From assembly GCA_964617335.1 (NCBI GenBank), contig CAZTXG010000002.1, positions 15,912 through 79,911 of the forward strand: a stretch of DNA of 64,000 nucleotides, read 5' to 3'. The DNA comes from an uncultured Oscillospiraceae bacterium (GTDB taxonomy: Bacteria > Bacillota > Clostridia > Oscillospirales > Oscillospiraceae). A program made the position numbers and the translations under genes. The notes beneath the pieces were generated by a model. It was not told where the DNA came from. It made no database searches and saw only the letters and a program-made list of their open reading frames with translations. Below are positions 1-64,000 of this stretch, in pieces; positions within the stretch are counted from its first letter, which is position 1, and every line of letters starts with the position of its first letter.

Positions 1-225
1 GCTGTCAATGTTTTCAATTGCCGCCTGCCCATTGATATGGCCGTTTTCGTCTAATATAACATTGCCGCTTTCGTCAAAGACCAAGTCTGCCGGAGAAAAC
101 ACCGAAGGCGGAGTTTCAGTCTGATTAACAAAAGGGGAGGGGGAGGAAGCTTCTTCAGAGCTTTTGCAGCCTGTTGCCATAAAGGCAAGGGATAAAAGCA
201 GAAGAAAAACCAAAAGTTTTTTCAT
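1..225 (-). CDS. putative secreted lipoprotein (C-terminal part cut by window edge)
   Basis: rc ATG at 225-223 with a GGAGGT RBS (rc of 231-236). My translation MKKLLVFLLLLSLAFMATGCKSSEEASSPSP... is a signal peptide plus lipobox Cys. The frame stays open to position 1. Confidence 0.6.
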   Translation of the reverse strand, partial: MKKLLVFLLLLSLAFMATGCKSSEEASSPSPFVNQTETPPSVFSPADLVFDESGNVILDENGHINGQAAIENIDS

Positions 226-485
226 TGTTAACCTCCAAGATAAAGTTTGTTTGGATAGATGATGATAGGTTTTCCCTGCTGTTCCGACGGAAAAGTCGGA
301 GCTTTGTTCCGCTTATACCCTCTTTTTATAAAAGAAGTGCCGGCATCGGCTTGTGCCGCTGTATTTACGGCAAAAGCTATTTATGGTATGGGACAGTGAT
401 TGCAGCTTAATGAAATATATTAAAATTGAAGCCCATAGGAAAAATGAATAAGCAAACACTTAATCAAAATCAGCCCCCGGGGGGC

Positions 486-514
486 TTGCGCAATAAGAGC
501 TTCAGGCTTATAAT
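486..514 (+). promoter_or_regulatory. sigma-70-type promoter candidate for the ABC exporter gene
   Basis: TTGCGC (486-491), 17-nt spacer, perfect TATAAT (509-514), ~80 nt upstream of the start codon. Confidence 0.45.
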
Positions 515-596
515 GACCTGTGGCAGGCAAAGAGCCTGCTATAAAAAATCATTCAAAGGTGATTTTGCCTTTTTAATAATATAAATGGAGGTAAAA

Positions 597-2330
597 ATGA
601 AGAAACATGAACTAAAAAATCTTGCGGCTTATTATAAGCCCCATATGAAGCTCTTTTTAGCTGACCTATTTTTTGCTACTTTAGGCGCGGCGGCAACCAT
701 TATAATCCCGTTGCTCGTCCGCTATATAGCCACAGAAGTTGTGTATTGGGCCGGAAATGAGGCTGTGAGAGCCATAATTAAAATCGTCGCCTTGATGATA
801 GGGCTTTTGCTTCTTGAAATGTGGTGTAACTATTTTATCACATTTTACGGGCATATGATGGGTGCTAAAATAGAATACACCATGCGAAATGAGCTATTTT
901 CCCATTACCACGAGCTTTCCTTCTCATTTTTCGACGACCAGAAAATCGGTCAGCTGATGTCAAGGGTTACAAATGACCTTTTTGATATAAGCGAACTGCT
1001 CCACCACGGGCCGGAGGAGCTTGTTATATCGGCGATAAAGCTTATAGGCACCTTCTCGGTGCTTCTTGTAATAAACTGGCAGCTTGCCCTTATTGCCTTT
1101 GCCCCTGTGCCTTTTATGCTGTGGTTTGCCATAATATATAACAGGAAGATGAAGTCTGCCTTTGTAAGAAACAGGGCGAGAATAGCGGATATAAACGCCA
1201 CTATGGAAGACAGCCTTTCAGGGGTGCGGGTTGTGCGCTCCTTTGCCAATGAGGAGCATGAAATTGAAAAATTCAGCCGCGGCAACAGGCGCTTTGTAAG
1301 CAGCAAGAAAAATAGCTACCGCTACATGGCAACCTATCATACTGTTTTAAATGCTTTGACCACAATGATAACCATAGCGGTTGCGGGCTTCGGCACCATT
1401 TTGCTGACTCAAGGTCAGGTGAAAATTGAGGATCTTCTTATATTTCTCCTTTACATCAGCAACTTCACAGAGCCTATAAAAAAGCTGGTTTTCATAACGG
1501 AATCCTTCCAAAATGGCCTTTCCGGCTATGAGCGCTTTCGTGAGATGCTCTCTATTGAACCGGAAATCGAGGACGCTCCTGATGCAGTTGAGCTTAGTGA
1601 GGTTAAAGGCGATATACGCTTCGAGGGAGTTTCCTTCAGCTATGGCGACTCCGCCGAAGTATTTGAAAAGCTGGATCTTTTCGTTCCGGCAGGAGATAAT
1701 ATTGCCCTTGTCGGCTCCTCCGGTGTTGGAAAAACCACCCTTTGCAGCCTGATACCCCGCTTTTACGAGGTTTCCGAGGGCAGCATTTCCATAGACGGCA
1801 TCGATATAAGAAAAATAAAAACAAAAAGTCTGCGAGAGCACATAGGCATAGTCCAGCAGGATGTCTATCTTTTTGCCGGCACCGTTATGGAAAACATACG
1901 TTACGGAAAGCCCGATGCAACAGATGAGGAAATAATAGAAGCGGCAAAAAGAGCCAATGCCCATGAGTTTATAATGGAGCTGCCGGAAGGTTATGACTCT
2001 GACGTGGGGCAGTCCGGAGTGAAGCTCTCCGGCGGACAAAAACAAAGACTTTCCATAGCAAGAGTTTTTCTTAAAAACCCGCCCATACTCATTTTTGACG
2101 AGGCCACAAGCGCCTTGGACAACGAAAGCGAGAGGGTTGTTAAAGAATCCATGCAGGAGCTTGCCCGAGGCAGAACAAGCATAGTTATAGCTCACAGGCT
2201 TTCAACTGTGCGAAATGCCCGCCGCATACTGGTTTTGACCCATGAAGGAATAGCCGAGGAAGGCAGCCATGAGGAGCTTCTTGAAAAAGACGGAGCCTAC
2301 TCCGCCCTTTATAATGCCGTGCTGCTTTAG
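597..2330 (+). CDS. ABC transporter, fused permease/ATP-binding protein (MsbA/MDR exporter type)
   Basis: ORF 585..2330. The ATG at 597 is 5 nt after GGAGG (587-591). N-terminal half is hydrophobic 6-TM type. C-terminal NBD has Walker A GSSGVGKTT, signature LSGGQKQR and Walker B ILIFDEATSALD. Confidence 0.9.
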   Translation: MKKHELKNLAAYYKPHMKLFLADLFFATLGAAATIIIPLLVRYIATEVVYWAGNEAVRAIIKIVALMIGLLLLEMWCNYFITFYGHMMGAKIEYTMRNELFSHYHELSFSFFDDQKIGQLMSRVTNDLFDISELLHHGPEELVISAIKLIGTFSVLLVINWQLALIAFAPVPFMLWFAIIYNRKMKSAFVRNRARIADINATMEDSLSGVRVVRSFANEEHEIEKFSRGNRRFVSSKKNSYRYMATYHTVLNALTTMITIAVAGFGTILLTQGQVKIEDLLIFLLYISNFTEPIKKLVFITESFQNGLSGYERFREMLSIEPEIEDAPDAVELSEVKGDIRFEGVSFSYGDSAEVFEKLDLFVPAGDNIALVGSSGVGKTTLCSLIPRFYEVSEGSISIDGIDIRKIKTKSLREHIGIVQQDVYLFAGTVMENIRYGKPDATDEEIIEAAKRANAHEFIMELPEGYDSDVGQSGVKLSGGQKQRLSIARVFLKNPPILIFDEATSALDNESERVVKESMQELARGRTSIVIAHRLSTVRNARRILVLTHEGIAEEGSHEELLEKDGAYSALYNAVLL

Positions 2331-2374
2331 CTTAAAAGCTGCTGTGCAAAGCTTTTTATCAGGCATTTTCAATT

Positions 2375-2418
2375 AAAAAAAGAGGAGGCGGACTAAAAAA
2401 TCCGCTTCCTCTTTTTTA
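2375..2418. terminator. bidirectional rho-independent terminator (ABC exporter / rpoN convergent pair)
   Basis: AGAGGAGGCGGA (2381-2392) pairs with TCCGCTTCCTCT (2401-2412). Flanked by an A-run upstream and a T-run downstream. Confidence 0.75.
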
Positions 2419-2579
2419 ATATCCGGCTGACAAAAAGTGACCTTATAGCGTTATGAATGCATGGTCTTCGTTCTTCCCAGACCGTCTGCCTTTTAGATAT
2501 CTAAGCCAAAAGCCCTGGAAGGAAAAAGCTTTTCCAACAAAGTTTTATAAGCAGCTTTGCTATAAGAAAGCACAGGGGC

Positions 2580-3899
2580 CTAAGAGTAAATGCGTCTTCT
2601 AAAGGAAGGGGGTATGCCCATTTCATCGCGGTATTTTGCAACGGTGCGCCGGCTGACGTTTATGCCTGTGCGGCGCAGGGCATCCACTATTGCCTCATCG
2701 CTCATGGGGGACCTGCGGTCCTCGTTGTGGATTATGGCCTGAATACTGCTTTCAATGCCGATTTTTGTAATCAGGGGGTGGGAATCAACAGAACTTTTCG
2801 GGAAAAAGTAGTCCGTGGGGAACATCCCCCAGGAGCACTCCACATATTTGTCCTTTAAGGCACGGCTGACTGTGGATTCACTTCTGCCAATTTTCTCGGC
2901 AAGCTCTTTCCGGTTATAGGGCCGCAGAGACTCAGGGCCAAACTCGAAAAAATCACGCTGACTTGCAAGAAGCTGGGAAGCGCAGGCCATAAGGGTTTCG
3001 CAGCGCTGACGGATACTGTCTTTAAGCCACTGAGCCTTTTTCATATTATTGTCAAGAAAGCTTCGGACAGTTTCGTTGTCCGTCTCGTTATATATTTTAA
3101 TGTAGGTGTCATCGATAATTAAACTATCGGCGGCGATTTGGTTAAGCTCAACCACAAATTGACCGTCTTTTTTTATAATCCTTATATCCGGAGATATATA
3201 CTCATTTCCTGCAAGGCGCCCCTCAAGCATTAGGGGCTTGGGGTTCAAAGAGCGTATGGCCTGCTGGGCATTTACAACTCTATGGAGGGGGATGCCGGTT
3301 TTTCTGGCGATTTGGGGAAGCTTGTTTTTTCCCAAAAGCTCAAGATGGCTTTGTGCCACCTTCCATGCATCGCTGTCTTTAAGACCACGGCGCTCAAGCT
3401 GAAGCAGGATGCATTCTCTGGGGTTAAAGGCGCCGACTCCGGCAGGCTCCAAAGACTGAAGGGCATCTAAAGCTGTTTTAAGATCGTCAAGAGAAAGATG
3501 GGCTGCCTGAACCAGCCTTTCAACATCGTCATAGCAGAGGTAGCCGTTTTCGTCCAGCAGATATATAAGGGCATAGCCTATGCGCTGGATATGCTCGGGC
3601 AGCTTTAACATGGCAAGCTGGATGCGAAGTGACACTATGGGCGAATCATTGTCGTCTGTAACACGCTCGGATATATCGTCGCTGTCTCCGTATTCGGGAC
3701 GGAAGCGGGAGGAGCGGCGGCACTTTTCCGCATAATCTATGCTATCAAAGGTGATGACGGGGTTTTCCTCGATTTCTTTTACAAGGTACTCGTAAAGCTC
3801 TGCCGAGGGCATTTGCAAAACAGAAAGAGATTGGAGCATACGGGGAGACAGTATTTGCGCCTGCTCCTGAAGCTGCTGTGCGCCGAATCCATAATCCAT
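2580..3899 (-). CDS. rpoN: RNA polymerase sigma-54 factor
   Basis: 439 aa. Gln-rich N-terminus (GAQQLQEQAQILSPRMLQSLSVLQM) and a C-terminal RpoN box (SRRTVAKYRDEMGIP). Confidence 0.9.
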   Translation of the reverse strand: MDYGFGAQQLQEQAQILSPRMLQSLSVLQMPSAELYEYLVKEIEENPVITFDSIDYAEKCRRSSRFRPEYGDSDDISERVTDDNDSPIVSLRIQLAMLKLPEHIQRIGYALIYLLDENGYLCYDDVERLVQAAHLSLDDLKTALDALQSLEPAGVGAFNPRECILLQLERRGLKDSDAWKVAQSHLELLGKNKLPQIARKTGIPLHRVVNAQQAIRSLNPKPLMLEGRLAGNEYISPDIRIIKKDGQFVVELNQIAADSLIIDDTYIKIYNETDNETVRSFLDNNMKKAQWLKDSIRQRCETLMACASQLLASQRDFFEFGPESLRPYNRKELAEKIGRSESTVSRALKDKYVECSWGMFPTDYFFPKSSVDSHPLITKIGIESSIQAIIHNEDRRSPMSDEAIVDALRRTGINVSRRTVAKYRDEMGIPPSFRRRIYS

Positions 3900-3953
3900 T
3901 GTGCAAAGTCACCTCCTTATTTTAGCCATGTTTTTATGTGTTATTACAGTGTC

Positions 3954-4517
3954 TTATTCTTGCATCCTATCCTTACTGAAAAAGTTTGTTTTAATAAATC
4001 TCTTAAGAAGATAATGTGCTGCAAAGGCTGCCAGTGTTCCCACAATAATACCGCCTAAAATATCTGTGGGGTAATGGACTCCAACATACAGCCTTGAAAG
4101 GGATATTGCCGCTGCTAAGATATAAGACCAGGCGCCTTTTTTGCCGAAGGCCAAGCTAAGGCCCGCGGCAGAGGCAAAGCTTGCGTTTGTGTGGCCGGAG
4201 GGGAAGGAAAAGGAAGTTTCCGGCGGCACAAGTATAGAAAGCCCTTCTATCATCTCATAGGGCCTTGTTCTGGCGAAAAGGTCTTTTAAAACCAAATCGT
4301 TTAAAAGAAAGGCAAGAAGCAGGCACATGAGCATTTCAAAGCCGCCCCGTCTGGTTTTTTTCGGGATAAGCAGGGCGAGGCCGAGGATTATCCATATAAT
4401 GCCGTTGTCGCCCAGCTTAGTTATAAAAGTTACTATAGGGTTTAAAAATTCATTTCTAAGGTGTTCCTGTATGAACAAAAGAACCGATGCGTCAAAATTA
4501 AAAATTGCTTCCGTCAT
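3954..4517 (-). CDS. PAP2-family lipid phosphatase (undecaprenyl-diphosphatase / phosphatidate phosphatase type)
   Basis: 187 aa membrane protein carrying the three PAP2 motifs KDLFARTRP, PSGH and SRLYVGVHYPTD. Confidence 0.8.
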   Translation of the reverse strand: MTEAIFNFDASVLLFIQEHLRNEFLNPIVTFITKLGDNGIIWIILGLALLIPKKTRRGGFEMLMCLLLAFLLNDLVLKDLFARTRPYEMIEGLSILVPPETSFSFPSGHTNASFASAAGLSLAFGKKGAWSYILAAAISLSRLYVGVHYPTDILGGIIVGTLAAFAAHYLLKRFIKTNFFSKDRMQE

Positions 4518-5227
4518 GACTTAAGCTCCACTATATCATTTTCTTCCATTTGCAGCTCCCTGGGGTGATATACTCTTTTTTGGGCGGGGATAAAGCCGCG
4601 GATGTTGGTGAGAGGGTATATCCAGCTATATGGGCCTATGTGGCTGCCCGGCTGGGTAACGCAATTTGCCCCCAGCCTTGCGCTGTCCCCAAGAATACAG
4701 CCGAAAAAGCTATCCCCCAAATCCACCTGCTCGCCGTCAATTTTTATGGTGGCGTTAGACTGGTTGAATTTCCGGTTAGCGGTTATGACTCCGCTGCCGA
4801 TTCTGGCGCTTGCCCCCAAAACACAGTCTCCCGCAAAGGCGAGGGAAGCAACCTTTGAGCCGCCGAACATCACACAGTGTTTAAGCTCGCTGCCGTGGCC
4901 GACACAGCAGCCGTCGGCAATTATGCTGTTTGGACGAATTACAGCGCCGGGCATAATCTCACAATTTCTTCCTATATAAACAGGACCTATAACAGTAACG
5001 TCATTATAGATAACAGTGCCTTCGCCTATATAGTAGTTTCCGTGGAGATTCGGAGCGCTGCCACGGATTTCCCCGTGGTTTTCCATTATATTTTTATCAA
5101 CAAGAGTATCCTTTAAGTATACTTTTGCCTTCTGAAGTATCTCATAGGTTTCCGTAAGCCCGTCAAAAAAGTGAGGAACGGGGAATTTTTCGAGTTTTTT
5201 AAAGTAATAGCTTATTTTTGTTGACAT
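4514..5227 (-). CDS. hexapeptide-repeat (left-handed beta-helix) transferase-like protein
   Basis: 237 aa. Repeated [LIV]-G-x4 hexapeptides run through residues ~60-200 (GEGTVIYNDVTVIGPVYIGRNCEIMPGAVIRPNSII...). Its stop overlaps the start of the PAP2 gene. Confidence 0.55.
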   Translation of the reverse strand: MSTKISYYFKKLEKFPVPHFFDGLTETYEILQKAKVYLKDTLVDKNIMENHGEIRGSAPNLHGNYYIGEGTVIYNDVTVIGPVYIGRNCEIMPGAVIRPNSIIADGCCVGHGSELKHCVMFGGSKVASLAFAGDCVLGASARIGSGVITANRKFNQSNATIKIDGEQVDLGDSFFGCILGDSARLGANCVTQPGSHIGPYSWIYPLTNIRGFIPAQKRVYHPRELQMEENDIVELKS

Positions 5228-5281
5228 TCTTTCCTCCTTTTGCTTTATGAAGCAAGAGCCATGGTTTTTTGCTCTTTGGCC

Positions 5282-6220
5282 TTAATATTTATATATGCCG
5301 CCGCCTATAAATTCACGCAGCAAAGACTCCGGTGCCACAAGAGCCGGATCTATAGCTTCAAACTTATCAAAGGCGGGCACTATGGAGCGAAGCTCCTGAT
5401 AGCGGGGGGTACCCTCGGGCACACCACGGAAAAGATCCTCGGCTATGGTTTTCATCACGCAGACCTCATAGGCAAAAGAGGAGTCAAACTTTAAAGCGGC
5501 CTTATCTTTAAAGGGGCTTATATTCAACTTTTCACCTCGGCGGACATTTGCCCAAAGGCTGAGGGTATATTCCGGCGCTGCCCCGCGGAACTTATAGTCC
5601 CGCACAACCCGGCGGACAAGGCGCATCCAAGTGCCCTTAAAGCAGACAGAGCCGTTTTCGTCCTCAACATTGGAGCGGGCGCTTATATATAGCTTCAGCG
5701 CATCGGGGTGGGCATCGGTTAACTCATCGTTTAAAGCGTGTATGCCTTCAACTACGACAACATCGTTTTTACCTATTTTTAAAGTCTGCGAGGGTTTATC
5801 TGCCCTGCGCTGCTCGGAAAATATATATTTGGGCACATCTATTGGGCCGCCTTCTCTAAGCCGATTGAAATGCTCGGTTAGAAGGTCCATATCAACACAA
5901 TGGGGGGATTCCAAATCGATTTTACCGTCTTGAGTTTTGGGTGAATTGTTATTTACCGTGCGAAAATAGCTGTCCATAGCCAAGGCATGGGTCATAATAC
6001 CGCGGGAGCGAAGCTCCTCTTCAATTTTTTTGGAAGTTGTGGTTTTGCCGCTTCCCGAAGGGCCGGAGATAAGAACAATAGGACTGTTTGAAAGGTTTTC
6101 CACAATCAGATCCGCAGCGTGAACCACCCTGTCGTGGTAAATTGAATCACATTTTCTGATTAATTCCTCAGGATTATTTCTAGCCATGCTATTAATTTCG
6201 TCTATTTTGTATGCTACCAT
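5282..6220 (-). CDS. uridine-kinase / phosphoribulokinase-family P-loop nucleoside kinase
   Basis: Start taken at the internal ATG 6220 (MVAYKIDEINS...), which overlaps the hemZ stop (ATGgTAG). The 57-aa N-terminal extension in ORF 5282..6391 lies inside hemZ. P-loop is GPSGSGKTT. Confidence 0.65.
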   Translation of the reverse strand: MVAYKIDEINSMARNNPEELIRKCDSIYHDRVVHAADLIVENLSNSPIVLISGPSGSGKTTTSKKIEEELRSRGIMTHALAMDSYFRTVNNNSPKTQDGKIDLESPHCVDMDLLTEHFNRLREGGPIDVPKYIFSEQRRADKPSQTLKIGKNDVVVVEGIHALNDELTDAHPDALKLYISARSNVEDENGSVCFKGTWMRLVRRVVRDYKFRGAAPEYTLSLWANVRRGEKLNISPFKDKAALKFDSSFAYEVCVMKTIAEDLFRGVPEGTPRYQELRSIVPAFDKFEAIDPALVAPESLLREFIGGGIYKY

Positions 6221-7677
6221 AGGGTCTCCTTTATTTTTTCCTTGCTTTTTATAATTTTGTCTATGCCATTTATATACTCTGCCGGATATTTGGGGTTGAA
6301 AATTCTTTCCAGCCGCCCGTTTTCCGCGCAAAGCTTTGTAGAGGCGCCGCCGCCCATAGAAATGATGCTGCAAAGCTCCTCCATTATACATATGTTATAA
6401 ATATTCCCTTTGCTGCCCCGCTGCCAACCGATATTTTCAAAGCCGCCGGACATATATTTCTGCCTGTAAAGATAGTATGGCTCATAACCCGCGGAAAAAA
6501 GCGAGGCACTTGCGTATTCCAGCATTTCCGAAACCTGTTTTGCTGTGGGCTTTCCCGTTTCTTCAAGCATAATGCTGCTGCCTTTTTTAAGGGAAAGGGT
6601 GTGTACGGTGATATTTTCCGGAGCTATTTCCAAAACAGTGTCCAAGGTTTTTTTAAAGGTATCCGGAGTGTCCAAAGGAAGCCCCGCTATAAGGTCCATA
6701 TTTATTTCAAGGCCGCCCACAATAGCCGCCTCATCCAAGGCACGAAAAATATCTTTTGCTGTGTGGCGGCGGCCTATGGCCTCAAGAACCCTGTCGTCCA
6801 TGGTTTGGGGGTTTATGCTGACCCGTGTAACGCCGTGAGCCTTTAAAACTCTTAGCTTTTCCACGTTTATGGTGTCTGGCCGGCCGGCCTCAACAGTAAA
6901 TTCCCGAAGAGAGCTAAGGTCAAAGGCCGAATAAAGCTTTTCGCAAAGCTTGTGAAGCTGATCTGCCGAAAGAGTTGTTGGGGTGCCTCCCCCAAGGTAA
7001 AGAGAGATAGGTCGAAGCTTAAGCTCTTTTAAAACTGCGGCTGTGGCCTCAATTTCGGAATAAAGAGCCTCCAGAAAAGGCGGGATAAGCTCCATGCTTT
7101 TTGAGACAGACTGACTTACAAAACTGCAATATGAGCAGCGTGTGGGGCAAAAAGGTATGCCCACATAAAGACAGACATCTCCAGGCGAAAGACAGGCTGA
7201 GCAGGCAAGACCGGCACGGGCAGCGTATAGGCATAAAAGCGCCCTGTCCCTAGATACGTCATAGTCTTTGCAAAACCGTGAAACAGCCAGAGCCTCGCTC
7301 ATCCCTTCTTCAAGAAGGTTTGACATAAGCTTTGCCGGACGTATGCCCGTGAGAGCCCCCCAGATAGGGCGGGGCAGACCGGAACGTATCACTGCACGAT
7401 AAAATGAGAGCCTTATTATCTTCTGGAGATAACGGTCTTTAGAAAGCTCATCTGTAATCATGTGTTTTGCTGCAGAGGCCCTGCCTATATACTTTTTGCC
7501 GGAAAGATTAAGAGAGCAAAAGGCGGTATAATATTTTTCACCCTTGGAAAGTGAGAGGCATACCCTGTCTCCCGAAGGGGGCCCTTCGGGGTATTCGGGT
7601 TTTTCGCCGGGGAACAGAGAAAGCAAAATCTGCTCGGCGGCATATTTGTAATTATGGCCGGAAAAATAAATTCTCAT
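6214..7677 (-). CDS. hemZ: radical-SAM coproporphyrinogen-dehydrogenase-like protein, HemZ type
   Basis: 487 aa. Radical-SAM CxxxCxxC motif (GIPFCPTRCSYCSF). The long N-terminal domain preceding the HemN-like core is typical of clostridial HemZ. Confidence 0.7.
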   Translation of the reverse strand: MRIYFSGHNYKYAAEQILLSLFPGEKPEYPEGPPSGDRVCLSLSKGEKYYTAFCSLNLSGKKYIGRASAAKHMITDELSKDRYLQKIIRLSFYRAVIRSGLPRPIWGALTGIRPAKLMSNLLEEGMSEALAVSRFCKDYDVSRDRALLCLYAARAGLACSACLSPGDVCLYVGIPFCPTRCSYCSFVSQSVSKSMELIPPFLEALYSEIEATAAVLKELKLRPISLYLGGGTPTTLSADQLHKLCEKLYSAFDLSSLREFTVEAGRPDTINVEKLRVLKAHGVTRVSINPQTMDDRVLEAIGRRHTAKDIFRALDEAAIVGGLEINMDLIAGLPLDTPDTFKKTLDTVLEIAPENITVHTLSLKKGSSIMLEETGKPTAKQVSEMLEYASASLFSAGYEPYYLYRQKYMSGGFENIGWQRGSKGNIYNICIMEELCSIISMGGGASTKLCAENGRLERIFNPKYPAEYINGIDKIIKSKEKIKETLW

Positions 7678-7843
7678 ATCAATTTAGAATACCTTTTCTT
7701 TTATCCCTAGTCAAGCAAAAATGAGCATATATCCTAAAATCTTACAAAATGATAAGGTGAAAACAGGAGATAATATACTGTCGGAGCTTATTTAGCGACA
7801 TACTTCTACCGAAAAAGCCGGCTATATAAGGATAAAATCATAA

Positions 7844-7877
7844 GGGGACACCGCAAGAAAAATCTTGCGGTATCCCC
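7844..7877 (-). terminator. stem-loop terminator candidate downstream of the GNAT gene
   Basis: GGGGACACCGCAAG / CTTGCGGTATCCCC, a 14-bp stem 27 nt past the stop at 7904. The U-tract is weak. Confidence 0.5.
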
Positions 7878-7903
7878 TTAAAGCTTTCGACAATTATTCT
7901 TGG

Positions 7904-8473
7904 CTAACAACAGGATTCAGAACTTGCGCTGCAGGATTCACACTGCATCTGCTTTATCATGTCGCAGTCACAGCCGCCGGCCTTATCTGTCTGTATGCGG
8001 CGCTCCACTAAAACAAGACTGCGCCAGACCCCAAAGCGGTCTTTTGCAACCCTTTCTCTTGTTCCAACTGTGCGGAAGGAGCATTTTTCAAAGACAGAAA
8101 GCTTTGGGCGGTTAGACTCAAACACTTCAGCCTCCAAAAGCCAGTAGCCGGCTTTTTCGGATTCCTCCGCCAGAGCGGATAAAAGCTCTGCGGCAGCTTC
8201 GCCCCCGCTGTGGTCGGCATCAAGGTATATGCTAACAGAGGCCACGCCTTTATAAGCCTCCAAAGGTGACACGGAGGAGAGAGCTGCCCAGCCCACAACA
8301 CTGTAATCATCCTCAATTACAAGGCGGCAGTCCGGCAGGTTGCTTACATCCCACTGGTCAAAATCCGGACATTCAAGGAGAAAGCTGTCGTTGTTAGATT
8401 GAATGGCCTGGTATAAAATCTCAACAGCCTCGGGCCAGTCGCCCCGTTCCATAGGTCTTATGTTTAGTTCCAT
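7904..8473 (-). CDS. GNAT N-acetyltransferase (phosphinothricin-acetyltransferase-like) with a Cys-rich C-terminal tail
   Basis: ORF 7904..8485. The ATG at 8473 is 5 nt after GGAGG, so I prefer it. GNAT core spans NIRPMERGDW...GVGWAALS...GGEAAAELL. The last ~27 aa contain 6 Cys. Confidence 0.7.
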   Translation of the reverse strand: MELNIRPMERGDWPEAVEILYQAIQSNNDSFLLECPDFDQWDVSNLPDCRLVIEDDYSVVGWAALSSVSPLEAYKGVASVSIYLDADHSGGEAAAELLSALAEESEKAGYWLLEAEVFESNRPKLSVFEKCSFRTVGTRERVAKDRFGVWRSLVLVERRIQTDKAGGCDCDMIKQMQCESCSASSESCC

Positions 8474-8552
8474 AAGCGCCTCCATAAATTTTATTTTATA
8501 TTCCCGTTCTTTAAATCAGAAAAAGCACGGGTAAAGGTCTGCATTTTAAAAA

Positions 8553-9170
8553 CTATAATGAATCAAGATAAGAAGAAACATCAAAAGGTTCAACAGGCAG
8601 GTCTTTTCTAAGATAAAGGGGGTGATGGGGGTGGCCCTTTAAAGTGCGTTTTCCAACCTTTAGCCAAAGGGCCTCATACTTTTGGCCAATCTCAGTCATG
8701 TCTCTAACACAAGAGGCCAGGTATGAGCGCTTTTCGATCACGGCGCCCCAGGCTGCCCATATATGGGGACGGCCAGAGGGGCCAAGCTCTGAGAGCATAT
8801 ATTCAAAGGCTTTCATATTTTCACGGTGCAGCTGGGAATTTATTGTCTTATCCATATCGTTAGGCCGGGTTGCCCGCTGGGCGTAGACATTAAACATTAT
8901 AAAGCTGTCGAAGCCGTTTCCCTCGGCTATCCGTGAAACAGACTTTAAGGTGTTGTCTAAAGCGCCGGGAACGGCAGTTGAGGGGTTAACGCCGATACAA
9001 ATAAGAGGATTTTGTCCCCTTGTCCCCAAGATATAGCGGTATTCCGAGTAAAGCTCGGGTATGTAAATCCACTTTTCCCTATCGTAAGAGCAGGGCTCAA
9101 GACGCTGGGAAAGGGCTTCGGAAAAAGATAAAACGGAAACATTTTGAGTACAGGCTGCCGGTATATGCAT
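8553..9170 (-). CDS. DUF1643-family protein
   Basis: Has GVNPSTA (the NPSTA motif) and a C-terminal GHPHHPLY, both typical of DUF1643. The ATG at 9170 is 8 nt after AAGGTGG; the ORF-track start at 9182 is a GTG. Confidence 0.55.
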   Translation of the reverse strand: MHIPAACTQNVSVLSFSEALSQRLEPCSYDREKWIYIPELYSEYRYILGTRGQNPLICIGVNPSTAVPGALDNTLKSVSRIAEGNGFDSFIMFNVYAQRATRPNDMDKTINSQLHRENMKAFEYMLSELGPSGRPHIWAAWGAVIEKRSYLASCVRDMTEIGQKYEALWLKVGKRTLKGHPHHPLYLRKDLPVEPFDVSSYLDSL

Positions 9171-9452
9171 ATGTAAATCCACCTTTTTTTGCTTATTCGA
9201 TTGTATGTCTCTTGAAGGTCAAAGTCAAGAGCATATAAAAGCCGCCTTGCTCATAGGGGGGCAAAATTAGAAAAAATCAAAGAGAAGCTGAAGATTAAAA
9301 ACAATACATTATTGCATGAATCCTTTGTCCCAACGCCGGAAGCAGCATGAATTTACTTGAAATATTATCCAAAAGTATTTAGCAACTTTTATATGGAACA
9401 ACAAATTTTTAGAGCAATTTTAACAAAAAATCAAAATGACTCACAAAATTTC

Positions 9453-9481
9453 TTGCACATCTTGCCATAGGGGAATAGAGT
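9453..9481 (+). promoter_or_regulatory. weak sigma-70-type promoter candidate for module 1
   Basis: TTGCAC (9453-9458), 17-nt spacer, TAGAGT (9476-9481), ~60 nt upstream of the ATG at 9545. Confidence 0.3.
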
Positions 9482-9544
9482 GTATCCGTATGGTGAAGAC
9501 AAACAGCAAATACAGGCTCTATAATTAAACACAGGAGGAGAATC

Positions 9545-10678
9545 ATGGACTACGGGAAACTATTTGAATCGGATATTTCCAGCGAAGCTGTCAAAAAGTG
9601 GCGGCAGCAGGGGAAAAAGGCCCTTGGAATAATCTGCTGTCATGTGCCGGAGGAAATCTTCCATGCGGCGGGCATTTTGCCTGTTCGCATGAGGGCTACG
9701 GGATGCGTGGATGCCAGCGAGGCTGAAATGTGGATGTCAAGCTTTAGCTGCAGCTTTGCTAAAAGTGTTCTTCAGTATTGGCTCGAGGGCAGATATGAGC
9801 TGGACGGCATTGTGGCTTCTGACGGCTGCATTATGGCCTCGCGCATTTACGACAATGCCGAGTATATTAACCGCACCCGAAACAAAGGGCAAACTATAAT
9901 ACAGATTGCAGCGCCGAGAAAGCACACAGAAAGAACGGTTCCCTTTTATGTGAGCGAGCTTCGTGACCTTATAGAGGCTCTGGAAAATCTGACGGGAGAA
10001 AAGATTACGGAGGAAAAGCTCAGAGCTTCTGTTGAGGTTTATAATGAAGCCAGAGAGCTTATAAAAGAGCTTTATGAGCTGCGAAAAGAAAAAAACCCCG
10101 TAATAAGCGGAGTCGAAGCCCTTCAAATAACTCTGTCTAAAACAAATATGCCCATAGAGGAGTACATAGAACTGCTCAAGGCATTTTTGGCAGACGCAAA
10201 AAACCGCAAGCCTATAGATTCATGGCGGGCCCGCCTTATGATAATCGGCTCTGCTCTGGATGATCCCGAATATCTGCGGGTTATTGAAGATAAGGGAGGG
10301 CTTATAGTCACCGACACCCTCTGCTTTGGCCAAATGCAATTCCGTGACCCAATGGAGCAAAAAGATGATGAAGACATACTCACAACAATTGCCGATTACT
10401 ATCTAAGGCGTGTTGTCTGCCCGAGGATGATGGACGTACATGAGGAGCTTCACGATTTCATAATAAACTCCGTAAAGGAGTTTTCTTGTGACGGTGTGAT
10501 TTATCAAAGGATGCAAAACTGCGAGTGCTGGGGCGGAGAAAACATCCTTCTGGAGAAAAAGCTGAAAGATGCCGGCATACCTCAGATAACGGTTGAACGT
10601 GAACAGCAAATGGCAAATGCCGCCCAGCTTGCGGTGCGGGCCGAAGCATTTATAGAAATGGTGGAAAAGGAGGAATAA
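9545..10678 (+). CDS. BCR / 2-hydroxyacyl-CoA-dehydratase family, small catalytic subunit (BzdN/BcrC/HgdB-like), module 1
   Basis: 377 aa. Cys motifs CCHVP, FSCSF, DGC, CFG, CPR and CECWGGE are shared with the paralogs at 12350 and 17381. AGGAGG RBS. Confidence 0.85.
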   Translation: MDYGKLFESDISSEAVKKWRQQGKKALGIICCHVPEEIFHAAGILPVRMRATGCVDASEAEMWMSSFSCSFAKSVLQYWLEGRYELDGIVASDGCIMASRIYDNAEYINRTRNKGQTIIQIAAPRKHTERTVPFYVSELRDLIEALENLTGEKITEEKLRASVEVYNEARELIKELYELRKEKNPVISGVEALQITLSKTNMPIEEYIELLKAFLADAKNRKPIDSWRARLMIIGSALDDPEYLRVIEDKGGLIVTDTLCFGQMQFRDPMEQKDDEDILTTIADYYLRRVVCPRMMDVHEELHDFIINSVKEFSCDGVIYQRMQNCECWGGENILLEKKLKDAGIPQITVEREQQMANAAQLAVRAEAFIEMVEKEE

Positions 10679-10680
10679 TC

Positions 10681-11973
10681 ATGTCGGAAGTAAAAGATTT
10701 GGAACAGATGGTGTTAGACGGGGAAATGACCATAACGGAATTTGCCTGTGCTAAAGTTGACGGGTCTCTGGAGCGCATGAGGGAAAAACATCCCGAGATG
10801 CTCTGGACAATGGAAATACAAAAATTCATGTGGGACAGCTATAGGGATGTAAAGAAAAACGGTCAAAAGCTTTGCTTTTACGGCGGCTCTGTGCCAACGG
10901 AGATTATAGCCGCCTTTGACTGCCTTGGCTTTTATATGGACACCATACCCTTTCGTCTTTCCACAAACCCGAACCTCACATCTAAATACATAGACGAGGC
11001 GGAAAAATACGTAAGCGCCTCCATGTGCGGCCTTGACAAGGTGGAGCTGGGGGCCTGGCTCTCCGGCGCATACGGCATGGAGCCTGACCTTTTTGTTTAT
11101 AACTCCGTACCCTGCGACAGCTCCAGAGTCGCCTATCCGGCAATGGAGAAAATAATCGGAGTTCCAAGCTTTTCCTTTGACCACCCCTTCCGTCGGGACG
11201 AGCGGGGAGCCGAGTATCTTGCAGACCAGCTGGAAGATTTTATAGAGTTTATGGAAGAACAAACCGGCAAGAAGCTGGATTGGGATAAGCTTAAATATTA
11301 TATGCAAAACGCCAACCGCAACTTTGAGCTTCAGAAAAAATGTGCCGACCTGCGCAAACATAAGCCCTGCCCCCTGCCCGGAAGACTTTTGGTTTTAAAC
11401 GGCACCACAAACGCCGTTGCCTGCTATCCCGAAATGGGCGACCTTTACGAGGGAGAGCTTGAAGCCGGTCAGATGATGATAGACTTAGGGCTAGGTGCCT
11501 GCCCTGATGAAAAATACCGTGTGGGTATGCTGCAAAACATGATTTGGGGCCACGCTAAAATAATGGATTGGATGGAAAGAACCTACAATGCCGTTGCCGT
11601 TATGGACGCCTTTGGTTTTCAGGGAGATATTTATTACGAGCACCTTGATGACAGGCGTGACTGCCTAAAGACCATGGGAAGAAAAATGCAAAACAACCCC
11701 ATGATTCACGGAGCCTCGGGGCCTTCCCGCCATCACTTAGAGCTTGTTGAAAAAATATTTGACGAGTATGACCCCAACGTATCTATGTTCCTGGGTCATG
11801 TGGGCTGCAAACACACCTGGGCCTCATCTAAAATCATAACAGATATGATTCAGGATAAATACGGACTGCCCACCCTTTTTGTTGACCTTGACGCCATCGA
11901 CGGAAGATATAAATCCGGCGATGAAATTAAAGATCAGATATCCGAATACTTTGAAACAGTGGTTATGAAGTAA
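10681..11973 (+). CDS. BCR / 2-hydroxyacyl-CoA-dehydratase family, large catalytic subunit (BzdO/BcrB/HgdA-like), module 1
   Basis: 430 aa, starting 2 nt after the previous stop. Motifs MCGLDK, VPCDSSR, KPCPLPG and GHVGCKHTW are shared with the paralogs at 13489 and 18519. Confidence 0.85.
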   Translation: MSEVKDLEQMVLDGEMTITEFACAKVDGSLERMREKHPEMLWTMEIQKFMWDSYRDVKKNGQKLCFYGGSVPTEIIAAFDCLGFYMDTIPFRLSTNPNLTSKYIDEAEKYVSASMCGLDKVELGAWLSGAYGMEPDLFVYNSVPCDSSRVAYPAMEKIIGVPSFSFDHPFRRDERGAEYLADQLEDFIEFMEEQTGKKLDWDKLKYYMQNANRNFELQKKCADLRKHKPCPLPGRLLVLNGTTNAVACYPEMGDLYEGELEAGQMMIDLGLGACPDEKYRVGMLQNMIWGHAKIMDWMERTYNAVAVMDAFGFQGDIYYEHLDDRRDCLKTMGRKMQNNPMIHGASGPSRHHLELVEKIFDEYDPNVSMFLGHVGCKHTWASSKIITDMIQDKYGLPTLFVDLDAIDGRYKSGDEIKDQISEYFETVVMK

Positions 11974-12017
11974 AAAACAACTCATAACTAAATAGATATC
12001 AACTTATACTTATTTGG

Positions 12018-12049
12018 GGTCAAAAGTACGGATAAACCTATTTTTGACC
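12018..12049 (+). terminator. stem-loop after module 1 (possible weak terminator)
   Basis: GGTCAAAA (12018-12025) pairs with TTTTGACC (12042-12049) across a 16-nt loop. No clean U-tract. Confidence 0.3.
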
Positions 12050-12151
12050 TCAATTTCCAAATCTTTTTACCTATCAAGTTTGTGGTCTGTTGTTCTATTA
12101 TACAATTGCCGTCGTGAAATATGGTTGAATTGCGCAAAATTTAATCGAGAA

Positions 12152-12180
12152 TTGACAATCATCTTTTCTGACTGTAAAAT
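12152..12180 (+). promoter_or_regulatory. sigma-70-type promoter for module 2
   Basis: TTGACA (12152-12157), 17-nt spacer, TAAAAT (12175-12180). Leaves a ~165-nt leader before the ATG at 12350. Confidence 0.6.
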
Positions 12181-12349
12181 GTATCTTGTGTGACTTGGGT
12201 CTATGCGGGCAACAGTCACTCAGCGCGGCTCACTCCCACTTAATTTCGCGCTATTAGTTAAAATTTTACTTATGACAGCGTGACCCTTTAGGGTGTCGGC
12301 GTGTCATAGGATGAAATTATTGCCCCAAGAACAATAAAGGAGGAGACAC

Positions 12350-13468
12350 ATGGATTACCAGAAATTATTCGAAAAAGACATTAACCAGGAGTCGGTTAAA
12401 GCTTGGAGAGCACAGGGGAAAAAGGCCATAGGCTATATTTGCTGTCATGTTCCTATTGAAATTTTGCAGGCACTTGACATTCTGCCCGTTCGCATCAGAG
12501 CAACAGGCGTAACCGAAACCCCCGAGGCAGACACATGGATGTCCACATTCAGCTGCAGCTTTGCTAGAGGTATGCTTCAGCGCTGGATGGACGGCACCTA
12601 TGAGCTTGACGGACTTATCACCAGTGACGGCTGCATGATGTCATCCCGCACCTATGATAACGCAGAGTATCAGGGCAAGGGAGACGGCAGGTTCTATATG
12701 CAGATCGGCGCACCCCGTATGTATAAGGGCGAGCTTGAAAAGAGCTATTACCGTGAAGAGATTGCCGACCTTATAAAGGGTCTTGAGGAGTTTTCCGGCA
12801 ACAAGCTTACAGATGAAAATCTTAAGGCTGCCATAGAGAAGGAAAATAAGGCCCGCGGCCTTATCCGCCAGGTTTTCGAGCTTAGAAAAGCCGAGCATCC
12901 CGTAATAAGCGGCGAGGACGCCCTGCAGATTGCTCTTGCTCACTGCGATTATCCCGTAGATGAGTACATAGCAATGCTTGAGGCATTTTTGGCAGACGCC
13001 AAAAACCGCGCTCCCATCACCGACAGCCGCGCACGTCTCATGCTTATCGGTTCTGCTCTTGATAACGCCGGATACATTAAGGTTATCGAAGAAAAGGGCG
13101 GACTCGTAGTTGCAGACGCAACCTGCTTCGGCAGCAGACCTTTTGCCGCCGATGTTGAAATCAAAGACAATCTTATTGACAGTCTTTCCGAGTTCTATCT
13201 CAACCGTATACTTTGCCCCCGTATGCTTGACAACCGCGTTAAGCTTCAGAAGATGATAGTTGACACCTGTAAGGAATATAACGTACAGGGCGTCATATAC
13301 GAAAAGATGCAGTATTGCGAGTGCTGGGGCGGCGAAAGTCTCTATCTCGAGCCTGACCTTAAGGACATCGGTGTTCCTATGCTTCAGCTTGAGCGTGAAG
13401 AGCATCTTGCAAACGCCGGCCAGCTTGCAATCCGTGCAGAGGCCTTTATCGAAATGATAGAGAACTAA
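12350..13468 (+). CDS. BCR / 2-hydroxyacyl-CoA-dehydratase family, small catalytic subunit, module 2
   Basis: 372 aa paralog of 9545 and 17381 with the same conserved Cys set. AGGAGG RBS. Confidence 0.85.
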   Translation: MDYQKLFEKDINQESVKAWRAQGKKAIGYICCHVPIEILQALDILPVRIRATGVTETPEADTWMSTFSCSFARGMLQRWMDGTYELDGLITSDGCMMSSRTYDNAEYQGKGDGRFYMQIGAPRMYKGELEKSYYREEIADLIKGLEEFSGNKLTDENLKAAIEKENKARGLIRQVFELRKAEHPVISGEDALQIALAHCDYPVDEYIAMLEAFLADAKNRAPITDSRARLMLIGSALDNAGYIKVIEEKGGLVVADATCFGSRPFAADVEIKDNLIDSLSEFYLNRILCPRMLDNRVKLQKMIVDTCKEYNVQGVIYEKMQYCECWGGESLYLEPDLKDIGVPMLQLEREEHLANAGQLAIRAEAFIEMIEN

Positions 13469-13488
13469 GAAAAGGAGGATATAACAAA

Positions 13489-14796
13489 ATGAGTGAAAAA
13501 AAAGTTAGAGATACTAGATTAGAAGACGCGGTAATGCGCGGCGAGCTTTCTGTTTTCGATTTCTGCTGCCAGAAGATTGAAGGACAGATTGAGCGTATGA
13601 AGGAAAGAAACCCCGACCTCCTTTGGACTCTTGACATTCAGTCTGTCATGTGGCACAACTACCGTGACGCTCAGAAGTCCGGTAAGAAGCTTGTCTTCTT
13701 CGGCGGTCCGGTTCCCGTGGATATCATAGTCGCTTTTGACTGTATCCCCGTATACCTTGACACAATTCCCATCCGTCTTTCCCCCAACCCCGTCCTGACA
13801 GGTAAGTTCATCGACTCTGCCGAAAGATATGTTCCCCAGACCACCTGCGGTCTGTGCAAAACCTATCTCGGAACCGCCCTTGAGGACCAGTACGGCTCCA
13901 AGCCCGACGCTTTCGTCTATTCCGCAGTTCCCTGCGACTCCTCCCGTGTTGTTTATCCCAACATGGAAAGATTGTTCGACGTTCCCACCTTCGCTTTTGA
14001 CTATCCCTACCGCCGTGACGCCCGTGGCCACGAATATCTCGTCGCTCAGACCGAGAAGTTCGTTGAGTTCATGGAAGAGCTGACAGGCACAAAGCTTGAC
14101 TGGGAAAAGCTTAAAGTCGCAATGGGCCACTCCAACAACACCTATGAGCTTCAGGGTAAGTGCGCCGACCTGCGTAAGCGTAAGCCCTGCCCCCTGCCCG
14201 GACGTATGCTGGTTCTCAACGGAACCTCCAACGCCATGGCCTGCTTCCCCGAGATGGCAGAGCTTCTCCAGAAGGAGCTTGAAGTCGGCGAAATGCTCTA
14301 TGAGCTTGGCATGGGCCCCTGCCCCAATGGTGAAAAGCACCGTGCGGCCCTTCTCCAGAATATGCTTTGGTCCAGCTCCGGCGTTATGGACTGGCTTGAA
14401 AAAGAATATGATACCGTTGCTGTTATGGACGCCTTCGGCTTCCAGCACGGTGACCTGTATCAGGATCTTGACGATAGGCATCACTGCTTCACCGTCATGG
14501 CAAAGAAGATGCAGAACAACCCCATGATTCACGGTGCCGCAGGCCCCTCCGAGAACTTTGTATACCTCGTAGACAAGATTTTCGAAGAGTACGACCCAGA
14601 CGTATCCATGTTTGTCGGACATATCGGCTGCAAGCACACTTGGGCTTCCGCAAAGATGGTTACCGACATGATTCAGGATAAGTACGGCATTCCCTCTCTG
14701 TATCTCGACGTTGACGGCATCGACGGCCGTTATAAGTCCCCCGACGAGATTAAGGGTCAAATCGCTGAATATATGGACACTGTTGTCAATAAGTAA
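13489..14796 (+). CDS. BCR / 2-hydroxyacyl-CoA-dehydratase family, large catalytic subunit, module 2
   Basis: 435 aa paralog of 10681 and 18519 (TCGLCK, VPCDSSR, KPCPLPG, GHIGCKHTW). AAGGAGG RBS. Confidence 0.85.
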   Translation: MSEKKVRDTRLEDAVMRGELSVFDFCCQKIEGQIERMKERNPDLLWTLDIQSVMWHNYRDAQKSGKKLVFFGGPVPVDIIVAFDCIPVYLDTIPIRLSPNPVLTGKFIDSAERYVPQTTCGLCKTYLGTALEDQYGSKPDAFVYSAVPCDSSRVVYPNMERLFDVPTFAFDYPYRRDARGHEYLVAQTEKFVEFMEELTGTKLDWEKLKVAMGHSNNTYELQGKCADLRKRKPCPLPGRMLVLNGTSNAMACFPEMAELLQKELEVGEMLYELGMGPCPNGEKHRAALLQNMLWSSSGVMDWLEKEYDTVAVMDAFGFQHGDLYQDLDDRHHCFTVMAKKMQNNPMIHGAAGPSENFVYLVDKIFEEYDPDVSMFVGHIGCKHTWASAKMVTDMIQDKYGIPSLYLDVDGIDGRYKSPDEIKGQIAEYMDTVVNK

Positions 14797-14821
14797 GCGA
14801 GGAAAACTACAAAGCCATAAA

Positions 14822-14857
14822 GGGACGGAGGCGCAAAGGCGCTTCCGTTCTTTTTTG
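14822..14857 (+). terminator. rho-independent terminator after module 2
   Basis: GGACGGAGGCGC pairs with GCGCTTCCGTTC (G-U wobbles), followed by TTTTTT (14851-14856). Confidence 0.7.
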
Positions 14858-14957
14858 GGAACTGAAAAATGAAAACCGGCATTGCAAAAATAAGCCTATA
14901 TTTAAGCATATAAAAAGAGCGGGCAATAGTGTATCTCGCATAAAGTGTGGACGTGTC

Positions 14958-15082
14958 TTGACATGGAATTGACACAGTTTTGAAGCGTTATTGACTGTGT
15001 TAGGCAGGATACAACTATTGCGCCTTGACCTTAATTAAAAATTTGATTAAGTCGATATTGCGGAAACGTCTCTTGTCGACAA
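14958..15082 (+). promoter_or_regulatory. candidate upstream activator region (phased TTGAC repeats plus a palindrome)
   Basis: TTGACA at 14958 and 14969, TTGACT at 14991 and TTGACC at 15025, with spacings of 11, 22 and 34 bp. Inverted repeat ACACAGT (14972-14978) / ACTGTGT (14994-15000). Perfect 10-bp palindrome TTGTCGACAA at 15073-15082. All lie 70-190 bp upstream of the -24 element. Confidence 0.35.
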
Positions 15083-15148
15083 AATGTTCCACAAAAATCA
15101 TATACCTAATTTAGCAAGAAGCAACCAAAAAAATAAGAACGAGTAAGT

Positions 15149-15164
15149 TGGCACAAGCTTTGCT
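15149..15164 (+). promoter_or_regulatory. sigma-54 (-24/-12) promoter
   Basis: TGGCAC (15149-15154), 5 nt (aagct), then TTGCT (15160-15164). This is an exact match to TGGCAC-N5-TTGCW spacing. It lies ~80 nt upstream of the ATG at 15246. Confidence 0.75.
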
Positions 15165-15245
15165 CTTTATAATAATAGACCCTAATGTCGTCCCTATACA
15201 AATAGACGGTAAAGGACGGCGTAGCATATAAAGGAGGAAGAAGTA

Positions 15246-16016
15246 ATGATAACCGTTGGAATCGATTGCGGCAGCCAGAACACCAAGGGTGCTGTCCTGA
15301 AGGATGGTAAGGTTGTTGCAAAGACCATAGCTCCCACTGCGTTTGACGCGGATATTGCGGCTGAGAACGTATTAAAGGAACTTTTGGAATCAGCAGGAAT
15401 AAGCAGAGAAGAAGTTGACAGCATTGTTATCACCGGCATAGGACGTGAGTTAGTCAAATGGGGCGACAAGGAAGTCAACGAGGTTGGCGCGGCCGTTCGC
15501 GGGGCGAGATTTGCCCTGCCCGATACGGAAACTGTCATTGACATGGGAGCAGACAGCTGCCGTGTAATCCGTCTCAACCCGGACGGAACAGTTATGAAGT
15601 ACGAGGCAAACGACAAGTGCGCCTCTGGAGCAGGCACCTTTATAGAGGCCATGGCTCGGGCGCTTCAAATAACCACAGAGGAAATGGGCGACTTTTCCCT
15701 GCGCCACACCAAGGATTTAGCAACCAACGCCCAGTGTGTTGTTTTTGCAGAGTCCGAGGTCATTTCCCTCATCCACGCCAAAGAAACCCGAGAGGACATA
15801 GCTTTCGGCGTACATATGGGAATATCGAACCGCATAGCGTCTATGATCCGCAGGGTGGGCCTGACAGACAAATACACCATGATAGGCGGCCCCGCTTATA
15901 ACAAGGGTCTTGTCCGCTGTATGTCCGATGTTTTTGAAAGAGAAATCAGAGTACCCGAGGATAACCAGCTTCTCAGCGCTATAGGCGCTGCGATCTTCGG
16001 CACGGAGAATAAGTAA
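15246..16016 (+). CDS. BadF/BadG/BcrA/BcrD-family ATPase (BzdP/BcrD/HgdC-like), divergent copy
   Basis: 256 aa. N-terminal actin-fold phosphate-1 motif MITVGIDCGSQNTKG. Bridging-cluster Cys candidates are NDKCASGAG and NAQCVVFAESE. The phosphate-2 motif is degenerate (DMGADSCRV). Confidence 0.85.
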   Translation: MITVGIDCGSQNTKGAVLKDGKVVAKTIAPTAFDADIAAENVLKELLESAGISREEVDSIVITGIGRELVKWGDKEVNEVGAAVRGARFALPDTETVIDMGADSCRVIRLNPDGTVMKYEANDKCASGAGTFIEAMARALQITTEEMGDFSLRHTKDLATNAQCVVFAESEVISLIHAKETREDIAFGVHMGISNRIASMIRRVGLTDKYTMIGGPAYNKGLVRCMSDVFEREIRVPEDNQLLSAIGAAIFGTENK

Positions 16017-16032
16017 ACGGAGGTAAGAAACC

Positions 16033-16932
16033 ATGGCTGAAATAGAAAAAGTAGAATATTGGAGATGGAAGGAATCCAACTGGAAAAACCCTGACATCCC
16101 TGACTGGCACGGAAGCCTTATAACCGCCGGTGTAGATATCGGCTCTACCAGTACCCAGGCTGTTATCATGGCCGACGGCATACCCTATGCATATTCCAAC
16201 ATGAGAACCGGCTCTAACAGCCCCGATTCCGCAATCGACGCGATTAACTGGGCAATGAAGGACACCGGATTGACACTTGAGGATATAACCTATACAATAG
16301 GTACGGGATACGGACGTGTAAACGTACCCTTTTCCAACAAAACCGTAACAGAAATAACCTGCCACTCAAAAGGCGCAAACTTTATTTACGGACCTACCAC
16401 CCGCACGATTCTCGATATGGGCGGACAGGACTGTAAAGCCATACACTGCGATGAAAACGGCGCTGTTACATCTTTTATGATGAACGACAAGTGCGCTGCC
16501 GGTACAGGCCGCGGCATGGAAGTTATTGCAAACCTTCTTGCTGTCCGTGTTGAGGATATCGGCAGGATGTCCTTTGAAATCGATGAAGAGCCGCCCCCGG
16601 TTTCCTCCACCTGTGTTATTTTCGCAAAAAGTGAAGCTACAAAGCTTATGCGTGCAGGCTGGACAAAGGAAAAGGTTCTGGCGGCATATTGTCATGCTAT
16701 GGCACTGCGTGTTGTGCGCCTTCTCGAGCGTAACGGCATGGAGCTTGACTTCGCCATCACAGGCGGTATTGCCAAGAATATAGGCGTTGTAAAACGCATA
16801 GAACGACTAATGGGAGTTACCGCTCTTGAACCTAAATGGGACACCCAGATTGCCGGCGCAGCCGGTGCTGCTCTTATTGCCAAGGACCTTGTTGAGAGAA
16901 AAAGAGCCAGAGAGGCAGTTGCAGCAAAATAA
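16033..16932 (+). CDS. BadF/BadG/BcrA/BcrD-family ATPase (BzdQ/BcrA/HgdC-like) with a Trp-rich N-terminal extension
   Basis: 299 aa. Motifs GVDIGSTSTQ, DMGGQDCKAI, NDKCAAGTGRG and SSTCVIFAKSE. Carries a ~35-aa N-terminal extension (EYWRWKESNWKNPDIPDW). Confidence 0.85.
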   Translation: MAEIEKVEYWRWKESNWKNPDIPDWHGSLITAGVDIGSTSTQAVIMADGIPYAYSNMRTGSNSPDSAIDAINWAMKDTGLTLEDITYTIGTGYGRVNVPFSNKTVTEITCHSKGANFIYGPTTRTILDMGGQDCKAIHCDENGAVTSFMMNDKCAAGTGRGMEVIANLLAVRVEDIGRMSFEIDEEPPPVSSTCVIFAKSEATKLMRAGWTKEKVLAAYCHAMALRVVRLLERNGMELDFAITGGIAKNIGVVKRIERLMGVTALEPKWDTQIAGAAGAALIAKDLVERKRAREAVAAK

Positions 16933-16995
16933 GGGACAAAGCTTATACACAGAACCTTGAGAACTAAAAGTGCAAGATGGAAGGAGGCGAAAGCC

Positions 16996-17271
16996 GTGAT
17001 AGCAAACTATGGCTATGAGGACGGTTCCGGTCACTATTACATCAAGATAGACACCGCCAAATGTGCCGAGTGTTCTGACAAGCCTTGTATAAAGGCGTGT
17101 CCGGAGCAGCTTTACGTTACAGAACTGGATGATTTTGACGACGAAGTTATAATCATACGGGAAGATGCCCGCAACACCTTGCAAACAAACTGCGCTAACT
17201 GCAAAGCCGACCAAAAAACGGAGCTTTGCAGACAAGTCTGTCCCTCGGACGCTATTGGATTCTCATGGTGA
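16996..17271 (+). CDS. 2x[4Fe-4S] ferredoxin (BzdM-position; extended Cys spacing)
   Basis: In-frame GTG at 16996, 8 nt after AGGAGG (16982-16987); the ORF track starts at 16957. Motifs are CAECSDKPCIKACP (Cx2Cx4Cx3CP) and CANCKADQKTELCRQVCP (Cx2Cx8Cx3CP). Confidence 0.8.
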   Translation: MIANYGYEDGSGHYYIKIDTAKCAECSDKPCIKACPEQLYVTELDDFDDEVIIIREDARNTLQTNCANCKADQKTELCRQVCPSDAIGFSW

Positions 17272-17380
17272 GAAGCGCCACATCAAATTTTAACTTTCGG
17301 ATGCCCCGGCACCCTGGGCCAAGCCGGGATATCCGAGAGCTTTAAAATTACCTTTTCCAATAACATAAAGGAGGAAACAC

Positions 17381-18502
17381 ATGAGTTACCAGAAATTATT
17401 CGAGACCAAAATTTCAGGCGAAGCCGCAAAAGCTTGGCAGGCACAAGGCAAGAAAGCCATAGGTTATGTATGCTGTCATGTTCCTGAAGAAATCTTCTAT
17501 GCGGCGGACGTTCTCCCCATCCGCCTTCGGGCAACGGACTGCGTTGACAGCAGCGAGGCGGAGGCATGGATGTCCAGCTTCAGCTGCAGCTTCGCACGCT
17601 CGATTCTCCAGTATCTTATCGACGGCACCTATAAGCTTGACGGTCTTGTACAGACTGACGGCTGCATGATGCCCGCCCGCATTATGGACAACTGGGAGCA
17701 TATTTCCGAGAAGGAAGGAAAAAACCAGTTTACCCATTTTATAGGCGCTCCCCGCATAACAAACGATATTTCTATCGGATTCTACAAGTCTGAGCTTCAG
17801 GAGCTGGTTGATGCCGTTTCTAAATTCTCCGGAGTTGAGATTACAGACGAGGCTCTTAAGGCAGCTATTGTCAAGACCAACGAAATGCGCGCCCTTATAG
17901 ACCAGGTTTATGAGCTGCGCCGTGCGGAAAATCCCGTTGTTTCCGGTGCCGAAGTTCTCTCCATCACCCTCGCCGAGTGCGACCATCACATTGACGACTA
18001 TATCCAGATGCTCAAGGATTTCCTCGCAGACGCGAAAAACCGCAAGCCCATCGAGGCTCGCGCACGTCTTATGATTATTGGCTCCGCTCTTGACAACCCC
18101 GAATACATAAAGGTTATCGAGGAAAAGGGCGGCCTTATAGTTGCAGACGACCTCTGCTTCGGCAGACGTGCTTTCGGCCCCCAGCTTGAAGTTGATGACA
18201 GTGATGTTCTCGGCTCCATTGCAAAGTACTATCTTGAGCGCAACGTATGTCCCCGCAGTCTGGACAACCGTCCTACTATGCATAAGGAAATCGCCGACAT
18301 CGCTAAAGAATACAATGTTCAGGGCGTTGTTTACCAGAAGATGCAAAACTGCGAATGCTGGGGCGGAGAAGCTTATTATCTGGAGCCTGACCTTAAGGAC
18401 ATCGGCATTCCCATGCTTCAGCTTGAGCGTGAGGAGCAGATGGCAAACGCAGGTCAGCTCGCGGTTCGTGCCGAAGCTTTCATCGAAATGTTAGAGAAGT
18501 AA
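17381..18502 (+). CDS. BCR / 2-hydroxyacyl-CoA-dehydratase family, small catalytic subunit, module 3
   Basis: 373 aa paralog of 9545 and 12350 with the same Cys set. AGGAGG RBS. Confidence 0.85.
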   Translation: MSYQKLFETKISGEAAKAWQAQGKKAIGYVCCHVPEEIFYAADVLPIRLRATDCVDSSEAEAWMSSFSCSFARSILQYLIDGTYKLDGLVQTDGCMMPARIMDNWEHISEKEGKNQFTHFIGAPRITNDISIGFYKSELQELVDAVSKFSGVEITDEALKAAIVKTNEMRALIDQVYELRRAENPVVSGAEVLSITLAECDHHIDDYIQMLKDFLADAKNRKPIEARARLMIIGSALDNPEYIKVIEEKGGLIVADDLCFGRRAFGPQLEVDDSDVLGSIAKYYLERNVCPRSLDNRPTMHKEIADIAKEYNVQGVVYQKMQNCECWGGEAYYLEPDLKDIGIPMLQLEREEQMANAGQLAVRAEAFIEMLEK

Positions 18503-18518
18503 GAAGGAGGAATAAATA

Positions 18519-19844
18519 ATGGCTAAACCTAAACAGAACTTTGACCCGACAAAGCCGGTTAATATGATAGAGCTTACCTGTGAGCAGGTTGACAGTATTT
18601 ATCAGCATATGCTTTCAAAGGGTATGCCCGAAATCATGTGGACCGTTGAAATTCAGAAGTTCACATGGGAAGAAGTCCGTGACGCTGCGAAAAACGGCAA
18701 AAAGCTTGTTGCCTTTGGCGGTCCGGTTCCCGTTACCATCATCCGTGCTTTTGACTGCGTTCCTTTCTTCCTTGATACTATCCCCACCCGTATCGCTTCC
18801 ATGGAAGACCTCTGCGGACGCTTTATTGACGAAACTGAAAAGTTTGCTCCCCAGAGTATGTGCGCTATCGACAAGGCACAGCTTGGTGTTATGCTCAAGG
18901 GCGAACTTGGCGTTAAGGTAGACGCCTTTGTTCACGCCACCGTCCCCTGCGACTCTGCCCGTATTGCCTATCCCCTTATGGAGCGTCTTATGGACTGCCC
19001 CAGCTACACCTTTGACTGCCCCTTCCGTCATGACGACAAGGGCTTTAAGTATGTAGCAGACCAGATTGAAGCCTTCATCCCCTTCATGGAAGAGCTTACC
19101 GGTCTTAAATGGGACGACGAGCGCAAGGCGAAGTTTAAACAGATAAACGAAGAGTCCAACAAGGCTTATGAGCTGCTTATCCAGCTTGCCGAGCTCCGCA
19201 AGAAAAAGCCCTGCGTACTTCCCGGACGTATGCTCGTTCTTAACGAGATTATCGCTCCTCTTGCTGGAACCCCTGAAGTTACCGAAATGCTCCAGACTCA
19301 GCTTGACATGGGCAATATGCTTGCCGACATGGGAATGACCGCCACAAGATGCCCCGAGGAGCGTTATCGTGTATGTCTCATGCAGAATATGCTCTGGTCA
19401 AACACCGGCATCATGGACTGGATGGAAAAGACCTATGGCGCTATCACCGTTATGGACGGCTTCGGATATCAAGACGGCGTAATTATTCAGGATCTCGACA
19501 ACTGGGAAGCTGTTAAGTATCAGACCGCTAAGTCTATGCTTCTTGTTCCCATGATTCACGGTGCCACCGGCCCCACTGAATACTGGCTCAAGGTCATCGA
19601 TAAGATGTACGAGGAGTTCGGCGTAAACGTATCCATCTTCATGGGTCACGTTGGCTGCAAGCACACTTGGGCATCGGGCAAAATCGTCACCGACTACATC
19701 CAGGAAAAGTATGGTTTACCCACCCTGTATGTGGACGTCGACGCAATCGACCCCCGCTACAAGTCAAACGACGAGCTGCGTGCGCAGATCGGCGAATACA
19801 TGGAATCCGTTGTGGGAGCACATAACTTCACAAAGGAAGCCTAA
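18519..19844 (+). CDS. BCR / 2-hydroxyacyl-CoA-dehydratase family, large catalytic subunit, module 3
   Basis: 441 aa paralog of 10681 and 13489 (MCAIDK, VPCDSAR, KPCVLPG, GHVGCKHTW). AAGGAGG RBS. Confidence 0.85.
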   Translation: MAKPKQNFDPTKPVNMIELTCEQVDSIYQHMLSKGMPEIMWTVEIQKFTWEEVRDAAKNGKKLVAFGGPVPVTIIRAFDCVPFFLDTIPTRIASMEDLCGRFIDETEKFAPQSMCAIDKAQLGVMLKGELGVKVDAFVHATVPCDSARIAYPLMERLMDCPSYTFDCPFRHDDKGFKYVADQIEAFIPFMEELTGLKWDDERKAKFKQINEESNKAYELLIQLAELRKKKPCVLPGRMLVLNEIIAPLAGTPEVTEMLQTQLDMGNMLADMGMTATRCPEERYRVCLMQNMLWSNTGIMDWMEKTYGAITVMDGFGYQDGVIIQDLDNWEAVKYQTAKSMLLVPMIHGATGPTEYWLKVIDKMYEEFGVNVSIFMGHVGCKHTWASGKIVTDYIQEKYGLPTLYVDVDAIDPRYKSNDELRAQIGEYMESVVGAHNFTKEA

Positions 19845-19868
19845 GCACCTTAAACTAAAAGAAAAATG

Positions 19869-19902
19869 CCGTGACCGCGGGAAATTAATTCTGCGGTCAC
19901 GG
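19869..19902 (+). other. 10-bp stem-loop between module 3 and the CooC-like gene
   Basis: CCGTGACCGC (19869-19878) pairs with GCGGTCACGG (19893-19902) across a 14-nt loop. No U-tract follows, so it is probably a processing or stability element rather than a terminator. Confidence 0.3.
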
Positions 19903-19944
19903 TACATAGAAAACAACCTTTTTTAGAAAAGCGAGGGACCAAAA

Positions 19945-20706
19945 ATGGAAAAAATTAAAACTATAGCTGTCACAGGAAAAGGCGGAACCGGAAAAACCGT
20001 TGTATCCACCCTTCTTATCCGCGCTTTAAGCGAGCGCTTCCCGGGCAAGGTTCTCGCGATTGACGCGGACTCGGCTATGAGCCTGTGCTACACCACCGGA
20101 CTTAAGGTTGAAAAAACCGTAAGTAATCTCCGCACCGAACTTTTGGGTTCACGGCATGCCCGCGAGCAGCTTGATGCCGGCCCCACAAAAAACCTTATGC
20201 GCGGCATACTTGCCCATGGTGACGGCTTTGACCTTCTGACCATGGGAAGGCCTGAGGAGCCGGGCTGCTTCTGCGCCTGCAACGAGCTTCTCCGCTACGG
20301 AATTGACACCCTTATAGAGGACTATGACTATTGCATAGTTGACGGCGAAGCCGGCCCCGAACAGCTCAATCGCCGGGTTATGAAAAGTGTTGACCTGCTG
20401 CTGGTTATGGCGGATATGTCCGCTAGAAGCCTTCAGACTGCTGCAGGCATACTTGAAGTCGCCAAGGGCGGCGAAAACAACATAGACGTTAAGCAGGCAG
20501 GCCTTGTATTAAACCGCGTTCGCGGCGACGAGCCGAAGGATGAGCTTTTGAAAAAGGTTGGCCTTGAAGTATTGGCAGAGCTGCCTGAGGATGCCCTTGT
20601 CAACAAATATGACCGTGACAGCACTTCTCTCTTTGAGCTGCCCATGGATAGTGCCTGCCCCACAGCCATCCGTGAAATGCTGAAAAAGCTGATACCTGAG
20701 TTTTAA
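19945..20706 (+). CDS. CooC/AcsF-type MinD-family P-loop ATPase (metallocentre maturation factor-like)
   Basis: 253 aa. Deviant Walker A with signature Lys (TGKGGTGKTVVS). CxC-containing motif EEPGCFCACNELL, as in CooC nickel-insertion ATPases. Confidence 0.7.
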   Translation: MEKIKTIAVTGKGGTGKTVVSTLLIRALSERFPGKVLAIDADSAMSLCYTTGLKVEKTVSNLRTELLGSRHAREQLDAGPTKNLMRGILAHGDGFDLLTMGRPEEPGCFCACNELLRYGIDTLIEDYDYCIVDGEAGPEQLNRRVMKSVDLLLVMADMSARSLQTAAGILEVAKGGENNIDVKQAGLVLNRVRGDEPKDELLKKVGLEVLAELPEDALVNKYDRDSTSLFELPMDSACPTAIREMLKKLIPEF

Positions 20707-20730
20707 GCTGTACAATTAAGGAGTAAGCAC

Positions 20731-21081
20731 ATGAGCAAGACAGCGGCGCAAGGCGCACAGGAAAACCACAACCATTCCCGGGTCACGATTCACAGCCACG
20801 GCGAAAATGGGGTTCCCCATGTCCACACCAACAAAAAGGCGGTGCTGGGCCGTCTCGCTAAGGCGAGGGGGCATCTTGATTCCGTTATGACCATGATAGA
20901 AAACGACAGGGATTGCGCTGAGGTTTTAGTGCAAATTGCAGCCGTCCGGTCAGCGATAAATAATGCCGGCAAGGTTATTTTGCAGGACCATATCGCGGAA
21001 TGTGTCATAGAAGCGGTTTCCTGCGGTGACTATGAAAAAATAGAGGACCTTAACAAGGCAATAGAACGATTTATGAAGTAA
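20731..21081 (+). CDS. CsoR/RcnR-family (DUF156) metal-sensing transcriptional repressor with a His-rich N-terminal extension
   Basis: 116 aa. Core is KKAVLGRLAKARGHLDSVMTMIEN. Cys-25 residues-His-3 residues-Cys arrangement (DRDC...QDHIAEC), as in the x-C-H-C CsoR fingerprint. N-terminus is ENHNHSRVTIHSHGENGVPHVH. Confidence 0.8.
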   Translation: MSKTAAQGAQENHNHSRVTIHSHGENGVPHVHTNKKAVLGRLAKARGHLDSVMTMIENDRDCAEVLVQIAAVRSAINNAGKVILQDHIAECVIEAVSCGDYEKIEDLNKAIERFMK

Positions 21082-21107
21082 AAAAGCATAAAGCAAATAA
21101 ATAAGGT

Positions 21108-21171
21108 AGGTATACGCGAGGCTGTGATTTGGTCACAACACTCAAAAAGCGTATACCTTCTCTTATTTTTT
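21108..21171 (+). terminator. terminator candidate after the CsoR-like gene
   Basis: AGGTATACGC (21108-21117) pairs with GCGTATACCT (21149-21158). The loop contains an inner hairpin TGTGA/TCACA. A T-run follows at 21165-21171. Confidence 0.5.
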
Positions 21172-21645
21172 GCACAAAATTGTCTGTATGGCCAAGTCTC
21201 GGTTGCAATTATATTAAATTTAGTATAAGATGATAACCATGTTAAATATAATTGAAAAGCAGCTTAAGAAGTGTTATGCTGTGGCATTTAAATCAGGAAA
21301 AATCAATTTGGGTTTTTCCAAAGGGGGAATATATAGGGAAGTATGTAAAAAGTAATAAAGGAAAGTGCCGAAATATTCGAAATTGCATTGAGATTCCCCG
21401 CCATTAATAGCATTTAGCGGTCTCTTCATTGGACATGTTTACGAAATATTTTGCATCTTATCTTATATTATCTACAAACATTGCCCGCAAGTTAAATATC
21501 GATTGCATTTGTTAAATTTTTAGTTTAGAATTAACTGAGTGCAGATATTGACATTTCGACTTCGATTATTTCGAAAAGAGCATTTTCCTCGGGAAAAAGC
21601 GAGAGATTTCACTATCAATATGTATATGGTAAAGGAGTTCAAATT

Positions 21646-23091
21646 ATGGCGAAAAGAAATCTTAGCGGTGACTGGAAGCAGCACTACAAGGACCATCTCA
21701 TTACCTTGGAGGAAGCTGTTGACAAGCTTGAAGACGGGGACTGTGTATTTTTAGGACAGGCCACCATGAATCCCCTGGCCTTCCTTGATGCTATCTACGA
21801 AAAGAAAGACAAGTTCAAGAACCTCGGTTTCTGGTACAATGTCATGAGCGGCCCCGCAAATATGGTTTTCGATCCTAACGCAAAAGATCATTTCAAGCTT
21901 CGCAGTATCTATCAGCTGCCCATTGAGCGTATGGCTATCGACGAAGGCTCTATTCAGGTTCTCGGCTCCGGCTACGACCAGTACGAATACAGTATGTGGG
22001 AAAACGGCGTTAACACCACCGCCCTCACCTACTGCCCTCCCGATGAAAACGGCTGGTGCAACTGCGGCTGCTATGGCGTCTGCACAAACAACACCATCTC
22101 CCGCGACCCCCGCGTGGTGAAAAAGTTTGCTTTTATTGACAAGACCGGTGTTTATCCCGCTCCTGGTCCGGAAGAGGAAATAAGCGTTCACATTACCGAC
22201 TTTGACTACATAATCGAGCTTGACACAGAAATGCTTGAGATTCCTTCTCCTCTGCCCACACCGGTTGATGAGAAAATCGGCTCATACATCATTCCCTACC
22301 TCAGAAACGGTGACAAGATTCAAATCGGCTACGGCGGTCTTGGTGAAATTATAATCAAGTCCCTTAACGATTTCTCCGGCACCTTCGAAATATTCTCCGA
22401 GGTACTTTGTGACAACATGGTTCCCATGGTTGAATCCGGCAAGGTTACGGCCCTTTATGCTTCCAGCCCCGGCGGCTGCAGTGAGGCAACCTTTAAATGG
22501 CTTGCAACCACCGACAAAGACGTTCGTCTTTATCCGAGAACCCTCTGCATAGATCCTCTTGGAGTTATGGAGCAGGAGAACATGGTTGCCATTAACTCCA
22601 CCTTTATGTGCGACCTTCTCGGTCAGTGCTGCTCTGAAGCTCAGGGCCTGCGCCCCTACACCGGCATGGGCGGCTCTTTGGCATACATCTACGGCTCACA
22701 GCGTTGTAAGGGCGGCCGCAGCTTCATCTGCCTGCGCTCCACATATAAGGACGCAAACGGCGAAAGACAGTCCAACGTTCAGCCCTGGCTGCCCGAAGGC
22801 AGCATAGTCTCCATGCTGAAAAACTATGTTATGTTCCTGGTTTCCGAATGGGGCGTAGCAGACGTTTACCTCAAGACCTATCCCGAGAGAATCAAGGCCA
22901 TCATCAAGATTGCCCATCCGGACTTCCGCGAGTGGCTGAAAGAAAAGATTCTCACCACACCTCTTATTGACGAAAAGGATTTAGTAGGCTACGATATGTT
23001 TGACGAAAAAATACCCGAGCCCAGACAGCCGGCAACCTGCGTTCCCTTCAGACAGTATGAGTTCCCCATCCGTGATGACATGGAAAAATAA
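21646..23091 (+). CDS. acetyl-CoA hydrolase/transferase-family (family I) CoA-transferase, 4-hydroxybutyrate CoA-transferase (Cat2/AbfT)-like
   Basis: 481 aa. The N-terminus (ITLEEAVDKLEDGDCVFLG), a PPDENGW block, a candidate catalytic Glu in FSEVLCDN, a GMGG motif and the C-terminal IAHPDFREWLKEK all align by eye with my recollection of AbfT. Confidence 0.8.
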   Translation: MAKRNLSGDWKQHYKDHLITLEEAVDKLEDGDCVFLGQATMNPLAFLDAIYEKKDKFKNLGFWYNVMSGPANMVFDPNAKDHFKLRSIYQLPIERMAIDEGSIQVLGSGYDQYEYSMWENGVNTTALTYCPPDENGWCNCGCYGVCTNNTISRDPRVVKKFAFIDKTGVYPAPGPEEEISVHITDFDYIIELDTEMLEIPSPLPTPVDEKIGSYIIPYLRNGDKIQIGYGGLGEIIIKSLNDFSGTFEIFSEVLCDNMVPMVESGKVTALYASSPGGCSEATFKWLATTDKDVRLYPRTLCIDPLGVMEQENMVAINSTFMCDLLGQCCSEAQGLRPYTGMGGSLAYIYGSQRCKGGRSFICLRSTYKDANGERQSNVQPWLPEGSIVSMLKNYVMFLVSEWGVADVYLKTYPERIKAIIKIAHPDFREWLKEKILTTPLIDEKDLVGYDMFDEKIPEPRQPATCVPFRQYEFPIRDDMEK

Positions 23092-23103
23092 GCTTAAATC
23101 TAG

Positions 23104-23134
23104 AAACCGCGGCGAAGTTTTTCGCCGCGGTTTT
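23104..23134 (+). terminator. rho-independent terminator after the CoA-transferase
   Basis: AACCGCGGCGAA-gttt-TTCGCCGCGGTT, followed by TTTT. Confidence 0.8.
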
Positions 23135-23185
23135 ACTGTTTTTGAGTAATTTTATAAATAATCTCAGATTCTCTGCCTAAGCTTA

Positions 23186-23214
23186 TTGAAAACCTCGCTT
23201 ATAATTGATACAAT
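23186..23214 (+). promoter_or_regulatory. sigma-70-type promoter for nadBC
   Basis: TTGAAA (23186-23191), 17-nt spacer, TACAAT (23209-23214). Confidence 0.5.
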
Positions 23215-23247
23215 AAACAACAAAGTCTTTTGAGAGGCGTTAGCAAA

Positions 23248-24789
23248 ATGAAATATGTATCAAACGGGTTTCCGGATAATATAGAGCATATAAGCTTTGA
23301 TGTGATAATAATCGGCGCCGGTATAGCAGGACTATACACGGCCCTTCATATCGACGAGAGGTACTCTTGCTGCATTCTAAGCAAGGGCAATGTGGACCTT
23401 AGCAACTCCTGGCTTGCTCAGGGGGGGATTGCTGCCGCCATAGCCATGGACGACCGGCCTAAATATCACTATGAAGACACCTTCACGGCAGGTGCCGGCA
23501 TATGCGACAATGCTGCCGTTAGTGTCTTGGTTTCGGAAGGGCCTTCAGACGTAAAAAGGCTTGTCGAAATGCGGGTTCCCTTCGACCTTGACGGGGAGGG
23601 GGATCTTGACATTACCCGAGAGGGGGGGCACCGACGCCGCCGTGTTGTCCACGCAGGGGGCGACGCTACAGGGCGTGAAACGGTGAAGGCTCTGGAGCAT
23701 ATTGCCTCCCAGAGAAAAAATGTAACCTTCATGGCAGACAGCTTTTTAACGGATATATTAACAGATTCAAATGGAGCTGTTACCGGCTGCGCTGTTTTAG
23801 ATAAAGATGATGTTTTAAAAATACTGGACTCCGGAAGCGTGGTTATAGCAACCGGCGGCATAGGTCAGGTTTATAAGGTCAGCACAAACCCCGCTGTGGC
23901 CACAGGGGACGGATTAGCTGCAGCCATGCGTGTCGGAGCAAAGCTTAAAGATATGGAGTTTATCCAGTTTCACCCCACGGGCCTATGGACAAGTAAGGAC
24001 GAAAACCGTGCCTTTCTCATATCCGAGGCAGTGCGGGGGGAAGGCGGTCTTCTCAAAAATGCCGCGGGAGAGCGCTTTATGCTGGGTCAACACGAATTGG
24101 CAGAGCTTGCACCCAGAGACATTGTCGCCCGTGCCATAACAGAGGAAATGAAAAGACGGGGTGAGGACCATGTGTTTGTGGATATAACTGAAAAGTCCTC
24201 GGAATACCTTCAAAAAAGGTTCCCCACCATATATAATGAATGCCTAAGCCGCGGCATAGACATATCGAAAGACTGGATACCTGTCTGCCCTGTTCAGCAC
24301 TATCTCATTGGGGGCATACAGACGAATCTTCACGCTAAAACCAATGTCAGCGGCCTTTATGCCTGCGGCGAGGCAGCCTCCACAGGTGTTCATGGGGCAA
24401 ACCGCCTGGCCTCAAATTCCATGCTGGAATGTTTGGTTTTCGGCAGGCGTGCGGCCGAGCATATAAACGCAAGGCTGGCAGAGCCTTCAGAAAGCCTGCC
24501 TTCAAAGCTTAGCCATATAGAACCTCGGCCCATAAAAGAGTGGGACCTTGCCCCTTTGCGCTCTGAAATTCAGCAGCTTATGAATGATAATTGCTTTGTC
24601 AGCCGCAGGGAAAAAGATATGAAAAAAGCTCTGAGCAGGGTTTCGGAAATAAGACAGGAGCTTGAGCAGGGCTATTGTGAGGGCAGGGAATACATTGAAA
24701 CCCTGAACATCTCTTTAGTTGCCGAGAGGATTTTACTTTCAGCCATAGAGAGAAAAGACAGTGTTGGGGCCCATTACAGGGAGGATTGA
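23248..24789 (+). CDS. nadB: L-aspartate oxidase
   Basis: ATG at 23248; the ORF track begins at a TTG at 23230. FAD-binding motif FDVIIIGAGIAGL. Fumarate-reductase/succinate-dehydrogenase flavoprotein-like core (HPTG, RGEGG, GLYACGE...GVHGANRLASNS). Confidence 0.9.
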   Translation: MKYVSNGFPDNIEHISFDVIIIGAGIAGLYTALHIDERYSCCILSKGNVDLSNSWLAQGGIAAAIAMDDRPKYHYEDTFTAGAGICDNAAVSVLVSEGPSDVKRLVEMRVPFDLDGEGDLDITREGGHRRRRVVHAGGDATGRETVKALEHIASQRKNVTFMADSFLTDILTDSNGAVTGCAVLDKDDVLKILDSGSVVIATGGIGQVYKVSTNPAVATGDGLAAAMRVGAKLKDMEFIQFHPTGLWTSKDENRAFLISEAVRGEGGLLKNAAGERFMLGQHELAELAPRDIVARAITEEMKRRGEDHVFVDITEKSSEYLQKRFPTIYNECLSRGIDISKDWIPVCPVQHYLIGGIQTNLHAKTNVSGLYACGEAASTGVHGANRLASNSMLECLVFGRRAAEHINARLAEPSESLPSKLSHIEPRPIKEWDLAPLRSEIQQLMNDNCFVSRREKDMKKALSRVSEIRQELEQGYCEGREYIETLNISLVAERILLSAIERKDSVGAHYRED

Positions 24790-24793
24790 GCAT

Positions 24794-25621
24794 ATGGACT
24801 TTATAGGACTTGACGAAATTCTTTTAAATGCCCTTCGTGAGGATATAGGCACAGGAGATTTGACAACCATTTCCTGCATTCCGGCAGAAAACCGCTCCGA
24901 AGGTGTTTTCATTGCGAAAGAAGACGGGGTTTTGTGCGGTCTTGAAATTGCCGCCAGGGTCTTTGCTCTTGTGGACAAAGACATAAGCCTCGCCCTTTTG
25001 AAAAAAGACGGAGACAAGGTGAGTAAGGGAGAAGTTTTCGCCGAAATATCAGGCCCATCTCGTGGCATACTCACAGGGGAGCGGGTGGCATTAAACCTTA
25101 TGCAGCGCCTTTCCGGCACGGCCACAGCGGCAGAAAAGGCAGCCCAGGCAGTTTCGGGCACAAAGGCCCGAGTGGTTGACACAAGGAAAACAAGCCCCGG
25201 CCTGCGTGTTCTGGAAAAATACGCAGTCAGAACAGGAGGCTGCTATAACCACCGCTTTAATCTGGCAGACGGAGTTTTAATTAAAGATAACCATATAAAA
25301 GCGGCAGGCAGCATTGAAAAGGCAGTTCTAGCCGCAAGAAATGCCGTCCCCCACCTTATGAAAATAGAGGTGGAAACGGAAAACCTTTCTCAGGTACAGC
25401 AGGCTCTTGACGCAGGGGCGGACATTATCATGCTGGATAATATGACAAATGAGCAGATGGCGAAAGCTGTGGAGCTTGTAAACGGACGTGCCATAACCGA
25501 GGCTTCGGGGAATATGGGGGAAAAAGACCTTCACGAGGTGGCAAAAACAGGGGTAGACTTTATATCCATAGGCGCCTTGACCCACAGTGTAAAGGCCATG
25601 GATATTAGCCTTAAGTTTTAG
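24794..25621 (+). CDS. nadC: nicotinate-nucleotide diphosphorylase (quinolinate phosphoribosyltransferase)
   Basis: ATG at 24794 after GGAGGA, 4 nt past the nadB stop. Motifs: LNALREDIGTGDLTT, RVALNLMQRLSG, DTRKTSPGLR, IMLDNM. Confidence 0.9.
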   Translation: MDFIGLDEILLNALREDIGTGDLTTISCIPAENRSEGVFIAKEDGVLCGLEIAARVFALVDKDISLALLKKDGDKVSKGEVFAEISGPSRGILTGERVALNLMQRLSGTATAAEKAAQAVSGTKARVVDTRKTSPGLRVLEKYAVRTGGCYNHRFNLADGVLIKDNHIKAAGSIEKAVLAARNAVPHLMKIEVETENLSQVQQALDAGADIIMLDNMTNEQMAKAVELVNGRAITEASGNMGEKDLHEVAKTGVDFISIGALTHSVKAMDISLKF

Positions 25622-25700
25622 CTGTCTTTTTAAATAGGCAGAAAAAAGCCGGAATGCCGGAGTTTTTAAAAACTAAAGGCTTTCTATAAACACAAGAAAA

Positions 25701-25724
25701 CGGAGCGGCCAAAAGGCCGCTCCG
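25701..25724. terminator. shared terminator hairpin between convergent nadC and hpf
   Basis: CGGAGCGGCC-aaaa-GGCCGCTCCG, a perfect 10-bp stem. The minus-strand reading is followed by TTTTCT. Confidence 0.7.
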
Positions 25725-25752
25725 CATTTATATGTGAAATAAACTTTTAAAA

Positions 25753-26286
25753 TTAGATGGAGTCACAAATCATGCCGTAGCCCCCGTTGTGACGGCGGTA
25801 TACAACGGCAAAGGCGCCGCCTTCGTCTTCGTTTTTGAAGGCGAAAAACTCATGCTCAAGAAGGTTCATCTGGAGGATGGCCTCGTCGGTGCTCATATGC
25901 TTTATGGGGAAGCGCTTTATGCGCACAATGTCAAATTCCTTTTCCTCCGGCTCGCTGATATAGCTTTCGCTGATTTCCCTTTCAAAGGCCCCTTCACGAA
26001 GGCGCTTTTCAAGGCGTGTTTTGTTTTTGCGAATCTGCCTTTCTATGGAAGCACAAGCGGAATCGATGGAAGCGTGCATATCGCCTGTAAGCTCGCTTAC
26101 CCGATAGAAGGTTCCGTTGTTTTCAATGGTGACCTCTGCCCTATATCTGCCCCTTTCGGAGCTGAAAGTTACAAAGGCTTCTGCCTGCCCTCGGAAAAAA
26201 CGGTCTATTTTGCCGACTTTTCTTTCGGCGTATTCTTTTACCTCATCGGATACTTGAATTTTCTTTTCAGTGAAGGTAAATTTCAT
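25753..26286 (-). CDS. hpf: ribosome hibernation-promoting factor (long form)
   Basis: ATG at 26286, 9 nt after AAGGAG. Sequence MKFTFTEKKIQVSDEVKEYAERKVGKIDRFF, plus a C-terminal dimerisation domain (IVRIKRFPIKHMSTDEAILQMNLLEHEFFAF). Confidence 0.9.
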   Translation of the reverse strand: MKFTFTEKKIQVSDEVKEYAERKVGKIDRFFRGQAEAFVTFSSERGRYRAEVTIENNGTFYRVSELTGDMHASIDSACASIERQIRKNKTRLEKRLREGAFEREISESYISEPEEKEFDIVRIKRFPIKHMSTDEAILQMNLLEHEFFAFKNEDEGGAFAVVYRRHNGGYGMICDSI

Positions 26287-26521
26287 ATTGTCCAACTCCT
26301 TCTCTCGGCGAAACGCCCAATGTTTGTAAACGCCTTATACGAATATAAACCAGAGTTTAATTTGCGTTTACTTGGATTAATTATACCATAAAACCCGTTT
26401 AAAACAATAACTAAGTCACAATTTATAAAAATCTACAGTCTGTCCCCGACAGGAGGACAGAGAAAAGAAGGAGACGGAGGGCTATGAAATTAAATACAAA
26501 GCAAATGTAACACAAAACCAG

Positions 26522-26550
26522 TTGACTTTCCTCAAAATTAAACGTAAAAT
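26522..26550 (+). promoter_or_regulatory. sigma-70-type promoter for the MATE gene
   Basis: TTGACT (26522-26527), 17-nt spacer, TAAAAT (26545-26550). Confidence 0.5.
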
Positions 26551-26666
26551 AATTAAGTTAGCCTCTTTGTTTTTAAAACCGAGAAAGGCATTTTTTATTC
26601 TGTGTTTTTCCGGTCAATAACAAAGAAGGCTTTTTTCACCCTAAATACACCACATAGGAGAGTTTT

Positions 26667-28064
26667 ATGTTTGCCTATATGAAGCGCGGCAGGGGTTTTT
26701 ACAGGGATTTATTTTCTCTTGCCCTGCCCATAGTATTTCAAAACTTAATAATGACAGCTCTCGGCATAGTGGATATTTTTATGGTGGGGCTTCTTGGTGA
26801 GGGGCCAATGGCGGCTGTAACTGTTGCAAACACTCCGGTTTTTGTAATTCAGCTTATAGTGTTCGGCCTGCAAAGCGGCTCTGCGGTTTTGATAAGCCAA
26901 TACTGGGGAAAACAAGACAAGGAAGCCATAAATCGTGTTATAGGTATAGGCCTTTACATAGCCGGAGCGATAAGCACGGTATTTGCCTTTGTGATGTTCT
27001 TTTTCCCAAGTCAAATGATGGGGCTTTTCAGCAATAATGAGGAGCTTATCCCCATGGCGGCGGAATACGCAAGGGTTATAGGCTTTGCCTATATTGCCTA
27101 CAGCCTGTTCTCAGTTTATATGGGCGCCCACAGAAGCATGGAAAACCCAAAGCTGGGGCTTATAATATCCGCTGCTGCCATGGTGGTGAATACTTTTTTA
27201 AACTGGGTGCTTATTTTCGGAAAGCTTGGCGCCCCCGCCTTGGGGATTAAGGGAGCGGCAATAGCAACTTTAATCGCCTGTATCGCGGGGCTTATATTCA
27301 CCCTTATACACGTTAAGTTCAGCGGAAGGTTTAAGCTTTCCTTTAAGCTTATATTAAGACCCGGCAAAGCCATGATAAAGGAGTTTTTAAAATACTCCAC
27401 ACCTGTTGTAATAAACGAAACGGCCTGGGGTCTTGGCACTGCCCTATACCCCACCATAATGGGGCATATGGCAAACAGCAAGGAAATTTTAGCTGCCCAT
27501 ACCGTTGCGGGGAATATAGATAAAATTTGCACGGTTGCGGTTTTCGCTGTTGCCGCCACGGCCTCTGTAATAGTGGGCAGGGAAATCGGCAAGGGAAATA
27601 AAGACGAGGTATATGACGTGGGAGCGGCCCTTACAACAGTGTCTTTTGTTATGGGCCTTGCCACAGGGCTTATAATGCTGCTGCTTTTAAAAGTGTTTAT
27701 AGAACCTTTTGTATATCCGCTTTTCGGAATGTCGGCCCTTTCCTCAAACATTGCCAGCATGATGCAAAGAATAACATTTCTCCTTATTGCCGTAAGAGCT
27801 TTTAACACCACAAACGTGGTGGGGGTTTTGCGGGGCGGCGGGGACGTGAAGGCGGCGGCCCTCATAGACATAGCACCCCTGTGGGTAATTGCAATTCCCA
27901 TGGCCGCCATATGCGGGCTTGTTTTAAAGCTTAGTGTTATTTGGGTGGTTCTTGCAAAGGCAGCCGAGGATATTGTTAAATTCAGCATAGGTCTATGGCG
28001 CTTCCGCTCAAAAAAATGGATAAACGATGTCACTATAAAAACAGCAAAGCGTTCGGAGCTTTAG
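26667..28064 (+). CDS. MATE-family efflux transporter
   Basis: 465 aa, ~12 predicted TM segments. N-terminus is LALPIVFQNLIMTALGIVDIFMVGLLG, typical of MatE repeats. Confidence 0.85.
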   Translation: MFAYMKRGRGFYRDLFSLALPIVFQNLIMTALGIVDIFMVGLLGEGPMAAVTVANTPVFVIQLIVFGLQSGSAVLISQYWGKQDKEAINRVIGIGLYIAGAISTVFAFVMFFFPSQMMGLFSNNEELIPMAAEYARVIGFAYIAYSLFSVYMGAHRSMENPKLGLIISAAAMVVNTFLNWVLIFGKLGAPALGIKGAAIATLIACIAGLIFTLIHVKFSGRFKLSFKLILRPGKAMIKEFLKYSTPVVINETAWGLGTALYPTIMGHMANSKEILAAHTVAGNIDKICTVAVFAVAATASVIVGREIGKGNKDEVYDVGAALTTVSFVMGLATGLIMLLLLKVFIEPFVYPLFGMSALSSNIASMMQRITFLLIAVRAFNTTNVVGVLRGGGDVKAAALIDIAPLWVIAIPMAAICGLVLKLSVIWVVLAKAAEDIVKFSIGLWRFRSKKWINDVTIKTAKRSEL

Positions 28065-28088
28065 GGCTTTCCGAACGCTTTACAGCTT

Positions 28089-28151
28089 TAGGGTGTGTTG
28101 ACACAAAATGCGCCAAAATCTGTACATTTCGGATAGTGTCAACACGCCCTA
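28089..28151. repeat. palindromic intergenic element (16-bp arms, 31-nt loop); the left arm is part of a 20-mer repeated at 45627-45646
   Basis: TAGGGTGTGTTGACAC (28089-28104) pairs with GTGTCAACACGCCCTA (28136-28151), with 1 mismatch. It lies between the convergent MATE and ridA genes. Confidence 0.6.
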
Positions 28152-28165
28152 GTAACAGCTACAGC

Positions 28166-28549
28166 TTATATAAAAGCTATGGCTTCAATTTCAATTTTTA
28201 CATCTTTTGGGAGCTTTGCCACTTGAACCGCCGAGCGGGCAGGGTGGTTTTCCGTGAAAAACTCTGCATAAATTGCGTTCATGACCGCAAAGTCATTTAT
28301 ATCCGTTAGGAAAACCGTGGTTTTCACCACGTTTTCAAGGCCTGCGCCTGCCGCCTCTAAAACGGCCTTAAGGTTATTAAGGCTTTGACGGGCCTGAGCC
28401 TCTATGCTGCTTCCGGCAACGCTGCCTGTGGCAGGGTCTATGGGGATTTGACCGGAAATGAAAACTGCCGTTCCTTTGGCGATTATGCCCTGGGAATAGG
28501 GACCTATGGCCGAGGGGGCTTTGTTTGTTGAAACAGGCTTTTTCTCCAT
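28166..28549 (-). CDS. ridA: RidA/YjgF-family reactive-intermediate deaminase
   Basis: 127 aa. [12 protein letters not shown]...GQIPIDP...TTVFL...[22 protein letters not shown] is a typical YjgF/RidA sequence. Confidence 0.85.
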
Positions 28550-28778
28550 AATATTTATTAAACTCCTCTCTCATATAAAGTTTGTACAAAAGGAAGATCC
28601 TAGGGGTGTTTTTAATAAGTATATCACCCTCGGGGCCAAAGATTAAGATGATTTTTCAGGAAGATAAAATATTCTATGTTTTTTTGAGCTTTTAACAGTT
28701 AATGGACGAAGTTTTAGGGCAAGAATACAAAAGCTCATAAAAAAGCCGATTTAAAAGAAATGTATTGCGGGTAAATGC

Positions 28779-28806
28779 TTGAAAATAGCTGAAAGCATGA
28801 TAAAAT
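28779..28806 (+). promoter_or_regulatory. sigma-70-type promoter for htpG
   Basis: TTGAAA (28779-28784), 16-nt spacer, TAAAAT (28801-28806). Confidence 0.45.
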
Positions 28807-28842
28807 AGAGATTACTGTAAATTTTCTTTATATGGGAGGTTT

Positions 28843-30771
28843 ATGCTTACTATGGCAAAAAAACAGTTTAAAACAGAATCAAAAAGAATACTGGACCTGA
28901 TGATAAACTCTATCTACACTCATCAGGAAATTTTTCTAAGAGAGCTTATCTCAAACGCAAGCGATGCCATCGATAAACTTTGCTATCTGTCCCTTACGGA
29001 CGATAATGTAAAGATGGAGCGCTCGGACTTTAAAATAAAGCTGAGTGTATCCGAGGAGGAACGTATAATAAGCGTTTCCGATAACGGCATTGGCATGACA
29101 AAGGAGGATTTGGAAAAAAATCTCGGAGTTATCGCCAGCAGCGGTTCTCTGCGCTTTAAAAATGAGATGGATAAATCCGGCGAGGCCTCGGAGCTTGACA
29201 TTATAGGTCAGTTCGGCGTGGGCTTTTATTCCGCCTTTATGGTTTCCGACAAGGTGACGGTTATATCAAAGGCCTATGGTTCGGAAACGGCCTATAAGTG
29301 GGAAAGCGAAGGCACAGACGGATACACCATTACAGAGTGTGAAAAAGACGGTGTCGGCACAGACATCATCATGAAGATTAAAGAAGACGCGGAAGAAAGT
29401 GAATACACAAGATTTTTAAACGAGATGTCCATAGGGCAGCTTGTTAAAAAATACAGTGACTTTATCCGCTGGCCTATTGTGATGGACGGAATACGGTATG
29501 AGGAAGTTGAAACAGGTGAGCTTGACGAGGACGGAAAGCCCATCATGACAACTGTGGAGGTCCCCGGCGAGGAAACCATAAACAGCATGGTTCCCATCTG
29601 GCAGCTTCCCCGTGAAGAGGTGAGTAAGGAAGAATCCGACGAGTTTTACCAGAACACCTTTTATGATTACACACCCCCCATCAGCACCATCCGTGTAAAC
29701 GCCGAGGGGCAGGTCACCTATAAGGCCATGATTTTCATTCCCGGCAGGGCGCCCTCAAACTTTTTTTCCGACCAATTTGAAGATGGCCTTCAGCTATACA
29801 GCAGCGGTGTAATGGTTATGGACCGCTGCAAAGATGTAATTCCTGACTGCTTCCGCTTTGTCCGCGGCATAGTAGACAGTCTGGATTTCCCCTTAAACAT
29901 CTCCAGAGAAACCTTGCAGCACAGCAGGCAGCTTAAAATTATATCTAACAACCTTGAAAAGAAAATTAAAAACGAGCTTATCCGCCTGATGGACGAGGAA
30001 GCCGAAGAATATGACAAGTTTTATGAGGCCTTCGGCACCCACCTTAAGTATGCTCTTTGCGCCAACTACGGGGAGAAAAAAGAACTGCTGCGTGATCTTA
30101 TGATGTTCTACTCCAGCACTGAAAAAGAGCTTATACCTCTGCGTGAGTATAAGGAAAAGATGCCCGAGGAACAAAAGTTTATTTATTACGTCTGTACAAG
30201 TAGTGTTTTGCAGGCGGAAAACCTTCCCCAGGCCGAGCAGGTCAGGGACCATGGCTATGAAATTCTTTATATGCTTGACGATGAGGACGAGTTTGTCATT
30301 CGTGCCTTAAAGGAACACGAAGGCATCCCCTTCTGCAACATTACAACAGACGATTTGGGCTTTGAAACCGAGGAAGACAAGACGCAAACGGAAAAGCAGG
30401 AGGAAGAAAACCGTGAGCTTTTGGATTTCGTCAAGGAAACTTTGGGCGAGTCCGTTTCCGACGTTAAGCTTAGCACAAAGCTTAAAACTCATCCCGTGTA
30501 TCTTAGCACCCAGGGGGATGTTTCCATTGAGATGGAAAAGTATTTCTCCGTTATGAAAAATAACGAGATGGCTCAGGGTATAAAGGCTCAAAGGGTACTG
30601 GAGCTAAACGCCTCCCACGAAGCTTTTAAGTCTCTTTCCGAGGCCTTTGAAAACGATAAGGAAAGGGCAAAGCTTCTTGCAAAGCTTCTTCACTCTCAGG
30701 CTCTTCTAATTGCGGGGCTGCCTTTAGAAAACCCCTCTGAATATACAGAGCTTGTATGCTCACTTTTCTAA
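28843..30771 (+). CDS. htpG: molecular chaperone HtpG (Hsp90)
   Basis: GHKL ATPase N-terminus (IFLRELISNASDAIDKL, DNGIGMT, GQFGVGFYSAF). 642 aa. The ATG at 28852 is an alternative start. Confidence 0.9.
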   Translation: MLTMAKKQFKTESKRILDLMINSIYTHQEIFLRELISNASDAIDKLCYLSLTDDNVKMERSDFKIKLSVSEEERIISVSDNGIGMTKEDLEKNLGVIASSGSLRFKNEMDKSGEASELDIIGQFGVGFYSAFMVSDKVTVISKAYGSETAYKWESEGTDGYTITECEKDGVGTDIIMKIKEDAEESEYTRFLNEMSIGQLVKKYSDFIRWPIVMDGIRYEEVETGELDEDGKPIMTTVEVPGEETINSMVPIWQLPREEVSKEESDEFYQNTFYDYTPPISTIRVNAEGQVTYKAMIFIPGRAPSNFFSDQFEDGLQLYSSGVMVMDRCKDVIPDCFRFVRGIVDSLDFPLNISRETLQHSRQLKIISNNLEKKIKNELIRLMDEEAEEYDKFYEAFGTHLKYALCANYGEKKELLRDLMMFYSSTEKELIPLREYKEKMPEEQKFIYYVCTSSVLQAENLPQAEQVRDHGYEILYMLDDEDEFVIRALKEHEGIPFCNITTDDLGFETEEDKTQTEKQEEENRELLDFVKETLGESVSDVKLSTKLKTHPVYLSTQGDVSIEMEKYFSVMKNNEMAQGIKAQRVLELNASHEAFKSLSEAFENDKERAKLLAKLLHSQALLIAGLPLENPSEYTELVCSLF

Positions 30772-30876
30772 TGTAAGGGGCGCTTGGGGGCGGGGAAAAA
30801 CCTGCCCCCAAGCCGGATAAAAAGCTTAGAGCGGCAAAAAACAAACTTAAACCAAGGCAAGGAAGGAGCGTGACCC

Positions 30877-32103
30877 ATGGAACGCAGGCTGGGAATATAT
30901 ATCCACATACCCTTTTGCGCGGGAAAGTGCTCATATTGCGATTTTTACTCTCTTGCCGGCATGGATAGTTTTATGCCGAGGTATCAGCAGGCGCTCATAC
31001 GGCATATTGAGGAATCCGCTCCCAATATGGAGCAGTATTATATAGACACGGTGTACTTCGGCGGCGGAACTCCAAGCTATTACGGGGCAAAATATATCTG
31101 CGGCATTTTCAGCGCTCTTAAAAGCTGTGCCAAGGTTTTAAAGTCCTCTGAGATAACTGTGGAAATGAATCCCGAAAGTGTAAAAAGAGAGGATTTGCGC
31201 CTTTTGAAAAGCGAAGGCGTAAATCGGATTTCCCTTGGGGTTCAGTCGGCAAACGACGAAATCTTAAAAATTATCGGCCGCCGCCATAATTTCAGGCAGG
31301 CGGAGCAGGCTGTTAAGCTTATGAGGGCCGAGGGCTTCGACAATATAAGCATGGACCTTATCTACGGCCTTCCCGGGCAGACAAGAAATGACTGGGCAGA
31401 CACTCTTTCAAAGATAATCGCCCTGCGCCCCCAGCACCTTTCCTGTTACGGACTGAAGCTTGAGGAGGGCACGCCCCTTTGCAAATATGAGGGCAGCGAT
31501 TTTTTGCCCACAGATGACGACCAGGCAGATATGTATCTTTATATGACGGATATGCTGGAGCATTACGGCTATCCCCAGTATGAAATTTCAAACTTTGCCA
31601 TGAAGGGCTACCGCTCACGGCACAACCTTAAATATTGGAAGCTGGATGACTATATGGGCTTTGGCCCCGGCGCCCACTCCTGTGTCAGCGGTGTTAGATA
31701 CAGCTATATAAAAGACCTTGAAGGCTACATAAACGGGGTCTTGGAAGGCTCTGAAATAATTGACGAATACGAAAACACAGACAGGCTGGAGCGGGCGGCG
31801 GAATACATCATGCTGGGCATGAGAACCATAAGGGGAATTTCCCGTGAGGAATACAGCAGAGTTTATAGAAGCGGCTTTGACGGCATAGAATATCTTTTGG
31901 GTGAATATGAAAAAAAGGGCTGGACAAAAAGACGGGGCGAGCGCTGGAGCTTTACCTCCTCCGGTTTTCTCCTTTCAAATATGCTTATAGGCACCCTTCT
32001 TGAAGCTCAATCACAGGAAAAAATCAGCGCCAACCCCTGGATAATCGGCGCCGACAATAAGCAGTTGCCTGAGACTCAAGATGACAATGACAATTTAGTA
32101 TAA
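30877..32103 (+). CDS. hemW: radical-SAM HemN-like protein, heme chaperone HemW type
   Basis: GIYIHIPFCAGKCSYCDF (CxxxCxxC) close to the N-terminus. ~400 aa HemN-like fold with GGGTPS. Confidence 0.7.
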   Translation: MERRLGIYIHIPFCAGKCSYCDFYSLAGMDSFMPRYQQALIRHIEESAPNMEQYYIDTVYFGGGTPSYYGAKYICGIFSALKSCAKVLKSSEITVEMNPESVKREDLRLLKSEGVNRISLGVQSANDEILKIIGRRHNFRQAEQAVKLMRAEGFDNISMDLIYGLPGQTRNDWADTLSKIIALRPQHLSCYGLKLEEGTPLCKYEGSDFLPTDDDQADMYLYMTDMLEHYGYPQYEISNFAMKGYRSRHNLKYWKLDDYMGFGPGAHSCVSGVRYSYIKDLEGYINGVLEGSEIIDEYENTDRLERAAEYIMLGMRTIRGISREEYSRVYRSGFDGIEYLLGEYEKKGWTKRRGERWSFTSSGFLLSNMLIGTLLEAQSQEKISANPWIIGADNKQLPETQDDNDNLV

Positions 32104-32161
32104 AACTGCGAAAATATTCGCATAAATATAAAGTTTAAAAAGATAAGGGCGGTGGACTATA

Positions 32162-33922
32162 ATGAAGCTGTTCAGTGATAGATCCGGCGATAACAAGAAA
32201 AAGGCTTCCAAAAAAGCGCCGGCGGCGGCAAAGTCCCGGCCGCCTAAAAAGAGTGCAAAAAAACCTGTGGAAAAAAAGAGTGAGGGCGGAAGGAAAAAGT
32301 TTCTTATAGTGGCGGCTACGGCTGTTTTAGTTCTCTGCGCCGCTTTTTTTGCCCTGGGCGCTTATGCAAACGGTCTTGAAACAATTTTTCCCAAGGTCAG
32401 CATGGAGGGAACAGATTTAGGCGGGCTTAGCCTTTCCGAAGCTGCCGAGGCCCTTTCAAAGGGCGTTTTGGGGGAAGCTGAGGACAGGGAGCTTTTTATT
32501 TCCCTTCCGGCAGACTGTGAAATGGTTTTAAGCGCCAAAGAAGCGGGCTTTTTCATGCCTGCTCCGGAGGCTGCGGTTTTTGCCTATGAAAGCTGCCATA
32601 ACAAGGGATTTTTCGGAAACACCGGCACCTACATAAGGGCGCTTACATCGGGAATAGAGCTTAAAACCTCCGATGGAGCAGAGCCTAATGAGGCTTACAT
32701 CCGCTTAAAAATTCAGGAGGGGGTTCGGGACGCGAACATTGCCCTTATGGAAGAGGACCTTGAAATCGGTGAAGACAGTATAAGCGTTGTTAAAGGAGCC
32801 GGCTCTGTCAGCATAAACGAGGATGAGCTTTTCGAGCTTATTTTTGAAGCTTTTAAACGGGGTGACTATCTGCCCATACGCTATACGGCGGAAAAGCCGG
32901 GCAGCGGAGATGGGGCGGAAATTGACCTGCAAGAGCTTTACGACACAATTTTTCGTGAACCTGTAAACGCCGAGTATGACAAGGAAACAAAGCAGGCCAC
33001 AGAGCATATAGTCGGCAGAAGCTTTGATATGGATTTGGCCCAGAGCATTTGGGACAGAGCCGTAAACGGCGATAAAGTAGTTATCCCCCTCATACTTGAA
33101 GAACCGGAGATAACCACGGAAAAGCTAAACAGTATGCTGTTTTCCGACCTGCTTTCCCAGAAGAGCACATCCCTCGGCGGCAGCAGCGCCGCCAGAGTTA
33201 ACAACATTACAAAGGCTGCCGCAGCTATTAACGGCCTTGTTTTAAACCCCGGGGACGAGTTTTCCTTTAACAAAACCGTTGGCCAGCGCACAGCTTCAGC
33301 AGGCTATCAGGCCGCCGGAGCCTATTCAAACGGAGAGGTTGTTTCGGAAGTCGGCGGAGGAATTTGTCAGGTGTCCTCAACCCTTTATTACTGCAGCCTT
33401 ATAGCAAACCTTGAAATTGTGGAAAGATACTGCCACTACTTCGGAGTAAGCTATTTGCCGGCAGGCCTTGATGCCACAGTAAGCTGGCCCGCGCCGGACT
33501 TTAGGTTTAAAAACAACAGCGATTACCCCATAAAAATTGAAGCCGGTGTAGATACATCAGCATATACCGTTTATATTAAAATATACGGCTCTAACCCTGA
33601 TGGCATAAAAGTGGAAATGACCACAGAGACCTGGGCCACGGCAAACGGATACGGAGCGGTTTCCTATCGCTGGGTTTATGATAAAAACGGAAACCTCATA
33701 AGCAAAAAAGAAGAGGCAAAAAGCCAATACCACTACCAGAAAGAAGCCGAGGAAAGCCCCAGCCCCAGTCCATCCGAGGAGCCTTCACCCTCACCCTCGG
33801 AAAATCCGACTGAGCCAACTCCAACTCCCACACCCACCCCAACACCGACTCCCCCTGAGCCTACGGCACCTGTGGAGCCCACACCGGCTCCTGAGCCTGT
33901 ACCTGTAAATCCGGAGGCCTGA
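32162..33922 (+). CDS. VanW-family protein with a Lys-rich N-terminus, a TM anchor and a Pro/Thr/Ser/Glu-rich C-terminal tail
   Basis: 586 aa. TM segment FLIVAATAVLVLCAAFFALGAYA. VanW core (FSFNKTVGQRT...GGGICQVSSTLY). Tail is SPSPSPSEEPSPSPSENPTEPTPTPTPTPTPTPPEP. Confidence 0.75.
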   Translation: MKLFSDRSGDNKKKASKKAPAAAKSRPPKKSAKKPVEKKSEGGRKKFLIVAATAVLVLCAAFFALGAYANGLETIFPKVSMEGTDLGGLSLSEAAEALSKGVLGEAEDRELFISLPADCEMVLSAKEAGFFMPAPEAAVFAYESCHNKGFFGNTGTYIRALTSGIELKTSDGAEPNEAYIRLKIQEGVRDANIALMEEDLEIGEDSISVVKGAGSVSINEDELFELIFEAFKRGDYLPIRYTAEKPGSGDGAEIDLQELYDTIFREPVNAEYDKETKQATEHIVGRSFDMDLAQSIWDRAVNGDKVVIPLILEEPEITTEKLNSMLFSDLLSQKSTSLGGSSAARVNNITKAAAAINGLVLNPGDEFSFNKTVGQRTASAGYQAAGAYSNGEVVSEVGGGICQVSSTLYYCSLIANLEIVERYCHYFGVSYLPAGLDATVSWPAPDFRFKNNSDYPIKIEAGVDTSAYTVYIKIYGSNPDGIKVEMTTETWATANGYGAVSYRWVYDKNGNLISKKEEAKSQYHYQKEAEESPSPSPSEEPSPSPSENPTEPTPTPTPTPTPTPPEPTAPVEPTPAPEPVPVNPEA

Positions 33923-33984
33923 AGACAAGGCATCTTAAGTTAATAAGGGCACAATTTTACGCCCATAATGGAGGAAGAAATATA

Positions 33985-35913
33985 ATGAGTAAGGAAACAT
34001 TTTACATCACCACCCCGATTTACTACCCATCGGATAAGCTGCACATAGGCCATGCCTACTGCACTGTGGCAACAGATACCATAGCAAGGTATAAAAGGAT
34101 GCGGGGCTATGATGTAATGTACCTTACGGGAACCGACGAACATGGGCAAAAGATTGAGGAAAAGGCAAAGGCGAAGGGTGTTTCCCCCAAGGAATTTGTA
34201 GACGAGATAGTTGCAGGCAAAGGCGGAATTTTGGATTTGTGGAAGCTTATGAATATTTCCAACGACCGCTTTATCCGCACAACAGACGAGTATCACGTTT
34301 CCGCAATACAGAAGATTTTCAAAAAAATGTACGACAAGGGCGACATTTACAAAAGCAGCTATAAAGGAAAATACTGCACACCCTGTGAAAGCTTTTGGAC
34401 AGACAGCCAGCTTAATGACGGCAAATGCCCCGACTGCGGCAGACCGGTTCATGAGGCCGAAGAAGAAGCCTATTTCTTCCGTCTTTCAAAATACGGGGAA
34501 AGAGTGCAGGCCCTTTTGGAAAGCGGCACATTTTTAGAGCCGGCCTCCAGAGTAAACGAAATGATAAACAACTTCATAAAGCCCGGTTTAGAAGACCTCT
34601 GCGTTTCCCGCACCAGCTTCAGCTGGGGCATACCTGTGGATTTTGACCCCGATCATGTGGTTTATGTCTGGGTGGACGCTCTTTCAAACTATATAACTGC
34701 TCTGGGCTATATGAACGATAAGTATGATGACTTTTCTAAATACTGGCCCTGTGATGTGCATTTTGTGGGCAAGGAAATTGTCCGCTTCCACAGTATAATC
34801 TGGCCCGCCATGCTCATGAGTCTAGAGCTGCCCCTGCCGAAAAAGGTTTTTGGCCACGGCTGGCTGCTCATAGACGGGGGCAAGATGAGCAAAAGCCGCG
34901 GCAATGTGGTTGACCCTGTGGTTTTGTCCCAGCGCTATGGGGTTGACAGCTTAAGGTATTTTCTTATGCGGGAATTCCCTCTGGGAAGCGACGGAAACTT
35001 TACCAACGAGTTGCTTATAAACAGGATAAACTCAGACCTTGCAAACGACTTGGGTAACCTTGTTTCAAGAACTGTGGCCATGGTTATAAAATACTTCGGC
35101 GGCACCCTTCCCAAAGAGCGCCGCGGGGATGATATCGACAGGGAGCTTATAGAAATGGCAGGCTCTCTGCGGGGTATTTACGAAACTAACATGGAGAAGT
35201 TTGCCACCCAAAACGCTGCCCTTGAAGTTTTTAAGGTGGTGTCTCGAGCGAATAAGTATATCGACGAAACCACCCCATGGATTTTGGCAAAAGACGAGGA
35301 AAACCGCCCCCGTCTTGCCAGTGTTATGTATAATCTTCTTGAATCCATCCGCATTTGTGTAAGCCTGCTCCAGCCCTTCATGCCTGAAAGCTGCGAAAAG
35401 GTTTTTGCGCAAATCGGCGCTGATGAAAAAGACAGACTTTGGGAAAATGCAGGAACCTTTGGTGTTTTAAATCCGGAGCTTACAGTCCAAAAGGGCGAAA
35501 CCCTTTTTCCCCGCATTGACCTTGAAAAAGAGCTTCAGGCTCTGGAAAACTTAAACCCTGCCCCCGCGGCAGAGGAAACCAAGGCAGAGCCTATCACCAT
35601 AGACGATTTTGCCAAGGTGGAAATGACAGTTTGCAAGGTTTTGGAATGTGAAAACGTTAAAAAGTCGGACAAGCTCCTTAAATTTCAGCTTGACGACGGC
35701 AGCGGAAAAACCCGTCAAATTCTCTCGGGCATCGCAAAGTTTTATAAGCCCCAGGAGCTTGTTGGAAAAACCCTTGTGGCCTGCACAAATCTGCCCCCCA
35801 GAAAAATGATGGGGCAGGACAGCTGCGGCATGATAATTTCCGCCGAAAAGGAAGATGGCCTGCATCTTCTCATTTTGGATGATTCTGTTCCTGCCGGAGC
35901 AAAGCTCTGCTAA
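33985..35913 (+). CDS. metG: methionine--tRNA ligase with a C-terminal tRNA-binding (Trbp111/EMAPII-like) domain
   Basis: HIGH motif (KLHIGHAY), zinc knuckle (CTPCESF...CPDCG), KMSKS (KMSKSRGN). C-terminal domain DFAKVEMTVCKVLECENVKKSDKLLKFQLD. Confidence 0.95.
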   Translation: MSKETFYITTPIYYPSDKLHIGHAYCTVATDTIARYKRMRGYDVMYLTGTDEHGQKIEEKAKAKGVSPKEFVDEIVAGKGGILDLWKLMNISNDRFIRTTDEYHVSAIQKIFKKMYDKGDIYKSSYKGKYCTPCESFWTDSQLNDGKCPDCGRPVHEAEEEAYFFRLSKYGERVQALLESGTFLEPASRVNEMINNFIKPGLEDLCVSRTSFSWGIPVDFDPDHVVYVWVDALSNYITALGYMNDKYDDFSKYWPCDVHFVGKEIVRFHSIIWPAMLMSLELPLPKKVFGHGWLLIDGGKMSKSRGNVVDPVVLSQRYGVDSLRYFLMREFPLGSDGNFTNELLINRINSDLANDLGNLVSRTVAMVIKYFGGTLPKERRGDDIDRELIEMAGSLRGIYETNMEKFATQNAALEVFKVVSRANKYIDETTPWILAKDEENRPRLASVMYNLLESIRICVSLLQPFMPESCEKVFAQIGADEKDRLWENAGTFGVLNPELTVQKGETLFPRIDLEKELQALENLNPAPAAEETKAEPITIDDFAKVEMTVCKVLECENVKKSDKLLKFQLDDGSGKTRQILSGIAKFYKPQELVGKTLVACTNLPPRKMMGQDSCGMIISAEKEDGLHLLILDDSVPAGAKLC

Positions 35914-35920
35914 TAGATTA

Positions 35921-35966
35921 AAAAAGACCATGGCTGTGAGAAGTTTCTCACGGCCATGGTCTTTTT
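35921..35966. terminator. bidirectional rho-independent terminator (metG / mnmA convergent)
   Basis: GACCATGGCTGTGAG pairs with CTCACGGCCATGGTC, a 15-bp stem. Flanked by AAAAA and TTTTT. Confidence 0.85.
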
Positions 35967-35974
35967 ATATAATT

Positions 35975-36973
35975 TCAAACTATAAAACCGCCGCCTAAAA
36001 CCAAATCGTCTTTATAAAAAACGGCAGTTTGTCCGGAAGTGGGTGCACGAACAGGTGTTTCAAAGAAAACCTCGGCAGAGTTTCCTTGGTAGCTTATTAG
36101 TGCCTTAGTCTGCTCCTTACTGTGGCGAACACGAACCTCGGCGGAAAAGTCCCCTTCTTGAGGGATAAGCCAGTTTATATCACGGACTTTAATAGAGTCT
36201 GTCATCAAAGCCTCGCCCTCAGACAAGACCACCTCGTTGGTTTCGGGACGTATTTGGGAGACATAAACCCTTTTTCCGGCGGAAAAGTTAAGCCCCCGCC
36301 GCTGACCTATGGTATAGCGGTGTATGCCCCTGTGGCGGCCTAAAACCCTGCCGCTTTCATCAACAAAATTGCCTTCCGGCGGATAGACCCCTCTTTTTTC
36401 GATATAGGCAGCATAGTCCTTGTCGGGGATAAAGCAAATTTCCATGCTGGCGGGCTTTTCCGCAGCCGGAATTAAAAACTCATGAGCAAGGGCACGAACC
36501 TGCTTTTTGCTGTAATCCCCAAGGGGCAGCAAAAGCCGATTTAGCTGCCCGGGCTCTATGCGGCAGAGCATATAGCTCTGGTCATTTTCCGGATGACCCT
36601 TGTATAGCTTTCCATCAATGGCACGGGCATAATGCCCTGTGGCAATATAATCCGCTCCGACTTTATCTGCGTGGTCGCAAAGCACCTTAAACTTCACAAG
36701 CCTATTGCACAAAACACAAGGGTTTGGCGTTTCCCCCAGAAGATAGGCGGAAACAAAGGGAGCACAAATCTTTTCCTCCAGCTCTTCCGATATATCCCGA
36801 ATTTCAAGGGGAATACCAAGAGATGAAGCGGCGCTTACAGCGTCGTTTTTAGCCCCTTCCGTGCCAATGTCCATGTAAAGACCATATAGCTCATAGCCCA
36901 TTTTTTGAAGAAGACGGGCGGCAAGGGCGCTGTCAACTCCGCCGGATAGGCCGAGAACAACTTTTTTATTCAT
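35975..36973 (-). CDS. mnmA: tRNA 2-thiouridine(34) synthase
   Basis: Start at ATG 36973 (MNKKVVLGLSGGVDSALAA, the PP-loop SGGVDS), which overlaps the mnmG stop by 8 nt. The ORF-track N-terminal extension lies inside mnmG. Confidence 0.9.
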   Translation of the reverse strand: MNKKVVLGLSGGVDSALAARLLQKMGYELYGLYMDIGTEGAKNDAVSAASSLGIPLEIRDISEELEEKICAPFVSAYLLGETPNPCVLCNRLVKFKVLCDHADKVGADYIATGHYARAIDGKLYKGHPENDQSYMLCRIEPGQLNRLLLPLGDYSKKQVRALAHEFLIPAAEKPASMEICFIPDKDYAAYIEKRGVYPPEGNFVDESGRVLGRHRGIHRYTIGQRRGLNFSAGKRVYVSQIRPETNEVVLSEGEALMTDSIKVRDINWLIPQEGDFSAEVRVRHSKEQTKALISYQGNSAEVFFETPVRAPTSGQTAVFYKDDLVLGGGFIV

Positions 36974-38858
36974 CTCTTTGCTCCTTGTTCTCCCTGCGGC
37001 TTTCCAAATACACCATGAGGGCGGCCATATCCGCCGGAGAAACTCCCGATATGCGGCCTGCCTGCCCAAGGTTTTCCGGCCTAATTTTATTTAACTTCTG
37101 GCGGGCCTCTATGCGAAGGCCCTTTATATCTTCATAGTTTAAGTCTCTGGGCAGGCGGCGGTTTTCCATTTTTGAAAACTCCTTCACCTGACGGATTTGC
37201 CTGTCGATATAACCTGCGTATTTAAGAGAAATTTCCACCTGCTCAAAAATTTCACGGGAGAGACTTGGCCTTTCTGTGTCAAAAGGGCTAAGGTCCTTAT
37301 AACTTATCTGTGGGCGGCGAAGAAGATTTGCAAGGGACACGCCGCTATTAGTCGCTGTTGTCCCTGCTGCCAAAAGCATCTTAGAAAGCTCCGGCGTGGG
37401 GGCAAGACTTTTACTCTCAAGGCGCTGTATCTCCCTTTCCACGGCAGCGTATTTTTCCAAAACCGCCTCATGGCGCTCATTGGAAACAAGGCCGATGCGG
37501 TGACCGAAGGCAGAAAGTCTTATATCGGCATTATCCTGCCGAAGAAGCAGGCGGTATTCCGTGCGGGAGGTCATCATACGGTATGGCTCGTTTGTGCCCT
37601 TGGTCACAAGATCATCTATGAGTGTGCCGATATACCCATCAGAGCGCTTTAAAATAAGCTCCGGCTCACCCTTAATTTTAAGGGCGGCATTAACCCCTGC
37701 CATAAAACCCTGAACGGCTGCTTCCTCATAGCCGGAGCTGCCGTTAAACTGCCCGGCGCCGTAAAGCCCGGGAATTTTTTTTGACTCCAAGGTGGCATAA
37801 AGCTCCGTTGGGTCAACGCAGTCATATTCAATGGCATAGGCAGGGCGGGTCATTTCAGCCTTTTCAAAACCCACAAGACTGTGGAGCATTTTCACCTGAA
37901 CCTCCTCAGGCAGGGAGGAGGAAAAGCCCTGTAAATACATTTCGTTGGTGTCAAGCCCCATAGGCTCCAAAAAAAGCTGGTGGCGGCTTTTATCAGCGAA
38001 ACGGACAATTTTATCTTCAATGGAGGGGCAGTACCGTGCGCCTATGCCCTCTATAAGTCCGCCGTAAAGGGGACTTAGGTGAAGATTCTCACGGATGATT
38101 TCGTGGGTTTTTTCATTGGTATAGGTAAGGTAACAAACAGCCTTGTTTTCAGGCATTTGTTCAGTTGTGAAGGAAAAGGGAGAAATGTCCTCATCCCCCG
38201 GCTGAAGCTCCATTTTGGAAAGGTCAATGGTTTTGCTGTTCACCCTTGGAGGGGTACCGGTTTTAAAGCGGCGCATGGAAAGGCCCAAAGATACAAGTCT
38301 CTCCGTTAAAGCCTTTGAAGAAGAAACCCCGTCTGGGCCGGAATCCACAACAACATCGCCGATTATTATGCTGCTGCGAAGGTAAGTCCCCGTGCAGACT
38401 ATAACAGCACGGCAGCGGTAAACCGCCCCAATATGGGTGACAAGGGAGCTTACAGCCCCATTTTCAAGACGAATATCCACAATCTCCGCCTGCTTAACCC
38501 GAAGATTTTCCTGAGACTCCAAGGTGTGCTTCACCACACTTTGATATTTGCGCCTGTCTGCCTGTGCCCTAAGGGAATGGACGGCAGGGCCTTTTCCCAG
38601 ATTTAGCATCCTATATTGTATACAGGCCTTATCGGCAGCAATGCCCATTTCCCCGCCCATGGCATCAAGCTCACGCACAAGGTGACCCTTGCCTGTGCCG
38701 CCAATGGCAGGGTTACAGGGAAGATTTCCGGCGGTGTCAAGGTTTATTGTAAAAATCATCGTGTCAAGGCCCATACGGGCGCAGGCCAGAGCCGCTTCAA
38801 TTCCAGCGTGCCCCGCCCCGATGACGGCGATATCGCATTTTCCAGCATCATAGTTCAT
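36966..38858 (-). CDS. mnmG: tRNA uridine-5-carboxymethylaminomethyl modification enzyme MnmG (GidA)
   Basis: ATG at 38858 after GGAGG. MNYDAGKCDIAVIGAGHAGIEAA is the FAD-binding fold, followed by GGTGKGHLVRELDALGG-type motifs. Confidence 0.95.
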   Translation of the reverse strand: MNYDAGKCDIAVIGAGHAGIEAALACARMGLDTMIFTINLDTAGNLPCNPAIGGTGKGHLVRELDAMGGEMGIAADKACIQYRMLNLGKGPAVHSLRAQADRRKYQSVVKHTLESQENLRVKQAEIVDIRLENGAVSSLVTHIGAVYRCRAVIVCTGTYLRSSIIIGDVVVDSGPDGVSSSKALTERLVSLGLSMRRFKTGTPPRVNSKTIDLSKMELQPGDEDISPFSFTTEQMPENKAVCYLTYTNEKTHEIIRENLHLSPLYGGLIEGIGARYCPSIEDKIVRFADKSRHQLFLEPMGLDTNEMYLQGFSSSLPEEVQVKMLHSLVGFEKAEMTRPAYAIEYDCVDPTELYATLESKKIPGLYGAGQFNGSSGYEEAAVQGFMAGVNAALKIKGEPELILKRSDGYIGTLIDDLVTKGTNEPYRMMTSRTEYRLLLRQDNADIRLSAFGHRIGLVSNERHEAVLEKYAAVEREIQRLESKSLAPTPELSKMLLAAGTTATNSGVSLANLLRRPQISYKDLSPFDTERPSLSREIFEQVEISLKYAGYIDRQIRQVKEFSKMENRRLPRDLNYEDIKGLRIEARQKLNKIRPENLGQAGRISGVSPADMAALMVYLESRRENKEQRDE

Positions 38859-39022
38859 AGTTTTGCCTCCAGAGCAGTAGTTTAACACTTAATTATAAGG
38901 TGTTTTTCTCTATTATGCAAATTATTTCACTGTTTTTATTTAGCCCTATTTTACAAAAACCGGCATTTAACAAGCAAAGCCCCAGATTTTAAGAATTTTC
39001 CAGCAGAAAGTGAAAAAGATAC

Positions 39023-39051
39023 TTGACATAGTAAGGCTTAAGAGTTAAACT
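39023..39051 (+). promoter_or_regulatory. sigma-70-type promoter for the gntR/ABC operon
   Basis: TTGACA (39023-39028), 17-nt spacer, TAAACT (39046-39051). Confidence 0.5.
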
Positions 39052-39101
39052 GACTGTGCTAGTACAAATAGTACAGGGGATACAGAAAGGAGGGTGCTTT
39101 T

Positions 39102-39476
39102 GTGTTTTCAATAAATCTCAGGGACTCACGGCCCATATACGAGCAGGTTAAAGACAGTCTGCGCAGAGCGATTATAACCGAAGTTTTGCTTCCGGACGAT
39201 AAAATACCGTCGGTGCGTGAGCTGGCAAGCCAGCTTGCCATAAATCCGAATACCATACAAAAGGCATATAGGGAGTTGGAAACTGAAGGATATTTATATT
39301 CTGTTCCGGGCAAGGGCAGCTTTGTAAGCGAAAGCAGTCAGGCTAAGGAAAGCCGCAAAAAAGAGCTTTTGGAAAAGCTTGACGAAACTGTTACGGAGCT
39401 TTCCCACCTTGATGTGACAGTTGCGGAAATATGTGAGCACATCAAAAAAAGAGCCGGGGAGGGGAAACAAGTATGA
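39102..39476 (+). CDS. GntR-family transcriptional regulator, YtrA subfamily
   Basis: 124 aa with a GTG start after AAGGAGG. Winged-HTH region PIYEQVKDSLRRAIITEVLLPDDKIPSVRELASQLAINPNTIQKAYRELE, and the short C-terminal helix pair typical of YtrA. Confidence 0.85.
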   Translation: MFSINLRDSRPIYEQVKDSLRRAIITEVLLPDDKIPSVRELASQLAINPNTIQKAYRELETEGYLYSVPGKGSFVSESSQAKESRKKELLEKLDETVTELSHLDVTVAEICEHIKKRAGEGKQV

Positions 39477-40366
39477 TTGAAGTGAAAAATCTAAGCAAGA
39501 GCTTTGATGGCCTAAAGGCTCTTGATAAGCTTAACATAAATGTACCCACAGGGTCCATATACGGACTTGTAGGGCCAAACGGTGCGGGAAAGTCCACCAT
39601 AATCCGCCACATAACGGGGATTTTTAAGCAGGATGAGGGGGAAGTTCTTGTAAACGGCCAGCCGGTTTTTGAAAATCCGGAGGTAAAATCCCATATAGCC
39701 TATATTCCCGATGATGTCTTTTTCTATAATCAGGCAACTATTCACGACATGATGAAGTTTTATAAAGGTGTCTGCCCGAATTTCTCCGCAGAGCGCTATG
39801 AAAAGCTCCGAGGCGCCTTTGAGCTTAAGGAAAATGTCAAAATGCGCAGCCTTTCCAAGGGAATGCAAAAGCAGGCGGCCTTTTGGCTAACGGTTTCCAT
39901 GTGCCCCAAGGTTTTGGTGCTGGACGAGCCGGTGGACGGGCTTGACCCTGTTATGCGCCGGCAAATCTGGAGCATACTAATGTCCGACGTGACGGAAAGC
40001 GGTACAACGGTTTTGGTTTCCTCCCATAACCTTCGTGAACTGGAGGATGTTTGCGACCATGTGGGCATTATGAACAGGGGCAGACTTCTTTTAGAGCGCA
40101 GCCTTTCCGATATGCAGGAGAACATTGTTAAGGTTCATTTAGCCCTTGAGGAAGAAAAGCAGCTGCCAGAAGGCCTTGACATTCTGCACATAAGCACAAG
40201 CGGCAGACTGAAAACCATAATTGTCCGAGGCAAGGCAGAGGAGATTACAAACAAAATCGCCACGGTTCAGCCCTTATTTATGGACCTTATACCCCTGTCT
40301 CTTGAGGAGATATTTATTTATGAGCTGGGAGGTGAGCACTATGAAGTCAAAGACATCATACTTTAA
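39473..40366 (+). CDS. ABC transporter ATP-binding protein
   Basis: Walker [10 protein letters not shown], signature LSKGMQKQ, Walker [17 protein letters not shown] start/stop overlap with the gntR gene. Confidence 0.9.
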
Positions 40367-42260
40367 CGGCACCTTATTTCTGGGTGTGTTTAAACGCTTT
40401 TGGCCGATTTTCGCCGGATACTTTCTGATTTTGGCTGCAGCTTTGCCCATGGCTTTGGCTAACAATCTTGCCTGGCTAAGCTATAATCCAAGCGGCGGCA
40501 ACTTGGTGCTTGCTGCCGCCGAGCAGGTTCTTAACACAGGCTATTTAGGCGGGGCGATTATATCCTTTGTGTTTGCCCTTTTGATTGCCATGGCGGCTTT
40601 CAGCTATCTTTACAATGCCCGCAGCGTTTCCATGATGTGTTCTCTGCCCATAAAGCGGGAGGGAGTTTTCCTTTCTGTCTTTACGGCGGGGCTTACAGGT
40701 ATGTTTTTTGTTAATCTTCTGGTATTTTTTATAAGTCTTGGGGTGGAAGCCATTTATGGCGCTGTGGGGTTTTCATATCTTCTCCAATGGCTTTTAATGA
40801 CCTGCCTTAGCAATGTGTTTTTCTTTGGCTTTGCCGCTGTTTGCGCAAGCTTTACAGGTCATATCCTTGTGCTGCCCGCAATTTATGTTGTGCTAAACTT
40901 TACGGCGGTAGTGGTTGAAGCCATAGTGACATCTCTTATGGAAAGCTTTATCTACGGAGCAACTTCCTCAGGCGGCATAGAAAACTCTCGTTTTCTATCT
41001 CCCATTTTAGAGATGACCCTTGGCTGGCGGACAAGTTCCGTAACACAGAAATTATCTGACGGCACTTTTATAGTAACTGACTATGTTTACAGCGGCTGGC
41101 CCATGCTTTTTGCCTATGCTGTTGTGGGAATTCTTTTTTCCATTGCTGCCATGCTGCTCCTACGCCGCCGCCCCATGGAAACAGCCGGAGACGTTGTTGC
41201 TGTCAGACCCTTAAAGCCTGTGTTTAAATACTGCCTGTCTTTAGGCTGCGCCTTGGTTTTGGGTATTATTTTGTTCTCATGGGTTTCCATAAGCGGTTAT
41301 TGGGGCACACCTCTCACCCAAATTATAAGCCTAATTATCTTCATGCTTTTAGGGGGCTTCATCGGCTATTTTGCCGCGGAAATGCTTATGCAAAAAACCC
41401 TTCGTGTGTTCTCGGGGCAAAACTGGCTGCGCTTCGGCCTAGTGTCCCTTGTGATTATTGCTCTTATGCTCTGCGGTGAGTATGACGTTTTCGGCTTTGA
41501 AAAGCGCCTGCCGGAGGCAGACAAGGTAGAAAGTATCACCATTACGTCAGGCGGTGAAAACGCAATTTTAAGCCAGCCGGAGAATATTCAGGCGGCAATC
41601 GACTTACACAGGGAAATCATTGAAGGTAAGAAGGAAAACGAGGCTCTTTTAAGTAAAAGCGATTACCAAGACCGTTATGGCGTGAGCATTTATTACTTTA
41701 TGGAAGACGAAAGTATGCTTTTACGCAGATATGATATCCAGTATGTGGAAGGCGGCATCATCGACAGCTTAAACGAAATTATGAACCTGAAAGAAGCCGT
41801 TGACGCCCGAAAAGAGGTCAGCGTACCTGTAAGCGAAAACAATATAGCCGATGCTTATATCGATTATTTTAATCCTGTTACCATGAATAGCGAATACCTG
41901 CCCATAACGGCCGAAGAAGCCTATGAGCTTTATACCCAGTGCCTTGTTCCCGATATAGACGAGGGAAATCTGGGCAAGGTTTGGCTTGTTTCTAACGATG
42001 GTTATAGAAACACAGTTTATAATGCTACGATTAATATCATTTTCAGCAACCGCATAGCCGACGGGGAGTATAAAAGCCACTATTTCTACACAACGCCAAC
42101 TGTAACCGCCCTGCGCACAGAAAGCTGGCTCCATGAGCATGGTATAGATATGCTCACCTATGCTCAAACGGATGAACTTTATGAAGGGCAGAATTACTAC
42201 AATGAGCCAATTTACTACGAAAAGACAATTACAACCCATACTGCCGAGCAGGTCGGATAA
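40341..42260 (+). CDS. ABC-2-type membrane permease with a large C-terminal extracytoplasmic domain
   Basis: ATG at 40341 after GGGAGG; the ORF-track N-terminal extension overlaps the ATPase gene. The first ~420 aa are multi-TM; the last ~220 aa are hydrophilic. Confidence 0.65.
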
Positions 42261-42280
42261 AACCTGATAAAAGACAGCAT

Positions 42281-42318
42281 AAAAAAGCCGCCCGGACTAA
42301 TAATCCGAGCGGTTTTTT
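42281..42318. terminator. bidirectional rho-independent terminator
   Basis: CCGCCCGGA pairs with TCCGAGCGG. Flanked by AAAAAA and TTTTTT. It lies between the convergent permease and ABM genes. Confidence 0.75.
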
Positions 42319-42331
42319 ATTAAGCAGAGGC

Positions 42332-42616
42332 TTATTCCTCATACATGGCAAGGCGGGTTTTTACACTATGCTCTTTGCAGGTGGGGCGGAACTTCTGGAA
42401 AAGCTCGGTTTCGGAGTGAGCCTGAAGGTCCTCTAAGGTTTCCCATTTTTCAATGAGCATCATTTTTTTGGAATCGTCGGCGCTGATGTAAAAATCATAC
42501 AACACATTGCCCTTGTCCTTGCGGGAGCCTTCCACAAAGCCCTCGTCGCAGAGAACCTTGTAAAAGTCCTTCATGTCTGTTGTTTCGCTTATAAAGCTGC
42601 AGTTAATGACTATCAT
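42332..42616 (-). CDS. antibiotic-biosynthesis-monooxygenase (ABM/Dabb-fold) domain protein
   Basis: ATG at 42616 after GGAGG. The 94-aa protein has the pattern ...LYDFY...IEKWETLEDLQAHSETELF... typical of ABM domains. Confidence 0.55.
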   Translation of the reverse strand: MIVINCSFISETTDMKDFYKVLCDEGFVEGSRKDKGNVLYDFYISADDSKKMMLIEKWETLEDLQAHSETELFQKFRPTCKEHSVKTRLAMYEE

Positions 42617-42735
42617 ATATGCTTCCTCCGTCAAATGTTCTGCCTTTCGGCTCATACAGCTAATAATAGCACCAAAATGCCCGCTTTTCAATTCCTTTGT
42701 GAAAAAATACGGCTTTTATCTTACGAAACTCCTGA

Positions 42736-43815
42736 TTAAGCTGACAAAATCTTTTCGCAGACGGCTTTTCCAATCTCTCGGCAGCCAAGAAGCTTTTTGC
42801 CCTCGCTCATGGTGTCCTCTGTTCGCAGGCCCTCGTCCAAAACTGCCTCAACAGCATTTTCGATTGCCTCGGCCATCACTTCCATACCAAAGCTCATGCG
42901 GAGCATCATGGCGGCAGATAAAATCATGGCTAGAGGATTAGCAAGGTTTTTCCCCGCAAGGTCCGGAGCGCTGCCGTGGATAGGCTCGTAAAGCCCACGA
43001 GTGCCGGAGCCAAGGCTGCAAGAGCCAATCATACCTATGCTGCCGCAGATTTGGCTGGCCTCGTCAGAGAGAATGTCTCCAAAGAGATTTTCCGTAACAA
43101 TAACGTCAAACTGGGAGGGGTCACGAACAAGCTGCATGGCGCAGTTATCCACATACATATGGGAAAGCTCCACATCGGGATATTGGGCCGAAACCTCGTT
43201 TAAAACCCGCCGCCACAGCTTAGAGCTGTCAAGCACATTGGCCTTATCCACAGAGCAAACCTTTTTGCTTCGCAAGATGGCGGTTTTAAAAGCCACATGG
43301 GCAATGCGCTCTATTTCGTTTCGGGAATAGCCCATTATATCACTGGCATATTCCTGACCATTTATCATTTCCGTTTTATGCTCGCCGAAATACGCACCGC
43401 CTATAAGCTCTCTTACTATAATAAGGTCTATGCCCTTATCAACAATAGAGGGCTTAAGGGGAGAAGCATCACGAAGCTGGGGGAAAATCTTTGCCGGACG
43501 CAGGTTTGAATAAAGCTCCATCCCCGCTCGAAGGCGCAAAAGCCCGCGCTCCGGCCGCTTATCCTTGGGAACTTCGTCCCATTTAGGGCCGCCGATGGCA
43601 GAGAGGAGAACACTGTCCGAGGAAAGGCAGGTGTTAAGGCTTTCCTCAGGCAGTGGGTCGCCGAAGCGGTCAATGGCCTCGCCCCCCATGGGGGCTTCCA
43701 TATAGTTAAAGTTTATTGCATATTTTTCAGAAATTGCATTAAGCACGGAGAGGGCCTGTTCCATTATTTCAGGGCCAATGCCGTCACCACGAATTATCGC
43801 TATGTTTTTTGTCAT
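42736..43815 (-). CDS. leuB: 3-isopropylmalate dehydrogenase
   Basis: MTKNIAIIRGDGIGPEI..., NLFGDILSDEAS, GSAPDLAGKNLANP. Confidence 0.95.
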   Translation of the reverse strand: MTKNIAIIRGDGIGPEIMEQALSVLNAISEKYAINFNYMEAPMGGEAIDRFGDPLPEESLNTCLSSDSVLLSAIGGPKWDEVPKDKRPERGLLRLRAGMELYSNLRPAKIFPQLRDASPLKPSIVDKGIDLIIVRELIGGAYFGEHKTEMINGQEYASDIMGYSRNEIERIAHVAFKTAILRSKKVCSVDKANVLDSSKLWRRVLNEVSAQYPDVELSHMYVDNCAMQLVRDPSQFDVIVTENLFGDILSDEASQICGSIGMIGSCSLGSGTRGLYEPIHGSAPDLAGKNLANPLAMILSAAMMLRMSFGMEVMAEAIENAVEAVLDEGLRTEDTMSEGKKLLGCREIGKAVCEKILSA

Positions 43816-43816
43816 T

Positions 43817-44305
43817 TTATCTGCCCTCTTTTATAGAATTCATAAGTCCGCCCTTATCAATCATGTCTTTTATAAACTCCGGAAAGGGGGCGGCCTTATA
43901 GCTCTCGCCCTTTGTAAGGTTTTCTACAACCCCTGTGTCAAAGTCAACGGAGACTTCGTCACCCTCGTCTATTTTTTCGGCAGCCTCGTTACACTCTAAA
44001 ATTGCAAGACCTATGTTTATGCTGTTTCTATAAAAAATCCTCGCAAAGCTTTTGGCTATAACACAGGAGATGCCCGAGGCCTTTATAGCAATGGGAGCAT
44101 GCTCACGGGAGGAGCCGCAGCCGAAGTTTTGCCCTGCCACCATAATGTCGCCAGCTTTAACACGGCTGACAAAGCTTTTGTCCAAGTCCTCCATACAGTG
44201 GGAGGCAAGCTCTTTAACGTCTTGAGTGGCAAGGTAGCGGGCGGGGATTATAACATCGGTGTCCACGTTGCTGCCGTATTTTATTGCGCTTCCCTGAGCT
44301 TTCAT
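43817..44305 (-). CDS. leuD: 3-isopropylmalate dehydratase small subunit
   Basis: Start at ATG 44305 ([25 protein letters not shown]), in an ATGA overlap with the leuC stop. The ORF-track extension lies inside leuC. Has [13 protein letters not shown]. Confidence 0.9.
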
Positions 44306-45570
44306 ATGGTTTCTACCTCCTTGGGGTGGCTTATATGCCCTGTAATGGCGGAAGCGGCTGCAACGGCGGGGGAGGCAAGATAAACCTCGCTTTCCGTGTG
44401 ACCCATGCGCCCTACAAAGTTGCGGTTTGTGGTGGACACACAGCGCTCGCCGGAAGCCAAAATGCCCATGTGGCCGCCGAGGCAAGGCCCGCAGGTGGGG
44501 GTGGAAACTATGCAGCCGGCTTCCATAAAGATTTTTGTGTAGCCCCTGTCAATACATTCCATATAAATTTTTGGGGTGGCGGGGATAACAATGGCACGCA
44601 GCCCCTTTTTTATGCGCCTGCTCTTTAAAATCTCTGCCGCTGCTGCCATATCCTCTATGTTGCCGTTGGTGCAGCTTCCTATAACTACCTGGTCGATTTC
44701 AATGTCTGTGCCCTCACTTGCCGGATGGGTATTTTCCGGAAGATGGGGGTATGAAACTGTGCAGGGAACGGAAGCTAGGTCAATGTCTATAACCCTGTCG
44801 TAAGAGGCATCAGAGTCAGCGCTGAAAGCCTGCCACTTGCGGTCACAGCGGCCCTTCATATACTCAATTGTTATTTCGTCCACAGGGAAAATGCCGTTTT
44901 TTGCCCCTGCTTCTATTGCCATGTTTGATATTGTAAGTCTGTCGCTCATGGTAAGGTTTTTAAGCCCCTCACCGGAAAACTCCAGAGATTTATAAAGAGC
45001 GCCGTCTACGCCTATCATACCGATAAGGTGGAGGATAACATCTTTGCCGCTGACGTACTTTTCCATTTTCCCCGTGAGGTTCACTTTTATGGCAGAGGGC
45101 ACCTTAAACCAGCCTTCCCCCGTTGCCATGGCAGCTGCCATGTCCGTTGAGCCGACTCCCGTGGAAAAAGCACCCAAAGCGCCATAGGTACAGGTGTGGC
45201 TGTCTGCTCCTATGGCTGTTTCCCCGGGAGCTATAAGTCCCTTTTCGGGTATAAGGGCGTGCTCTATGCCCATTTCACCCACATCATAAAAATGCTCTAG
45301 GTCAAAGCGCTTTGCAAAGCTGCGGCACTTTTTACAGCTTTCCGCCGACTTAATGTCTTTATTTGGGGCAAAGTGGTCCATAACAAGGGTTATACGGGAG
45401 TTTTTATCAACAGTTTCAAAGCCTGCCTTATTAAACTCGTTTATAGCCACAGGGCCGGTTATATCGTTTGCCAGCACAAGGTCAAGCCTTGCCTTTATAA
45501 GCTGACCTGCCTCCACATGGGAAAGACCTGCATGGGCAGCAAGTATTTTCTGTGTCATTGTCATTGCCAT
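44302..45570 (-). CDS. leuC: 3-isopropylmalate dehydratase large subunit
   Basis: Aconitase-family motifs ([20 protein letters not shown]). 422 aa. Confidence 0.95.
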
Positions 45571-45626
45571 TATAATTATTTCCTTTCAGACGTGCCGATT
45601 TTAGGCTGCCGGAAAAAGAGCCTAGG

Positions 45627-45646
45627 TTGTGTCAACACACCCTAAA
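45627..45646. repeat. second copy (inverted orientation) of the 20-mer TTTAGGGTGTGTTGACACAA
   Basis: The rc of 45627-45646 is identical to 28087-28106. It overlaps the leuA TAG stop codon (45642-45644) and runs into the leuA-leuC spacer. Confidence 0.6.
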
Positions 45647-47147
45647 TGCCGCCCACAATTTTGTTTATGCCGTTTACATAGGCACGGATGGAGGACTCTA
45701 TAATATCCGTGGACAGTCCGCAGCCGGTGTATAGGTTTTTGCCGGCTTTGAGCTTAACCACAGCCTCGCCCATGGCATCCTCGCCGTCGGTTACGGCATT
45801 TAGCCTAAAGTTATCAAGGAAAACATCCAAGCCTGTAATGCGGTCTATGGCCTTATAGGCAGCGTCTATGGGACCTGAGCCCATGGCGACTTCCTCGATA
45901 AGCTCGCCGCCTTTTTTAATCTTTATTGTGGCAACATTAGGCGTATCTGTCCCCGTTGTAACCATATGGCTAACAAGCTCATAGGTTTCGGAAACCCCAT
46001 GGGCATTAGATAGGGCAAGAGCTTCAATATCGCTGTCGGTAAGGCTTTTTTTCTTGTCGGCAAGGGCCTTGAAGCGATTGAATACCTCGTCAAGCTGCTC
46101 TTTTGTAAGCTCATAGCCCAGCTGGGAAAGGCGGTCACGCAGAGCGTGCTTTCCACTGTGCTTACCTAAAACCATGGTGTTTTGGGGTATGCCCACATCT
46201 GTGGACTTCATTATTTCATAGGTAAGAGCGTTTGCCAGAACTCCGTGCTGGTGGATACCTGACTCGTGGGCAAAGGCATTTGCCCCAACGATGGACTTGC
46301 TGGGGGAAACGGGAACACCGGTGATGGAGGAAAGCAGCTTACTGGATTTGTAAATTTGGCGGGTATCCACGCCGCACTCCATCTGGTAATACTCTCTGCG
46401 GGTTTTAAGAGCCATAACAATTTCCTCAAGGCTTGCGTTTCCGGCTCTTTCGCCTATGCCGTTAATGGTGCATTCCACCTGTGTTGCCCCTGCCTGCAGG
46501 CAGGCAAGGGAGTTTGCAACTCCCATGCCCAAATCGTCGTGGCAGTGGCAGGAAATATCCACAGTTTCAATGCCTTTTGTGTTTTCCCGAAGATAGCTTA
46601 TAAGCTCGAACATTTCCATGGGGGTGGAATAGCCAACGGTGTCGGGGATGTTTAAAACTGTGGCTCCTGCATTTATGGCGGTTTCGCAGCATTTGACCAA
46701 GAAATCCCTGTCGCTGCGGGAGGCATCTTCTGCGGAAAACTCTATATCCTCGCAAAAGGATTTTGCATAGGAAACGTGTTTTGTGATGCTCTCCAAAACC
46801 TGTTCACGGCTCATTTTAAGCTTAAACTCCATGTGTATGTCGCTTGTTGCAAGGAAGACGTGAATGCGCGGGTACTTCGCGCCTTTAACGGCATTCCAAG
46901 CGGCGTCAATGTCTCCCTGTGTGCAGCGGGCGAGACTTGCAACCTTACAGCGTTCTACGGTTTTGGAGATGGCTTCAACACTTTTAAAATCCTCCGGCGA
47001 GGCTATGGCAAAGCCTGCCTCTATAACATCAACACCCAGAGCGTCAAGCTGCCTTGCCATTTCCAGCTTTTCACTTAAATTCATGCTGCATCCGGGAGAT
47101 TGCTCACCGTCACGCAGGGTGGTGTCAAAGATTTTTATCTTCCTCAT
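45642..47147 (-). CDS. leuA: 2-isopropylmalate synthase
   Basis: MRKIKIFDTTLRDGEQSPG..., HCHDDLGMGVANSLA, and a C-terminal LeuA regulatory domain. 501 aa. Confidence 0.95.
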   Translation of the reverse strand: MRKIKIFDTTLRDGEQSPGCSMNLSEKLEMARQLDALGVDVIEAGFAIASPEDFKSVEAISKTVERCKVASLARCTQGDIDAAWNAVKGAKYPRIHVFLATSDIHMEFKLKMSREQVLESITKHVSYAKSFCEDIEFSAEDASRSDRDFLVKCCETAINAGATVLNIPDTVGYSTPMEMFELISYLRENTKGIETVDISCHCHDDLGMGVANSLACLQAGATQVECTINGIGERAGNASLEEIVMALKTRREYYQMECGVDTRQIYKSSKLLSSITGVPVSPSKSIVGANAFAHESGIHQHGVLANALTYEIMKSTDVGIPQNTMVLGKHSGKHALRDRLSQLGYELTKEQLDEVFNRFKALADKKKSLTDSDIEALALSNAHGVSETYELVSHMVTTGTDTPNVATIKIKKGGELIEEVAMGSGPIDAAYKAIDRITGLDVFLDNFRLNAVTDGEDAMGEAVVKLKAGKNLYTGCGLSTDIIESSIRAYVNGINKIVGGI

Positions 47148-47174
47148 ATTTTAAATTTAACCTCCTTTTAGATA

Positions 47175-47441
47175 ACAAAAAAAGCCCCAGTCTTCTACAT
47201 TTAGAAGACGAAGGCTTAAAAGCTTCCGCGGTACCACTTCAATTGACAGTAAACTGTCCGCTTTCAGCATCGAGTTCAATGCCGCCTCTTTGGTAACGGT
47301 GAGGAAATCCGGTGCGGCCTTGGGCGAAACCTTCAGCCGACTGCTCAAGGGTGAGTTCGCAAATGTCACGGCATACCGTCTTACACCAATGTAACGGCTC
47401 TCTTTGATGCCCTTGACCTGCTTTGTCCCTGTCGTCGCATT
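47175..47441 (-). promoter_or_regulatory. T-box leader (tRNA-Leu; specifier CUC) controlling leuABCD
   Basis: Minus-strand reading gives: a GA/K-turn region (GCGACGACAGGGA), AGAGAG, distal GGTGTAAG, specifier loop ...GCGAA-CUC-A closing onto CCCTTG/CAAGGG, T-box sequence AGTGGTACCGCGGAAG, then a terminator hairpin (GCCTTCGTCTTCT/AGAAGACTGGGGC) plus TTTTTTT. Confidence 0.85.
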
Positions 47442-47664
47442 TAAATTATTGTGCTAAAGCTAACACAGCCAAATAGCCTTTGTCAAGGGGAATTTGAATT
47501 TTTGTTGATATCGCCCATATACTAAGAATACAAGGAGCCGATTATCAGCTTCTTGTTAGGATAAAAGGAGAAAACAAAAGGTTTTTCGCCTATTTTGGGA
47601 AAAAGCACAATAGAATGAATATAAAAGCATAAGGAAGTTGAAGGAAATTTAGATAAACATACAG

Positions 47665-47694
47665 TTGACAATTTCTTTTTTATTGTTGTATGAT
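47665..47694 (+). promoter_or_regulatory. sigma-70-type promoter for the ilv T-box leader
   Basis: TTGACA (47665-47670), 18-nt spacer, TATGAT (47689-47694). Confidence 0.55.
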
Positions 47695-47715
47695 AGTTGC
47701 AATCAAATATCCAAA

Positions 47716-48005
47716 TGCTATGATGGGAACAAGTAGTTATAAGCCGGTCTAAAGAGAGCCGTTACATTGGTGAAAGACGGTGTCATGTCTTATTTACGAA
47801 AATCATCCCGGAGCAGTTTACTGAAAGGTTTTTTGCCTGTGTAAGTATAAACGGTTGCGCCCGTTACAGTGCCGAAGGTTAATAGACCTTCAGGAGTGGT
47901 TCTTTTTTCGGCAGTGCAGCGCCAAAAAAAGAGCAAGAAGAGTGGTACCGCAGAGGTTTTTGCCTTTGTCTCTTAAGTTATGCGTGAGAGACAGAGGCTT
48001 TTTGT
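47716..48005 (+). promoter_or_regulatory. T-box leader (probable tRNA-Ile; specifier AUC) controlling ilvBNCD
   Basis: TGCTATGATGGGAACAAGTA (GA motif/AGTA), AGAGAG, GGTGAAAG, specifier loop ...CGAAA-AUC-A closing onto TCCC/GGGA, T-box sequence AGAGTGGTACCGCAGAGG, then a terminator (GCCTTTGTCTCT/AGAGACAGAGGC) plus TTTTT. Confidence 0.8.
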
Positions 48006-48118
48006 ATATAAACACACATTACCGATTTAAAGCAGTAGAAGAAAACGCCAAAAAAATGACTTTAAGGAAGTACAAAGGGGCTGCCCATGCTTCCGTTAAA
48101 AAACAGGAGGAATGAGCT

Positions 48119-49783
48119 TTGAAACTGACAGGAGCGGAAATAATCACAGAGGTCCTCATCGAGCAGGGTGTTGAACATCTGTTCGGATACCCCGGCGGCG
48201 CTGCCATAAACATTTATGAGGCGCTGTACCACAGACAGGACAAAATTCACCACTACCTTACAGCCCATGAGCAGGGGGCAACCCACGCGGCAGACGGCTA
48301 TGCAAGAGCCACGGGAAAAACCGGAGTTGTACTTGCCACCAGCGGCCCCGGAGCCACAAACACCGTAACGGGCATTGCAACTGCCTATCTTGACAGTGTT
48401 CCCATGGTTGTTATTACTGCCAATGTGGGAACAGACCTTATTGGTAAAGACAGCTTTCAGGAGGTCTTTATAGCCGGTATAACCCAGCCTATAACAAAGC
48501 ACAACTATGCGGTGCGGGACATTACAAGGCTTGCCGACACCCTGCGGGATGCCTTTAAAATTGCCAACAGCGGCCGCTGCGGCCCTGTTTTGGTGGATGT
48601 CCCTAAGGATATAACAGGGGCAATGTGCGAATTTTCAAATGTATCGTGCAATGAATGCACTGCTTCACCGGTGCCTGAGGAAAAAGACCTTATAAAAATT
48701 GCCGAGCTTATTAAAAAGTCAAAGCGACCCACCATCTGCTTCGGCGGAGGACTTATAAGCAGCGGAGCAAGCGAGGAGTTTTGCAGCTTTATCGAAAAAA
48801 CCGGCATACCTGCCTGTCACACCATTATGGGAACGGGAGTTGTAGGTTTTGGAGACGAGCTTGACCTGGGCATAATCGGTATGCACGGCAGCATGACTGC
48901 AAACAGGGCCATAGACGAAACCGACCTTCTCATCGCCATGGGCACAAGATTTTCCGACCGTGTGGCCTTAAACCTTAAGGACTTTGCACCCCACGCAACC
49001 ATAGTCCACATTGACATTGACGAAAGTGAAATTCGCAAAAATGTTTCCATAGACCATGCCATAGTCGGGGATATAAAGCTTACCTTAGAGGCTCTTTTAC
49101 CCCATTTGGACGACACCCGCCATCCTGATTGGATTGAAACAATTAAAAAATGGCGGGCAGAGGACGAAACGGTGTATGAGGGAGACTTTAAAGGCTTGCG
49201 CCCCGGTGATATAATGGAGCTTATAGGCGAAAAGTTCGGGGAAAAGGCCATTGTTGCAACAGACGTAGGCCAGCACCAGATTTGGGCCGCGCAGTTTTGC
49301 AAAAAAACCCGTCCCCGGGGCTTTCTCACCAGCGGCGGCCTTGGAACCATGGGCTTTGGCTATGGTGCTGCAATAGGCGCTGCTGTGGGCTGCCCGGGCA
49401 CCACGGTTTTTCACATCACCAGCGACGGCAGCTTCCACATGAACATGAACGAGGCCTGCACCGCCGTTTCTAATAATCTTCCCGTTATAACGGTTATTTT
49501 TGACAATAAGGTTCTGGGCATGGTTCGTCAGTGGCAGACCAGTTTTTACAACAAGCATTATTTTGCCACCCAGCCTGAGCGGAAAACGGACTATGTAAAG
49601 GTTGCCGAGGGTTTTGGCGCCAGAGGCTATAAGGCGGAAACAAGACAGGAGTTTGAAAAAGCTCTGGAGCTTGCCGCCGCCGGCGAAGGTCCCTCTTGGA
49701 TTGTCTGCCCAATAGACAGGGAAGAAAGAGTTCTTCCCATGATACCTGCAGGCGGAACTGTGCGCAGCGCAATTTTGGAATAG
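48119..49783 (+). CDS. ilvB: acetolactate synthase (acetohydroxy-acid synthase) large subunit
   Basis: TTG start 8 nt after AGGAGG. ThDP-enzyme motifs (GYPGGA, GPGATN, GGLGTMGFGYGAAIGA...GDGSF). Confidence 0.95.
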   Translation: MKLTGAEIITEVLIEQGVEHLFGYPGGAAINIYEALYHRQDKIHHYLTAHEQGATHAADGYARATGKTGVVLATSGPGATNTVTGIATAYLDSVPMVVITANVGTDLIGKDSFQEVFIAGITQPITKHNYAVRDITRLADTLRDAFKIANSGRCGPVLVDVPKDITGAMCEFSNVSCNECTASPVPEEKDLIKIAELIKKSKRPTICFGGGLISSGASEEFCSFIEKTGIPACHTIMGTGVVGFGDELDLGIIGMHGSMTANRAIDETDLLIAMGTRFSDRVALNLKDFAPHATIVHIDIDESEIRKNVSIDHAIVGDIKLTLEALLPHLDDTRHPDWIETIKKWRAEDETVYEGDFKGLRPGDIMELIGEKFGEKAIVATDVGQHQIWAAQFCKKTRPRGFLTSGGLGTMGFGYGAAIGAAVGCPGTTVFHITSDGSFHMNMNEACTAVSNNLPVITVIFDNKVLGMVRQWQTSFYNKHYFATQPERKTDYVKVAEGFGARGYKAETRQEFEKALELAAAGEGPSWIVCPIDREERVLPMIPAGGTVRSAILE

Positions 49784-49798
49784 ATGGGAGGAAAGATA

Positions 49799-50320
49799 AT
49801 GGATAAAAAAGTTATAATCTCCATGCTTGTTGAAAACAACGCAAACGTTTTATCCCGTGTATCCATGCTTTTTGGACGGCGGGGCTATAATATCGATTCA
49901 CTCACCGTTTCCGAAACCAACGATCCTGCTATTTCCCGCATAACCATCTCTGCCGGCGGAGACGACAGGGTTATAGAACAAATTATTCTCCAGACAAAAA
50001 AGCTTGTTGAGGTTAAGGCTGTTCAGCTTCAAGATGAAAACAGCGCAATCCTCCGTGAGCTTCTTCTGGTTAAGATTTCGGCGGAGGAGTCTCAGCGTGC
50101 CGCCATCCGTGATATTTGCGAAATTTATAAGGCCAGCATTGTGGACTATTCCTCAGGCAGCATGGTATGCGAGCTTACGGGAAAGCCCTGCAAGATAGAC
50201 GGATTTTTGGACGTTGTGGAAAAGTACGGCATACTGGAGCTGTGCAGAACAGGGGTTACAGCCATTGATCGCGGCTCAAAAACCATGGAATGCACTGACA
50301 AAACAAGCCACAGGGCGTAA
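49799..50320 (+). CDS. ilvN: acetolactate synthase small (regulatory) subunit
   Basis: ATG at 49799, 7 nt after GGGAGG. ACT domain SMLVENNANVLSRVSMLFGRRGYNIDSLTV. Confidence 0.9.
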   Translation: MDKKVIISMLVENNANVLSRVSMLFGRRGYNIDSLTVSETNDPAISRITISAGGDDRVIEQIILQTKKLVEVKAVQLQDENSAILRELLLVKISAEESQRAAIRDICEIYKASIVDYSSGSMVCELTGKPCKIDGFLDVVEKYGILELCRTGVTAIDRGSKTMECTDKTSHRA

Positions 50321-50390
50321 AAGCTCTCCTTGGCAAAGTATCGGCAGGGCGAAATTTATCGCCTATTGAGATAATAATTTTATATTTTAA

Positions 50391-51407
<1,017 letters not shown>

Positions 51408-51452
51408 GGAAGCTGCCGAAGGGTTTCGGCAAGTTCCTGAAGGAGTATCAAT

Positions 51453-53111
51453 ATGAAAAGTGACAGTTGCAGAGCCGGTGTGTCCCAGGCCCCGCACAGA
51501 AGTCTTTTTAAGGCTCTGGGCATGACGAAGGCGGAGATGGAGCGGCCCATGGTGGGCATTGTAAGCTCCTATAACGAAATCGTCCCCGGACATATTAATC
51601 TTGATAAAATCACCGAAGCCGTGCGCACGGGAGTTTTGATGGCAGGGGGAACACCGGTGGTGTTCCCTGCCATTGCCGTTTGTGACGGTATCGCAATGGG
51701 ACATGAGGGCATGAAATATTCTCTTGTCACGAGAGACCTTATAGCCGACAGCACAGAATGCATGGCACAGGCCCACCAGTTTGACGCCCTTGTTATGATT
51801 CCAAACTGCGATAAAAATGTTCCGGGTCTGCTTATGGCGGCAGCAAGGATAAACGTGCCCACCATCTTTGTTTCCGGCGGGCCCATGCTTGCCGGAAGGT
51901 ATGAAAACAAGCGCAGCAGTCTGTCCTCAATGTTCGAGGCAGTGGGCGCCTATCACGCCGGAAAAATCGGCGAAGAAGAGCTTGAAGCCTATGAAAATTC
52001 CGCCTGTCCAACCTGCGGCTCCTGTTCAGGTATGTACACGGCAAACTCTATGAACTGCGTTACCGAGGCCTTGGGAATGGCTCTTGCAGGCAACGGCACA
52101 ATTCCTGCCGTTATGAGCGCAAGGCTGCGCCTTGCCAAGGAAGCAGGCATGAAGGTTATGGAGCTTTATGAAAAGGATATACGCCCACGGGACATTATGA
52201 CAAAGGCCGCCTTCCACAATGCCGAAATAGTCGATATGGCTCTTGGCTGCTCGACAAACACTATGCTCCACATTCCCGCCATTGCCCACGAGGCAGGGCT
52301 TGAACTTAACCTTCAAATGGCAAACGAATTTTCGGCGAAGACTCCAAATCTCTGCCACCTTGCGCCGGCGGGGGACACCTATATGGAGGATTTAGACAGG
52401 GCAGGCGGTGTCCACGCTGTTATGGCAGAGCTTAATAAACTAGGGCTTTTAGACATCTCCGTTATGACCTGCACGGGAAAAACTCTTGAGGAAAACCTTA
52501 GGGGGCATAAAAACCTTGATGAGGAAATTATCCGCTCTGTTGAAAATCCCTTTTCAAAAAACGGCGGCATAGCCGTACTTTTCGGAAATCTTGCCCCCGA
52601 AGGCTGCGTTGTAAAGCAGTCTGCCGTTGCCCCTGAAATGATGCGGCACGAGGGACCTGCAAGAGTATTTGACTGCGAGGACGATGCAATTGCAGCAATC
52701 ATCGCCGGAAAAATTGTTTCAGGAGACGTGGTTATCATCCGCTATGAAGGGCCAAAGGGCGGCCCCGGTATGAGGGAAATGCTAAACCCCACCTCTGCCA
52801 TTGCGGGCATGGGCCTTGACAAGGAAGTTGCCCTTATTACCGACGGGCGCTTTTCCGGCGCAACCCGTGGAGCGTCTATAGGTCATGTGTCGCCGGAGGC
52901 GGCGCTAGGCGGAACAATTGCCCTAGTTTGCGAGGGGGACACCATTGCAATAGACATACCGGCCTGTAAAATTGAGCTTATGGTGTCTGAAACTGAGCTT
53001 CAAGAGCGCCGTGAAAAGTGGGTCTGCCCCCAGCCGAAGATAAAAACCGGATATCTTGCCCGCTATTCCCGCATGGTTACAAGCGCGGCAAAGGGTGCGG
53101 TGCTGGAATAA
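51453..53111 (+). CDS. ilvD: dihydroxy-acid dehydratase
   Basis: [53 protein letters not shown]. Confidence 0.95.
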
Positions 53112-53126
53112 AAAGGAGAAGAGACT

Positions 53127-53564
53127 GTGTTTCGTGATTTGCAGGAAGGGGATAAAGATGTCTTTTTATCCATGGTAAAGACCTTTTATTCCTCCGAAGC
53201 GGTTTCAAGCCCTGTGGAGCCAAAAAACTTTGAAACGACCTTCAAGGCCGCTATGGACAAATCTCCATTTATGCGGGCCTTGATGATTGAACACGAGGGT
53301 AAGCCTGTGGGCTACGGACTATTATCTTTCACCTACTCCAACGAGGCTGGGGGTATGGTCGTTCTGGCGGAGGAACTGTATATCGCCGAAGCCTATAGGG
53401 GAAAGGGTTACGGACAGGCTTTTTTCGCTTTTACAGAAAAGGAATACCCTGCGGCACGCCGCTTTCGCCTTGAGGTTATGAAAGGCAATAAAAAGGCCAT
53501 ACACCTGTATGAAAAGCTTGGCTACAAGCCCTTGGAATATAGGCAAATGATTAAAGATATTTAA
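53127..53564 (+). CDS. GNAT-family N-acetyltransferase
   Basis: 145 aa with a GTG start, 15 nt after ilvD. Acetyl-CoA motif YRGKGYGQAFF...NKKAIHLYEKLGY. Confidence 0.75.
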   Translation: MFRDLQEGDKDVFLSMVKTFYSSEAVSSPVEPKNFETTFKAAMDKSPFMRALMIEHEGKPVGYGLLSFTYSNEAGGMVVLAEELYIAEAYRGKGYGQAFFAFTEKEYPAARRFRLEVMKGNKKAIHLYEKLGYKPLEYRQMIKDI

Positions 53565-53609
53565 TAAAAAAGCTGCCCCTGCCGGCACAAAGGCCGTGGG
53601 CAGTTTTTT
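53565..53609 (+). terminator. rho-independent terminator ending the ilv operon
   Basis: CTGCCC (53573-53578) pairs with GGGCAG (53598-53603), with inner GCCGGC/GGCCG pairing. TTTTTT follows. Confidence 0.7.
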
Positions 53610-53710
53610 GCATAAAAGCAGAAATGTTGACATATAAGCCCTGTGTGATAAAATAGCTAAATACTGTAGAAACTGTAAGAAAAAGCTTTTAAAACTTGGA
53701 GGCGCGAAGA

Positions 53711-54160
53711 TTGGATGATAAAATTGAAACTATCCGCAGCCTTATTAAAAGGCATCGGGAGTTTATTATGTATGTTATTTTCGGCTTGCTGACAACCTTT
53801 ATAAACTGGCTTATATATAGCCTGTGTGTCAAAGCTTTGGGGCTTGATTTATATATCTCCGGTATAATCGCCTGGATAATTGTCGTTTCTGTGGCTTTTG
53901 TAACAAATAAAATTTGGGTTTTTAACAGTCGGGGCTGGAAAACTCTGCAGCTTATCCGTGAGGCTTTTACCTTTTTCGGCGGTCGGCTGCTCACCGGAGT
54001 TTTAGAGGTTGCTGCGGTTCCCGCCTTAGTGTCCTGGGGCTTTAACCAGACCCTTTTTGGAGTCGAAGGACTTCCCGCAAAGATTATTGTATCTATTGTA
54101 ATTGTGCTTTTAAACTATTTTATAAGTAAATTTCTATCCTTCGGCGGAAGAAAAAGCTAA
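53711..54160 (+). CDS. GtrA-family membrane protein
   Basis: In-frame TTG at 53711, 8 nt after GGAGG; the ATG at 53768 is an alternative start. Four TM segments and the pattern REFIMYVIFGLLTTFINWLIY...NKIWVF... typical of GtrA. Confidence 0.65.
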   Translation: MDDKIETIRSLIKRHREFIMYVIFGLLTTFINWLIYSLCVKALGLDLYISGIIAWIIVVSVAFVTNKIWVFNSRGWKTLQLIREAFTFFGGRLLTGVLEVAAVPALVSWGFNQTLFGVEGLPAKIIVSIVIVLLNYFISKFLSFGGRKS

Positions 54161-54242
54161 GGAAATATTTTTCGGCATTAAAAAAGGCAGCCGGTGAAGA
54201 TTCATCGCCTGTCTTTTCTTATTTTTAACTTTAAAATTTGAT

Positions 54243-55022
54243 CTATTTTGTAAGAGCCCTTTCTGCGGCGCATATTAAAAGTGCCAGCAGCTTTTCAAGG
54301 AGAAGAGATAAAAGCACCACCACAAGAGTGTATGCCAAAAGCTCTGCCGTTTCAAGAAAAAGCTTTGACTCATAAAGCTTTCCGCCTATGGAGCCTGAAG
54401 TTATTCCTATGACCTCGGCGGAAATACCTGCCTTCCAAGCAAGACCCATGCCCACCTGACAGGCGCTTTTAAGATGGGGCGTCACATAGGGCAGGTATAT
54501 AAAACGAAAGCGGTCACGCCTTAGCATACCGAAAACCTCGGCGGCCTCAAAGCGCTCTTTGTCAACACTTTTCATGCCGGATAAAAGTGAGGTGTAGAAA
54601 ACCGGAAAAACCATAAGAAAGGAAATTAAGGCAGAAAGGTTTTTTGAGCCAACGGCAAGCAGGGCCAGAACCACAAAGGATGCAACAGGAGCGGCCTTCA
54701 CAGCTCCCATAAAGGGACTGAAAAAAGTTTCTAAAAAAGAAAGCTTATAGGCAATAACAGAAAGCAGTGAACCAAAAACAGCAGCGGCAAAAAATCCTGT
54801 GAGGATGCGAAGCAAGGAATATAGCACAGTGTTATAAAATTGTGCATTTTGCAAAAGCCCCCAAAGACTTTTTAAAACGGAGATGGGCGAGGCTAAAAAA
54901 AGCTCCTGCCCTATGAGAGCTGAGGAAAGCTGCCAAGCGGCAAGCCATATAAGAGCGCTTGCCGCTGTGGTAGCTATTTTCTTTTTTCTTTTAGAATCAA
55001 GTGCCATAGTAGAAGCTGTCAT
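54243..55022 (-). CDS. ABC transporter permease (NitT/TauT/SsuC-type binding-protein-dependent)
   Basis: 259 aa, 6 TM. EAA-like loop (SLLSGMKSVDKERFEAAEVFGMLR). Overlaps the end of the upstream SBP gene. Confidence 0.8.
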   Translation of the reverse strand: MTASTMALDSKRKKKIATTAASALIWLAAWQLSSALIGQELFLASPISVLKSLWGLLQNAQFYNTVLYSLLRILTGFFAAAVFGSLLSVIAYKLSFLETFFSPFMGAVKAAPVASFVVLALLAVGSKNLSALISFLMVFPVFYTSLLSGMKSVDKERFEAAEVFGMLRRDRFRFIYLPYVTPHLKSACQVGMGLAWKAGISAEVIGITSGSIGGKLYESKLFLETAELLAYTLVVVLLSLLLEKLLALLICAAERALTK

Positions 55023-56064
55023 CGGGCAGGGTTCCTCCTACAGACTGGGGGTTTTGCTCGAAAAGAGCGCCGAGATAGGCAGAAAGGTCCGCTTTCATGG
55101 CAGAGCCGGAGATGAAAGTGATGCTGCAATAGGGCAGAGCCTTTAAAGCAACCTCGCTTTTAGGGACAATGCCGATATCCGCAATAAGCTCGGCTGCGTC
55201 CTCTTGGTTTTCGTTAACCCAGGAGGCAGAGCTTTCATAGTCGGCTAAAAAGGCCTCTAAAAGTTCAGGATTATTTTCCGCAAAGTCAGAGGAAACAACC
55301 AGAACACCGGTTACAAGTCTGCCGTCTAAAGAGGCTTTTTCCCATTCATCACTAAGGCTTAGGGCGATGCGTGCTTCGGGATTTGCCATAAGCACTGTTG
55401 TGGCATAGGGCTGGGGCAAAACGGCTATGGTGCCGGAAACGGCGGTTTCCCCCGATAAAAGTGCCGCAATTTCTGTTGCTTCGGACTTAAACTCAACTGT
55501 GAGTCCGGTTTCAGGGTCGATGCCGTTTCCGGAAAGGATGGCATTTAAGGAATACTCTGGAGTGGTGCCCTTACCGGTGGAATAAACGGTTTTTCCTGCA
55601 AGGTCAGAAATGGAGTTTACACTGTCGCCTAGCTCCAGAACGCTTAGAACACCCAAGGTGTTTATCGCGGCAACCTTAATGGCTCCTTCTGTTTTATTGA
55701 ATAAAACAGAGGCAAGGTTTGCAGGGATGGCAGCCATGTCGAGCTCGCCGTTAATGAGCAGGGCTGAAACCTCGTCTGCCGTGCCGTAAATAGAGCTTTC
55801 GACCTCATAGGAAAGGCCGCCGTTTTCAGCCTCGTCCAAAAGCTTTACAAGACCCATGGTGGTAGGACCTTTAAGGCTTGCTAAACGTATGGTGCCTTCT
55901 ATAGGCTCTGTTTCGTCAGCTTCCATACCCTCATCTTCGGGGGTCATCGTTTCGTTGTTTTCCGTGTCCGCAGTTTCCCCGTTGTTGGCTTCGTTTGTCT
56001 TGCAGCCTGTGAAAAGAGCAAAGATAAGCGCAAGAGCAAAAAAGATGCTAAGATACCTTTTCAT
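54997..56064 (-). CDS. ABC transporter substrate-binding lipoprotein (NMT1/SsuA/TauA-like)
   Basis: Signal peptide plus lipobox (MKRYLSIFFALALIFALFTGC), an acidic linker, then a periplasmic-binding fold (IRLASLKGPTTMGLVKL...). Confidence 0.7.
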   Translation of the reverse strand: MKRYLSIFFALALIFALFTGCKTNEANNGETADTENNETMTPEDEGMEADETEPIEGTIRLASLKGPTTMGLVKLLDEAENGGLSYEVESSIYGTADEVSALLINGELDMAAIPANLASVLFNKTEGAIKVAAINTLGVLSVLELGDSVNSISDLAGKTVYSTGKGTTPEYSLNAILSGNGIDPETGLTVEFKSEATEIAALLSGETAVSGTIAVLPQPYATTVLMANPEARIALSLSDEWEKASLDGRLVTGVLVVSSDFAENNPELLEAFLADYESSASWVNENQEDAAELIADIGIVPKSEVALKALPYCSITFISGSAMKADLSAYLGALFEQNPQSVGGTLPDDSFYYGT

Positions 56065-56176
56065 GATTGTCTCCTTCTATCTAAGTATAATATTATCTAT
56101 TTTACTCCAGAGAAAAATTAAAGTAAAGGGAATAAGACAGACTTTGTTATTTTATTTACAATCTTCCCATAACAAG

Positions 56177-58024
56177 CTAAATTTCCCTGTCCTTTTCAGC
56201 ACACATGACGGCAATTTCCATAACCGGCGGCAAAAACTCGTTATAAAGCCCTCGTTTTGTATAGCTAGTGTGCAAAAGCTCGTGGGAAAGCTTGCTGCCC
56301 GGCTCGCCAAGATATTCGGAGTACAGTGCAAGTATATCCGGATTTTCGTGGGACTTGCGCTTTTCCTTGCCTTCGTCCTCCCGGCCTAAAGCCTCTCTGC
56401 GAAGTTTTAAAACCTCTGATATATCTGTTTCGCAGGTGGATTTTACCCTTGGCTGACCGCCGCCGTTTATGCAGCCGCCAGGACAGCCCATAATTTCAAC
56501 AAAATGATAAGGGCTTTCTCCGGCCGCAACCTGTTTCATGATGCTATCGGCGCTTTTAAGGCCACTGGCGACGGCAACCTTTGCCTCAACTCCCTCAAGA
56601 TAAGAAAAATCAGGCAGGCAGTCGGCAAATTTAACGGCCCCATGGTAAACACCTTCAAGACCCTCGGCGGGAGTAAGCTTAAGAGCGTTAGGTTCAAGCT
56701 CACGCCCTGTTACAAGTTCGTACACAGTGCGCAGGGCAGCTTCCATAACTCCTCCGGTCATGCCGAAAATATCCGCCGCTCCCGTGGAAAAGCCCAAAGG
56801 CGCGTCAAAGCTACTGTCGGGAAGATTTCTAAAGTCTATGCCCATGGTGCGAATCATCCTTGCAAGCTCACGGGTGGTTATGACAGCGTCCACATTGGGG
56901 GTGTCACGGTTTTGCATTTCGGGGCGGTCAATTTCAAACTTTTTCGCCGTGCAGGGCATAACGGAAACTACAAACATTTTCTCAGGGGGCAGACCGATTT
57001 TGTCCGTGTAATAGCTCTTTATAAGAGCGCCCAGCATAGTGTGGGGAGACTTGCAGGTGGAAAGGTGGGAAAGTTCATTGGGGAAGACGTGTTCAATATG
57101 CTTTATCCAACCCGGCGAGCAGCTTGTTATCATGGGAAGGCTTGCCCCCTTGCCTGTAACAGCATCACGCAGGCGGTGTAAAAGCTCTGTGCCCTCTTCC
57201 ATTATTGTAAGGTCTGCCGCAAAGTTTGTGTCAAAAACATCATCAAAGCCCAAATCTCGCAGGGCTGTTGCAAGCTTTCCTGTTACAAGAGTGCCGGCAG
57301 GCAGGGAAAATTCCTCACCTAAGGCGGCACGAACAGCCGGAGCAACCTGGACAGCCACCCTTATGTTCGGGTCATGAAGGGCATTCCATACCATGTCCAT
57401 TCCGTCGGTTTCCGTAAGAGCTCCCGTGGGACAGACAAGGGTGCACTGACCGCACATGGCGCAGTGGACACTTTCCAAAGGCATTCCCAAAGGCGGTGAG
57501 ATAACTGTGTTAAAGCCGCGGCTTTGTCCGCTTATTGCGCCCACACCCTGAACATTAGTGCAAACTGTGACACAGCGGCGGCAGAGTATGCACTTTCTTG
57601 TATCACGGGTTATGGAAGGGCTTATATCAAGCCTTGCAGGCCCTGCCTCGCCGTGGAAGTGGGTTTCCAAAATGCCCAAGGTGTTTCCAAGCTCCTGAAG
57701 CTCACAGCTAAGGTTTCTTGAGCAGGCCGTACACTCTTTGGGGTGGTTTGAAAGCATAAGATCATAAAGAACCTTTCGTGCCGAACGCACTTTTTCCGTG
57801 TTTGTGCGGACAACCATGCCCTCTTGAGCCTTAACTATGCATGAGGCCAAAAGGTTTTTTGCCCCTTCCACCTCAACAACACAGATGCGGCAGGAGCCGT
57901 GGGCATGAACCCCATGGAGATGGCAGAGTGTGGGTATGGTAATTCCGGAGAGCTTTGCGGCCTCAAGAATTGTGGAGCCTTCCGGCGCCGAGACCTTTTT
58001 TCCGTTTATTGTAAGTTCTATCAT
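56177..58024 (-). CDS. hydA: [FeFe]-hydrogenase catalytic subunit (HydA of a HydABC-type complex) with an atypical L1 motif
   Basis: ATG at 58024 after GAGGGAGG. N-terminal 2Fe-2S domain, a His-ligated cluster (HPKECTACSRNLSC) and two ferredoxin motifs. H-cluster motifs are TSCSPGW (canonical TSCCPxW), MPCTAKKFE and EIMGCPGGCINGGGQP. Confidence 0.85.
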   Translation of the reverse strand: MIELTINGKKVSAPEGSTILEAAKLSGITIPTLCHLHGVHAHGSCRICVVEVEGAKNLLASCIVKAQEGMVVRTNTEKVRSARKVLYDLMLSNHPKECTACSRNLSCELQELGNTLGILETHFHGEAGPARLDISPSITRDTRKCILCRRCVTVCTNVQGVGAISGQSRGFNTVISPPLGMPLESVHCAMCGQCTLVCPTGALTETDGMDMVWNALHDPNIRVAVQVAPAVRAALGEEFSLPAGTLVTGKLATALRDLGFDDVFDTNFAADLTIMEEGTELLHRLRDAVTGKGASLPMITSCSPGWIKHIEHVFPNELSHLSTCKSPHTMLGALIKSYYTDKIGLPPEKMFVVSVMPCTAKKFEIDRPEMQNRDTPNVDAVITTRELARMIRTMGIDFRNLPDSSFDAPLGFSTGAADIFGMTGGVMEAALRTVYELVTGRELEPNALKLTPAEGLEGVYHGAVKFADCLPDFSYLEGVEAKVAVASGLKSADSIMKQVAAGESPYHFVEIMGCPGGCINGGGQPRVKSTCETDISEVLKLRREALGREDEGKEKRKSHENPDILALYSEYLGEPGSKLSHELLHTSYTKRGLYNEFLPPVMEIAVMCAEKDREI

Positions 58025-58038
58025 AATTTTTTCCTCCC

Positions 58039-59907
58039 TCAGCAAAGCTCTACGGCATCGAAGCGGCAAACAAGCCGGCAGCTGCCGCATTTTATGCACA
58101 ATTCACTGTCAATCAGATGCGGGAGCTTCTTTTCGCCGCTTATGGCGGCAACGGGACACTTCTGGATACAGGCTCCGCAGCCTCGACACTTGTCGGCATT
58201 TATATGATAGCTGCAAAGGTCAAGGCAAATATGAGCAGGACAGGTTTTGTCAACTATATGAGCCTCATACTCGTCCCTGAAGTACCTAAGAGTTGTTAAA
58301 ACGGGGTTTGGCGCTGTTTGTCCCAGGCCGCACATAGAGGTGAGCTTCACCGTTCTTGCAAGGGTTTCAAGGTCGTCCAAGTCTGAAGGCTCCCCTTGCC
58401 CCGAGGTTATTTTTATAAGAAGCTCCAGCATACGCTTTGTTCCGTTTCGGCAGGGCAGGCAGTGGCCGCAGCTCTCGTCCTGAACAAACTCCATGAAATA
58501 ACGGGCAGTGTCAACAAGGCAGGTGTCCTCGTCCATTACTATAAGGCCGCCCGAACCTATGATGGCACCGGCTGCTGCAAGACTTTCATAGTCAACAGAG
58601 GTGTCAAGATGCTGGAAAGTCAGACAGCCGCCGGAGGGGCCGCCGGACTGAACGGCCTTAAAGGCCTTATCATCTTTTATGCCGCCGCCTATTTTATAAA
58701 TAATATCCCGCAGGGTGGTTCCCATGGGAATTTCTATGATGCCGGAGTTTTTAATGTCTCCCGCCAAGGCAAAGACCTTTGTTCCAAGGCTTTTTCCGAC
58801 ACCGTAGGAAGAAAACCACTCTGGCCCGTTTAAGATGATGGCAGGAACGTTTGCCAGAGTTTCCACGTTGTTTATTATTGTCGGGCAGTCCCAAAGACCC
58901 CTTTGGAAGGGGAAGGGAGGCTTTTGCCGAGGCTCGCCTCTTTGACCTTCTATGGAGTTTATAAGAGCTGTTTCCTCGCCGCAGACAAAGGCTCCCGCGC
59001 CTATGCGAATTTCAATGTCGAAGTCAAAGCCGGAGGAGAGAATGTTCTTACCCAAAAGCCCCACAGAGCGGGCCGCGTTTAGGGCCTCGCTCAGCCGCTC
59101 TATGGCAAGGGGGTATTCCGCGCGCACATAGACATAGCCCATATCGGCACCTATAACATAGCCGCCAATGGTCATAGCCTCCACTATGCTGTGGGGGTCG
59201 CCCTCAAGGATGCTCCTGTCCATAAAAGCTCCGGGGTCGCCCTCGTCGGCGTTGCAGATTATGTATTTTTGCTTGCCCTCCTGGCGCATTCCTGCCTGCC
59301 ACTTTACCCCAAGGGGGAAGCCGGCGCCGCCCCGGCCCCGCAGGCCGGAGTCTATAAGCTGCTTTGTGGTTTCTTCCCTTCCCAGCTCATGCAAAACCTT
59401 GGAAAGGGCAAAGTAACCGTCATGACCTATGTAGTCTTCAATTGAAGAAAAGTCAATTCTGCCGCAGTTTCTAAGGGCAATTTTAACCTGGTCGGAGAAA
59501 AAGCCAATGTCTTTCATATAGGGCTGGTAGGCTCCTGTCTCCTCGTCAAAATAGCAAAACTCCTCAACAATGCGGCCGCCTATAAGGTGCCTGTCCACTA
59601 TCATTTTAACTTTTTCCGGTGTAAGCTTGCCGTAAAAAACTCCTTCCGGCTCAACAACCATGCAGGGGCCTTGAGCGCAAAGACCTATACAGCCTGTAAG
59701 CACCATGGAAACCTCCGAGGCAAGACCCCGCAAAGCCATGGCTTTTTTCATGGCGTTTACGATGTCGGCACAGTGGGAGGAGGTGCAGCCGCCTCCGCCG
59801 CAGACATATACAGTGTGGCGGAAGTCAGAGTTTGCGTCTATAAAATTCTGGCGCAGCTCCTCAAGCTCTGCTTGGTTTTTTATGTTTAAAGTGTAAATTG
59901 CGCTCAT
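58039..59907 (-). CDS. hydB: NuoF-like NAD(P)H/FMN/Fe-S subunit of bifurcating-type hydrogenase (HydB/HndC)
   Basis: 622 aa. N-terminal thioredoxin-like 2Fe-2S domain (VCGGGGCTSSHC...GLCAQGP), GRGGAGFPLGVKW, ESCGHCLPCRNG, and two C-terminal CxxCxxCxxxCP motifs. Confidence 0.9.
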   Translation of the reverse strand: MSAIYTLNIKNQAELEELRQNFIDANSDFRHTVYVCGGGGCTSSHCADIVNAMKKAMALRGLASEVSMVLTGCIGLCAQGPCMVVEPEGVFYGKLTPEKVKMIVDRHLIGGRIVEEFCYFDEETGAYQPYMKDIGFFSDQVKIALRNCGRIDFSSIEDYIGHDGYFALSKVLHELGREETTKQLIDSGLRGRGGAGFPLGVKWQAGMRQEGKQKYIICNADEGDPGAFMDRSILEGDPHSIVEAMTIGGYVIGADMGYVYVRAEYPLAIERLSEALNAARSVGLLGKNILSSGFDFDIEIRIGAGAFVCGEETALINSIEGQRGEPRQKPPFPFQRGLWDCPTIINNVETLANVPAIILNGPEWFSSYGVGKSLGTKVFALAGDIKNSGIIEIPMGTTLRDIIYKIGGGIKDDKAFKAVQSGGPSGGCLTFQHLDTSVDYESLAAAGAIIGSGGLIVMDEDTCLVDTARYFMEFVQDESCGHCLPCRNGTKRMLELLIKITSGQGEPSDLDDLETLARTVKLTSMCGLGQTAPNPVLTTLRYFRDEYEAHIVDKTCPAHICLDLCSYHINADKCRGCGACIQKCPVAAISGEKKLPHLIDSELCIKCGSCRLVCRFDAVELC

Positions 59908-60446
59908 ACAAGCTCACCTCCCTCATCTGACTTATTTTCTTTCTCATACCACTCGGCAAAAATTGCCGGCAGTCTTTCCGGAGTAACCGCCGGATAAACA
60001 ACAGCGTCAATAGTCATGGCAGGGGCAAGGCCGCAGGCTCCTATACAGCGGGCAATCTCAAAGGTAAACATACCGTCGGCAGTTGTGCGGCCGACTTTTA
60101 CATTAAGCTCGTTTTGTATGGCGTCGGAGATGGAAACCCCTCCCCGAACATAACAGGCCGTTCCAAGACAGACACGGATGGTGTGGCGCCCGCGAGGCTC
60201 CGTTGTAAAAAACGAATAAAAGCTTACAACCCCCGAAACAGTTGACAGGGGAAGTTCAAGCTCTGTTGCCACTATCTGTTGAACCTCAAGGGGAAGGTGG
60301 CCGTAAATACCCTGAACCATGTGCAGAACCTGAATAAGGCTGCCTTGCTTACTTCTGCCGTCCGCGGAAATTTGGCGGATACGTTCCAGTACATAGGCAT
60401 CGGCAGCTTCGACAGTGTCACAGCACTGTCCGGTCTTATTGTTCAT
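59904..60446 (-). CDS. hydC: NuoE-like 2Fe-2S subunit of hydrogenase (HydC/HndA)
   Basis: 180 aa. CLGTACYVRGG...ARCIGACGLAPAM. GAGGAGG RBS. ATGA-type overlap with hydB. Confidence 0.9.
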   Translation of the reverse strand: MNNKTGQCCDTVEAADAYVLERIRQISADGRSKQGSLIQVLHMVQGIYGHLPLEVQQIVATELELPLSTVSGVVSFYSFFTTEPRGRHTIRVCLGTACYVRGGVSISDAIQNELNVKVGRTTADGMFTFEIARCIGACGLAPAMTIDAVVYPAVTPERLPAIFAEWYEKENKSDEGGELV

Positions 60447-60746
60447 ATTGTGTTGCCTCCTCTTAGTTATAGTAGAATCTGCGGTTTTGTCCGAAAGCCG
60501 GTAATGGGAGCTTATTTATATGTGCCTGCAAGTCAGACAGATGCTTAAAAGGCACACTTATAATAAATGCTATGCCATTTGGGGGAAGAAAGCAAGAAAA
60601 GTTAAGTTATTAACGGCTAAAAAGCAGAGAAATTTTAAGAAAAAGTTCTGACAATTTTCATCTTGACTTCTTTGTTGAAATCTACTAAAATAAAAGATAC
60701 GAGACTTTAAACTTTGTTGCATTTTTAACGATAATTTATTGACAAT

Positions 60747-60798
60747 AAAAAGGCAGCAGCCCTTTTTTGTTTATTTCAGAAAGGGCTGCTGCCTTTTG
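60747..60798. terminator. terminator-like hairpin downstream of the amidohydrolase gene
   Basis: GGCAGCAGCCC (60752-60762) pairs with GGGCTGCTGCC (60783-60793) across a 20-nt loop. Flanked by A- and T-runs. Confidence 0.55.
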
Positions 60799-60832
60799 TT
60801 ATTTTACATTTTTTGATTTTTGAGGATAAATT

Positions 60833-62101
60833 TTAAAAAAGCCTTATACCGTCAACATATTTTGCCTTAACCAAGCTGTCGCCGCCTAAATACATAAGGC
60901 GCTCCAGCCGCTGGGAAAGGGACATGGGGCGAGGTGACAAAAGGCTGCTGTCATCTAAAACAACGGCATCGAAAAGATAATCCTTATAGAAGCTGCCGAC
61001 TTTGCCGAAAAAGCTGCCGCCCCCAAGGCTTGCCATATAAAACACCTCGGGGAAGCTAAGGGGAGCAAGAGCTTTGTCAACTAAGCGCCAGCGCAGCTTT
61101 GAAACCTGAACAGCAGAGGCCATTGTGCGGAAAAGCGAAAGGTTAGACCCGCCGGCAAGATCTGTTCCAAGGCCCATGTTAAGTCCCTCGTCAAGATAGA
61201 GGCGGCTGGGGGCAATACCCGAGGTGAGATTTGTGTTTGACTGGGGGCAGTGGGCTATATATACCCCACGCTCCTTCATACGGGAGACTTCACTTTCACT
61301 GGAGTAGACACAGTGGGCCATGACGGTTTTTGCCTCACCTCCGAAAAGACCAAAGCGTTCATAGGTTTCACCATAGTCCTCGGAGTCGGGGTAAAGCTTT
61401 TTTACCCACTGAACCTCGTCAAGGTTTTCGGAAAGATGGGACTGAACGGGGAGCTTATATTTTTTTTGAAGCTTCCCCAGACCTTCCATAAGGCTATCCG
61501 AGCAGGAGGGGGTAAAGCGGGGGGTGATTATAGGCCCTGTTTTTTTAAAACGGCCGCTTTCTTTAATCCACTCTTCGGTTTTAAAAAGTGAGGCGGAAGT
61601 TTCTTCAATAAGGTAGGGAGGGCTGTTTCTATCCATGTTCACCTTGCCCACAAGGCTGCGCAGGCCACTTTTTTCAAGTTTTTCCATAAGAACAAGGCTG
61701 GCTTGCCTGTGCAAGGTAGCAAAAATAAGGGCGCTGGTGGTGGAGCTGAAAAGAAGCTCTTGAACAAACATATCGTAGGCTTTTTCGGCATACTCCAAGT
61801 TTTCATAGCGGGCTTCCTCGGGAAAGGCCTGGGTATTAAGCCAATCTAAAAGTTCAAGGTCCATGTCGGTGCCCCGAAAGGCATACTGGCAGACATGAAG
61901 GTGCAGGTCGCAAAGGCCGGGGATTATAAGCTTATCCCCAAAATCCTCTATGGGCAGATTTGCGTATTTTTTGGGAAGGCTTTTAAAAACCCCTGCAGAA
62001 ACACCATTTTCACAAACGAGATAAGAGCCTTCGTTTGCAGAAAGCTCCGCAGGGCCTTTGCTGAATATGATGTCGCCTTTTAAGATAAAAGATTTTGCCA
62101 T
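60833..62101 (-). CDS. amidohydrolase-superfamily protein, guanine-deaminase-like
   Basis: ATG at 62101; the ORF track starts at a GTG at 62110. Metal motif DLHLH, then QSHLSENLDEVQWV (the HxSEN...E pattern of guanine deaminases), then GTDLAGG. Confidence 0.6.
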   Translation of the reverse strand: MAKSFILKGDIIFSKGPAELSANEGSYLVCENGVSAGVFKSLPKKYANLPIEDFGDKLIIPGLCDLHLHVCQYAFRGTDMDLELLDWLNTQAFPEEARYENLEYAEKAYDMFVQELLFSSTTSALIFATLHRQASLVLMEKLEKSGLRSLVGKVNMDRNSPPYLIEETSASLFKTEEWIKESGRFKKTGPIITPRFTPSCSDSLMEGLGKLQKKYKLPVQSHLSENLDEVQWVKKLYPDSEDYGETYERFGLFGGEAKTVMAHCVYSSESEVSRMKERGVYIAHCPQSNTNLTSGIAPSRLYLDEGLNMGLGTDLAGGSNLSLFRTMASAVQVSKLRWRLVDKALAPLSFPEVFYMASLGGGSFFGKVGSFYKDYLFDAVVLDDSSLLSPRPMSLSQRLERLMYLGGDSLVKAKYVDGIRLF

Positions 62102-62245
62102 GAAAATCACATCCTTATCTATTAAGAAAAGTGTGCCGCAGCCTTTTTAAGCCCCTGCCTTCATAGCTTTTCGGCCTTTATTAAAGGGCATGAAAAAAAG
62201 GCTTAGGCAGCCGCTTGTTATGAGATAGACATATAGGCACACGGC

Positions 62246-62437
62246 TTATTCACCATCGTCTTTATGCTGAATACTCTTTATATTACGCTCAAATTTGCTC
62301 CGAGCACCCATAACCTCATGGCCGCAGCCTAAGCAGCGAAGCCTGAAATCCATACCTGTGCGAAGAACAAGCCATCGCTTTTCCCCGCAGGGGTGAGGCT
62401 TTTTCATAGTAAGCACATCGCCTACACGAACATCCAT
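62246..62437 (-). CDS. DUF951-family small protein
   Basis: 63 aa. GDVLTMKKPHPCG...WLVLRTGMDFRLRCLGCGHEVM is typical of DUF951. Starts 1 nt after the rarA stop. Confidence 0.7.
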   Translation of the reverse strand: MDVRVGDVLTMKKPHPCGEKRWLVLRTGMDFRLRCLGCGHEVMGARSKFERNIKSIQHKDDGE

Positions 62438-62438
62438 A

Positions 62439-63707
62439 TCAGCCCTCCTCCTTTTTTATGGCCTTCCAATAGCTTTTTGCGGCCTGCTCTGTTTTATTGT
62501 CGCCATATTCATAATACCTTGCTCCGGAAAGAGCCTCCGGCAGGTATTGCTGTTTTACATAGTGGTTTTCAAAGTTGTGGGGGTATTTATAGTTTTGCTC
62601 CCGGGCTTGCTCTGTGGAGTCTAAGTGCATATTTTGAAGTTCCCGTGGTATATCGCCGGTTTTTCCCCGCCGCACATCTGCTATGGCAGAGTCTATTGCC
62701 GCATAGGCAGAATTTGACTTAGGTGCTGTGGAAAGAAGGATAACCGCCTGAGCCAAAGGCAGCCTTGCCTCGGGAAGCCCCAGCTGCAAGGCGCTGTCAA
62801 CACAGGATTTAACAATAGAAACAGCCTGGGGATAGGCAAGGCCAATGTCTTCCGAGGCAGAGCAAAGTATACGGCGGCAGGCTCCGGGAAGGTCCCCCGC
62901 CTCTAAAAGTCTTGCAAGATAATGCAGGGCCGCATCCGGATCGCTGCCCCGCATGGACTTCATTAAAGCGGAGAGTATGTCAAAATGGTCGTCCCCCTGC
63001 CTGTCATAGCGCATGGCGCTTTTTTGGGATACAAGGCGGGCATCAGAAAGACAGAGGGTGACAGAGTCCTTGCCCTTTCGGCTGGCGGAATATAAAAGCT
63101 CTATGGCATTTATGGCCTTTCTGGCATCTCCGCCGCAGCTTGCGGCAATATAGCTTAAAACCTCAGGCTCCGGCTGTATCTTAATTTTATCACGGTCTTG
63201 GAGAAAACTGACGGCTCGGATTAAAGCCTTTTCCACATCCTCCGGACTGATGGGCTTAAACTCGAAAATAGTAGAGCGGCTTAAAATTGCGTTAAAAACA
63301 TAAAAGTAGGGGTTTTCCGTAGTTGAAGCTATAAGGCTTATTTTCCCGTTTTCTATAAATTCCAGAAGGGATTGCTGCTGTTTTTTATTAAAATATTGTA
63401 TTTCATCAAGGTAGAGAAGTATGCCGTTTGGGGCAAGCAGGGTATCCAACTCGTCGATAATGGCTTTTATATCGGAGATTCCGGAGGTGGTGGCGTTCAT
63501 ATGGCGCAGGCTGCGATGGGTATTTTCCGCTATAATCCTTGCTACGGTGGTTTTTCCCGTGCCGGAAGGACCATAAAAAATCATATTTGGTATATGGCCG
63601 GAGGAAATAAGGCGGCGCAGCATGGAGCCTTCGCCAAGTATATGCTCCTGACCTACAACTTCGTCAAGGCAGCTGGGGCGAAGTTCGTCCGCTAAAGGTC
63701 TGTACAT
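62439..63707 (-). CDS. rarA: replication-associated recombination protein A (AAA+ ATPase)
   Basis: Walker A GPSGTGKTT, Walker B LLYLDEIQYFNK, and a MgsA C-terminal domain (DHFDILSALMKSMRGSDPDAALHYLARLLEAG). Confidence 0.9.
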   Translation of the reverse strand: MYRPLADELRPSCLDEVVGQEHILGEGSMLRRLISSGHIPNMIFYGPSGTGKTTVARIIAENTHRSLRHMNATTSGISDIKAIIDELDTLLAPNGILLYLDEIQYFNKKQQQSLLEFIENGKISLIASTTENPYFYVFNAILSRSTIFEFKPISPEDVEKALIRAVSFLQDRDKIKIQPEPEVLSYIAASCGGDARKAINAIELLYSASRKGKDSVTLCLSDARLVSQKSAMRYDRQGDDHFDILSALMKSMRGSDPDAALHYLARLLEAGDLPGACRRILCSASEDIGLAYPQAVSIVKSCVDSALQLGLPEARLPLAQAVILLSTAPKSNSAYAAIDSAIADVRRGKTGDIPRELQNMHLDSTEQAREQNYKYPHNFENHYVKQQYLPEALSGARYYEYGDNKTEQAAKSYWKAIKKEEG

Positions 63708-63854
63708 GACTTTTCTCCTTTCCGGATTTTAAACTTTTTTCCTAGAAAAACTAAGCATATTTTTGTGTGCGGCAAATAATTTATTCTGAAAGGGCCTAAA
63801 GGCCCTTAAAATAATATTTCAACGCAAAAGAATGTTTCCGCATCTTAAAACTAC

Positions 63855-63894
63855 AAAAAGAGCCGATGGGTTTGCACCTATCGGCTCTTTTTTG
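63855..63894. terminator. bidirectional rho-independent terminator
   Basis: AGAGCCGAT (63859-63867) pairs with ATCGGCTCT (63880-63888). Flanked by AAAAA and TTTTTT. It lies ~40 nt downstream of the minus-strand stop at 63937. Confidence 0.7.
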
Positions 63895-63936
63895 CTGATA
63901 AGCAGCCTCTATAAAGGTAATTTTACCATAAGCTTT

Positions 63937-64000
63937 TTAGCGATACAAGGGGTATTTCCGGCAAAGGGATTCAACACGAGCTTCAATTTCGGCGTGTTTT
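63937..64000 (-). CDS. 3' end of an unidentified minus-strand gene (only 21 codons in the window)
   Basis: The rc reading frame gives ...KHAEIEARVESLCRKYPLYR-stop (TAA, rc of 63937-63939), followed by the terminator at 63855-63894. Too short to identify. Confidence 0.3.
   Translation of the reverse strand, partial: KHAEIEARVESLCRKYPLYR

Follow-up and report, generated by a model that had tools for sequence, protein, structure and literature searches.

Which reaction is catalyzed by the proteins encoded at positions 9545-23091 of this stretch of DNA (the window, 64 kb in total), and do its three pairs of catalytic subunits use the same ATPase? The region contains three small/large HGD-D pairs together with two differing BcrAD-type ATPases and single genes for a 2x[4Fe-4S] ferredoxin, a CooC-like ATPase, a CsoR-family protein and a CoA-transferase. 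The preliminary description had named all of these genes, and their ORFs were found to be intact, with Pfam or PDB matches. PF06050 (HGD-D) was detected in six of six catalytic subunits (E 1e-78 to 1e-88 for the small and 1e-51 to 1e-57 for the large ones), and PF01869 in both ATPases. In the following, S and L denote the small and large catalytic subunits, AtpP and AtpQ the ATPase subunits 1 and 2, and Fd the ferredoxin. The features are:

9545..10678, + strand: S1, small subunit of pair 1, 377 aa, predicted to carry an [8Fe-9S] double cubane (PF06050, E 1.3e-88)
10681..11973, + strand: L1, large subunit of pair 1, 430 aa, predicted to bind the substrate and to contain a [4Fe-4S] cluster (PF06050, E 3.5e-57)
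12350..13468, + strand: S2, small subunit of pair 2, 372 aa (PF06050, E 1.7e-78)
13489..14796, + strand: L2, large subunit of pair 2, 435 aa (PF06050, E 1.5e-55)
about 14819-14855: terminator-like hairpin and T-run 3' of L2, read by eye
15246..16016, + strand: AtpP, ATPase subunit 1, 256 aa, activator-like (PF01869, E 6e-44; TIGR00241, 227.7 bits)
16033..16932, + strand: AtpQ, ATPase subunit 2, 299 aa, BzdQ/MbdQ-like with N-terminal extension (PF01869; TIGR03192 bzdQ, 396.5 bits)
16996..17271, + strand: Fd, probably 91 aa with GTG start, 2x[4Fe-4S] (weak Fer4 matches)
17381..18502, + strand: S3, small subunit of the core (ancestral) pair, 373 aa (PF06050, E 4e-81)
18519..19844, + strand: L3, large subunit of the core pair, 441 aa (PF06050, E 9e-51)
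19945..20706, + strand: CooC-like P-loop ATPase, 253 aa (CbiA/NifH-like matches; PDB CooC1 3kje, E 3e-13)
20731..21081, + strand: InrS-like CsoR/RcnR-family protein, 116 aa (PF02583, E 1.6e-25)
21093-21173: terminator-like inverted repeat I3, 3' of the InrS-like gene
21646..23091, + strand: divergent CoA-transferase of the acetyl-CoA hydrolase/transferase family, 481 aa (PF13336, E 5.5e-39)
23103-23134: strong terminator, 14 pairs including 8 GC, which closes the cluster

The best explanation is that the cluster represents an uncharacterised branch of the BCR/HAD/DCCP superfamily of radical enzymes and, with somewhat better than even likelihood, encodes a ferredoxin-fed, ATP-driven two-electron reductase of acyl- or aryl-CoA thioesters. 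Judged from gene content, swappable S-L substrate modules appear to have one ATPase and one ferredoxin in common. Assignment to the BCR/HAD type, as proposed before, is borne out by the HGD-D and BcrAD domains and by AtpQ, which scored above the NCBI equivalog cut-off for BzdQ (TIGR03192, 396.5 versus 380.2 bits). Neither a characterised system with this architecture nor a publication describing this system was found in a literature search, in agreement with the earlier view.

The two ATPases are indeed different subunits, with an identity of only 30%, and they are adjacent at every related locus covering both genes. The best PDB match of AtpQ was MbdQ (9gai_D, 189 bits), and the protein is 65-97% conserved over the related loci. 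In contrast, AtpP is closest to the homodimeric activator HadI (PDB 4eht, 191 bits) and reached just 129 bits with MbdP, and an assignment as BzdP/MbdP-like was therefore rejected. In the alignment it carries two cysteines, in NDKC and NAQC motifs, at positions that we take to be the bridging [4Fe-4S] ligands in HgdC. For the ferredoxin, the longer ORF 16957-17271 gave weak Fer4 matches. The start is probably the GTG at 16996, 3' of a GGAAGGAGG ribosome-binding site, and the resulting length of 91 aa is matched in more than 20 orthologues. The motifs CxxCx4CxxxCP and CxxCx8CxxxC have a low-potential-type cysteine spacing, and at most loci a gene with the same spacing lies between AtpQ and S.

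The cysteine motifs reported earlier for the catalytic subunits were all present and invariant across the three copies. The paralogues share 55-59% (small) and 49-61% (large) identity, and they are therefore old paralogues and not recent repeats. S1 had BzdN as best PDB match (8s02_B, E 1e-40), and in the alignment its C31/69/95/260/292/326 fall on C36/73/100/263/293/327, the ligands of BzdN. All six double-cubane cysteines are invariant also in S2, and the set known from BzdN and DCCP is complete in 53 of 53 small subunits of the family; two of the six are missing from HadC and three from MbdN. The large subunits retain the three [4Fe-4S] cluster cysteines: C116 and C145 of L1 align with BzdO C95 and C128, and C376 with the equivalent MbdO cluster cysteine, taken as BzdO C380. 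However, they lack His131 of BzdO, which is replaced by Ser or Ala, and the ring-pocket residues Tyr97, which is Leu or Ile, and Leu383, which lies in the stretch Glu381-Gly382-Leu383 that is Lys-His-Thr here. In addition, Asn is found in place of the thioester-binding Gln274, and Asp (Asp87) occupies the catalytic Glu position of MbdO and HadB, taken as BzdO Glu65. The AlphaFold2 model of L1 (pLDDT 86.9) gave Foldseek TM scores of 0.77-0.78 to BzdO, HadB and MbdO, and for the large subunits as a whole the fold match to these three spans TM 0.74-0.78.

These residues bear on the proposal that the pairs are true class I (Bzd type) benzoyl-CoA reductase isoenzymes for benzoate and substituted benzoates in aromatic-acid degradation. 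The BzdQ-like AtpQ, the BzdN match of S1 and the full set of double-cubane cysteines are in line with it, as are the crotonase, FadB-like protein, thiolase and ligase genes that flank the relatives in Desulfitobacterium and Eubacteriaceae ES3. Yet the small subunits reached only 128-154 bits with the BzdN equivalog model (cut-off 454) and the large ones at most 44 bits with BzdO (cut-off 449), and the crotonases of the relatives stayed under the cut-off of every crotonase-family model. In neighbour-joining trees that had no more than four characterised outgroups and did not include HgdAB, FldBC, LcdAB and BcrBC, both the S and the L family branched outside BzdNO, MbdON, HadBC and DCCP. No dch/had/oah-type genes were found within the window. 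Because catalytic and ring-pocket residues of BzdO are not conserved, ring reduction of the benzoyl-CoA type is not established; with His131, Tyr97 and Leu383 replaced, the reaction may be one other than arene reduction. Authentic benzoyl-CoA reductases are thus improbable.

A radical dehydratase of the 2-hydroxyacyl-CoA type, or another redox-neutral ketyl-radical enzyme, is a less doubtful alternative, but still an unlikely one. AtpPQ would then be a mere activator injecting one recycled electron, and the pairs would differ in the 2-hydroxyacyl-CoA that they dehydrate, these substrates being produced by the CoA-transferases. HadB is matched by L1 at TM 0.78 and scored as well as BzdO in the L profile (73 versus 70 bits), Asp87 is acidic like the Glu of HadB, HadI is the best PDB match of AtpP, and a CoA-transferase belongs to the cluster. 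Furthermore, acyl-CoA dehydrogenase (ACAD) and EtfBA genes adjoin S-L at the loci L047, L025/26 and L028, a neighbourhood that is a feature of had/fld operons, and catalytic ATP use would suit fermenters. Against this stand the double-cubane motif, whole in the family but incomplete in HadC, S and L scores far under the HadB and HadC equivalog cut-offs, and two distinct ATPase genes, one a BzdQ equivalog, instead of a single homodimeric activator. The dedicated ferredoxin proposed earlier is part of the operon at almost every locus, which suggests a stoichiometric electron supply. Moreover, the window contains no 2-hydroxyacid dehydrogenase, ACAD or Etf gene. Sequence alone does not distinguish a reductase from a dehydratase. 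Two observations speak against the reductase: AtpP is nearer to homodimeric dehydratase activators than to MbdP, and the CoA-transferase and ACAD/EtfBA genes at some single-pair relatives mirror the dehydratase operon layout hadAIBC-acdB-etfBA. Stoichiometric ATP use would also be costly for fermenters such as Oscillospiraceae.

Gene order was compared across 51 related loci. The conserved core, AtpP, AtpQ, Fd, S, L and CooC, was found in Oscillospiraceae, Lachnospiraceae, Gracilibacteraceae, Desulfitobacterium and Desulfovibrio. The order repeats in dozens of genomes, the proteins being 60-90% identical, and the arrangement is thus not due to chance. The ancestral unit is P-Q-Fd-S3-L3-CooC, and the likeness to a bzdNOPQM order at 12350-17271 proved to be coincidental; pair 2 forms a transcription unit of its own, with the hairpin and a 450-bp gap after it. 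S3 orthologues always lie directly 3' of the Fd gene, and the L3 group branches with single-pair systems from other families in the neighbour-joining tree. S2 and L2 form their own orthologue groups, that of S2 spanning Oscillospiraceae. Pathway genes had been described as missing, and this was true for the window (no ACAD, Etf, crotonase, thiolase or aryl-CoA ligase homologues), but not for single-pair relatives, next to which crotonase, FadB-like, thiolase, ligase and ACAD/EtfAB genes were found. Relatives also have neighbouring genes for CoA-transferases, for a CoA ligase and for beta-oxidation.

Loci in Oscillospiraceae have one to three extra S-L pairs, some also lone L genes, and in Desulfitobacterium the S-L duplication arose independently. 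Altogether, one to four pairs plus lone L genes occur per single ATPase pair, which fits the earlier idea of one ATPase module serving several substrate modules. Alternatively, only the core operon AtpPQ-Fd-S3-L3-CooC might work with AtpPQ, and pairs 1 and 2 might be separate enzymes that depend on ATPases encoded in other parts of the genome, or redundant or silent copies, so that nothing would be shared. Pairs 1 and 2 do form transcription units apart from the core and have promoter-like sites of their own, and a terminator-like hairpin follows pair 2. No further BcrAD ATPase was found within the window, which is what the census covers; others may lie beyond. We nevertheless give this alternative little probability, since the pair 1 and 2 orthologue groups are intact at 60-90% identity in many genomes, always beside a single ATPase pair, their cluster ligands and catalytic motifs are all invariant, no second ATPase pair was found within 10 kb on either side at loci with two to four pairs, and lone L genes without S argue for a mixing of modules.

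For the favored shared reductase, the following path is conceivable. The CoA-transferase would load an organic acid onto CoA; it reached only 153 bits with the butyryl-CoA:acetate model (cut-off 675), and one to three paralogues occupy the corresponding position at related loci. The Alvin-type ferredoxin would reduce the bridging [4Fe-4S] cluster of an AtpP/AtpQ heterodimer, and ATP hydrolysis would push the electron into an S-L heterodimer, in which S may hold electrons on the [8Fe-9S] double cubane and L may bind the thioester beside its three-Cys [4Fe-4S] cluster. The three pairs would have a common catalytic machinery and dock transiently, as alternative substrate modules, on the single ATPase/Fd module. 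Indeed, the catalytic motifs are near-identical across all paralogues, and group-specific differences were seen at few putative pocket positions (70, 91, 119, 346 and 315, the last of which aligns with BzdO Leu302).

Among the conserved features of the family, the CooC-like and CsoR-like genes are the most distinctive, and they are no bystanders. The CooC-like gene lies 3' of the core L, with at most one small ORF between, wherever downstream sequence exists, and its CxC motif is kept at every locus. GKGGxGK[ST] and EEPGC[FY]C were present in 31 of 31 orthologues covering those motifs, and CFCAC aligns with CYC of CooC1, presumably its metal-binding motif. The protein is a probable metallocluster maturation factor, which would mature a metal site of S-L. 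The CsoR-like protein has a His-rich N-terminus. Its best PDB match was the nickel sensor InrS (5fmn, E 3e-19), all four ligands are present (H32/C62/H87/C91, aligned with InrS H21/C53/H78/C82), and 19 of 19 orthologues have the C-H-C triad and 7-17 His. Through it, expression or the supply of metal may respond to how much metal is available. The constant presence of these nickel-type helper genes suggests a new cofactor or a new chemistry in this enzyme family.

The gene set of the cluster was defined by ORF listing and by Pfam and NCBIfam scans of the window. It consists of the following genes, in which S1/L1, S2/L2 and S3/L3 are the small and large subunits of catalytic pairs 1, 2 and 3, and AtpP and AtpQ the two BcrAD-type ATPase subunits:

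9545-10678, + strand: S1, PF06050 (HGD-D)
10681-11973, + strand: L1, PF06050 (HGD-D)
12350-13468, + strand: S2, PF06050 (HGD-D)
13489-14796, + strand: L2, PF06050 (HGD-D)
15246-16016, + strand: AtpP, PF01869
16033-16932, + strand: AtpQ, PF01869
end at 17271, start most likely the GTG at 16996 behind a GGAAGGAGG site, + strand: ferredoxin (Fd), 91 aa, as in its orthologues
17381-18502, + strand: S3, PF06050 (HGD-D)
18519-19844, + strand: L3, PF06050 (HGD-D)
19945-20706, + strand: CooC-like ATPase
20731-21081, + strand: CsoR-family protein
21646-23091, + strand: CoA-transferase

The genes of the preliminary description were recovered as ORFs with Pfam or NCBIfam matches at the places where it had put them. 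PF06050 was found in all six catalytic subunits (E values 1e-51 to 1e-88) and PF01869 in both ATPases, and all the cysteine motifs that had been quoted are present and invariant across the three copies. The identity among the copies is only 49-61%, and, thus, the three pairs are, judged from their sequences, old paralogues. A terminator with a 14-bp stem (23103-23134) ends the cluster and divides it from nadB and nadC. Because of this terminator, a hairpin plus T-run 3' of L2 (about 14819-14855, read in the sequence), an inverted repeat 3' of the CsoR-like gene (21093-21173) and promoter-like sites 5' of S1, S2 and AtpP, the cluster looks like about four transcription units, i.e., S1-L1, S2-L2, AtpP-AtpQ-Fd-S3-L3-CooC-CsoR and the CoA-transferase. 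Its G+C content is uniform with that of the flanks. Antisense ORFs of up to 413 aa lie within the S and L genes (13519-14760, 17414-18346 and 10714-11361, all on the - strand), and similar ones recur in related loci (ORF clusters c9, c11 and c25); they were taken for shadow ORFs, not genes.

The remainder of the window contains housekeeping genes (htpG, metG, mnmA, mnmG, leuB and leuC-like). The genes nadB (L-aspartate oxidase) and nadC (23230-25621) lie directly 3' of the cluster terminator. A link of nadB/nadC to the cluster was rejected, as the terminator between them is strong and, apart from the closest relatives (L003 and L035), no related locus shows this synteny; the neighbourhood is probably lineage synteny and not a functional linkage. 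Upstream of the cluster (4514-7677, - strand) a radical SAM protein (487 aa), a PRK/uridine-kinase-like P-loop protein (369 aa) and a hexapeptide transferase are encoded, and a second radical SAM paralogue with 32% identity to the former was found at 30877-32103. An ABC ATPase gene followed by a 679-aa ORF without Pfam match (39473-42260) resembles an ABC-2-type permease/ATPase gene pair (ORF clusters c6/c17) that lies 3' of the cluster in many Oscillospiraceae loci. An Rfam scan of the whole window revealed no riboswitch, NiCo included, in or near the cluster; its only matches were two T-box leaders at 47 kb. These are divergent (47201-47444, - strand, and 47711-47976, + strand), score 97 and 113 bits, above the Rfam gathering threshold, and are flanked by ORFs of 501 aa (45642-47147, - strand) and 554 aa (48119-49783, + strand), near the leuB-/leuC-like genes.

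The catalytic subunits were compared with those of the benzoyl-CoA reductase BzdNOPQ. BzdN binds an [8Fe-9S] double cubane cluster via C36, C73, C100, C263, C293 and C327, and BzdO binds a [4Fe-4S]-OH2 cluster via C95, C128 and C380 (PMC11971306). In HMMER alignments C31, C69, C95, C260, C292 and C326 of S1 correspond to the six BzdN ligands, and all six cysteines were found in 53 of 53 non-redundant S sequences. Two of them are missing in HadC, which has Pro and Ala there, and three in MbdN. C32, H33, R48, R50 and W329 are invariants peculiar to the S family. In the large subunits, C116 and C145 align with C95 and C128 of BzdO; C376 aligns with the equivalent cysteine of MbdO, as the BzdO alignments stop before residue 380.

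The active site presented a different picture. In BzdO, Glu65 and His131 are the acid/base residues, the ring is surrounded by Trp46, Tyr97, Leu302 and Leu383, and the thioester oxygen is held by Tyr97, Tyr298 and Gln274 (PMC11971306). In L, His131 is replaced by Ser or Ala, Tyr97 by Leu or Ile, and Glu381-Gly382-Leu383 by Lys-His-Thr, while Asn286 occupies the position of Gln274. Asp87 lies at the position of a Glu in MbdO and HadB and, judged through these two alignments, probably corresponds to Glu65. The combination of Glu65/His131 and the benzoyl pocket is, thus, not retained. The residue at L position 315, which aligns with Leu302, is Gly, His and Asp in pairs 1, 2 and 3, respectively, and positions 119, 346, 91 and 70 are also group-specific. 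C230, H343 and H373 are invariant throughout the L family. Because the catalytic motifs are near-identical across the paralogue groups and the single-pair systems, and only few positions are group-specific, the pattern is as expected for one chemistry acting on different substrates.

The scores of the cluster proteins are far under every NCBIfam equivalog cut-off, with the exception of AtpQ. The S proteins reach 128-154 bits and the L proteins at most 44 bits against the BzdN/BzdO models (cut-offs 453.8 and 448.6), and neither exceeds 161 bits against the HadB/HadC models (750/700). The highest scores were obtained with the DCCP model NF040772 (S 175-181 bits, L 51-57 bits), again below the cut-off of 350. 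The profile of the L family is equidistant from DCCP (75 bits), HadB (73), BzdO (70) and MbdO (59), and the AlphaFold2 model of L1 (pLDDT 86.9) has TM values of 0.74-0.78 to all four (Foldseek, probability 1.00). With both the active-site and the cut-off tests failing, it is very unlikely that the three pairs are genuine benzoyl-CoA reductase isoenzymes.

AtpQ scores 396.5 bits against the BzdQ model and thereby passes its cut-off of 380.2; its best solved relative is MbdQ. The best solved relative of AtpP is the dehydratase activator HadI, while MbdP ranks only fourth. The two subunits are 30% identical, and each carries two cysteines, in NDKC and (Q/T)C motifs, which we take to be those that provide the bridging-cluster ligands in HgdC. 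With its HGD-D fold and BcrAD ATPases containing two cysteines, the cluster belongs, by sequence and fold, to the known BCR/HAD/DCCP ATP-dependent radical enzymes. It possesses two HGD-D catalytic subunits and two different BcrAD-type ATPase subunits, like class I BCRs; in place of the single homodimeric activator gene (HgdC/HadI/FldI type) of 2-hydroxyacyl-CoA dehydratases, two distinct ATPase genes are conserved.

The favoured reading, held with modest confidence, is that the cluster encodes a two-electron reductase that is driven stoichiometrically by ATP, is fed by ferredoxin and has exchangeable substrate modules. It is based mainly on the double-cubane signature kept in every S protein, the heteromeric ATPase of the BzdQ type and the ferredoxin gene inside the operon. 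Its main rival is an enzyme of the dehydratase type that recycles its electron. The HadI-like AtpP, a similarity at the level of HadB, the ACAD/Etf genes beside some of the relatives and the energy available to fermenters would fit such an enzyme, but a beta subunit with a single [4Fe-4S] cluster would then be expected, and all S proteins carry the full double-cubane motif. A dehydratase is considered rather unlikely. These and all other functional statements are read from sequence, with the host genome seen through 64 kb.

The cluster was compared with the closest characterised systems. BzdNOPQ with its ferredoxin BzdM (Aromatoleum/Azoarcus; PDB 8s02; PMC11971306) has in common with the cluster two HGD-D subunits, two BcrAD ATPases and a dedicated ferredoxin, the six [8Fe-9S] cysteines in the small and the three [4Fe-4S] cysteines in the large subunit, a Q subunit recognized by the BzdQ model and, likely, CoA-thioester chemistry. 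In contrast to BzdNOPQ, S and L lie outside the BzdN/BzdO clade, the conserved His131 and the ring pocket are missing and Glu65 is probably an Asp, AtpP is unlike BzdP and MbdP, one ATPase pair is accompanied by several catalytic pairs, the cluster includes CooC-like and InrS-like genes, and the hosts are fermenters or strict anaerobes. The 3-methylbenzoyl-CoA reductase MbdONPQ of Thauera chlorobenzoica (PDB 9g87/9gai) is the top Foldseek and HMMER match of L1, near full length, and its MbdQ the best PDB match of AtpQ; however, the identity is only 18-19%, MbdN lacks three of the double-cubane cysteines, and there is a single catalytic pair. The (R)-2-hydroxyisocaproyl-CoA dehydratase HadBC/HadI of Clostridioides difficile (PDB 3o3m, 4eht) has the same fold (TM 0.78), an acid at the HadB Glu position, a CoA-transferase in its cluster and, with HadI, the best PDB match of AtpP, and some relatives of the cluster adjoin ACAD/EtfBA genes. 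It differs by the two cysteines missing in HadC, one homodimeric activator, and an operon without ferredoxin and without CooC- or InrS-like genes. DCCP/DCCP-R of Carboxydothermus hydrogenoformans (PDB 6eno, 7yyl) also has the six-cysteine [8Fe-9S] motif, and a BcrAD-type ATPase supplies it with electrons at the expense of ATP. However, DCCP is built from two copies of a single subunit, its ATPase is likewise homodimeric, and it has no three-cysteine substrate subunit and no CoA-related genes, whereas S-L hetero-pairs and two different ATPases are found here. The preliminary description had known of no characterised system with such an architecture, and full-text literature searches indeed turned up neither a description of it nor a link of CooC or InrS to the BCR/HAD/DCCP superfamily. 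The isoprene reductase of Acetobacterium wieringae (PMC10134865) was dismissed as a lead; it is an unrelated enzyme with HypAB.

The gene order was surveyed across related genomes. A homologue with identical architecture and 71% identity is present on a 604-kb contig, and 49 related loci were obtained from a scan with one genome per species and mapped by tblastn and ORF clustering. The core unit AtpP-AtpQ-Fd-S-L-CooC recurs in MAGs of Oscillospiraceae that originate from digesters, sludge, groundwater, the rumen and the termite gut, and in Lachnospiraceae, Eubacterium, Enterocloster, Gracilibacteraceae, Anaerovoracaceae/Family XIII and Desulfovibrio MAGs. From look-ups of further hits came two complete genomes, Desulfitobacterium dichloroeliminans and Eubacteriaceae bacterium ES3, as well as a short Clostridium sediminicola contig. 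The family is small: a search of 1.84 billion cluster representatives (50% identity) gave only 93 members at E <= 1e-30, and its proteins have generic names only in public records. In ES3 (L053, CP130741.1) transposase-like ORFs on the opposite strand (8458-9803) take the ferredoxin's place between AtpQ and S, and this cluster may be disrupted.

In neighbour-joining, distance-based trees, which included four characterised outgroups (fragments from PDB alignments), the S family was monophyletic relative to BzdN, MbdN, HadC and DCCP. The L group of pair 3 branches with single-pair systems, indicating that pair 3, the core pair, is the ancestral one. Pair 1, pair 2 and any additional pairs each belong to an orthologue group of their own, which is kept across genomes. 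The ancestral unit, thus, does not have the bzdNOPQM-type order that had been noted at 12350-17271: its order is P-Q-Fd-S-L versus N-O-P-Q-M.

Between 2 and 4 S-L pairs lie 5' of the core in Oscillospiraceae loci, and no second ATPase pair was found in any of them within 10 kb on either side. AtpP and AtpQ are adjacent at every locus that covers both genes. Some Oscillospiraceae loci contain lone L genes without S partner, which belong to separate paralogue groups (L004:1671-2963, L013:1654-2946, L021:4643-5971, and L049:252-1544 and 1687-2970). The possibility that the pairs do not have the ATPase in common is quite improbable, given that the synteny is conserved and that L genes also occur alone. 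A gene for an OYE-like flavoprotein (333 aa) lies 5' of the lone L in L013, and likewise beside an extra L in L048. Together, the lone L genes and the OYE-like gene hint at L subunits that make use of the S partner of another pair, and at an enoate/dienoyl-CoA reductase acting downstream.

The two-pair version of the cultured Desulfitobacterium dichloroeliminans (L052, CP003344.1, 740245-761390) has the order sigma-54 activator, AtpP, AtpQ, Fd, crotonase, S, L, CooC, S', L', CoA-transferase, FadB-like, thiolase, AMP-ligase, and IS66 elements lie just 5' of it. Both S copies fall into one 90%-identity cluster; this pair is duplicated independently.

Besides the enzyme genes, the Oscillospiraceae loci contain CoA-transferases only, i.e., 1-3 divergent Cat2/But-like genes downstream and, in several loci, two ScpC-like genes upstream. 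Single- and two-pair loci of other families have genes for a crotonase, a FadB-like hydroxyacyl-CoA dehydrogenase/hydratase, a thiolase, an AMP-forming ligase, a Pct/YdiF-like transferase, ACAD plus EtfBA, and sigma-54 or LuxR regulators; the remaining neighbours are mostly regulators (sigma-54 activators, LuxR, PucR). The CoA-transferases and catabolic neighbours strongly indicate CoA-thioester substrates and inducible catabolic or reductive pathways. Deriving the substrate itself from the neighbours was rejected, since the CoA-transferases, crotonases, ACAD, thiolase and OYE-like protein are all below the NCBIfam equivalog cut-offs; the sole neighbour above its cut-off is the upstream ScpC-like succinyl-CoA:acetate transferase of L001.

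The last two genes of the core transcription unit set the cluster apart from BzdNOPQ and HadBC. Wherever downstream sequence exists (about 35 loci), the CooC-like gene follows the core L gene with at most one small ORF between, and the CsoR-like gene is next in every Oscillospiraceae locus that extends this far; three loci from elsewhere have it as well. Among PDB entries, CooC1 is the best match of the CooC-like protein, at low similarity (E 3e-13, 53 bits). In the alignment, CFCAC of the CooC-like protein lies opposite the CYC motif of CooC1, and the deviant Walker A (GKGGTGKT) and EEPGC[FY]C were found in 31 of 31 orthologues covering these motifs; it, thus, keeps the deviant Walker A and CxC typical for CooC/AcsF. 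No CODH or ACS gene is near the cluster, and therefore the client would most simply be the S-L enzyme itself.

The CsoR-family protein has its best PDB match in the cyanobacterial nickel sensor InrS (5fmn, E 3e-19). Its H32, C62, H87 and C91 align with H21, C53, H78 and C82 of InrS, located on the 5fmn sequence, which are presumably the four Ni(II) ligands. This H-C-H-C fingerprint and the His-rich N-terminus make it a predicted nickel sensor. The C-H-C triad and an N-terminus rich in His (7-17 His) were found in 19 of 19 orthologues, and 16 of the 19 contain a PHVH motif in the first 45 residues. InrS is known as a regulator of nickel efflux, not of an enzyme operon. The CsoR-type operator pattern ACCC-N4-GGGT was not enriched in a search (12 matches versus 19 expected); one exact site lies 5' of S2, at 12283. 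In two Gracilibacteraceae operons an extremely His-rich protein of 175-183 aa with HEHxHEH repeats is encoded just 5' of the sigma-54 activator (L025:6187-6714, L026:733-1284); storage or chaperoning of metal, in place of the His-rich InrS-like protein, is a possible role.

The [8Fe-9S] cluster was present in the structure of BzdNO obtained by heterologous production in E. coli (PMC11971306). There is, therefore, no obvious need of a dedicated maturase for a double cubane, and a heterometal is conceivable. It is tentatively proposed, as a rather speculative possibility, that the family is the first nickel- (or other heterometal-) dependent branch of the BCR/HAD/DCCP radical enzymes, with the CooC-like ATPase as maturase. 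The CooC-type ATPase would insert nickel into, or beside, an Fe-S cluster of S-L, with C32-H33 and W329 of S and C230, H343, H373 and K377-H378 of L as candidate extra ligands, and the InrS-like sensor would permit expression only when nickel is available. If true, this would be a new Ni-Fe-S, ATP-driven reductase platform, which would gain substrate range through additional paralogous L or S-L modules.

ATP-driven Fe-S radical enzymes catalyze some of the hardest reductions in biology, e.g., arene dearomatisation and ketyl-radical dehydration, and, to our knowledge, only few have been characterised. The cluster defines a coherent, conserved and unstudied branch of them in anaerobes of digesters, rumen, termite gut, sediment and groundwater. 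Known class I BCRs are fixed heterotetramers, in contrast to the plug-in design suggested here, in which one energising ATPase/ferredoxin unit would serve several substrate modules. The superfamily is linked to CooC-/InrS-type nickel machinery for the first time, which points to a possible new cofactor. Desulfitobacterium dichloroeliminans LMG P-21439 (CP003344.1, cluster at about 747-761 kb) offers a cultured, fully sequenced host for experiments, and the substrates, once identified, could reveal new routes by which aromatic, alicyclic or hydroxy acids are turned over in the anaerobic carbon cycle.

Follow-up and report, generated by a model that had tools for sequence, protein, structure and literature searches.

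The closest precedent for the promoter described here, P1, is the predicted LeuR/sigma-54 control of the Clostridioides difficile had operon. In that work, hadAIBC-acdB-etfBA, which specifies 2-hydroxyisocaproyl-CoA dehydratase, was predicted to be controlled by LeuR and sigma-54 (Nie, Dong & Yang 2019, PMC6615313). The upstream activator sites (UAS) of Clostridia typically lie 100–250 bp upstream, and sites of the form TGT-N10-12-ACA are given for NifA, FhlA and 15 Clostridial activator groups (PMC6615313). For activators with a Fis-type HTH, the usual binding site is a dyad that is recognised by paired D domains (PMC7175178). In Proteobacteria, sigma-54 activators of anaerobic aromatic catabolism are reported, among them EtpR of Aromatoleum aromaticum EbN1 (PMC4630880) and RedR1 and RedR2 of A. 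anaerobium (PMC10084136). Finally, the 4LRX and 4LRZ records describe Escherichia coli DhaR(N) crystallised in complex with DhaK and DhaL.

We analysed a window of 64,000 nt (the whole stretch of DNA under study, G000:C2:15912–79911) from the 1.8-Mb MAG of an uncultured Oscillospiraceae species. Pfam and NCBIfam assignments identify a cluster with three HGD-D subunit pairs, two BcrAD-type ATPases (the second of which scores above the NCBIfam cut-off for BzdQ), a ferredoxin, a CooC-like ATPase and a CsoR-like repressor. The genes for the two BcrAD/BzdQ-type ATPases and the ferredoxin, the two genes of HGD-D module 3 and the CooC-like and CsoR-like genes make up an operon on the forward strand (15246–21081), throughout which intergenic gaps are at most 110 nt. 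A spacer of 449 bp separates the end of module 2 at 14796 from the ATG of the first ATPase gene at 15246, and it contains an intrinsic terminator (14822–14857, +) that would end the module-2 transcription unit. A simple terminator scanner did not list this element; it was recovered by folding (−30.6 kcal/mol, z = −5.7, with none of 200 shuffles folding as well, and UUUUUU immediately after), which bears out the good terminator that the original prediction had placed upstream of the promoter. The gene order from module 2 to the ATPases is kept across the genus, with a module-2-like gene always upstream. Inside the operon, a strong hairpin, GCCGTGACCGC...GCGGTCACGG, with no U-tract beside it, lies in the spacer that separates module 3 from the CooC-like gene (19844–19945, +) and may be a site of processing or partial termination.

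The core of P1, TGGCACaagctTTGCT, reads TGGCAC-N5-TTGCT and occupies positions 15149–15164 (+). It is intergenic and correctly oriented, with the GG of the −24 element (15150–15151) and the GC of the −12 element (15162–15163) exactly 10 bp apart, and it lies 82 nt upstream of the ATG at 15246, in agreement with the exact TGGCAC-aagct-TTGCT previously read about 80 nt before the first ATPase gene. The predicted transcription start is near 15174–15177. P1 agrees with the Clostridiales sigma-54 consensus TTGGCATNNNNNTTGCT (PMC6615313). A scan of the 1.8-Mb genome for further TGGCAC-N5-TTGCW sites, which had been proposed as a check, returned no second exact match, and composition alone predicts about 1.5 such sites per genome. 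With up to one mismatch allowed, the window holds 2 sites compared with 2.9 expected. A single exact match to the core is thus close to what chance would give, and the support for P1 therefore rests on conservation. Scored with a position weight matrix (PWM) made from the promoters of the genus, with the spacer columns flattened, P1 ranks first genome-wide (24.0 bits); P1 and a second promoter, P2, are the only TGGCAY-N5-TTGCT sites in the genome.

Orthologues of the ATPase were detected in 20 congeners by DNA and protein searches, and those with at least 100 bp of upstream sequence, 18 other species, entered the promoter comparison. All 18 keep TGGCA[CT]-N5-TTGCT at 87–108 nt before the ATG. 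When the sequences are aligned without gaps on the motif, TGGCA and TTTGCT stand out as the peaks of information content, and the five spacer bases and most flanking positions vary. Invariant −24 and −12 elements with a variable N5 and variable flanks are the signature of sigma-54. Extra enhancer-binding-protein genes of other species adjoin TGGCAY-N5-TTGCT sites of their own, indicating that this pattern marks real promoters in the genus. Judged from sequence comparison, chance falls far short of explaining the position of P1 and its retention within the genus. In one species (G020, 90% complete), rpoN was not found, yet the activator is present and TGGCATATTTTTTGCT is kept at P1; this species is also one of three that have neither the −24 box nor the upstream array at P2. 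The absence of rpoN from this assembly could reflect an assembly gap or an early loss of the system.

The sigma-54 gene itself is in the window. rpoN (2580–3899, −) is assigned by TIGR02395 (347 bits), three Pfam sigma-54 domains and the RpoN box SRRTVAKYR, and its distance from P1 is 11.2 kb, close to the 11 kb first estimated. It is present in 27 of 29 congeners, whereas a sample of 200 genomes from the order has it in only about 12; in six congeners (G016, G001, G010, G019, G008 and G015) it is on the same contig as the cluster, 10–45 kb away. The BzdQ-like ATPase was undetected at E ≤ 1e-60 in 198 of the 200 sampled genomes of the order, and this ATPase and the activator described below were found essentially only in this genus. 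The proximity of rpoN to the cluster despite its rarity in the order, together with the restriction of the ATPase and the activator to the genus, suggests that the three genes form a package that was acquired or retained together.

As originally noted, no enhancer-binding protein is encoded in the window, and all PF00158 matches are on other contigs. The genome-wide scan for GAFTGA proteins that had been recommended revealed exactly one true enhancer-binding protein, a 655-aa protein encoded on contig C1 (G000:C1:49715–51682, −), which gave the one strong PF00158 match (233–237 bits). Four weaker matches (23–28 bits) were rejected as generic AAA+ proteins. The C1 activator has the sequence ESGAFTGA, Walker A and B motifs, an AAA lid and a C-terminal HTH_8 domain (residues 616–652), and GAFTGA is invariant in 17 orthologues. 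Full-length orthologues (64–96% identity) occur in 27 of 29 congeners, and the two species that lack them are represented by MAGs with a completeness of 78% and 80%. The activator is the sole enhancer-binding protein of about a dozen species, this one included.

In the AlphaFold model, residues 1–320 of the activator form a GAF-PAS sensor. Model quality is poor over the AAA+ domain (mean pLDDT 58), and only the N-terminal 320 residues were therefore used. The best structural match of this region is E. coli DhaR(N) (4LRZ, Foldseek E = 1e-13), and a match to 4LRX was also obtained by sequence (E = 3e-4). The NCBIfam DhaR model aligns over residues 21–653 and provides the best full-length resemblance, with all NCBIfam scores of the protein below the curated cut-offs. 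A DhaR orthologue (NF008485) was considered and rejected, because 305 bits is far below the cut-off of 551; no dha genes are near. The activator gene never adjoins the cluster, and a distance of 1.7 Mb separates the loci in a genome of two contigs. No TGGC-N7-TGCW site occurs within 20 kb around the gene, so the activator is not linked to a target of its own at that locus. The gene begins a conserved trio (G000:C1:46846–51682; L006 6847–11683, −) that continues with a CobW/HypB-like GTPase and a 696-aa OYE-type flavoenzyme (Oxidored_FMN plus Pyr_redox_2, enoate-reductase-like). The trio is syntenic in nearly all congeners, and transketolase genes are divergent from the activator.

The second promoter, P2 (TTGGCATGGAGTTTGCTT; G000:C6:58311–58326, −), has the second-best PWM score (19.8 bits). 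It is also intergenic, 99 nt before the first gene of an operon for an enoyl-CoA hydratase, a 3-hydroxyacyl-CoA dehydrogenase/hydratase fusion and a thiolase, and it is conserved in 23 of 26 orthologous loci. The three species without TGGCA at P2 are also without the array there, losses that may not be independent events. These three species retain TTGCTTGTATAAT, with a −35-like box, TTGAAA, in two of them. More generally, an invariant TGTATAAT, an extended −10, follows the −12 box of P2 (G000:C6:58290–58335, −; L168 about 10290–10335; orthologues L138–L162), and cTTGCAt precedes that box at an 18-bp spacing; because of these two elements, a sigma-70 promoter seems to overlap the sigma-54 promoter at this site. 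In two congeners (L163 in G017:C51 and L164 in G012:C185), an HGD-D large-subunit gene is immediately followed by a second enoyl-CoA hydratase gene copy, a physical link between the two sets of regulon functions.

Neither a sigma-54 site nor an array was found before module 1, module 2 or the CoA-transferase gene. The sigma-70-like promoters that had been assigned to modules 1 and 2 fared differently: TTGACA-17-TAAAAT at 12152–12180, before module 2, was confirmed, whereas the module-1 site at 9453–9481 was not recovered, and the promoter scan lists 9420–9449 and 9496–9525 in its vicinity. The combination of no array or sigma-54 site before either module with a good sigma-70-like promoter at module 2 fits the earlier proposal that these modules are controlled separately.

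Upstream of P1, a phased array that is a probable enhancer extends over 14948–15002 (+), from −201 to −147 bp relative to the −24 box, and so falls within the range typical of Clostridial UAS. In this window its units are TGGACGT (14948), TGACATG (14959), TGACACA (14970), TGAAGCG (14981) and TGACTGT (14992), with an inverted copy, ACTGTGTTA, overlapping the last of them. Their 11-bp spacing places the units on the same face of the helix. The original prediction had instead described four TTGAC[ATC] repeats, at 14958, 14969, 14991 and 15025. All four are present and the first three belong to the array, but the unit was misread: across the genus, the consensus is wTGAnACAAw, with a 7-bp unit TGAnACA repeated at a strict 11-bp period and followed by an inverted copy, and the degenerate units at 14948 and 14981 had been missed. 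The fourth repeat, TTGACC at 15025–15030 (+), is outside the conserved array, at −124 from TGGCA, where the genus shows no peak. The inverted repeat ACACAGT (14972–14978) and ACTGTGT (14994–15000) is present as described.

The array is a cluster without a second copy in the genome and has a fixed position in the genus. Four TTGAC within 75 bp occur once genome-wide, at this array, among a total of 3997 TTGAC copies, and five TGR at an exact 11-bp period also occur once, compared with 0.1 expected. To place the units across species, we counted the pattern G[AGC]NAC[AG] in 5-bp bins measured from the T of TGGCA in 18 P1 and 22 P2 regions. Units concentrate in bins −200, −190 and −180 at both promoters and in bin −170 at P1 only, with almost none elsewhere, and the arrays of P1 and P2 are thus equidistant from the −24 element. 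In both sets of regions an inverted unit follows the direct repeats, at about −170 to −155. Direct repeats predominate among the units, and the last pair alone forms a dyad, with variable spacing; reading the array by eye, we found no TGT-N10-ACA dyads of the NifA type in it. The array of this genome is the most degenerate of the genus, and only one of its units matches the strict pattern. Because of this degeneracy, a strict genome scan for three phased units missed it and returned the array of P2 and one match in a coding region, against a chance expectation of 1.1.

Several other elements occupy the remainder of the spacer. The palindrome TTGTCGACAA (15073–15082, +) is present, as predicted, but is not conserved: it is common only to this genome and its closest relative (L008), and the anchored alignment shows it to be the variant that this lineage has at the 5′ edge of a conserved block, where other species have TTGAaTGAACAAG. 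That promoter-proximal block (15091–15132, +) has high-information columns at −57 to −52, −39 to −35 and −25 to −17 and the genus consensus CACAAAA-N12-TTTTGTG followed by TACTAAATT; its second arm is degenerate in this genome (TTTAG at 15110–15114). The block is absent at P2 and specific to P1, and it may be the site of a second regulator or of a DNA bend. The dyad CACAAA-N14-TTTGTG is not enriched in the genome (1 match compared with 0.7 expected), and it was rejected as the site of a global regulator on this ground. Downstream of P1, both the single-sequence fold and the alignment fold place a conserved hairpin, ATGTCGTCC ... GGACGGCGT, in the 5′ UTR (15185–15222, +), with compensatory changes in five of seven pairs in the alignment fold. 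On its 3′ side are a conserved AGCATA and then the ribosome-binding site AGGAGG (15232–15237). An Rfam search of 14700–15400 returned only sub-threshold chance matches, and none for this hairpin.

Taken as a whole, P1 is a well-supported but ordinary kind of gene switch, and it is very probably a working sigma-54 promoter that is switched on from a distance. Both promoters co-occur with rpoN and the activator, and the spacing of the elements is fixed. Conservation in 18 of 18 species, an intact rpoN and a single enhancer-binding protein support the earlier idea that the unit of ATPases, ferredoxin, module 3, CooC and CsoR is gated by a sigma-54 promoter and its upstream activator sites. We consider it probable that P1 is a functional sigma-54 promoter that is opened from the array by the single C1 activator, drives 15246–21081 and shares its regulon with P2. 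From sequence evidence we infer both the start at P1 and the binding of the activator to the array. In the mechanism that we propose, sigma-54-RNA polymerase would sit at P1 as a closed complex, isolated from module 2 by the terminator at 14822–14857. The C1 activator, with its GAF-PAS sensor, its AAA+ domain with GAFTGA and its Fis-type HTH, would most likely assemble on the TGAnACA units at 14948–15002, reach P1 by looping about 175 bp of DNA and open the closed complex, and transcription would then start near 15175 and cover the operon 15246–21081. The same activator and array arrangement would also serve P2, and a single activator for both promoters would mean that the reductase ‘engine’ and the downstream beta-oxidation steps are induced together.

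Two alternatives concern whether P1 drives the operon at all. The operon could be read from a sigma-70 promoter, TTGGCA-17-AATAAT at 15148–15176, which matches 10 of 12 positions with a 17-bp spacer and would make the overlapping sigma-54-like sequence a coincidence of the kind expected once per genome even for an exact consensus. This reading is highly improbable, because the −10-like hexamer is unconserved (most congeners have TAGCTG, AAGCTG or TTATAC there) and because TTGCT would be spacer sequence, yet it is invariant; moreover, one such site in 600 bp compares with 1.6 in shuffled sequence. Still less credible is that P1 is an inactive relic and that the ATPase operon depends on transcripts that read through from module 2. 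The conserved order from module 2 to the ATPases would suit such read-through, but a strong terminator stands between the two units, and purifying selection across the genus acts on the promoter and the array as well as on rpoN and the activator.

A third alternative accepts P1 and questions what binds the array. The TGAnACA units could be occupied by another regulator, such as a winged-helix response regulator, and the enhancer-binding protein could then use the proximal block at 15091–15132 or no fixed site. Winged-helix response regulators typically read 7-bp direct repeats at an 11-bp period, and the array is built from direct repeats, not from dyads of the kind that Fis-type HTH dimers usually bind. 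A limited literature search found no report of a direct-repeat enhancer for an enhancer-binding protein, although such reports may exist, and the second strongly conserved block, with its dyad CACAAA-N14-TTTGTG, is nearer to the promoter. Against this, the proximal block is missing from P2, whereas the array is the sole element besides −24/−12 that is common to P1 and P2, where it keeps an equal distance from −24; it was lost together with the −24 box in three species, its distance is within the 100–250-bp UAS range (PMC6615313), and each array closes with an inverted unit, which provides at least one dyad. We therefore regard a different occupant of the array as unlikely. The restriction to these two promoters, the distance and the joint loss with TGGCA at P2 lead us to assign the array, with moderate confidence, as the putative binding site of the C1 activator.

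If the C1 activator does act from the array, the arrangement would be an unusual enhancer grammar, in which three or four 7-bp units, arranged head-to-tail every 11 bp, and one inverted unit are locked within about 1 bp at −200 to −167 and read by an unlinked activator that is present genus-wide. The regulon would be minimal, with one activator and two promoters that co-induce the ATPase ‘engine’ shared by the three modules of a benzoyl-CoA-reductase-like enzyme and the subsequent beta-oxidation genes, and sigma-54 would be kept in a 1.8-Mb genome for that single pathway. We put forward this fuller reading tentatively, as one with slightly less than an even chance of being right.

These results provide a concrete and testable regulatory map for an uncharacterised system that resembles benzoyl-CoA reductases and 2-hydroxyacyl-CoA dehydratases, in an uncultured genus of Oscillospiraceae. 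According to this map, the ATPase/ferredoxin/module-3 operon and the beta-oxidation operon would form one sigma-54 regulon under a single sensor, with modules 1 and 2 outside it. The ligand of the sensor would point to the substrate of the pathway, and a system of one activator and two promoters is simple enough to be reconstructed in a laboratory host as a way of identifying the inducer. As an enhancer of phased direct repeats at a fixed position, the array would be a small addition to what is known of how activators are positioned.

Set beside described systems, the points of interest are modest and comprise the unlinked single activator, the two-promoter regulon and the phased direct-repeat enhancer. 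Like P1, the LeuR/had system belongs to Clostridia and has a TTGGCA-N6-TTGCT promoter plus upstream activator sites, an operon of the same enzyme superfamily (HGD-D subunits with an ATP-driven BcrAD-type activator) and a ligand-type enhancer-binding protein with a Fis-type HTH. It differs in that the activator here is not LeuR and is encoded far from its targets, P1 drives a two-ATPase (BzdQ-like) unit that is common to three catalytic modules, and the upstream sites are phased direct repeats. Enhancer-binding proteins of the DhaR/AcoR type share the GAF-PAS-AAA+-HTH order of the C1 activator, the N-terminal 300 residues of which match the GAF-PAS structure of DhaR(N) (4LRZ/4LRX); unlike DhaR, the activator has the GTPase and the OYE-type flavoenzyme as its neighbours in place of dha genes. 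EtpR and RedR1/RedR2, as reported, resemble the C1 activator in being substrate-specific enhancer-binding proteins that serve several sigma-54 promoters of one anaerobic degradation pathway; these proteobacterial proteins differ from it in phylum, sensor domain and target enzymes. The multi-site enhancers of NifA and FhlA are similar to the array in having several sites 100–250 bp upstream and an ACA/TGT core in their units, whereas the array is head-to-tail at an 11-bp period, has a single inverted copy at its promoter-proximal end and is built without the TGT-N10-ACA dyad.

Follow-up and report, generated by a model that had tools for sequence, protein, structure and literature searches.

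A CooC/AcsF-superfamily P-loop ATPase clade linked to BCR/2-hydroxyacyl-CoA-dehydratase-like enzymes, with a candidate role in metal delivery

The P-loop ATPase encoded by ORF 19945 belongs to a separate branch of the CooC/AcsF superfamily that is linked to the HGD-D/BcrAD enzyme family and never to CODH. That this branch travels with the enzyme family and not with CODH hints at a metal-loading step that has not been described. On balance we lean towards reading ORF 19945 as a dedicated nickel-type accessory ATPase of the adjoining BCR/2-hydroxyacyl-CoA-dehydratase-like enzyme, accompanied by an InrS-type metal-responsive repressor. The two genes stand together in the window, by which we mean the whole 64-kb stretch of DNA that was analysed:

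19945-20706, plus strand: P-loop ATPase, CooC/AcsF superfamily, HGD-linked clade (Walker A, CxC, clade motif DGEAGPEQLN, tree)
20731-21081, plus strand: CsoR/RcnR-family repressor, InrS-like (H32, C62, H87, C91; His-rich N-terminus)

A first-pass annotation of this DNA had called the ORF 19945 product CooC-type because of two motifs, and both are present in the 253-aa translation: the Walker A sequence GKGGTGKT at residues 11-18 and GCFCACN at residues 107-113, its CxC being C108/C110. The best solved relative is CooC1 of Carboxydothermus hydrogenoformans (3kje, E 3e-13), the CODH nickel-insertion ATPase, which shares the fold and the deviant Walker A, and in the alignment the CFC of the P-loop protein falls on the CYC of CooC1, Cys112/Cys114. 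In CooC1 this is a one-metal-per-dimer site that binds Zn and, also at one per dimer, Ni (PMC6006190). The CxC, the Asn three residues on and both Walker A lysines are invariant among 54 clade members, so the motifs are not there by chance; the deviant Walker A pattern GKGGxGK[ST] was found in 143 of 150 representatives. Similarity to CooC1 is 53 bits only, and switch II reads EAGxEQ(I/V/L)N in the HGD-linked clade as against EAGxEH(L/I) in CooC. The nearest labelled relative is instead AcsF (33-46% identity, 115-168 bits), a CooC paralogue encoded inside acs operons that carries out ATP-dependent Ni insertion into the ACS A-cluster; it shares the motif GxGC(Y/F)CxxN with the P-loop protein.

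A phylogeny separates these groups. Every one of the 35 proteins whose context is HGD-D, BcrAD or CdhC-small lies on one side of a single branch (UFBoot 100, SH-aLRT 98), and none of the 53 with CODH, ACS, CoxDE or other contexts falls inside that side. Proteins adjacent to CODH form their own clade (support 100), with the ORF 19945 product in another, and AcsF is likewise separate from the HGD-linked clade (100/98). The P-loop protein is nearer to proteins in the AcsF position than to CooC. The label CooC-type can therefore be kept for the superfamily and has to be dropped for CooC proper, since the protein falls outside both the CooC and the AcsF clades; where CooC proper has CODH as its client, this genome is free of CODH.

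Linkage was assessed in 36 metagenome lineages chosen by P-loop sequence only, regardless of neighbours. HGD-D genes were found in 28, BcrAD alone in three and neither in one, while four had too little flank to be informative; an HGD-D or BcrAD gene thus stands beside the clade member in 31/32 informative lineages, and CODH or ACS in 0/36. No HGD-linked clade locus encodes ACS, CFeSP or RACo. In every close genome the clade member adjoins HGD-D plus BcrAD genes, and the order large subunit, P-loop, regulator is kept at all of these loci. Among cultured bacteria, Clostridium sediminicola and Maledivibacter have close homologues of the P-loop protein. Maledivibacter retains the P-loop gene (72% identity) and lacks the regulator, and loci with one catalytic pair also retain the P-loop gene. 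Genes often found near clade members encode acyl-CoA dehydrogenases, ferredoxin-domain proteins, CoA-transferases and CoA ligases; none of the common ones is a nickel gene. Members occur in genomes and metagenomes from a range of environments, anaerobic digesters, sediments and fermentations among them. The co-occurrence with BCR-like genes on which the first-pass annotation had staked its reading thus holds, and because it is so strong, the idea of a dedicated P-loop assembly factor is supported at the genomic level, by linkage and by a clade of its own. A full-text literature search found no published account of a CooC/AcsF-like gene linked to BCR/dehydratase enzymes: the papers found on known systems of this kind, including PMC11971306, do not mention a CooC-like gene, and the link is likewise absent from the Haft preprint on double-cubane neighbourhoods.

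Upstream of the P-loop gene the cluster holds three catalytic pairs, a single ATPase pair and a ferredoxin-like gene:

9545-11973, plus strand: HGD-D pair 1 (small subunit 9545-10678, large subunit 10681-11973)
12350-14796, plus strand: HGD-D pair 2 (small subunit 12350-13468, large subunit 13489-14796)
15246-16016, plus strand: BcrAD-type ATPase subunit, acyl-CoA dehydratase activase domain
16033-16932, plus strand: BcrAD-type ATPase subunit, BzdQ-like (TIGR03192, 396.5 bits against a cut-off of 380.2)
16957-17271, plus strand: two-cluster ferredoxin-like protein
17381-18502, plus strand: small HGD-D subunit 3, BzdN-like (six Cys of the double-cubane site)
18519-19844, plus strand: large HGD-D subunit 3, divergent (three-Cys site C115, C144, C380)

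With the class I benzoyl-CoA reductase BzdNOPQ (PDB 8s02) the operon has in common a ferredoxin and a BcrAD ATPase of two subunits, one of them BzdQ-like. All six BzdN cysteines, ligands of the double-cubane cluster (PMC11971306), align in the small subunits, which score below the NCBIfam cut-offs. The large subunit shares the three-Cys open-site cluster of BzdNOPQ and of the 2-hydroxyisocaproyl-CoA dehydratase HadBC (PDB 3o3m), but it has no counterpart of the catalytic BzdO His131: where BzdO has CCSHS, the clade consensus is pCDSsaa. Compared with BzdO alone it gives E 2e-3, and its profile is equidistant from BzdO (7e-44) and HadB (3e-43). In the P-loop-linked large subunits the three usual cysteines and an Asp after the second, which also occurs in DCCP, are invariant, and the alignment displays no obvious conserved extra nickel ligands. 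The three catalytic pairs are a further difference from BzdNOPQ.

The solved relatives carry Fe-S clusters only, in keeping with the first-pass view of BCR and dehydratase enzymes as purely Fe-S enzymes; BzdNO has an [8Fe-9S] and an aqua-[4Fe-4S] cluster (PMC11971306). The further suggestion that a P-loop factor is needed for a double cubane is unsupported, because BzdNO made in E. coli acquires its Fe-S clusters, 10.9 Fe per dimer, with no CooC-like factor (PMC11971306).

The non-coding features of the cluster and its conserved downstream neighbour are the following:

15149-15163, plus strand: sigma-54 promoter consensus TGGCACAAGCTTTGC, 83 bp 5' of the first ATPase gene
19867-19904, plus strand: RNA hairpin in the gap separating the large-subunit and P-loop genes (16-bp stem, -29 kcal/mol, z -6)
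21099-21172, plus strand: terminator-like hairpin plus U-tract 3' of the regulator gene, operon end
21646-23091, plus strand: acetyl-CoA hydrolase/transferase-family CoA-transferase, conserved as the downstream neighbour and having a promoter region of its own

The sigma-54 promoter is kept as TTGGCACATTtTTTGCT in 16 orthologous loci and carries upstream TGA-N-ACA repeats. The hairpin at 19867-19904 has no U-tract directly behind it and is conserved in orthologous loci with compensatory changes. Lying between it and the terminator at 21099-21172, the P-loop and regulator genes are therefore probably on one transcript. G-tracts occur at 9247 and 9466, and a genome of the same genus (G436) lacks pair 1. 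K-mer and alignment scans of the intergenic regions returned ribosome-binding sites, a sigma-70 promoter, the sigma-54 promoter and hairpins only, with no conserved palindrome beyond the RNA-like hairpin. As for an operator of the form ACCC-N4-GGGT, the cluster has a single ACCCTTTAGGGT at 12283, which is not kept in 35 related loci.

ORF 20731, taken in the first-pass annotation for a CsoR-type sensor, is borne out as one by its PF02583 match (116 aa; E 1.6e-25, 89.7 bits against a cut-off of 22.8). Two details had to be corrected: the N-terminal extension holds six His (H13, 15, 21, 23, 30, 32) rather than seven, and the spacing is C62-x24-H87-x3-C91 rather than C-x25-H-x3-C. The best solved relative is InrS, the Ni(II) sensor of Synechocystis (PDB 5fmn, E 3e-19), whose His-rich N-terminus aligns with that of the ORF 20731 product; in the same alignment the InrS ligands H21, C53, H78 and C82 are matched by PHVH, C, H and C. 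W-X-Y-Z typing, proposed in the first-pass annotation, accordingly gives H-C-H-C, InrS-like, and this set is retained in 31 orthologues. InrS controls a nickel exporter gene, whereas ORF 20731 closes an enzyme operon and an exporter is neither adjacent nor found in the genome.

The first-pass observation that CODH, copA and a metal exporter are missing nearby is true of the whole 64-kb window, and in the source genome (1.8 Mb, 98% complete) there is no TIGR01702 (CooS) match above cut-off, no PF03598 (ACS/CdhC) match, no NicO and no CdhC-small homologue. Two Cu-type P1B ATPases are encoded on other contigs, each with its own regulator beside it, and the other P1B ATPases likewise have theirs.

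How far the regulator belongs to the operon is a matter of lineage. It lies directly 3' of the P-loop gene in 25/25 close genomes with downstream sequence, and this adjacency is limited to the close Oscillospiraceae-labelled clade plus two distant lineages (L116 and L150). Regulators are present in 3/36 lineages; the link is lineage-specific. It is somewhat unlikely, though the strongest of the alternatives we considered, that ORF 20731 is a general cytosolic Ni/Co/Cu sensor which is here a chance neighbour and has its targets elsewhere. Such a role would suit a regulator that is the genome's sole PF02583 hit, the narrow range of the adjacency, its lack in Maledivibacter and the failure of the cluster to yield a conserved operator, and since the genome uses nickel elsewhere (LarA and LarC are present) the regulator need not be operon-specific. 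It fits poorly with the unbroken adjacency in close genomes and with the P1B ATPases having adjacent regulators of their own; moreover, in L205 and L206, from the same bacterial family, related sensors (InrS-like, with His-rich N-termini) are encoded inside true nickel-enzyme (acs) operons. Of the earlier suggestion that operon expression is tied to metal status, the InrS-like ligand set fits, while the adjacency in one clade plus two distant cases and the missing operator do not help it.

The nickel reading of the P-loop protein and its enzyme is supported indirectly, not demonstrated. Two of the hints are the InrS-like regulator and the acs-operon sensors. In L136/L138, a NikM-like gene (protein start MHIPDGYL) follows the P-loop gene within 6 bp and is itself followed by NikN-like, CbiQ and CbiO genes, forming an ECF transporter; NCBIfam names it CbiM, cobalt transporter, a name it gives to NikM and CbiM alike. 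Such a transporter adjoins the P-loop gene in 1/36 lineages. A fourth hint comes from 17 lineages that also encode a protein similar to the ACS middle domain, with a tail of the form C-x2-C-x5-C, and the presence of this fragment at many HGD-linked loci recalls the setting of AcsF.

By analogy with CooC1, ATP would drive the P-loop protein to form a homodimer through its deviant Walker A lysines, and the CxC pairs of the two monomers (Cys108 and Cys110 in each) would hold one thiophilic metal, most likely Ni(II), where the subunits meet. Hydrolysis of ATP would then pass the metal to a site in the catalytic module or, for other lineages, may pass it to the small partner resembling the ACS middle domain. 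ORF 20731 would act as an InrS-type repressor responsive to Ni or Co, with His32, Cys62, His87 and Cys91 as ligands, and would let go of its DNA once metal is available, so that expression would be coupled to metal supply. In a broader form of this proposal, which we offer tentatively and regard as possible rather than probable, widespread enzymes of the BCR/2-hydroxyacyl-CoA-dehydratase family contain or need nickel, in a catalytic Ni-Fe-S site or in the ACS-middle-domain-like partner, and the P-loop clade is the insertase.

The P-loop protein might instead handle Fe-S, with a bridging cluster on the four cysteines of the dimer, and assist in assembling or repairing the [8Fe-9S] double cubane or the open-site [4Fe-4S] cluster, or serve as a NifH-like ATP-driven electron donor. 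In a fold search with the AF2 model (pLDDT 93), NifH, MinD, FlhG, BchL and CooC1 all gave TM about 0.7, so the fold search cannot tell CooC from NifH or MinD; Pfam reports a Fer4_NifH match (1e-7); and, as we read the sequences, the CxC loop (GRPEEPGCFC) occupies the place of the NifH Cys97 loop, Cys97 being a ligand of the NifH cluster. The partner enzymes carry many unusual Fe-S clusters (PMC11971306), and most loci have no nickel-related gene. Yet CxC-x2-N is the CooC/AcsF metal site, neither the CxxC of Mrp/Nbp35 nor the two-loop site of NifH, whose switch II Cys is absent from the P-loop sequence. The system already has an ATP-driven electron module of BcrAD type, the double cubane of BzdNO forms in E. 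coli unaided (PMC11971306), and the InrS-like sensor and NikM-like transporter indicate Ni or Co. We therefore judge an Fe-S role unlikely. Less likely again is that the protein works without metal, like MinD or ParA, as an assembly or positioning ATPase, organising, for example, the exchange of three modules on one ATPase module. The superfamily has many such ATPases, and three catalytic pairs do face one ATPase pair and one P-loop gene; but the CxC invariant across the clade would be needless in a purely structural role, the P-loop gene is retained where there is only one catalytic pair, and all MinD/ParA models are far from cut-off for this protein. Annotation sources label close homologues "CO dehydrogenase maturation factor", as would suit a P-loop protein that serves a CODH/ACS encoded elsewhere. 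This, like chance adjacency, is contradicted by a genome lacking CODH and ACS, by the linkage to HGD-D/BcrAD genes and by the separate clade, and we hold either to be very improbable indeed.

To our knowledge, CooC and AcsF have been known only as helpers of CODH and ACS. The HGD-linked clade is a third, well-separated branch, tied to ATP-driven Fe-S radical enzymes of the BCR/dehydratase family, and the operon described here illustrates how an InrS-type sensor can lie within an enzyme operon instead of beside an exporter. If the P-loop protein delivers nickel, these enzymes would be an unrecognised class of nickel enzyme, distinct from CODH/ACS, hydrogenase, urease, MCR, LarA and other established ones, and expressing them in a foreign host without the helper would yield inactive protein. 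If it handles Fe-S, it would be a new factor in the maturation of double-cubane or open-site clusters. On either reading, it gives a large family of uncharacterised anaerobic enzymes a concrete accessory gene.

The cluster around the P-loop protein (a CooC/AcsF-superfamily ATPase) and the regulator (a CsoR/RcnR-family protein) includes 2-hydroxyacyl-CoA-dehydratase-type catalytic subunits (HGD-D, small plus large) and their ATPase subunits (BcrAD).

Features of the cluster and its surroundings
2580-3899, minus strand: rpoN, the sigma-54 gene
9545-11973, upstream of the P-loop gene: HGD-D pair 1
12350-14796, upstream of the P-loop gene: HGD-D pair 2
15149-15163, before the ATPase genes: perfect match to the sigma-54 promoter consensus (TGGCACAAGCTTTGC), kept in 16 orthologous loci
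Upstream of the P-loop gene: two BcrAD-type ATPase subunits, one above the NCBIfam BzdQ cut-off
Upstream of the P-loop gene: ferredoxin
17381-19844, upstream of the P-loop gene: HGD-D pair 3
19867-19904, between the large-subunit and P-loop genes: strong, conserved 16-bp hairpin (-29 kcal/mol) without a U-tract
19945-20706, plus strand: P-loop protein, 253 aa, GKGGTGKT at residues 11-18 and GCFCACN at residues 107-113
20731-21081, plus strand: regulator, 116 aa, PF02583, 24 bp after the P-loop gene, with its own ribosome-binding site
3′ of the regulator gene: terminator-like hairpin
Downstream of the regulator: CoA-transferase gene

The small subunits resemble BzdN (E 9e-39) and match it at each of the six Cys of its [8Fe-9S] site (PMC11971306). 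A profile built from 29 large subunits of P-loop-linked loci matches BzdO (7e-44) and HadB (3e-43) about equally; these divergent subunits retain a three-Cys site (C115, C144 and C380 in subunit 3) but lack the catalytic His of BzdO, which points to an enzyme like benzoyl-CoA reductase (BCR) and the dehydratases. A bona fide BCR is ruled out by the missing His and the equal nearness to HadB. The window also holds a multisubunit [FeFe] hydrogenase of NADH-linked type (HydA-like large subunit and Nuo51-like subunit; 56177-60446, minus strand).

Repeated TGA-N-ACA motifs upstream of the sigma-54 promoter may be activator sites; no gene for an enhancer-binding protein was recognized in the 64 kb. 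The hairpin ahead of the P-loop gene occurs where the regulator does, and is missing where the gap is short and the regulator lacking. Since its changes among orthologues are G-U-compatible and compensatory, an RNA element fits better than a protein-binding site; it may reduce how strongly the two accessory genes are expressed, or be a site of RNA processing or stabilization.

The first-pass annotation had read both motifs in the P-loop protein correctly, and its observations on the two genes are confirmed apart from two small miscounts. Pfam assigns the P-loop protein to CbiA/AAA_31, with a weak Fer4_NifH match. Its closest solved structure is CooC1 (3kje, E 3e-13), whose CYC aligns with its CFC; the CooC1 dimer binds Zn at its interface through Cys112 and Cys114 from both subunits, and its affinity for Ni, one ion per dimer, corresponds to a Kd of 0.4 uM (PMC6006190). 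The third Cys of CFCAC, residue 112, is kept in 112 of 120 close homologues and replaced by A, P, S or others in the wider clade. Switch II of the query clade carries a peculiar motif, D[GAC]EAGxEQ[IVL][NSH], where AcsF and CooC have EAGxEH[LI].

Close homologues of the P-loop protein (72-94% identity) are numerous. Among 27 species-level genomes, close kin that carry the label Oscillospiraceae, Clostridiales, Clostridia or Bacillota, the P-loop gene comes after the large-subunit gene and is followed by the regulator and CoA-transferase genes wherever the contig reaches far enough (23/23 loci with upstream sequence, 25/25 with downstream). Maledivibacter (72% identity) keeps the ATPases, ferredoxin, one HGD-D pair, P-loop gene and CoA-transferase, and the regulator is missing. 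The only orthologue in the window's GTDB family is in a same-genus genome; the family's 13 further homologues lie at AcsF positions (nine), with HGD-D (two), with a small CdhC-like partner alone (one) or on too short a contig (one). Homologues at 33-46% identity occur in 133 of 400 sampled genomes of the phylum; 40 gene contexts fetched from these comprised the AcsF position of the acs cluster (CODH, ACS, CFeSP, RACo, P-loop, AcsD, AcsE; 22), CoxD/CoxE-like neighbours (4), HGD-D plus BcrAD (2) and other contexts or a CODH gene alone (12). Some AcsF-clade members outside acs clusters (loci L073, L079, L083 and L086) adjoin MoxR-type AAA (CoxD-like) and VWA CoxE-like genes, and two (L081 and L090) share another conserved neighbourhood.

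A metagenome scan by the clade's switch II motif, blind to gene context, gave 80 loci (37-99% identity), or 36 lineages at 70% identity. HGD-D genes were present in 28 lineages and BcrAD only, on short contigs, in three more; four had less than 1.5 kb of flank, and one (22 contigs, mostly human-gut) had neither despite ample flank. CODH, ACS, CFeSP and RACo were found in none of the 36.

In a tree of 189 sequences, one clade (SH-aLRT 99) united the query clade with two HGD-linked proteins and with 51 representatives (50% identity) that carry no label, apart from the AcsF clade and CODH-adjacent CooC. In a second, bootstrapped IQ-TREE phylogeny (88 rows), all 35 proteins of HGD-D, BcrAD or small-CdhC context fell on one side of a single branch (UFBoot 100, SH-aLRT 98, length 0.35), with 0/53 others inside. 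Chance adjacency, which the first-pass annotation had tied to a lack of co-occurrence elsewhere, is thus not borne out: linkage to HGD-D/BcrAD comes without CODH/ACS, and the clade is separate. The P-loop gene appears to be a dedicated companion of the BCR/dehydratase-like family.

Two architectures recur. Type A (query-like, P-loop identity at least 41%) runs BcrAD, BcrAD, ferredoxin, small subunit, large subunit, P-loop, often with a gap of <30 bp ahead of the P-loop gene; type B runs small subunit, large subunit, BcrAD, BcrAD, a ~240-aa protein, P-loop. This ~240-aa protein, the small CdhC-like partner, is related to the ACS middle domain (9c0s_E, 3.7e-9), with a match to PF03598, and ends in a conserved C-x2-C-x5-C that lines up with the beginning of the Cys motif of the A-cluster. 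It occurs in 17/36 metagenome lineages (L089 8738-9466, L157 9282-9995, L143 9242-9967 and 14 others), nearly always as the P-loop gene's neighbour in clusters of type B, and was not found in the window's genome. Its gene and the P-loop gene stand as a pair with no HGD-D or BcrAD within 10 kb in L199 and in the 22 mostly human-gut contigs (L154-L186), where a DUF5714 protein adjoins it that weakly matches NCBIfam 'metal-binding double selenoprotein MbdU' (149 bits vs cut-off 600).

The regulator, the only PF02583 protein of the genome, is closest in solved structure to InrS (5fmn, E 3e-19), with CsoR, FrmR and others ranking behind; the InrS ligand positions are matched by HSH...PHVH, C62, H87 and C91. 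The C-H-x3-C arrangement reported earlier is there, with spacing C62-x24-H87-x3-C91 rather than x25, and the N-terminus is His-rich, with six His rather than seven. All four ligands (H-C-H-C) are kept in 31 orthologues, as is a His-rich N-terminus, whose length varies. Asp precedes the first Cys; in CsoR of M. tuberculosis, a Cu sensor, this position is a Tyr with a role in that protein. We found no conserved CsoR-type operator in intergenic regions of the cluster and orthologous loci, and the hairpin looks more like RNA than a protein site. The operon is thus a putative target of the regulator, which would plausibly gate it as a Ni/Co sensor, in a lineage-specific way.

Nickel is a plausible cargo of the P-loop protein, which we consider evenly balanced. 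Four indirect lines point to nickel, or Ni/Co: CxC-x2-N, conserved in the clade, is the site typical of CooC/AcsF; the regulator is InrS-like; similar sensors stand at acs operons; and in the type B lineage L136/L138 the P-loop gene is followed by genes for an ECF transporter. InrS-like genes with His-rich N-termini occur at genuine CODH/ACS operons of the window's family, so sensors of this kind go with established nickel-enzyme operons in that family: at the 3′ end of the acs operon, behind RACo and a DUF3786 gene (L205 1783-2124), and on the strand opposite cooC-CODH-acsF-ACS, upstream of it (L206 479-820). The transporter genes (L136 10768-12039, L138 7156-9899) lie within 6 bp 3′ of the P-loop gene and encode an S component, then NikN-like, CbiQ and CbiO with a His-rich tail. 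The S component starts MHIPDGYL, which we take to be a NikM-type N-terminus, whereas the window genome's own CbiM starts MHIMEG; NCBIfam names it CbiM (PRK11909, 302 bits), so the metal may also be cobalt. Against nickel, no extra conserved metal ligands were seen in the large subunits, nickel-related neighbours of the clade are rare, its usual neighbours are acyl-CoA dehydrogenases, ferredoxin-domain proteins, CoA-transferases and CoA ligases, and BzdNO, which has Fe-S clusters only, needs no helper to mature in E. coli (PMC11971306). The P-loop protein may instead have an Fe-S role, since its predicted fold (pLDDT 93) matches NifH, MinD and CooC1 equally well and its CxC loop is at the position of Cys97 in NifH.

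The earlier remark that CODH and copA are missing nearby holds: neither these nor nickel enzymes occur in the 64-kb window. CooS, ACS/CdhC, [NiFe] hydrogenase and NicO were not found in the window's genome (1.8 Mb, 98% complete), which encodes a CbiM-type ECF transporter, LarA-type proteins and LarC. Two Cu-type P1B ATPases exceed the family cut-off, one gene preceded by an HxlR-type regulator gene and the other cut by a contig end; a third P1B ATPase, below cut-off, follows an ArsR-type regulator gene.

Our literature search found no paper describing a CooC/AcsF-like link to BCR/dehydratase enzymes. Alike in motif and fold, the P-loop protein would work like CooC and AcsF, but falls outside both families by clade and by partners. 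A dedicated accessory role is well supported by genomics and probable, and the protein is best described as a third branch of the superfamily, tied to BCR/dehydratase-like enzymes.

Follow-up and report, generated by a model that had tools for sequence, protein, structure and literature searches.

A serine at the first cubane-ligand position of an Oscillospiraceae HydA is part of the standard L1 motif of group A6 [FeFe]-hydrogenases

Introduction

Among the enzymes of solved structure, HydA1 of the electron-bifurcating HydABC(D) hydrogenase of Acetobacterium woodii (7Q4V/7Q4W/8A5E) is the best relative of the HydA subunit described here, with 50.1% identity over 571 columns (7q4v_A, E 3.5e-176). 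In A. woodii HydA1 Ser301 replaces a cysteine ligand of the cubane and was described as a ligand itself, an assignment made from cryo-EM maps whose resolution is limited (Katsyv et al., 2023; PMC10021017). In the same study both A. woodii HydABC and the Thermoanaerobacter kivui enzyme were active, with similar activities and a typical H-cluster, and the A. woodii enzyme gave normal FTIR signatures. A. woodii HydABC is a normal bidirectional hydrogenase. A very different outcome is known for the engineered C115S variant of Chlamydomonas HydA1, which lost the cubane and all activity, in a study that also found serine at this position in ~20% of the sequences analysed (Kertess et al., 2017; PMC5855289). 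The TSCSPGW form of motif L1 has been noted as well in the confurcating-type HydA of Melainabacteria (Di Rienzi et al., 2013; PMC3787301), although in the trimeric hydrogenases of Melainabacteria ACD20 both proteins also lose an L3 cysteine, while L3 is intact in the protein that we analyse here.

This protein is encoded in a stretch of 64,000 nucleotides from an uncultured Oscillospiraceae bacterium (the window). An earlier note on this DNA had singled out its L1, TSCSPGW instead of TSCCPxW, as an unusual variant in an otherwise normal hydCBA operon, and had listed serine ligation, a register shift, a compensating cysteine and a sensory enzyme as possible explanations. Here we compare the locus with the described enzymes and weigh these possibilities against each other.

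The hydCBA operon

The three genes are adjacent and on the minus strand, in the order hydC-hydB-hydA with hydA last:

56177..58024, minus strand: hydA, 615 aa; group A (NCBIfam 'A6') [FeFe]-hydrogenase catalytic subunit of M3-type architecture
58039..59907, minus strand: hydB, 622 aa; NuoF-like FMN/NAD(H) subunit with an N-terminal [2Fe-2S] and a C-terminal 2x[4Fe-4S] ferredoxin domain
59904..60446, minus strand: hydC, 180 aa; NuoE-like thioredoxin-fold [2Fe-2S] subunit

The operon is intact, so that this part of the earlier description stands, and no hydD lies beside it. A contiguous set of NuoE-like, NuoF-like and HydA genes marks the electron-bifurcating HydABC complexes of the A. woodii/T. 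kivui/T. maritima type, and this is the set found here. HydB contains Complex1_51K, SLBB, NADH_4Fe-4S, 2Fe-2S_thioredx (30-105) and two Fer4 domains (568-620) in Pfam and matches A. woodii HydB over its full length (7q4v_B, E 1e-237); HydC is a 2Fe-2S_thioredx protein (E 1.5e-45) and, among solved structures, comes closest to A. woodii HydC (7q4v_C, E 1.2e-39). The A. woodii subunits are thus the best or near-best solved relatives of both. A second hydCBA paralogue, on another contig of the same genome, also has TSCSPGW as its L1.

HydA starts with MIELTINGKK, preceded by an RBS-like gagggagg. It passes the model NF040763 ('NADH-dependent [FeFe] hydrogenase, group A6'), whose 571 profile positions it covers from end to end, at 832.5 bits (cut-off 765), and also the group A model TIGR02512 (495.7 against 405.95); the group B model is not passed. 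The Pfam domains (Fer2_4, NADH-G_4Fe-4S_3, Fer4_Nqo3/Fer4, Fe_hyd_lg_C and Fe_hyd_SSU) correspond to the accessory set of M3-type enzymes, namely 2Fe-2S, His-ligated 4Fe-4S, 2x4Fe-4S and a small-subunit-like C-terminus, with motifs L1, L2 and L3 all present; Pfam reveals no PAS or other signalling domain. The AlphaFold model, which is cofactor-free, has a mean pLDDT of 73, falling below 50 in the accessory-cluster domain and standing at 68, a moderate confidence, in the L1 block (residues 301-310). A Foldseek search with this model confirmed the fold, with 8a6t_A and 7q4w_A as top matches. Fold and architecture are common to HydA, T. kivui HydA (8A6T) and Clostridium pasteurianum CpI (e.g. 4XDC, 3C8Y), at a Foldseek TMq of 0.64-0.65, and phmmer gave E-values of 1.5e-171 for T. 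kivui HydA and ~5e-132 for CpI. The gene is under strong purifying selection (dN/dS of 0.043 against the ortholog in a sister genome, at dS 0.57; the within-genus median is 0.10).

Motif L1 and the active site

The residues of the H-cluster site and the proton path lie in the following motifs:

57107..57127, minus strand: motif L1, TSCSPGW (T300 S301 C302 S303 P304 G305 W306), codons aca agc tgc tcg ccg ggt tgg
57119..57121, minus strand: Cys302 (tgc) of L1, aligned with CpI C299, the proton-relay cysteine; retained
57116..57118, minus strand: Ser303 (tcg) of L1, equivalent to CpI C300, T. kivui C299 and A. woodii S301, the first [4Fe-4S] ligand of the H-cluster
57044..57064, minus strand: LSTCKSP, with Ser322 (CpI S319, proton path) and Cys324 (tgc, 57053-57055; CpI A321)
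57182..57205, minus strand: IMEEGTEL, carrying the proton-transfer Glu residues E276, E277 and E280, which do not vary among relatives
56933..56959, minus strand: motif L2, MPCTAKKFE, with the ligand Cys358, Met356 and Lys361
56450..56497, minus strand: motif L3, EIMGCPGGCINGGGQP, with the ligand Cys514, the bridging ligand Cys518 and Met512

The codons of L1 on the minus strand and the other motifs are exactly as first read, with coordinates verified. The placement of a serine at the ligand position with the relay cysteine kept is likewise borne out by the alignment to CpI, which puts C302 on C299 and S303 on C300 and in which the proline and tryptophan of L1 align gap-free. Cys302 is invariant in 48 homologues and in 77/77 order-level sequences. 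It belongs to a larger set of retained residues that show little or no variation among relatives: C302 as the relay cysteine, E276/E277/E280, R284 and S322 for the Glu-Ser-Glu-Arg proton path, and P229, M356, K361, F420-G421 and M512 for the diiron pocket (Pro, Met, Lys, Phe-Gly, Met).

A. woodii HydA1 shares the domain order of the window HydA, has an identical L1 (LPMITSCSPGWI) and likewise carries the cysteine of S-x-C-KSP. Compared with it, the window HydA is longer by ~11 residues within the H-domain (~445-475), carries a C-terminal tail of 24 residues, and has His for Gln after KSP and Gly for Ala before the first L3 cysteine. T. kivui HydA and CpI have the same L2, L3 and proton path, but they carry TSCCP, with four cysteine ligands, and an alanine in S-x-A-K/R-SP.

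By the textbook criterion of four cysteines around the cubane, with TSCCP in L1, the window HydA falls short, having three cysteines and Ser303. A. woodii HydA1 and all of the closest homologues considered below fall short in the same way. This criterion is too narrow for the A6 clade, and it does not exclude the window HydA from membership.

Distribution of the TSCSP motif

The motif proved to be anything but rare. TSCSPGW is present in 121/121 of the closest homologues (64-96% identity). TSCSP is read at all but one of 80 loci taken from named genomes across many phyla, and in 75 of 79 sampled genomes of the same order. Among representatives of clusters at 50% identity, 27 are of TSCSP type and 97 of TSCCP type, i.e. 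22% have the serine. TSCSP is already known from the literature and is the usual form of L1 throughout NCBIfam group A6, a very large clade. On the H-domain tree the Ser/Cys state switches 15 times in the best topology, and at least 7 times if only well-supported branches are counted. Five serine codons (TCG, TCA, TCT, TCC and AGC) are in use at the S303 site among 94 relatives. The notion of an anomaly has to be dropped, since the motif is both clade-wide and present in the biochemically active A. woodii enzyme, which is just the situation that the earlier note had named as speaking against it.

Serine ligation and its alternatives

Taken together, the analysis argues strongly for an ordinary HydA, the catalytic subunit of an [FeFe]-hydrogenase of group A6 that is HydABC-type and linked to NAD(H) and ferredoxin, and in which Ser303 very probably replaces the first cubane ligand. 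The remaining ligands, Cys358, Cys514 and the bridging Cys518, are kept, as are the Cys302 proton relay, the Glu/Ser path and the diiron-pocket residues. Ser303 would then do the same job as Ser301 of A. woodii, and the change between TSCSP and TSCCP would be a tolerated swap of little consequence, repeated within the group A hydrogenases. Of the explanations first listed, serine ligation is the one that the depositors of the A. woodii HydABC structures reported for the identical motif.

A ligand swap, in which Cys324 of LSTCKSP serves as the fourth cubane thiolate and Ser303 is a bystander, has in its favour that Cys324 is invariant in 48 close homologues and in 39/39 maturase-less order-level sequences, sits two residues after the proton-path serine and has a counterpart in A. 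woodii HydA1. The wider comparison makes it very unlikely. A cysteine occupies the site in 54/97 (56%) of the TSCCP representatives, which already have four cysteine ligands, and conversely the site is Ala or Thr in 7/27, a quarter, of the TSCSP representatives. On the tree, independent pairs give no sign that the two positions are coupled (median p = 1), and no other alignment column holds a TSCSP-specific cysteine, the best reaching 3/18. The A. woodii depositors, moreover, name Ser301 as the ligand (PMC10021017). A cysteine that compensates for Ser303 was rejected on the strength of contingency counts, independent pairs and the scan of all columns.

Less probable still is a register shift, in which Cys302 ligates the cubane at the cost of the proton relay and leaves a slow, sensor-like or attenuated hydrogenase. 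Nothing specific speaks for it, formally allowed as it is by the sequence alone, apart from the presence in the same genome of a separate, PAS-less HydS-like sensor gene adjoining a PP2C phosphatase. The gap-free alignment of the L1 proline and tryptophan to CpI, the pass with the A6 but not the group B model, and the position of the window HydA behind a full NuoE/NuoF-like electron-input module all point the other way. Measured against the sensory groups C and D (HydS), the protein has no PAS or signalling domain and keeps its relay cysteine, and the Glu/Ser path and pocket residues are conserved as well. Finally, A. woodii HydABC shares the motif and yet has typical H-cluster states, and its activity is similar to that of the TSCCP enzyme of T. 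kivui (PMC10021017).

A tcg codon that arose from faulty sequencing or assembly is hardly credible even for a 93-contig draft genome, and a base-call error can in practice be excluded because tcg is two substitutions away from tgc/tgt, the sister-genome ortholog also has serine, as do the paralogue on another contig and the closest homologues, and relatives use five synonymous codons.

Absence of known maturases

A complete H-cluster in the window HydA is an assumption, because the genome is without known maturases. At 98% completeness it has no match over the cut-offs for HydE, HydF and HydG (TIGR03955, TIGR03956 and TIGR03918), and tblastn and profile searches built from the maturases of relatives were negative in this genome as well. 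It also contains no HypD, HypF or [NiFe] large subunit, so that a replacement of HydG by hypFCDE does not apply to it. This is a feature of the lineage: hydE, hydF and hydG are all missing in 26/30 genomes of the genus, and in a sample of the order hydE and hydG are missing in 62 of 113 genomes that bear hydA. In these lineages, then, hydCBA is under strong purifying selection and all H-cluster pocket residues are intact, yet the known maturases are gone.

We considered TSCSP as a marker of maturase loss and rejected it, as the motif occurs in 36/40 maturase-positive and 39/39 maturase-negative genomes (Fisher p = 0.12). No pocket residue differs between the two sets, and the best association of any column with maturase status, at position 344 (p = 2.5e-5), becomes borderline once multiple testing is allowed for and is confounded by phylogeny. 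The three hyd loci have no alternative maturase candidates beside them. Their neighbours comprise Rex, a PP2C phosphatase, a GntR regulator, a nucleotidyl transferase, a GltD-like oxidoreductase, an amidohydrolase-like ORF, a RarA-like ATPase and parts of an ABC transporter; the HydS-like gene mentioned above lies elsewhere in the genome, in a cluster of the order Rex - HydS-like - PP2C - group B.

For archaea, Giardia and Entamoeba there are proposals of diiron assembly independent of HydEFG; a literature search on maturase-less Clostridia found nothing. It may well be that a novel route without HydEFG supplies the diiron subcluster in these Clostridia, or else that their HydABC works without the diiron subcluster, in a role other than H2 turnover.

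Discussion

The comparison leaves a contrast between natural and engineered serine variants. The C115S mutation of Chlamydomonas HydA1 likewise puts serine for cysteine at the ligand site that Ser303 occupies, but it yields an inactive protein, unlike the natural TSCSP clade, which is conserved and, in A. woodii, active. Since C115S kills Chlamydomonas HydA1, the natural TSCSP scaffolds must differ from HydA1 in some way. What lets them accept a serine ligand that wrecks Chlamydomonas HydA1, and does the serine tune the potential of the cubane? These are the questions that the motif now raises, and they concern TSCSP enzymes in general more than this one locus.

For annotation, TSCSP provides no ground for flagging a defect or for calling a HydA non-catalytic. 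An L1 consensus of TSCCPxW misses about one fifth of the clusters of group A enzymes and, within this order, almost every enzyme of HydABC type.

The observation on maturases may matter more than the L1 motif. If the hydrogenases of these organisms are active, the puzzle of maturase-free maturation would extend from archaea and protists to common Clostridia; if they are inactive, gene-based surveys of H2 production would be counting too many producers.

Serine at the cubane-ligand position of HydA

The hydrogenase gene at issue is read from the minus strand, as follows (window coordinates):

58024 to 56177, minus strand: hydA ORF, 615 aa, containing the L1 motif TSCSPGW
57127 to 57107, minus strand: L1 motif TSCSPGW, codons aca agc tgc tcg ccg ggt tgg

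Translation starts at the ATG at 58024, 14 nt downstream of the hydB stop and 8 nt past a Shine-Dalgarno-like gagggagg (58028-58035), giving the N-terminus MIELTINGKK. A GTG at 58099 within hydB, taken as the start in the automatic ORF list, was rejected since gagggagg precedes the ATG, which is also favoured because the NCBIfam profile alignment begins at HydA residue 2. The earlier note had read H-cluster motif L1 as TSCSPGW, with serine where a cubane ligand is expected from the textbook TSCCP. This is confirmed as written, because the codons spell TSCSPGW and a gap-free alignment with the Clostridium pasteurianum hydrogenase (CpI) places Cys302 on C299 (proton relay) and Ser303 on C300 (cubane ligand); a preprint assigns identical roles to CpI C299 and C300. 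The other elements named there, IMEEGTEL, LSTCKSP, L2 MPCTAKKFE and L3 EIMGCPGGCINGGGQP, were all located at verified coordinates. A sequencing error at tcg can be dismissed, as two substitutions separate this codon from both Cys codons and the Ser codon varies across 94 relatives (TCG 37, TCA 22, TCT 19, TCC 11, AGC 5).

A bifurcating-type hydCBA operon

HydA has the M3 architecture (Fer2_4, His-type 4Fe-4S, 2x4Fe-4S, Fe_hyd_lg_C and Fe_hyd_SSU domains) and passes the profile NF040763, 'NADH-dependent [FeFe] hydrogenase, group A6', scoring 832.5 bits (cut-off 765). Its neighbours are:

Directly upstream of hydA, minus strand: hydB, NuoF-like, with N-terminal thioredoxin-like 2Fe-2S and C-terminal 4Fe-4S motif pair
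Directly upstream, with hydB, minus strand: hydC, NuoE-like

One solved relative of hydB is A. woodii HydB, matched over its full length (7q4v_B, E 1e-237), and the best match to hydC among solved relatives is A. woodii HydC (7q4v_C). The locus has the make-up of a standard hydCBA operon, of the predicted electron-bifurcating type. The AlphaFold model of HydA has a mean pLDDT of 73, with most of the H-domain at 85-95, and its top structural matches are T. kivui HydA, A. woodii HydA and CpI. HydA of the window type carries a 24-residue C-terminal tail past the family profile (56177-56248) and, at about residues 445-475, an H-domain insertion of ~11-16 residues relative to A. woodii HydA1 and the genus-wide paralogue, common to homologues at 64-96% identity.

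A second complete operon lies on another contig of the same genome, and its HydA reads TSCSPGW and VSSCKSP:

G000:C1:194960-199135 (contig 1 of the source genome; locus L005 4461-8635): second hydC-hydB-hydA operon

This second copy is the version common to nearly all genus genomes, while the window's copy was found in the source genome and one sister genome only. The window H-domain and its sister-genome ortholog differ by dN 0.024 and dS 0.569 (dN/dS 0.043), and for the genus-wide HydA paralogue 151 pairs give a median dN/dS of 0.10.

TSCSP is the ordinary motif of the clade

In the PDB, HydA is matched best by A. woodii HydA1 (7Q4V/7Q4W/8A5E; 50.1% identity over 571 columns, E 3.5e-176), whose chain reads LPMITSCSPGWI and HLSSCKSP, so that both the serine and the extra cysteine are as in the window protein. 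T. kivui HydA and CpI, in contrast, have TSCCP, with alanine at the extra-Cys site. The A. woodii and T. kivui complexes are both active, with a typical H-cluster (Katsyv et al., 2023; PMC10021017). Of the putative hydrogenase sequences, ~20% have serine at the L1 ligand position (Kertess et al., 2017; PMC5855289), and TSCSPGW was noted in Melainabacteria (Di Rienzi et al., 2013; PMC3787301).

The motif is TSCSPGW in 121/121 of the closest database homologues (64-96% identity), and among the best 149 cluster representatives at 50% identity, aligned to the window HydA, the L1 pair is Cys-Cys in 97 and Cys-Ser in 27, the 22% of serine agreeing with the published ~20% (PMC5855289). TSCSP is found in 79 of the best 80 loci of named genomes, which come from Oscillospiraceae, Lachnospiraceae, Christensenellaceae, Peptococcaceae, Bacteroidales, Prolixibacteraceae, Planctomycetota, Verrucomicrobiota, Spirochaetota, Syntrophus and Smithella, and include the isolates Faecalicatena contorta ET51 and Clostridium sp. 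C105KSO13. Within the window's order, Oscillospirales, 75 of the 79 genomes sampled have TSCSPGW in their best group A HydA. In a FastTree phylogeny of 136 H-domains, with the motif columns taken out, the window HydA sits inside a fully supported all-Ser clade. The best tree requires 15 changes of the Ser/Cys state, and well-supported branches force at least 7 of them; as the tree is weakly resolved, the count is to be read as a minimum, not as a history. This phylogeny shows repeated interchange of serine and cysteine at the ligand site.

TSCSPGW is thus real, conserved and widespread, and an active enzyme of solved structure has already been described with it. The suggestion that it is an anomaly does not hold, since among active group A hydrogenases it is common and probably neutral; TSCSP is the ordinary, already known L1 of this clade.

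Role of Ser303

The best-supported reading is that Ser303 itself would ligate the cubane, as in the A. woodii depositors' interpretation of their cryo-EM maps; it was one of several options raised earlier, and is preferred because a compensating cysteine is rejected and several facts speak against a register shift or a sensory role. A caveat to this reading is that in Chlamydomonas HydA1 the engineered equivalent of Ser303, C115S, loses the cubane (Kertess et al., 2017; PMC5855289).

A compensating cysteine in LSTCKSP is rejected on three counts. Of the canonical TSCCP representatives, 54/97 have cysteine at the S-x-C-K-S-P site, and 7/27 of those with TSCSP have Ala or Thr there instead; no coupling between this cysteine and TSCSP was detected across phylogenetically independent pairs (median p = 1); and a scan of the other alignment columns found no TSCSP-specific cysteine (best 3/18). 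In the same column scan, the residue preceding the first L3 cysteine was Ala in 75/90 TSCCP proteins vs 7/18 TSCSP proteins (otherwise Gly, Cys or Thr). Since A. woodii keeps Ala, the non-Ala residue would be at most a tendency of TSCSP proteins.

A register shift or a sensory role fits poorly with the relay cysteine, the Glu/Ser/Arg path and all pocket residues, which are conserved. Both are further disfavoured by the lack of a signalling domain in HydA and by the normal behaviour of the A. woodii enzyme with TSCSPGW, and the sensor-type gene of this genome sits elsewhere:

G000:C1:124600-129900 (locus L112 5603-10902): hfs-like regulatory cluster of Rex-type redox repressor, HydS-like protein, SpoIIE/PP2C phosphatase and group-B-like hydrogenase

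The HydS-like protein combines a ferredoxin domain, Fe_hyd_lg_C with ISSCCPTV and a PF04060 FeS domain, and the group-B-like hydrogenase reads TSSCCPAF. This cluster may resemble modules for putative H2 sensing in Ruminococcus albus and Thermoanaerobacterium.

Most genus genomes also have a divergent Fe_hyd_lg_C gene of ~445 aa (105-130 bits, profile positions 21-244), ~6 kb away from the main hydA and on the other strand, which was not detected in the source genome. Examples from three genus relatives are:

G018:C90:19094-19756
G008:C6:126523-127185
G010:C1:3216388-3217050

Maturases in the genus and the order

The source genome is 98.1% complete with 0.08% contamination. Profile searches of it for the H-cluster maturases, run to probe function, found no HydG or HydE and, for HydF, generic GTPases only (≤88 bits vs a cut-off of 325). 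Tblastn with the three maturases of same-order relatives was negative, as were HMMs built from the same maturases against all 5697 six-frame ORFs, where the top 'HydF' match was a double-GTPase, Der-like ORF. HypD, HypF and the [NiFe] large subunit are all absent from the genome. All 30 genus genomes carry 1-6 Fe_hyd_lg_C genes each; HydE and HydF occur together in the same four only, HydG in one of these four, and the remaining 26, among them near-closed assemblies (2 and 8 contigs) and one genome scored 100% complete, have none of the three.

We extended the search, for HydE and HydG only, to 121 high-quality genomes from 82 genera of the order. Group A HydA is present in 113, HydE in 57 and HydG in 53, while neither maturase is found in 62 of the 113 genomes with HydA. 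Every HydG-positive genome is also HydE-positive, a perfect nesting that speaks against random assembly loss. HydA in maturase-less genomes is under strong purifying selection (dN/dS ~0.04-0.10) and, at 22 H-cluster pocket positions, indistinguishable from that of maturase-bearing ones. The loss is not tied to serine, because TSCSP is found in 36/40 maturase-positive and 39/39 maturase-negative genomes (Fisher p = 0.12). The absence of maturases is a matter of the whole genome and its relatives and not of the TSCSP motif.

The literature searched yielded no report of maturase-less hydrogenase-bearing Clostridia. Archaea present the same puzzle: Greening and co-workers (Cell, 2024; PMC11216029) found the full maturase set in only 5/130 archaeal genomes, refer to Giardia and Entamoeba, and put forward an alternative route of maturation. 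That this Oscillospiraceae lineage lacks the maturases merits a separate look.
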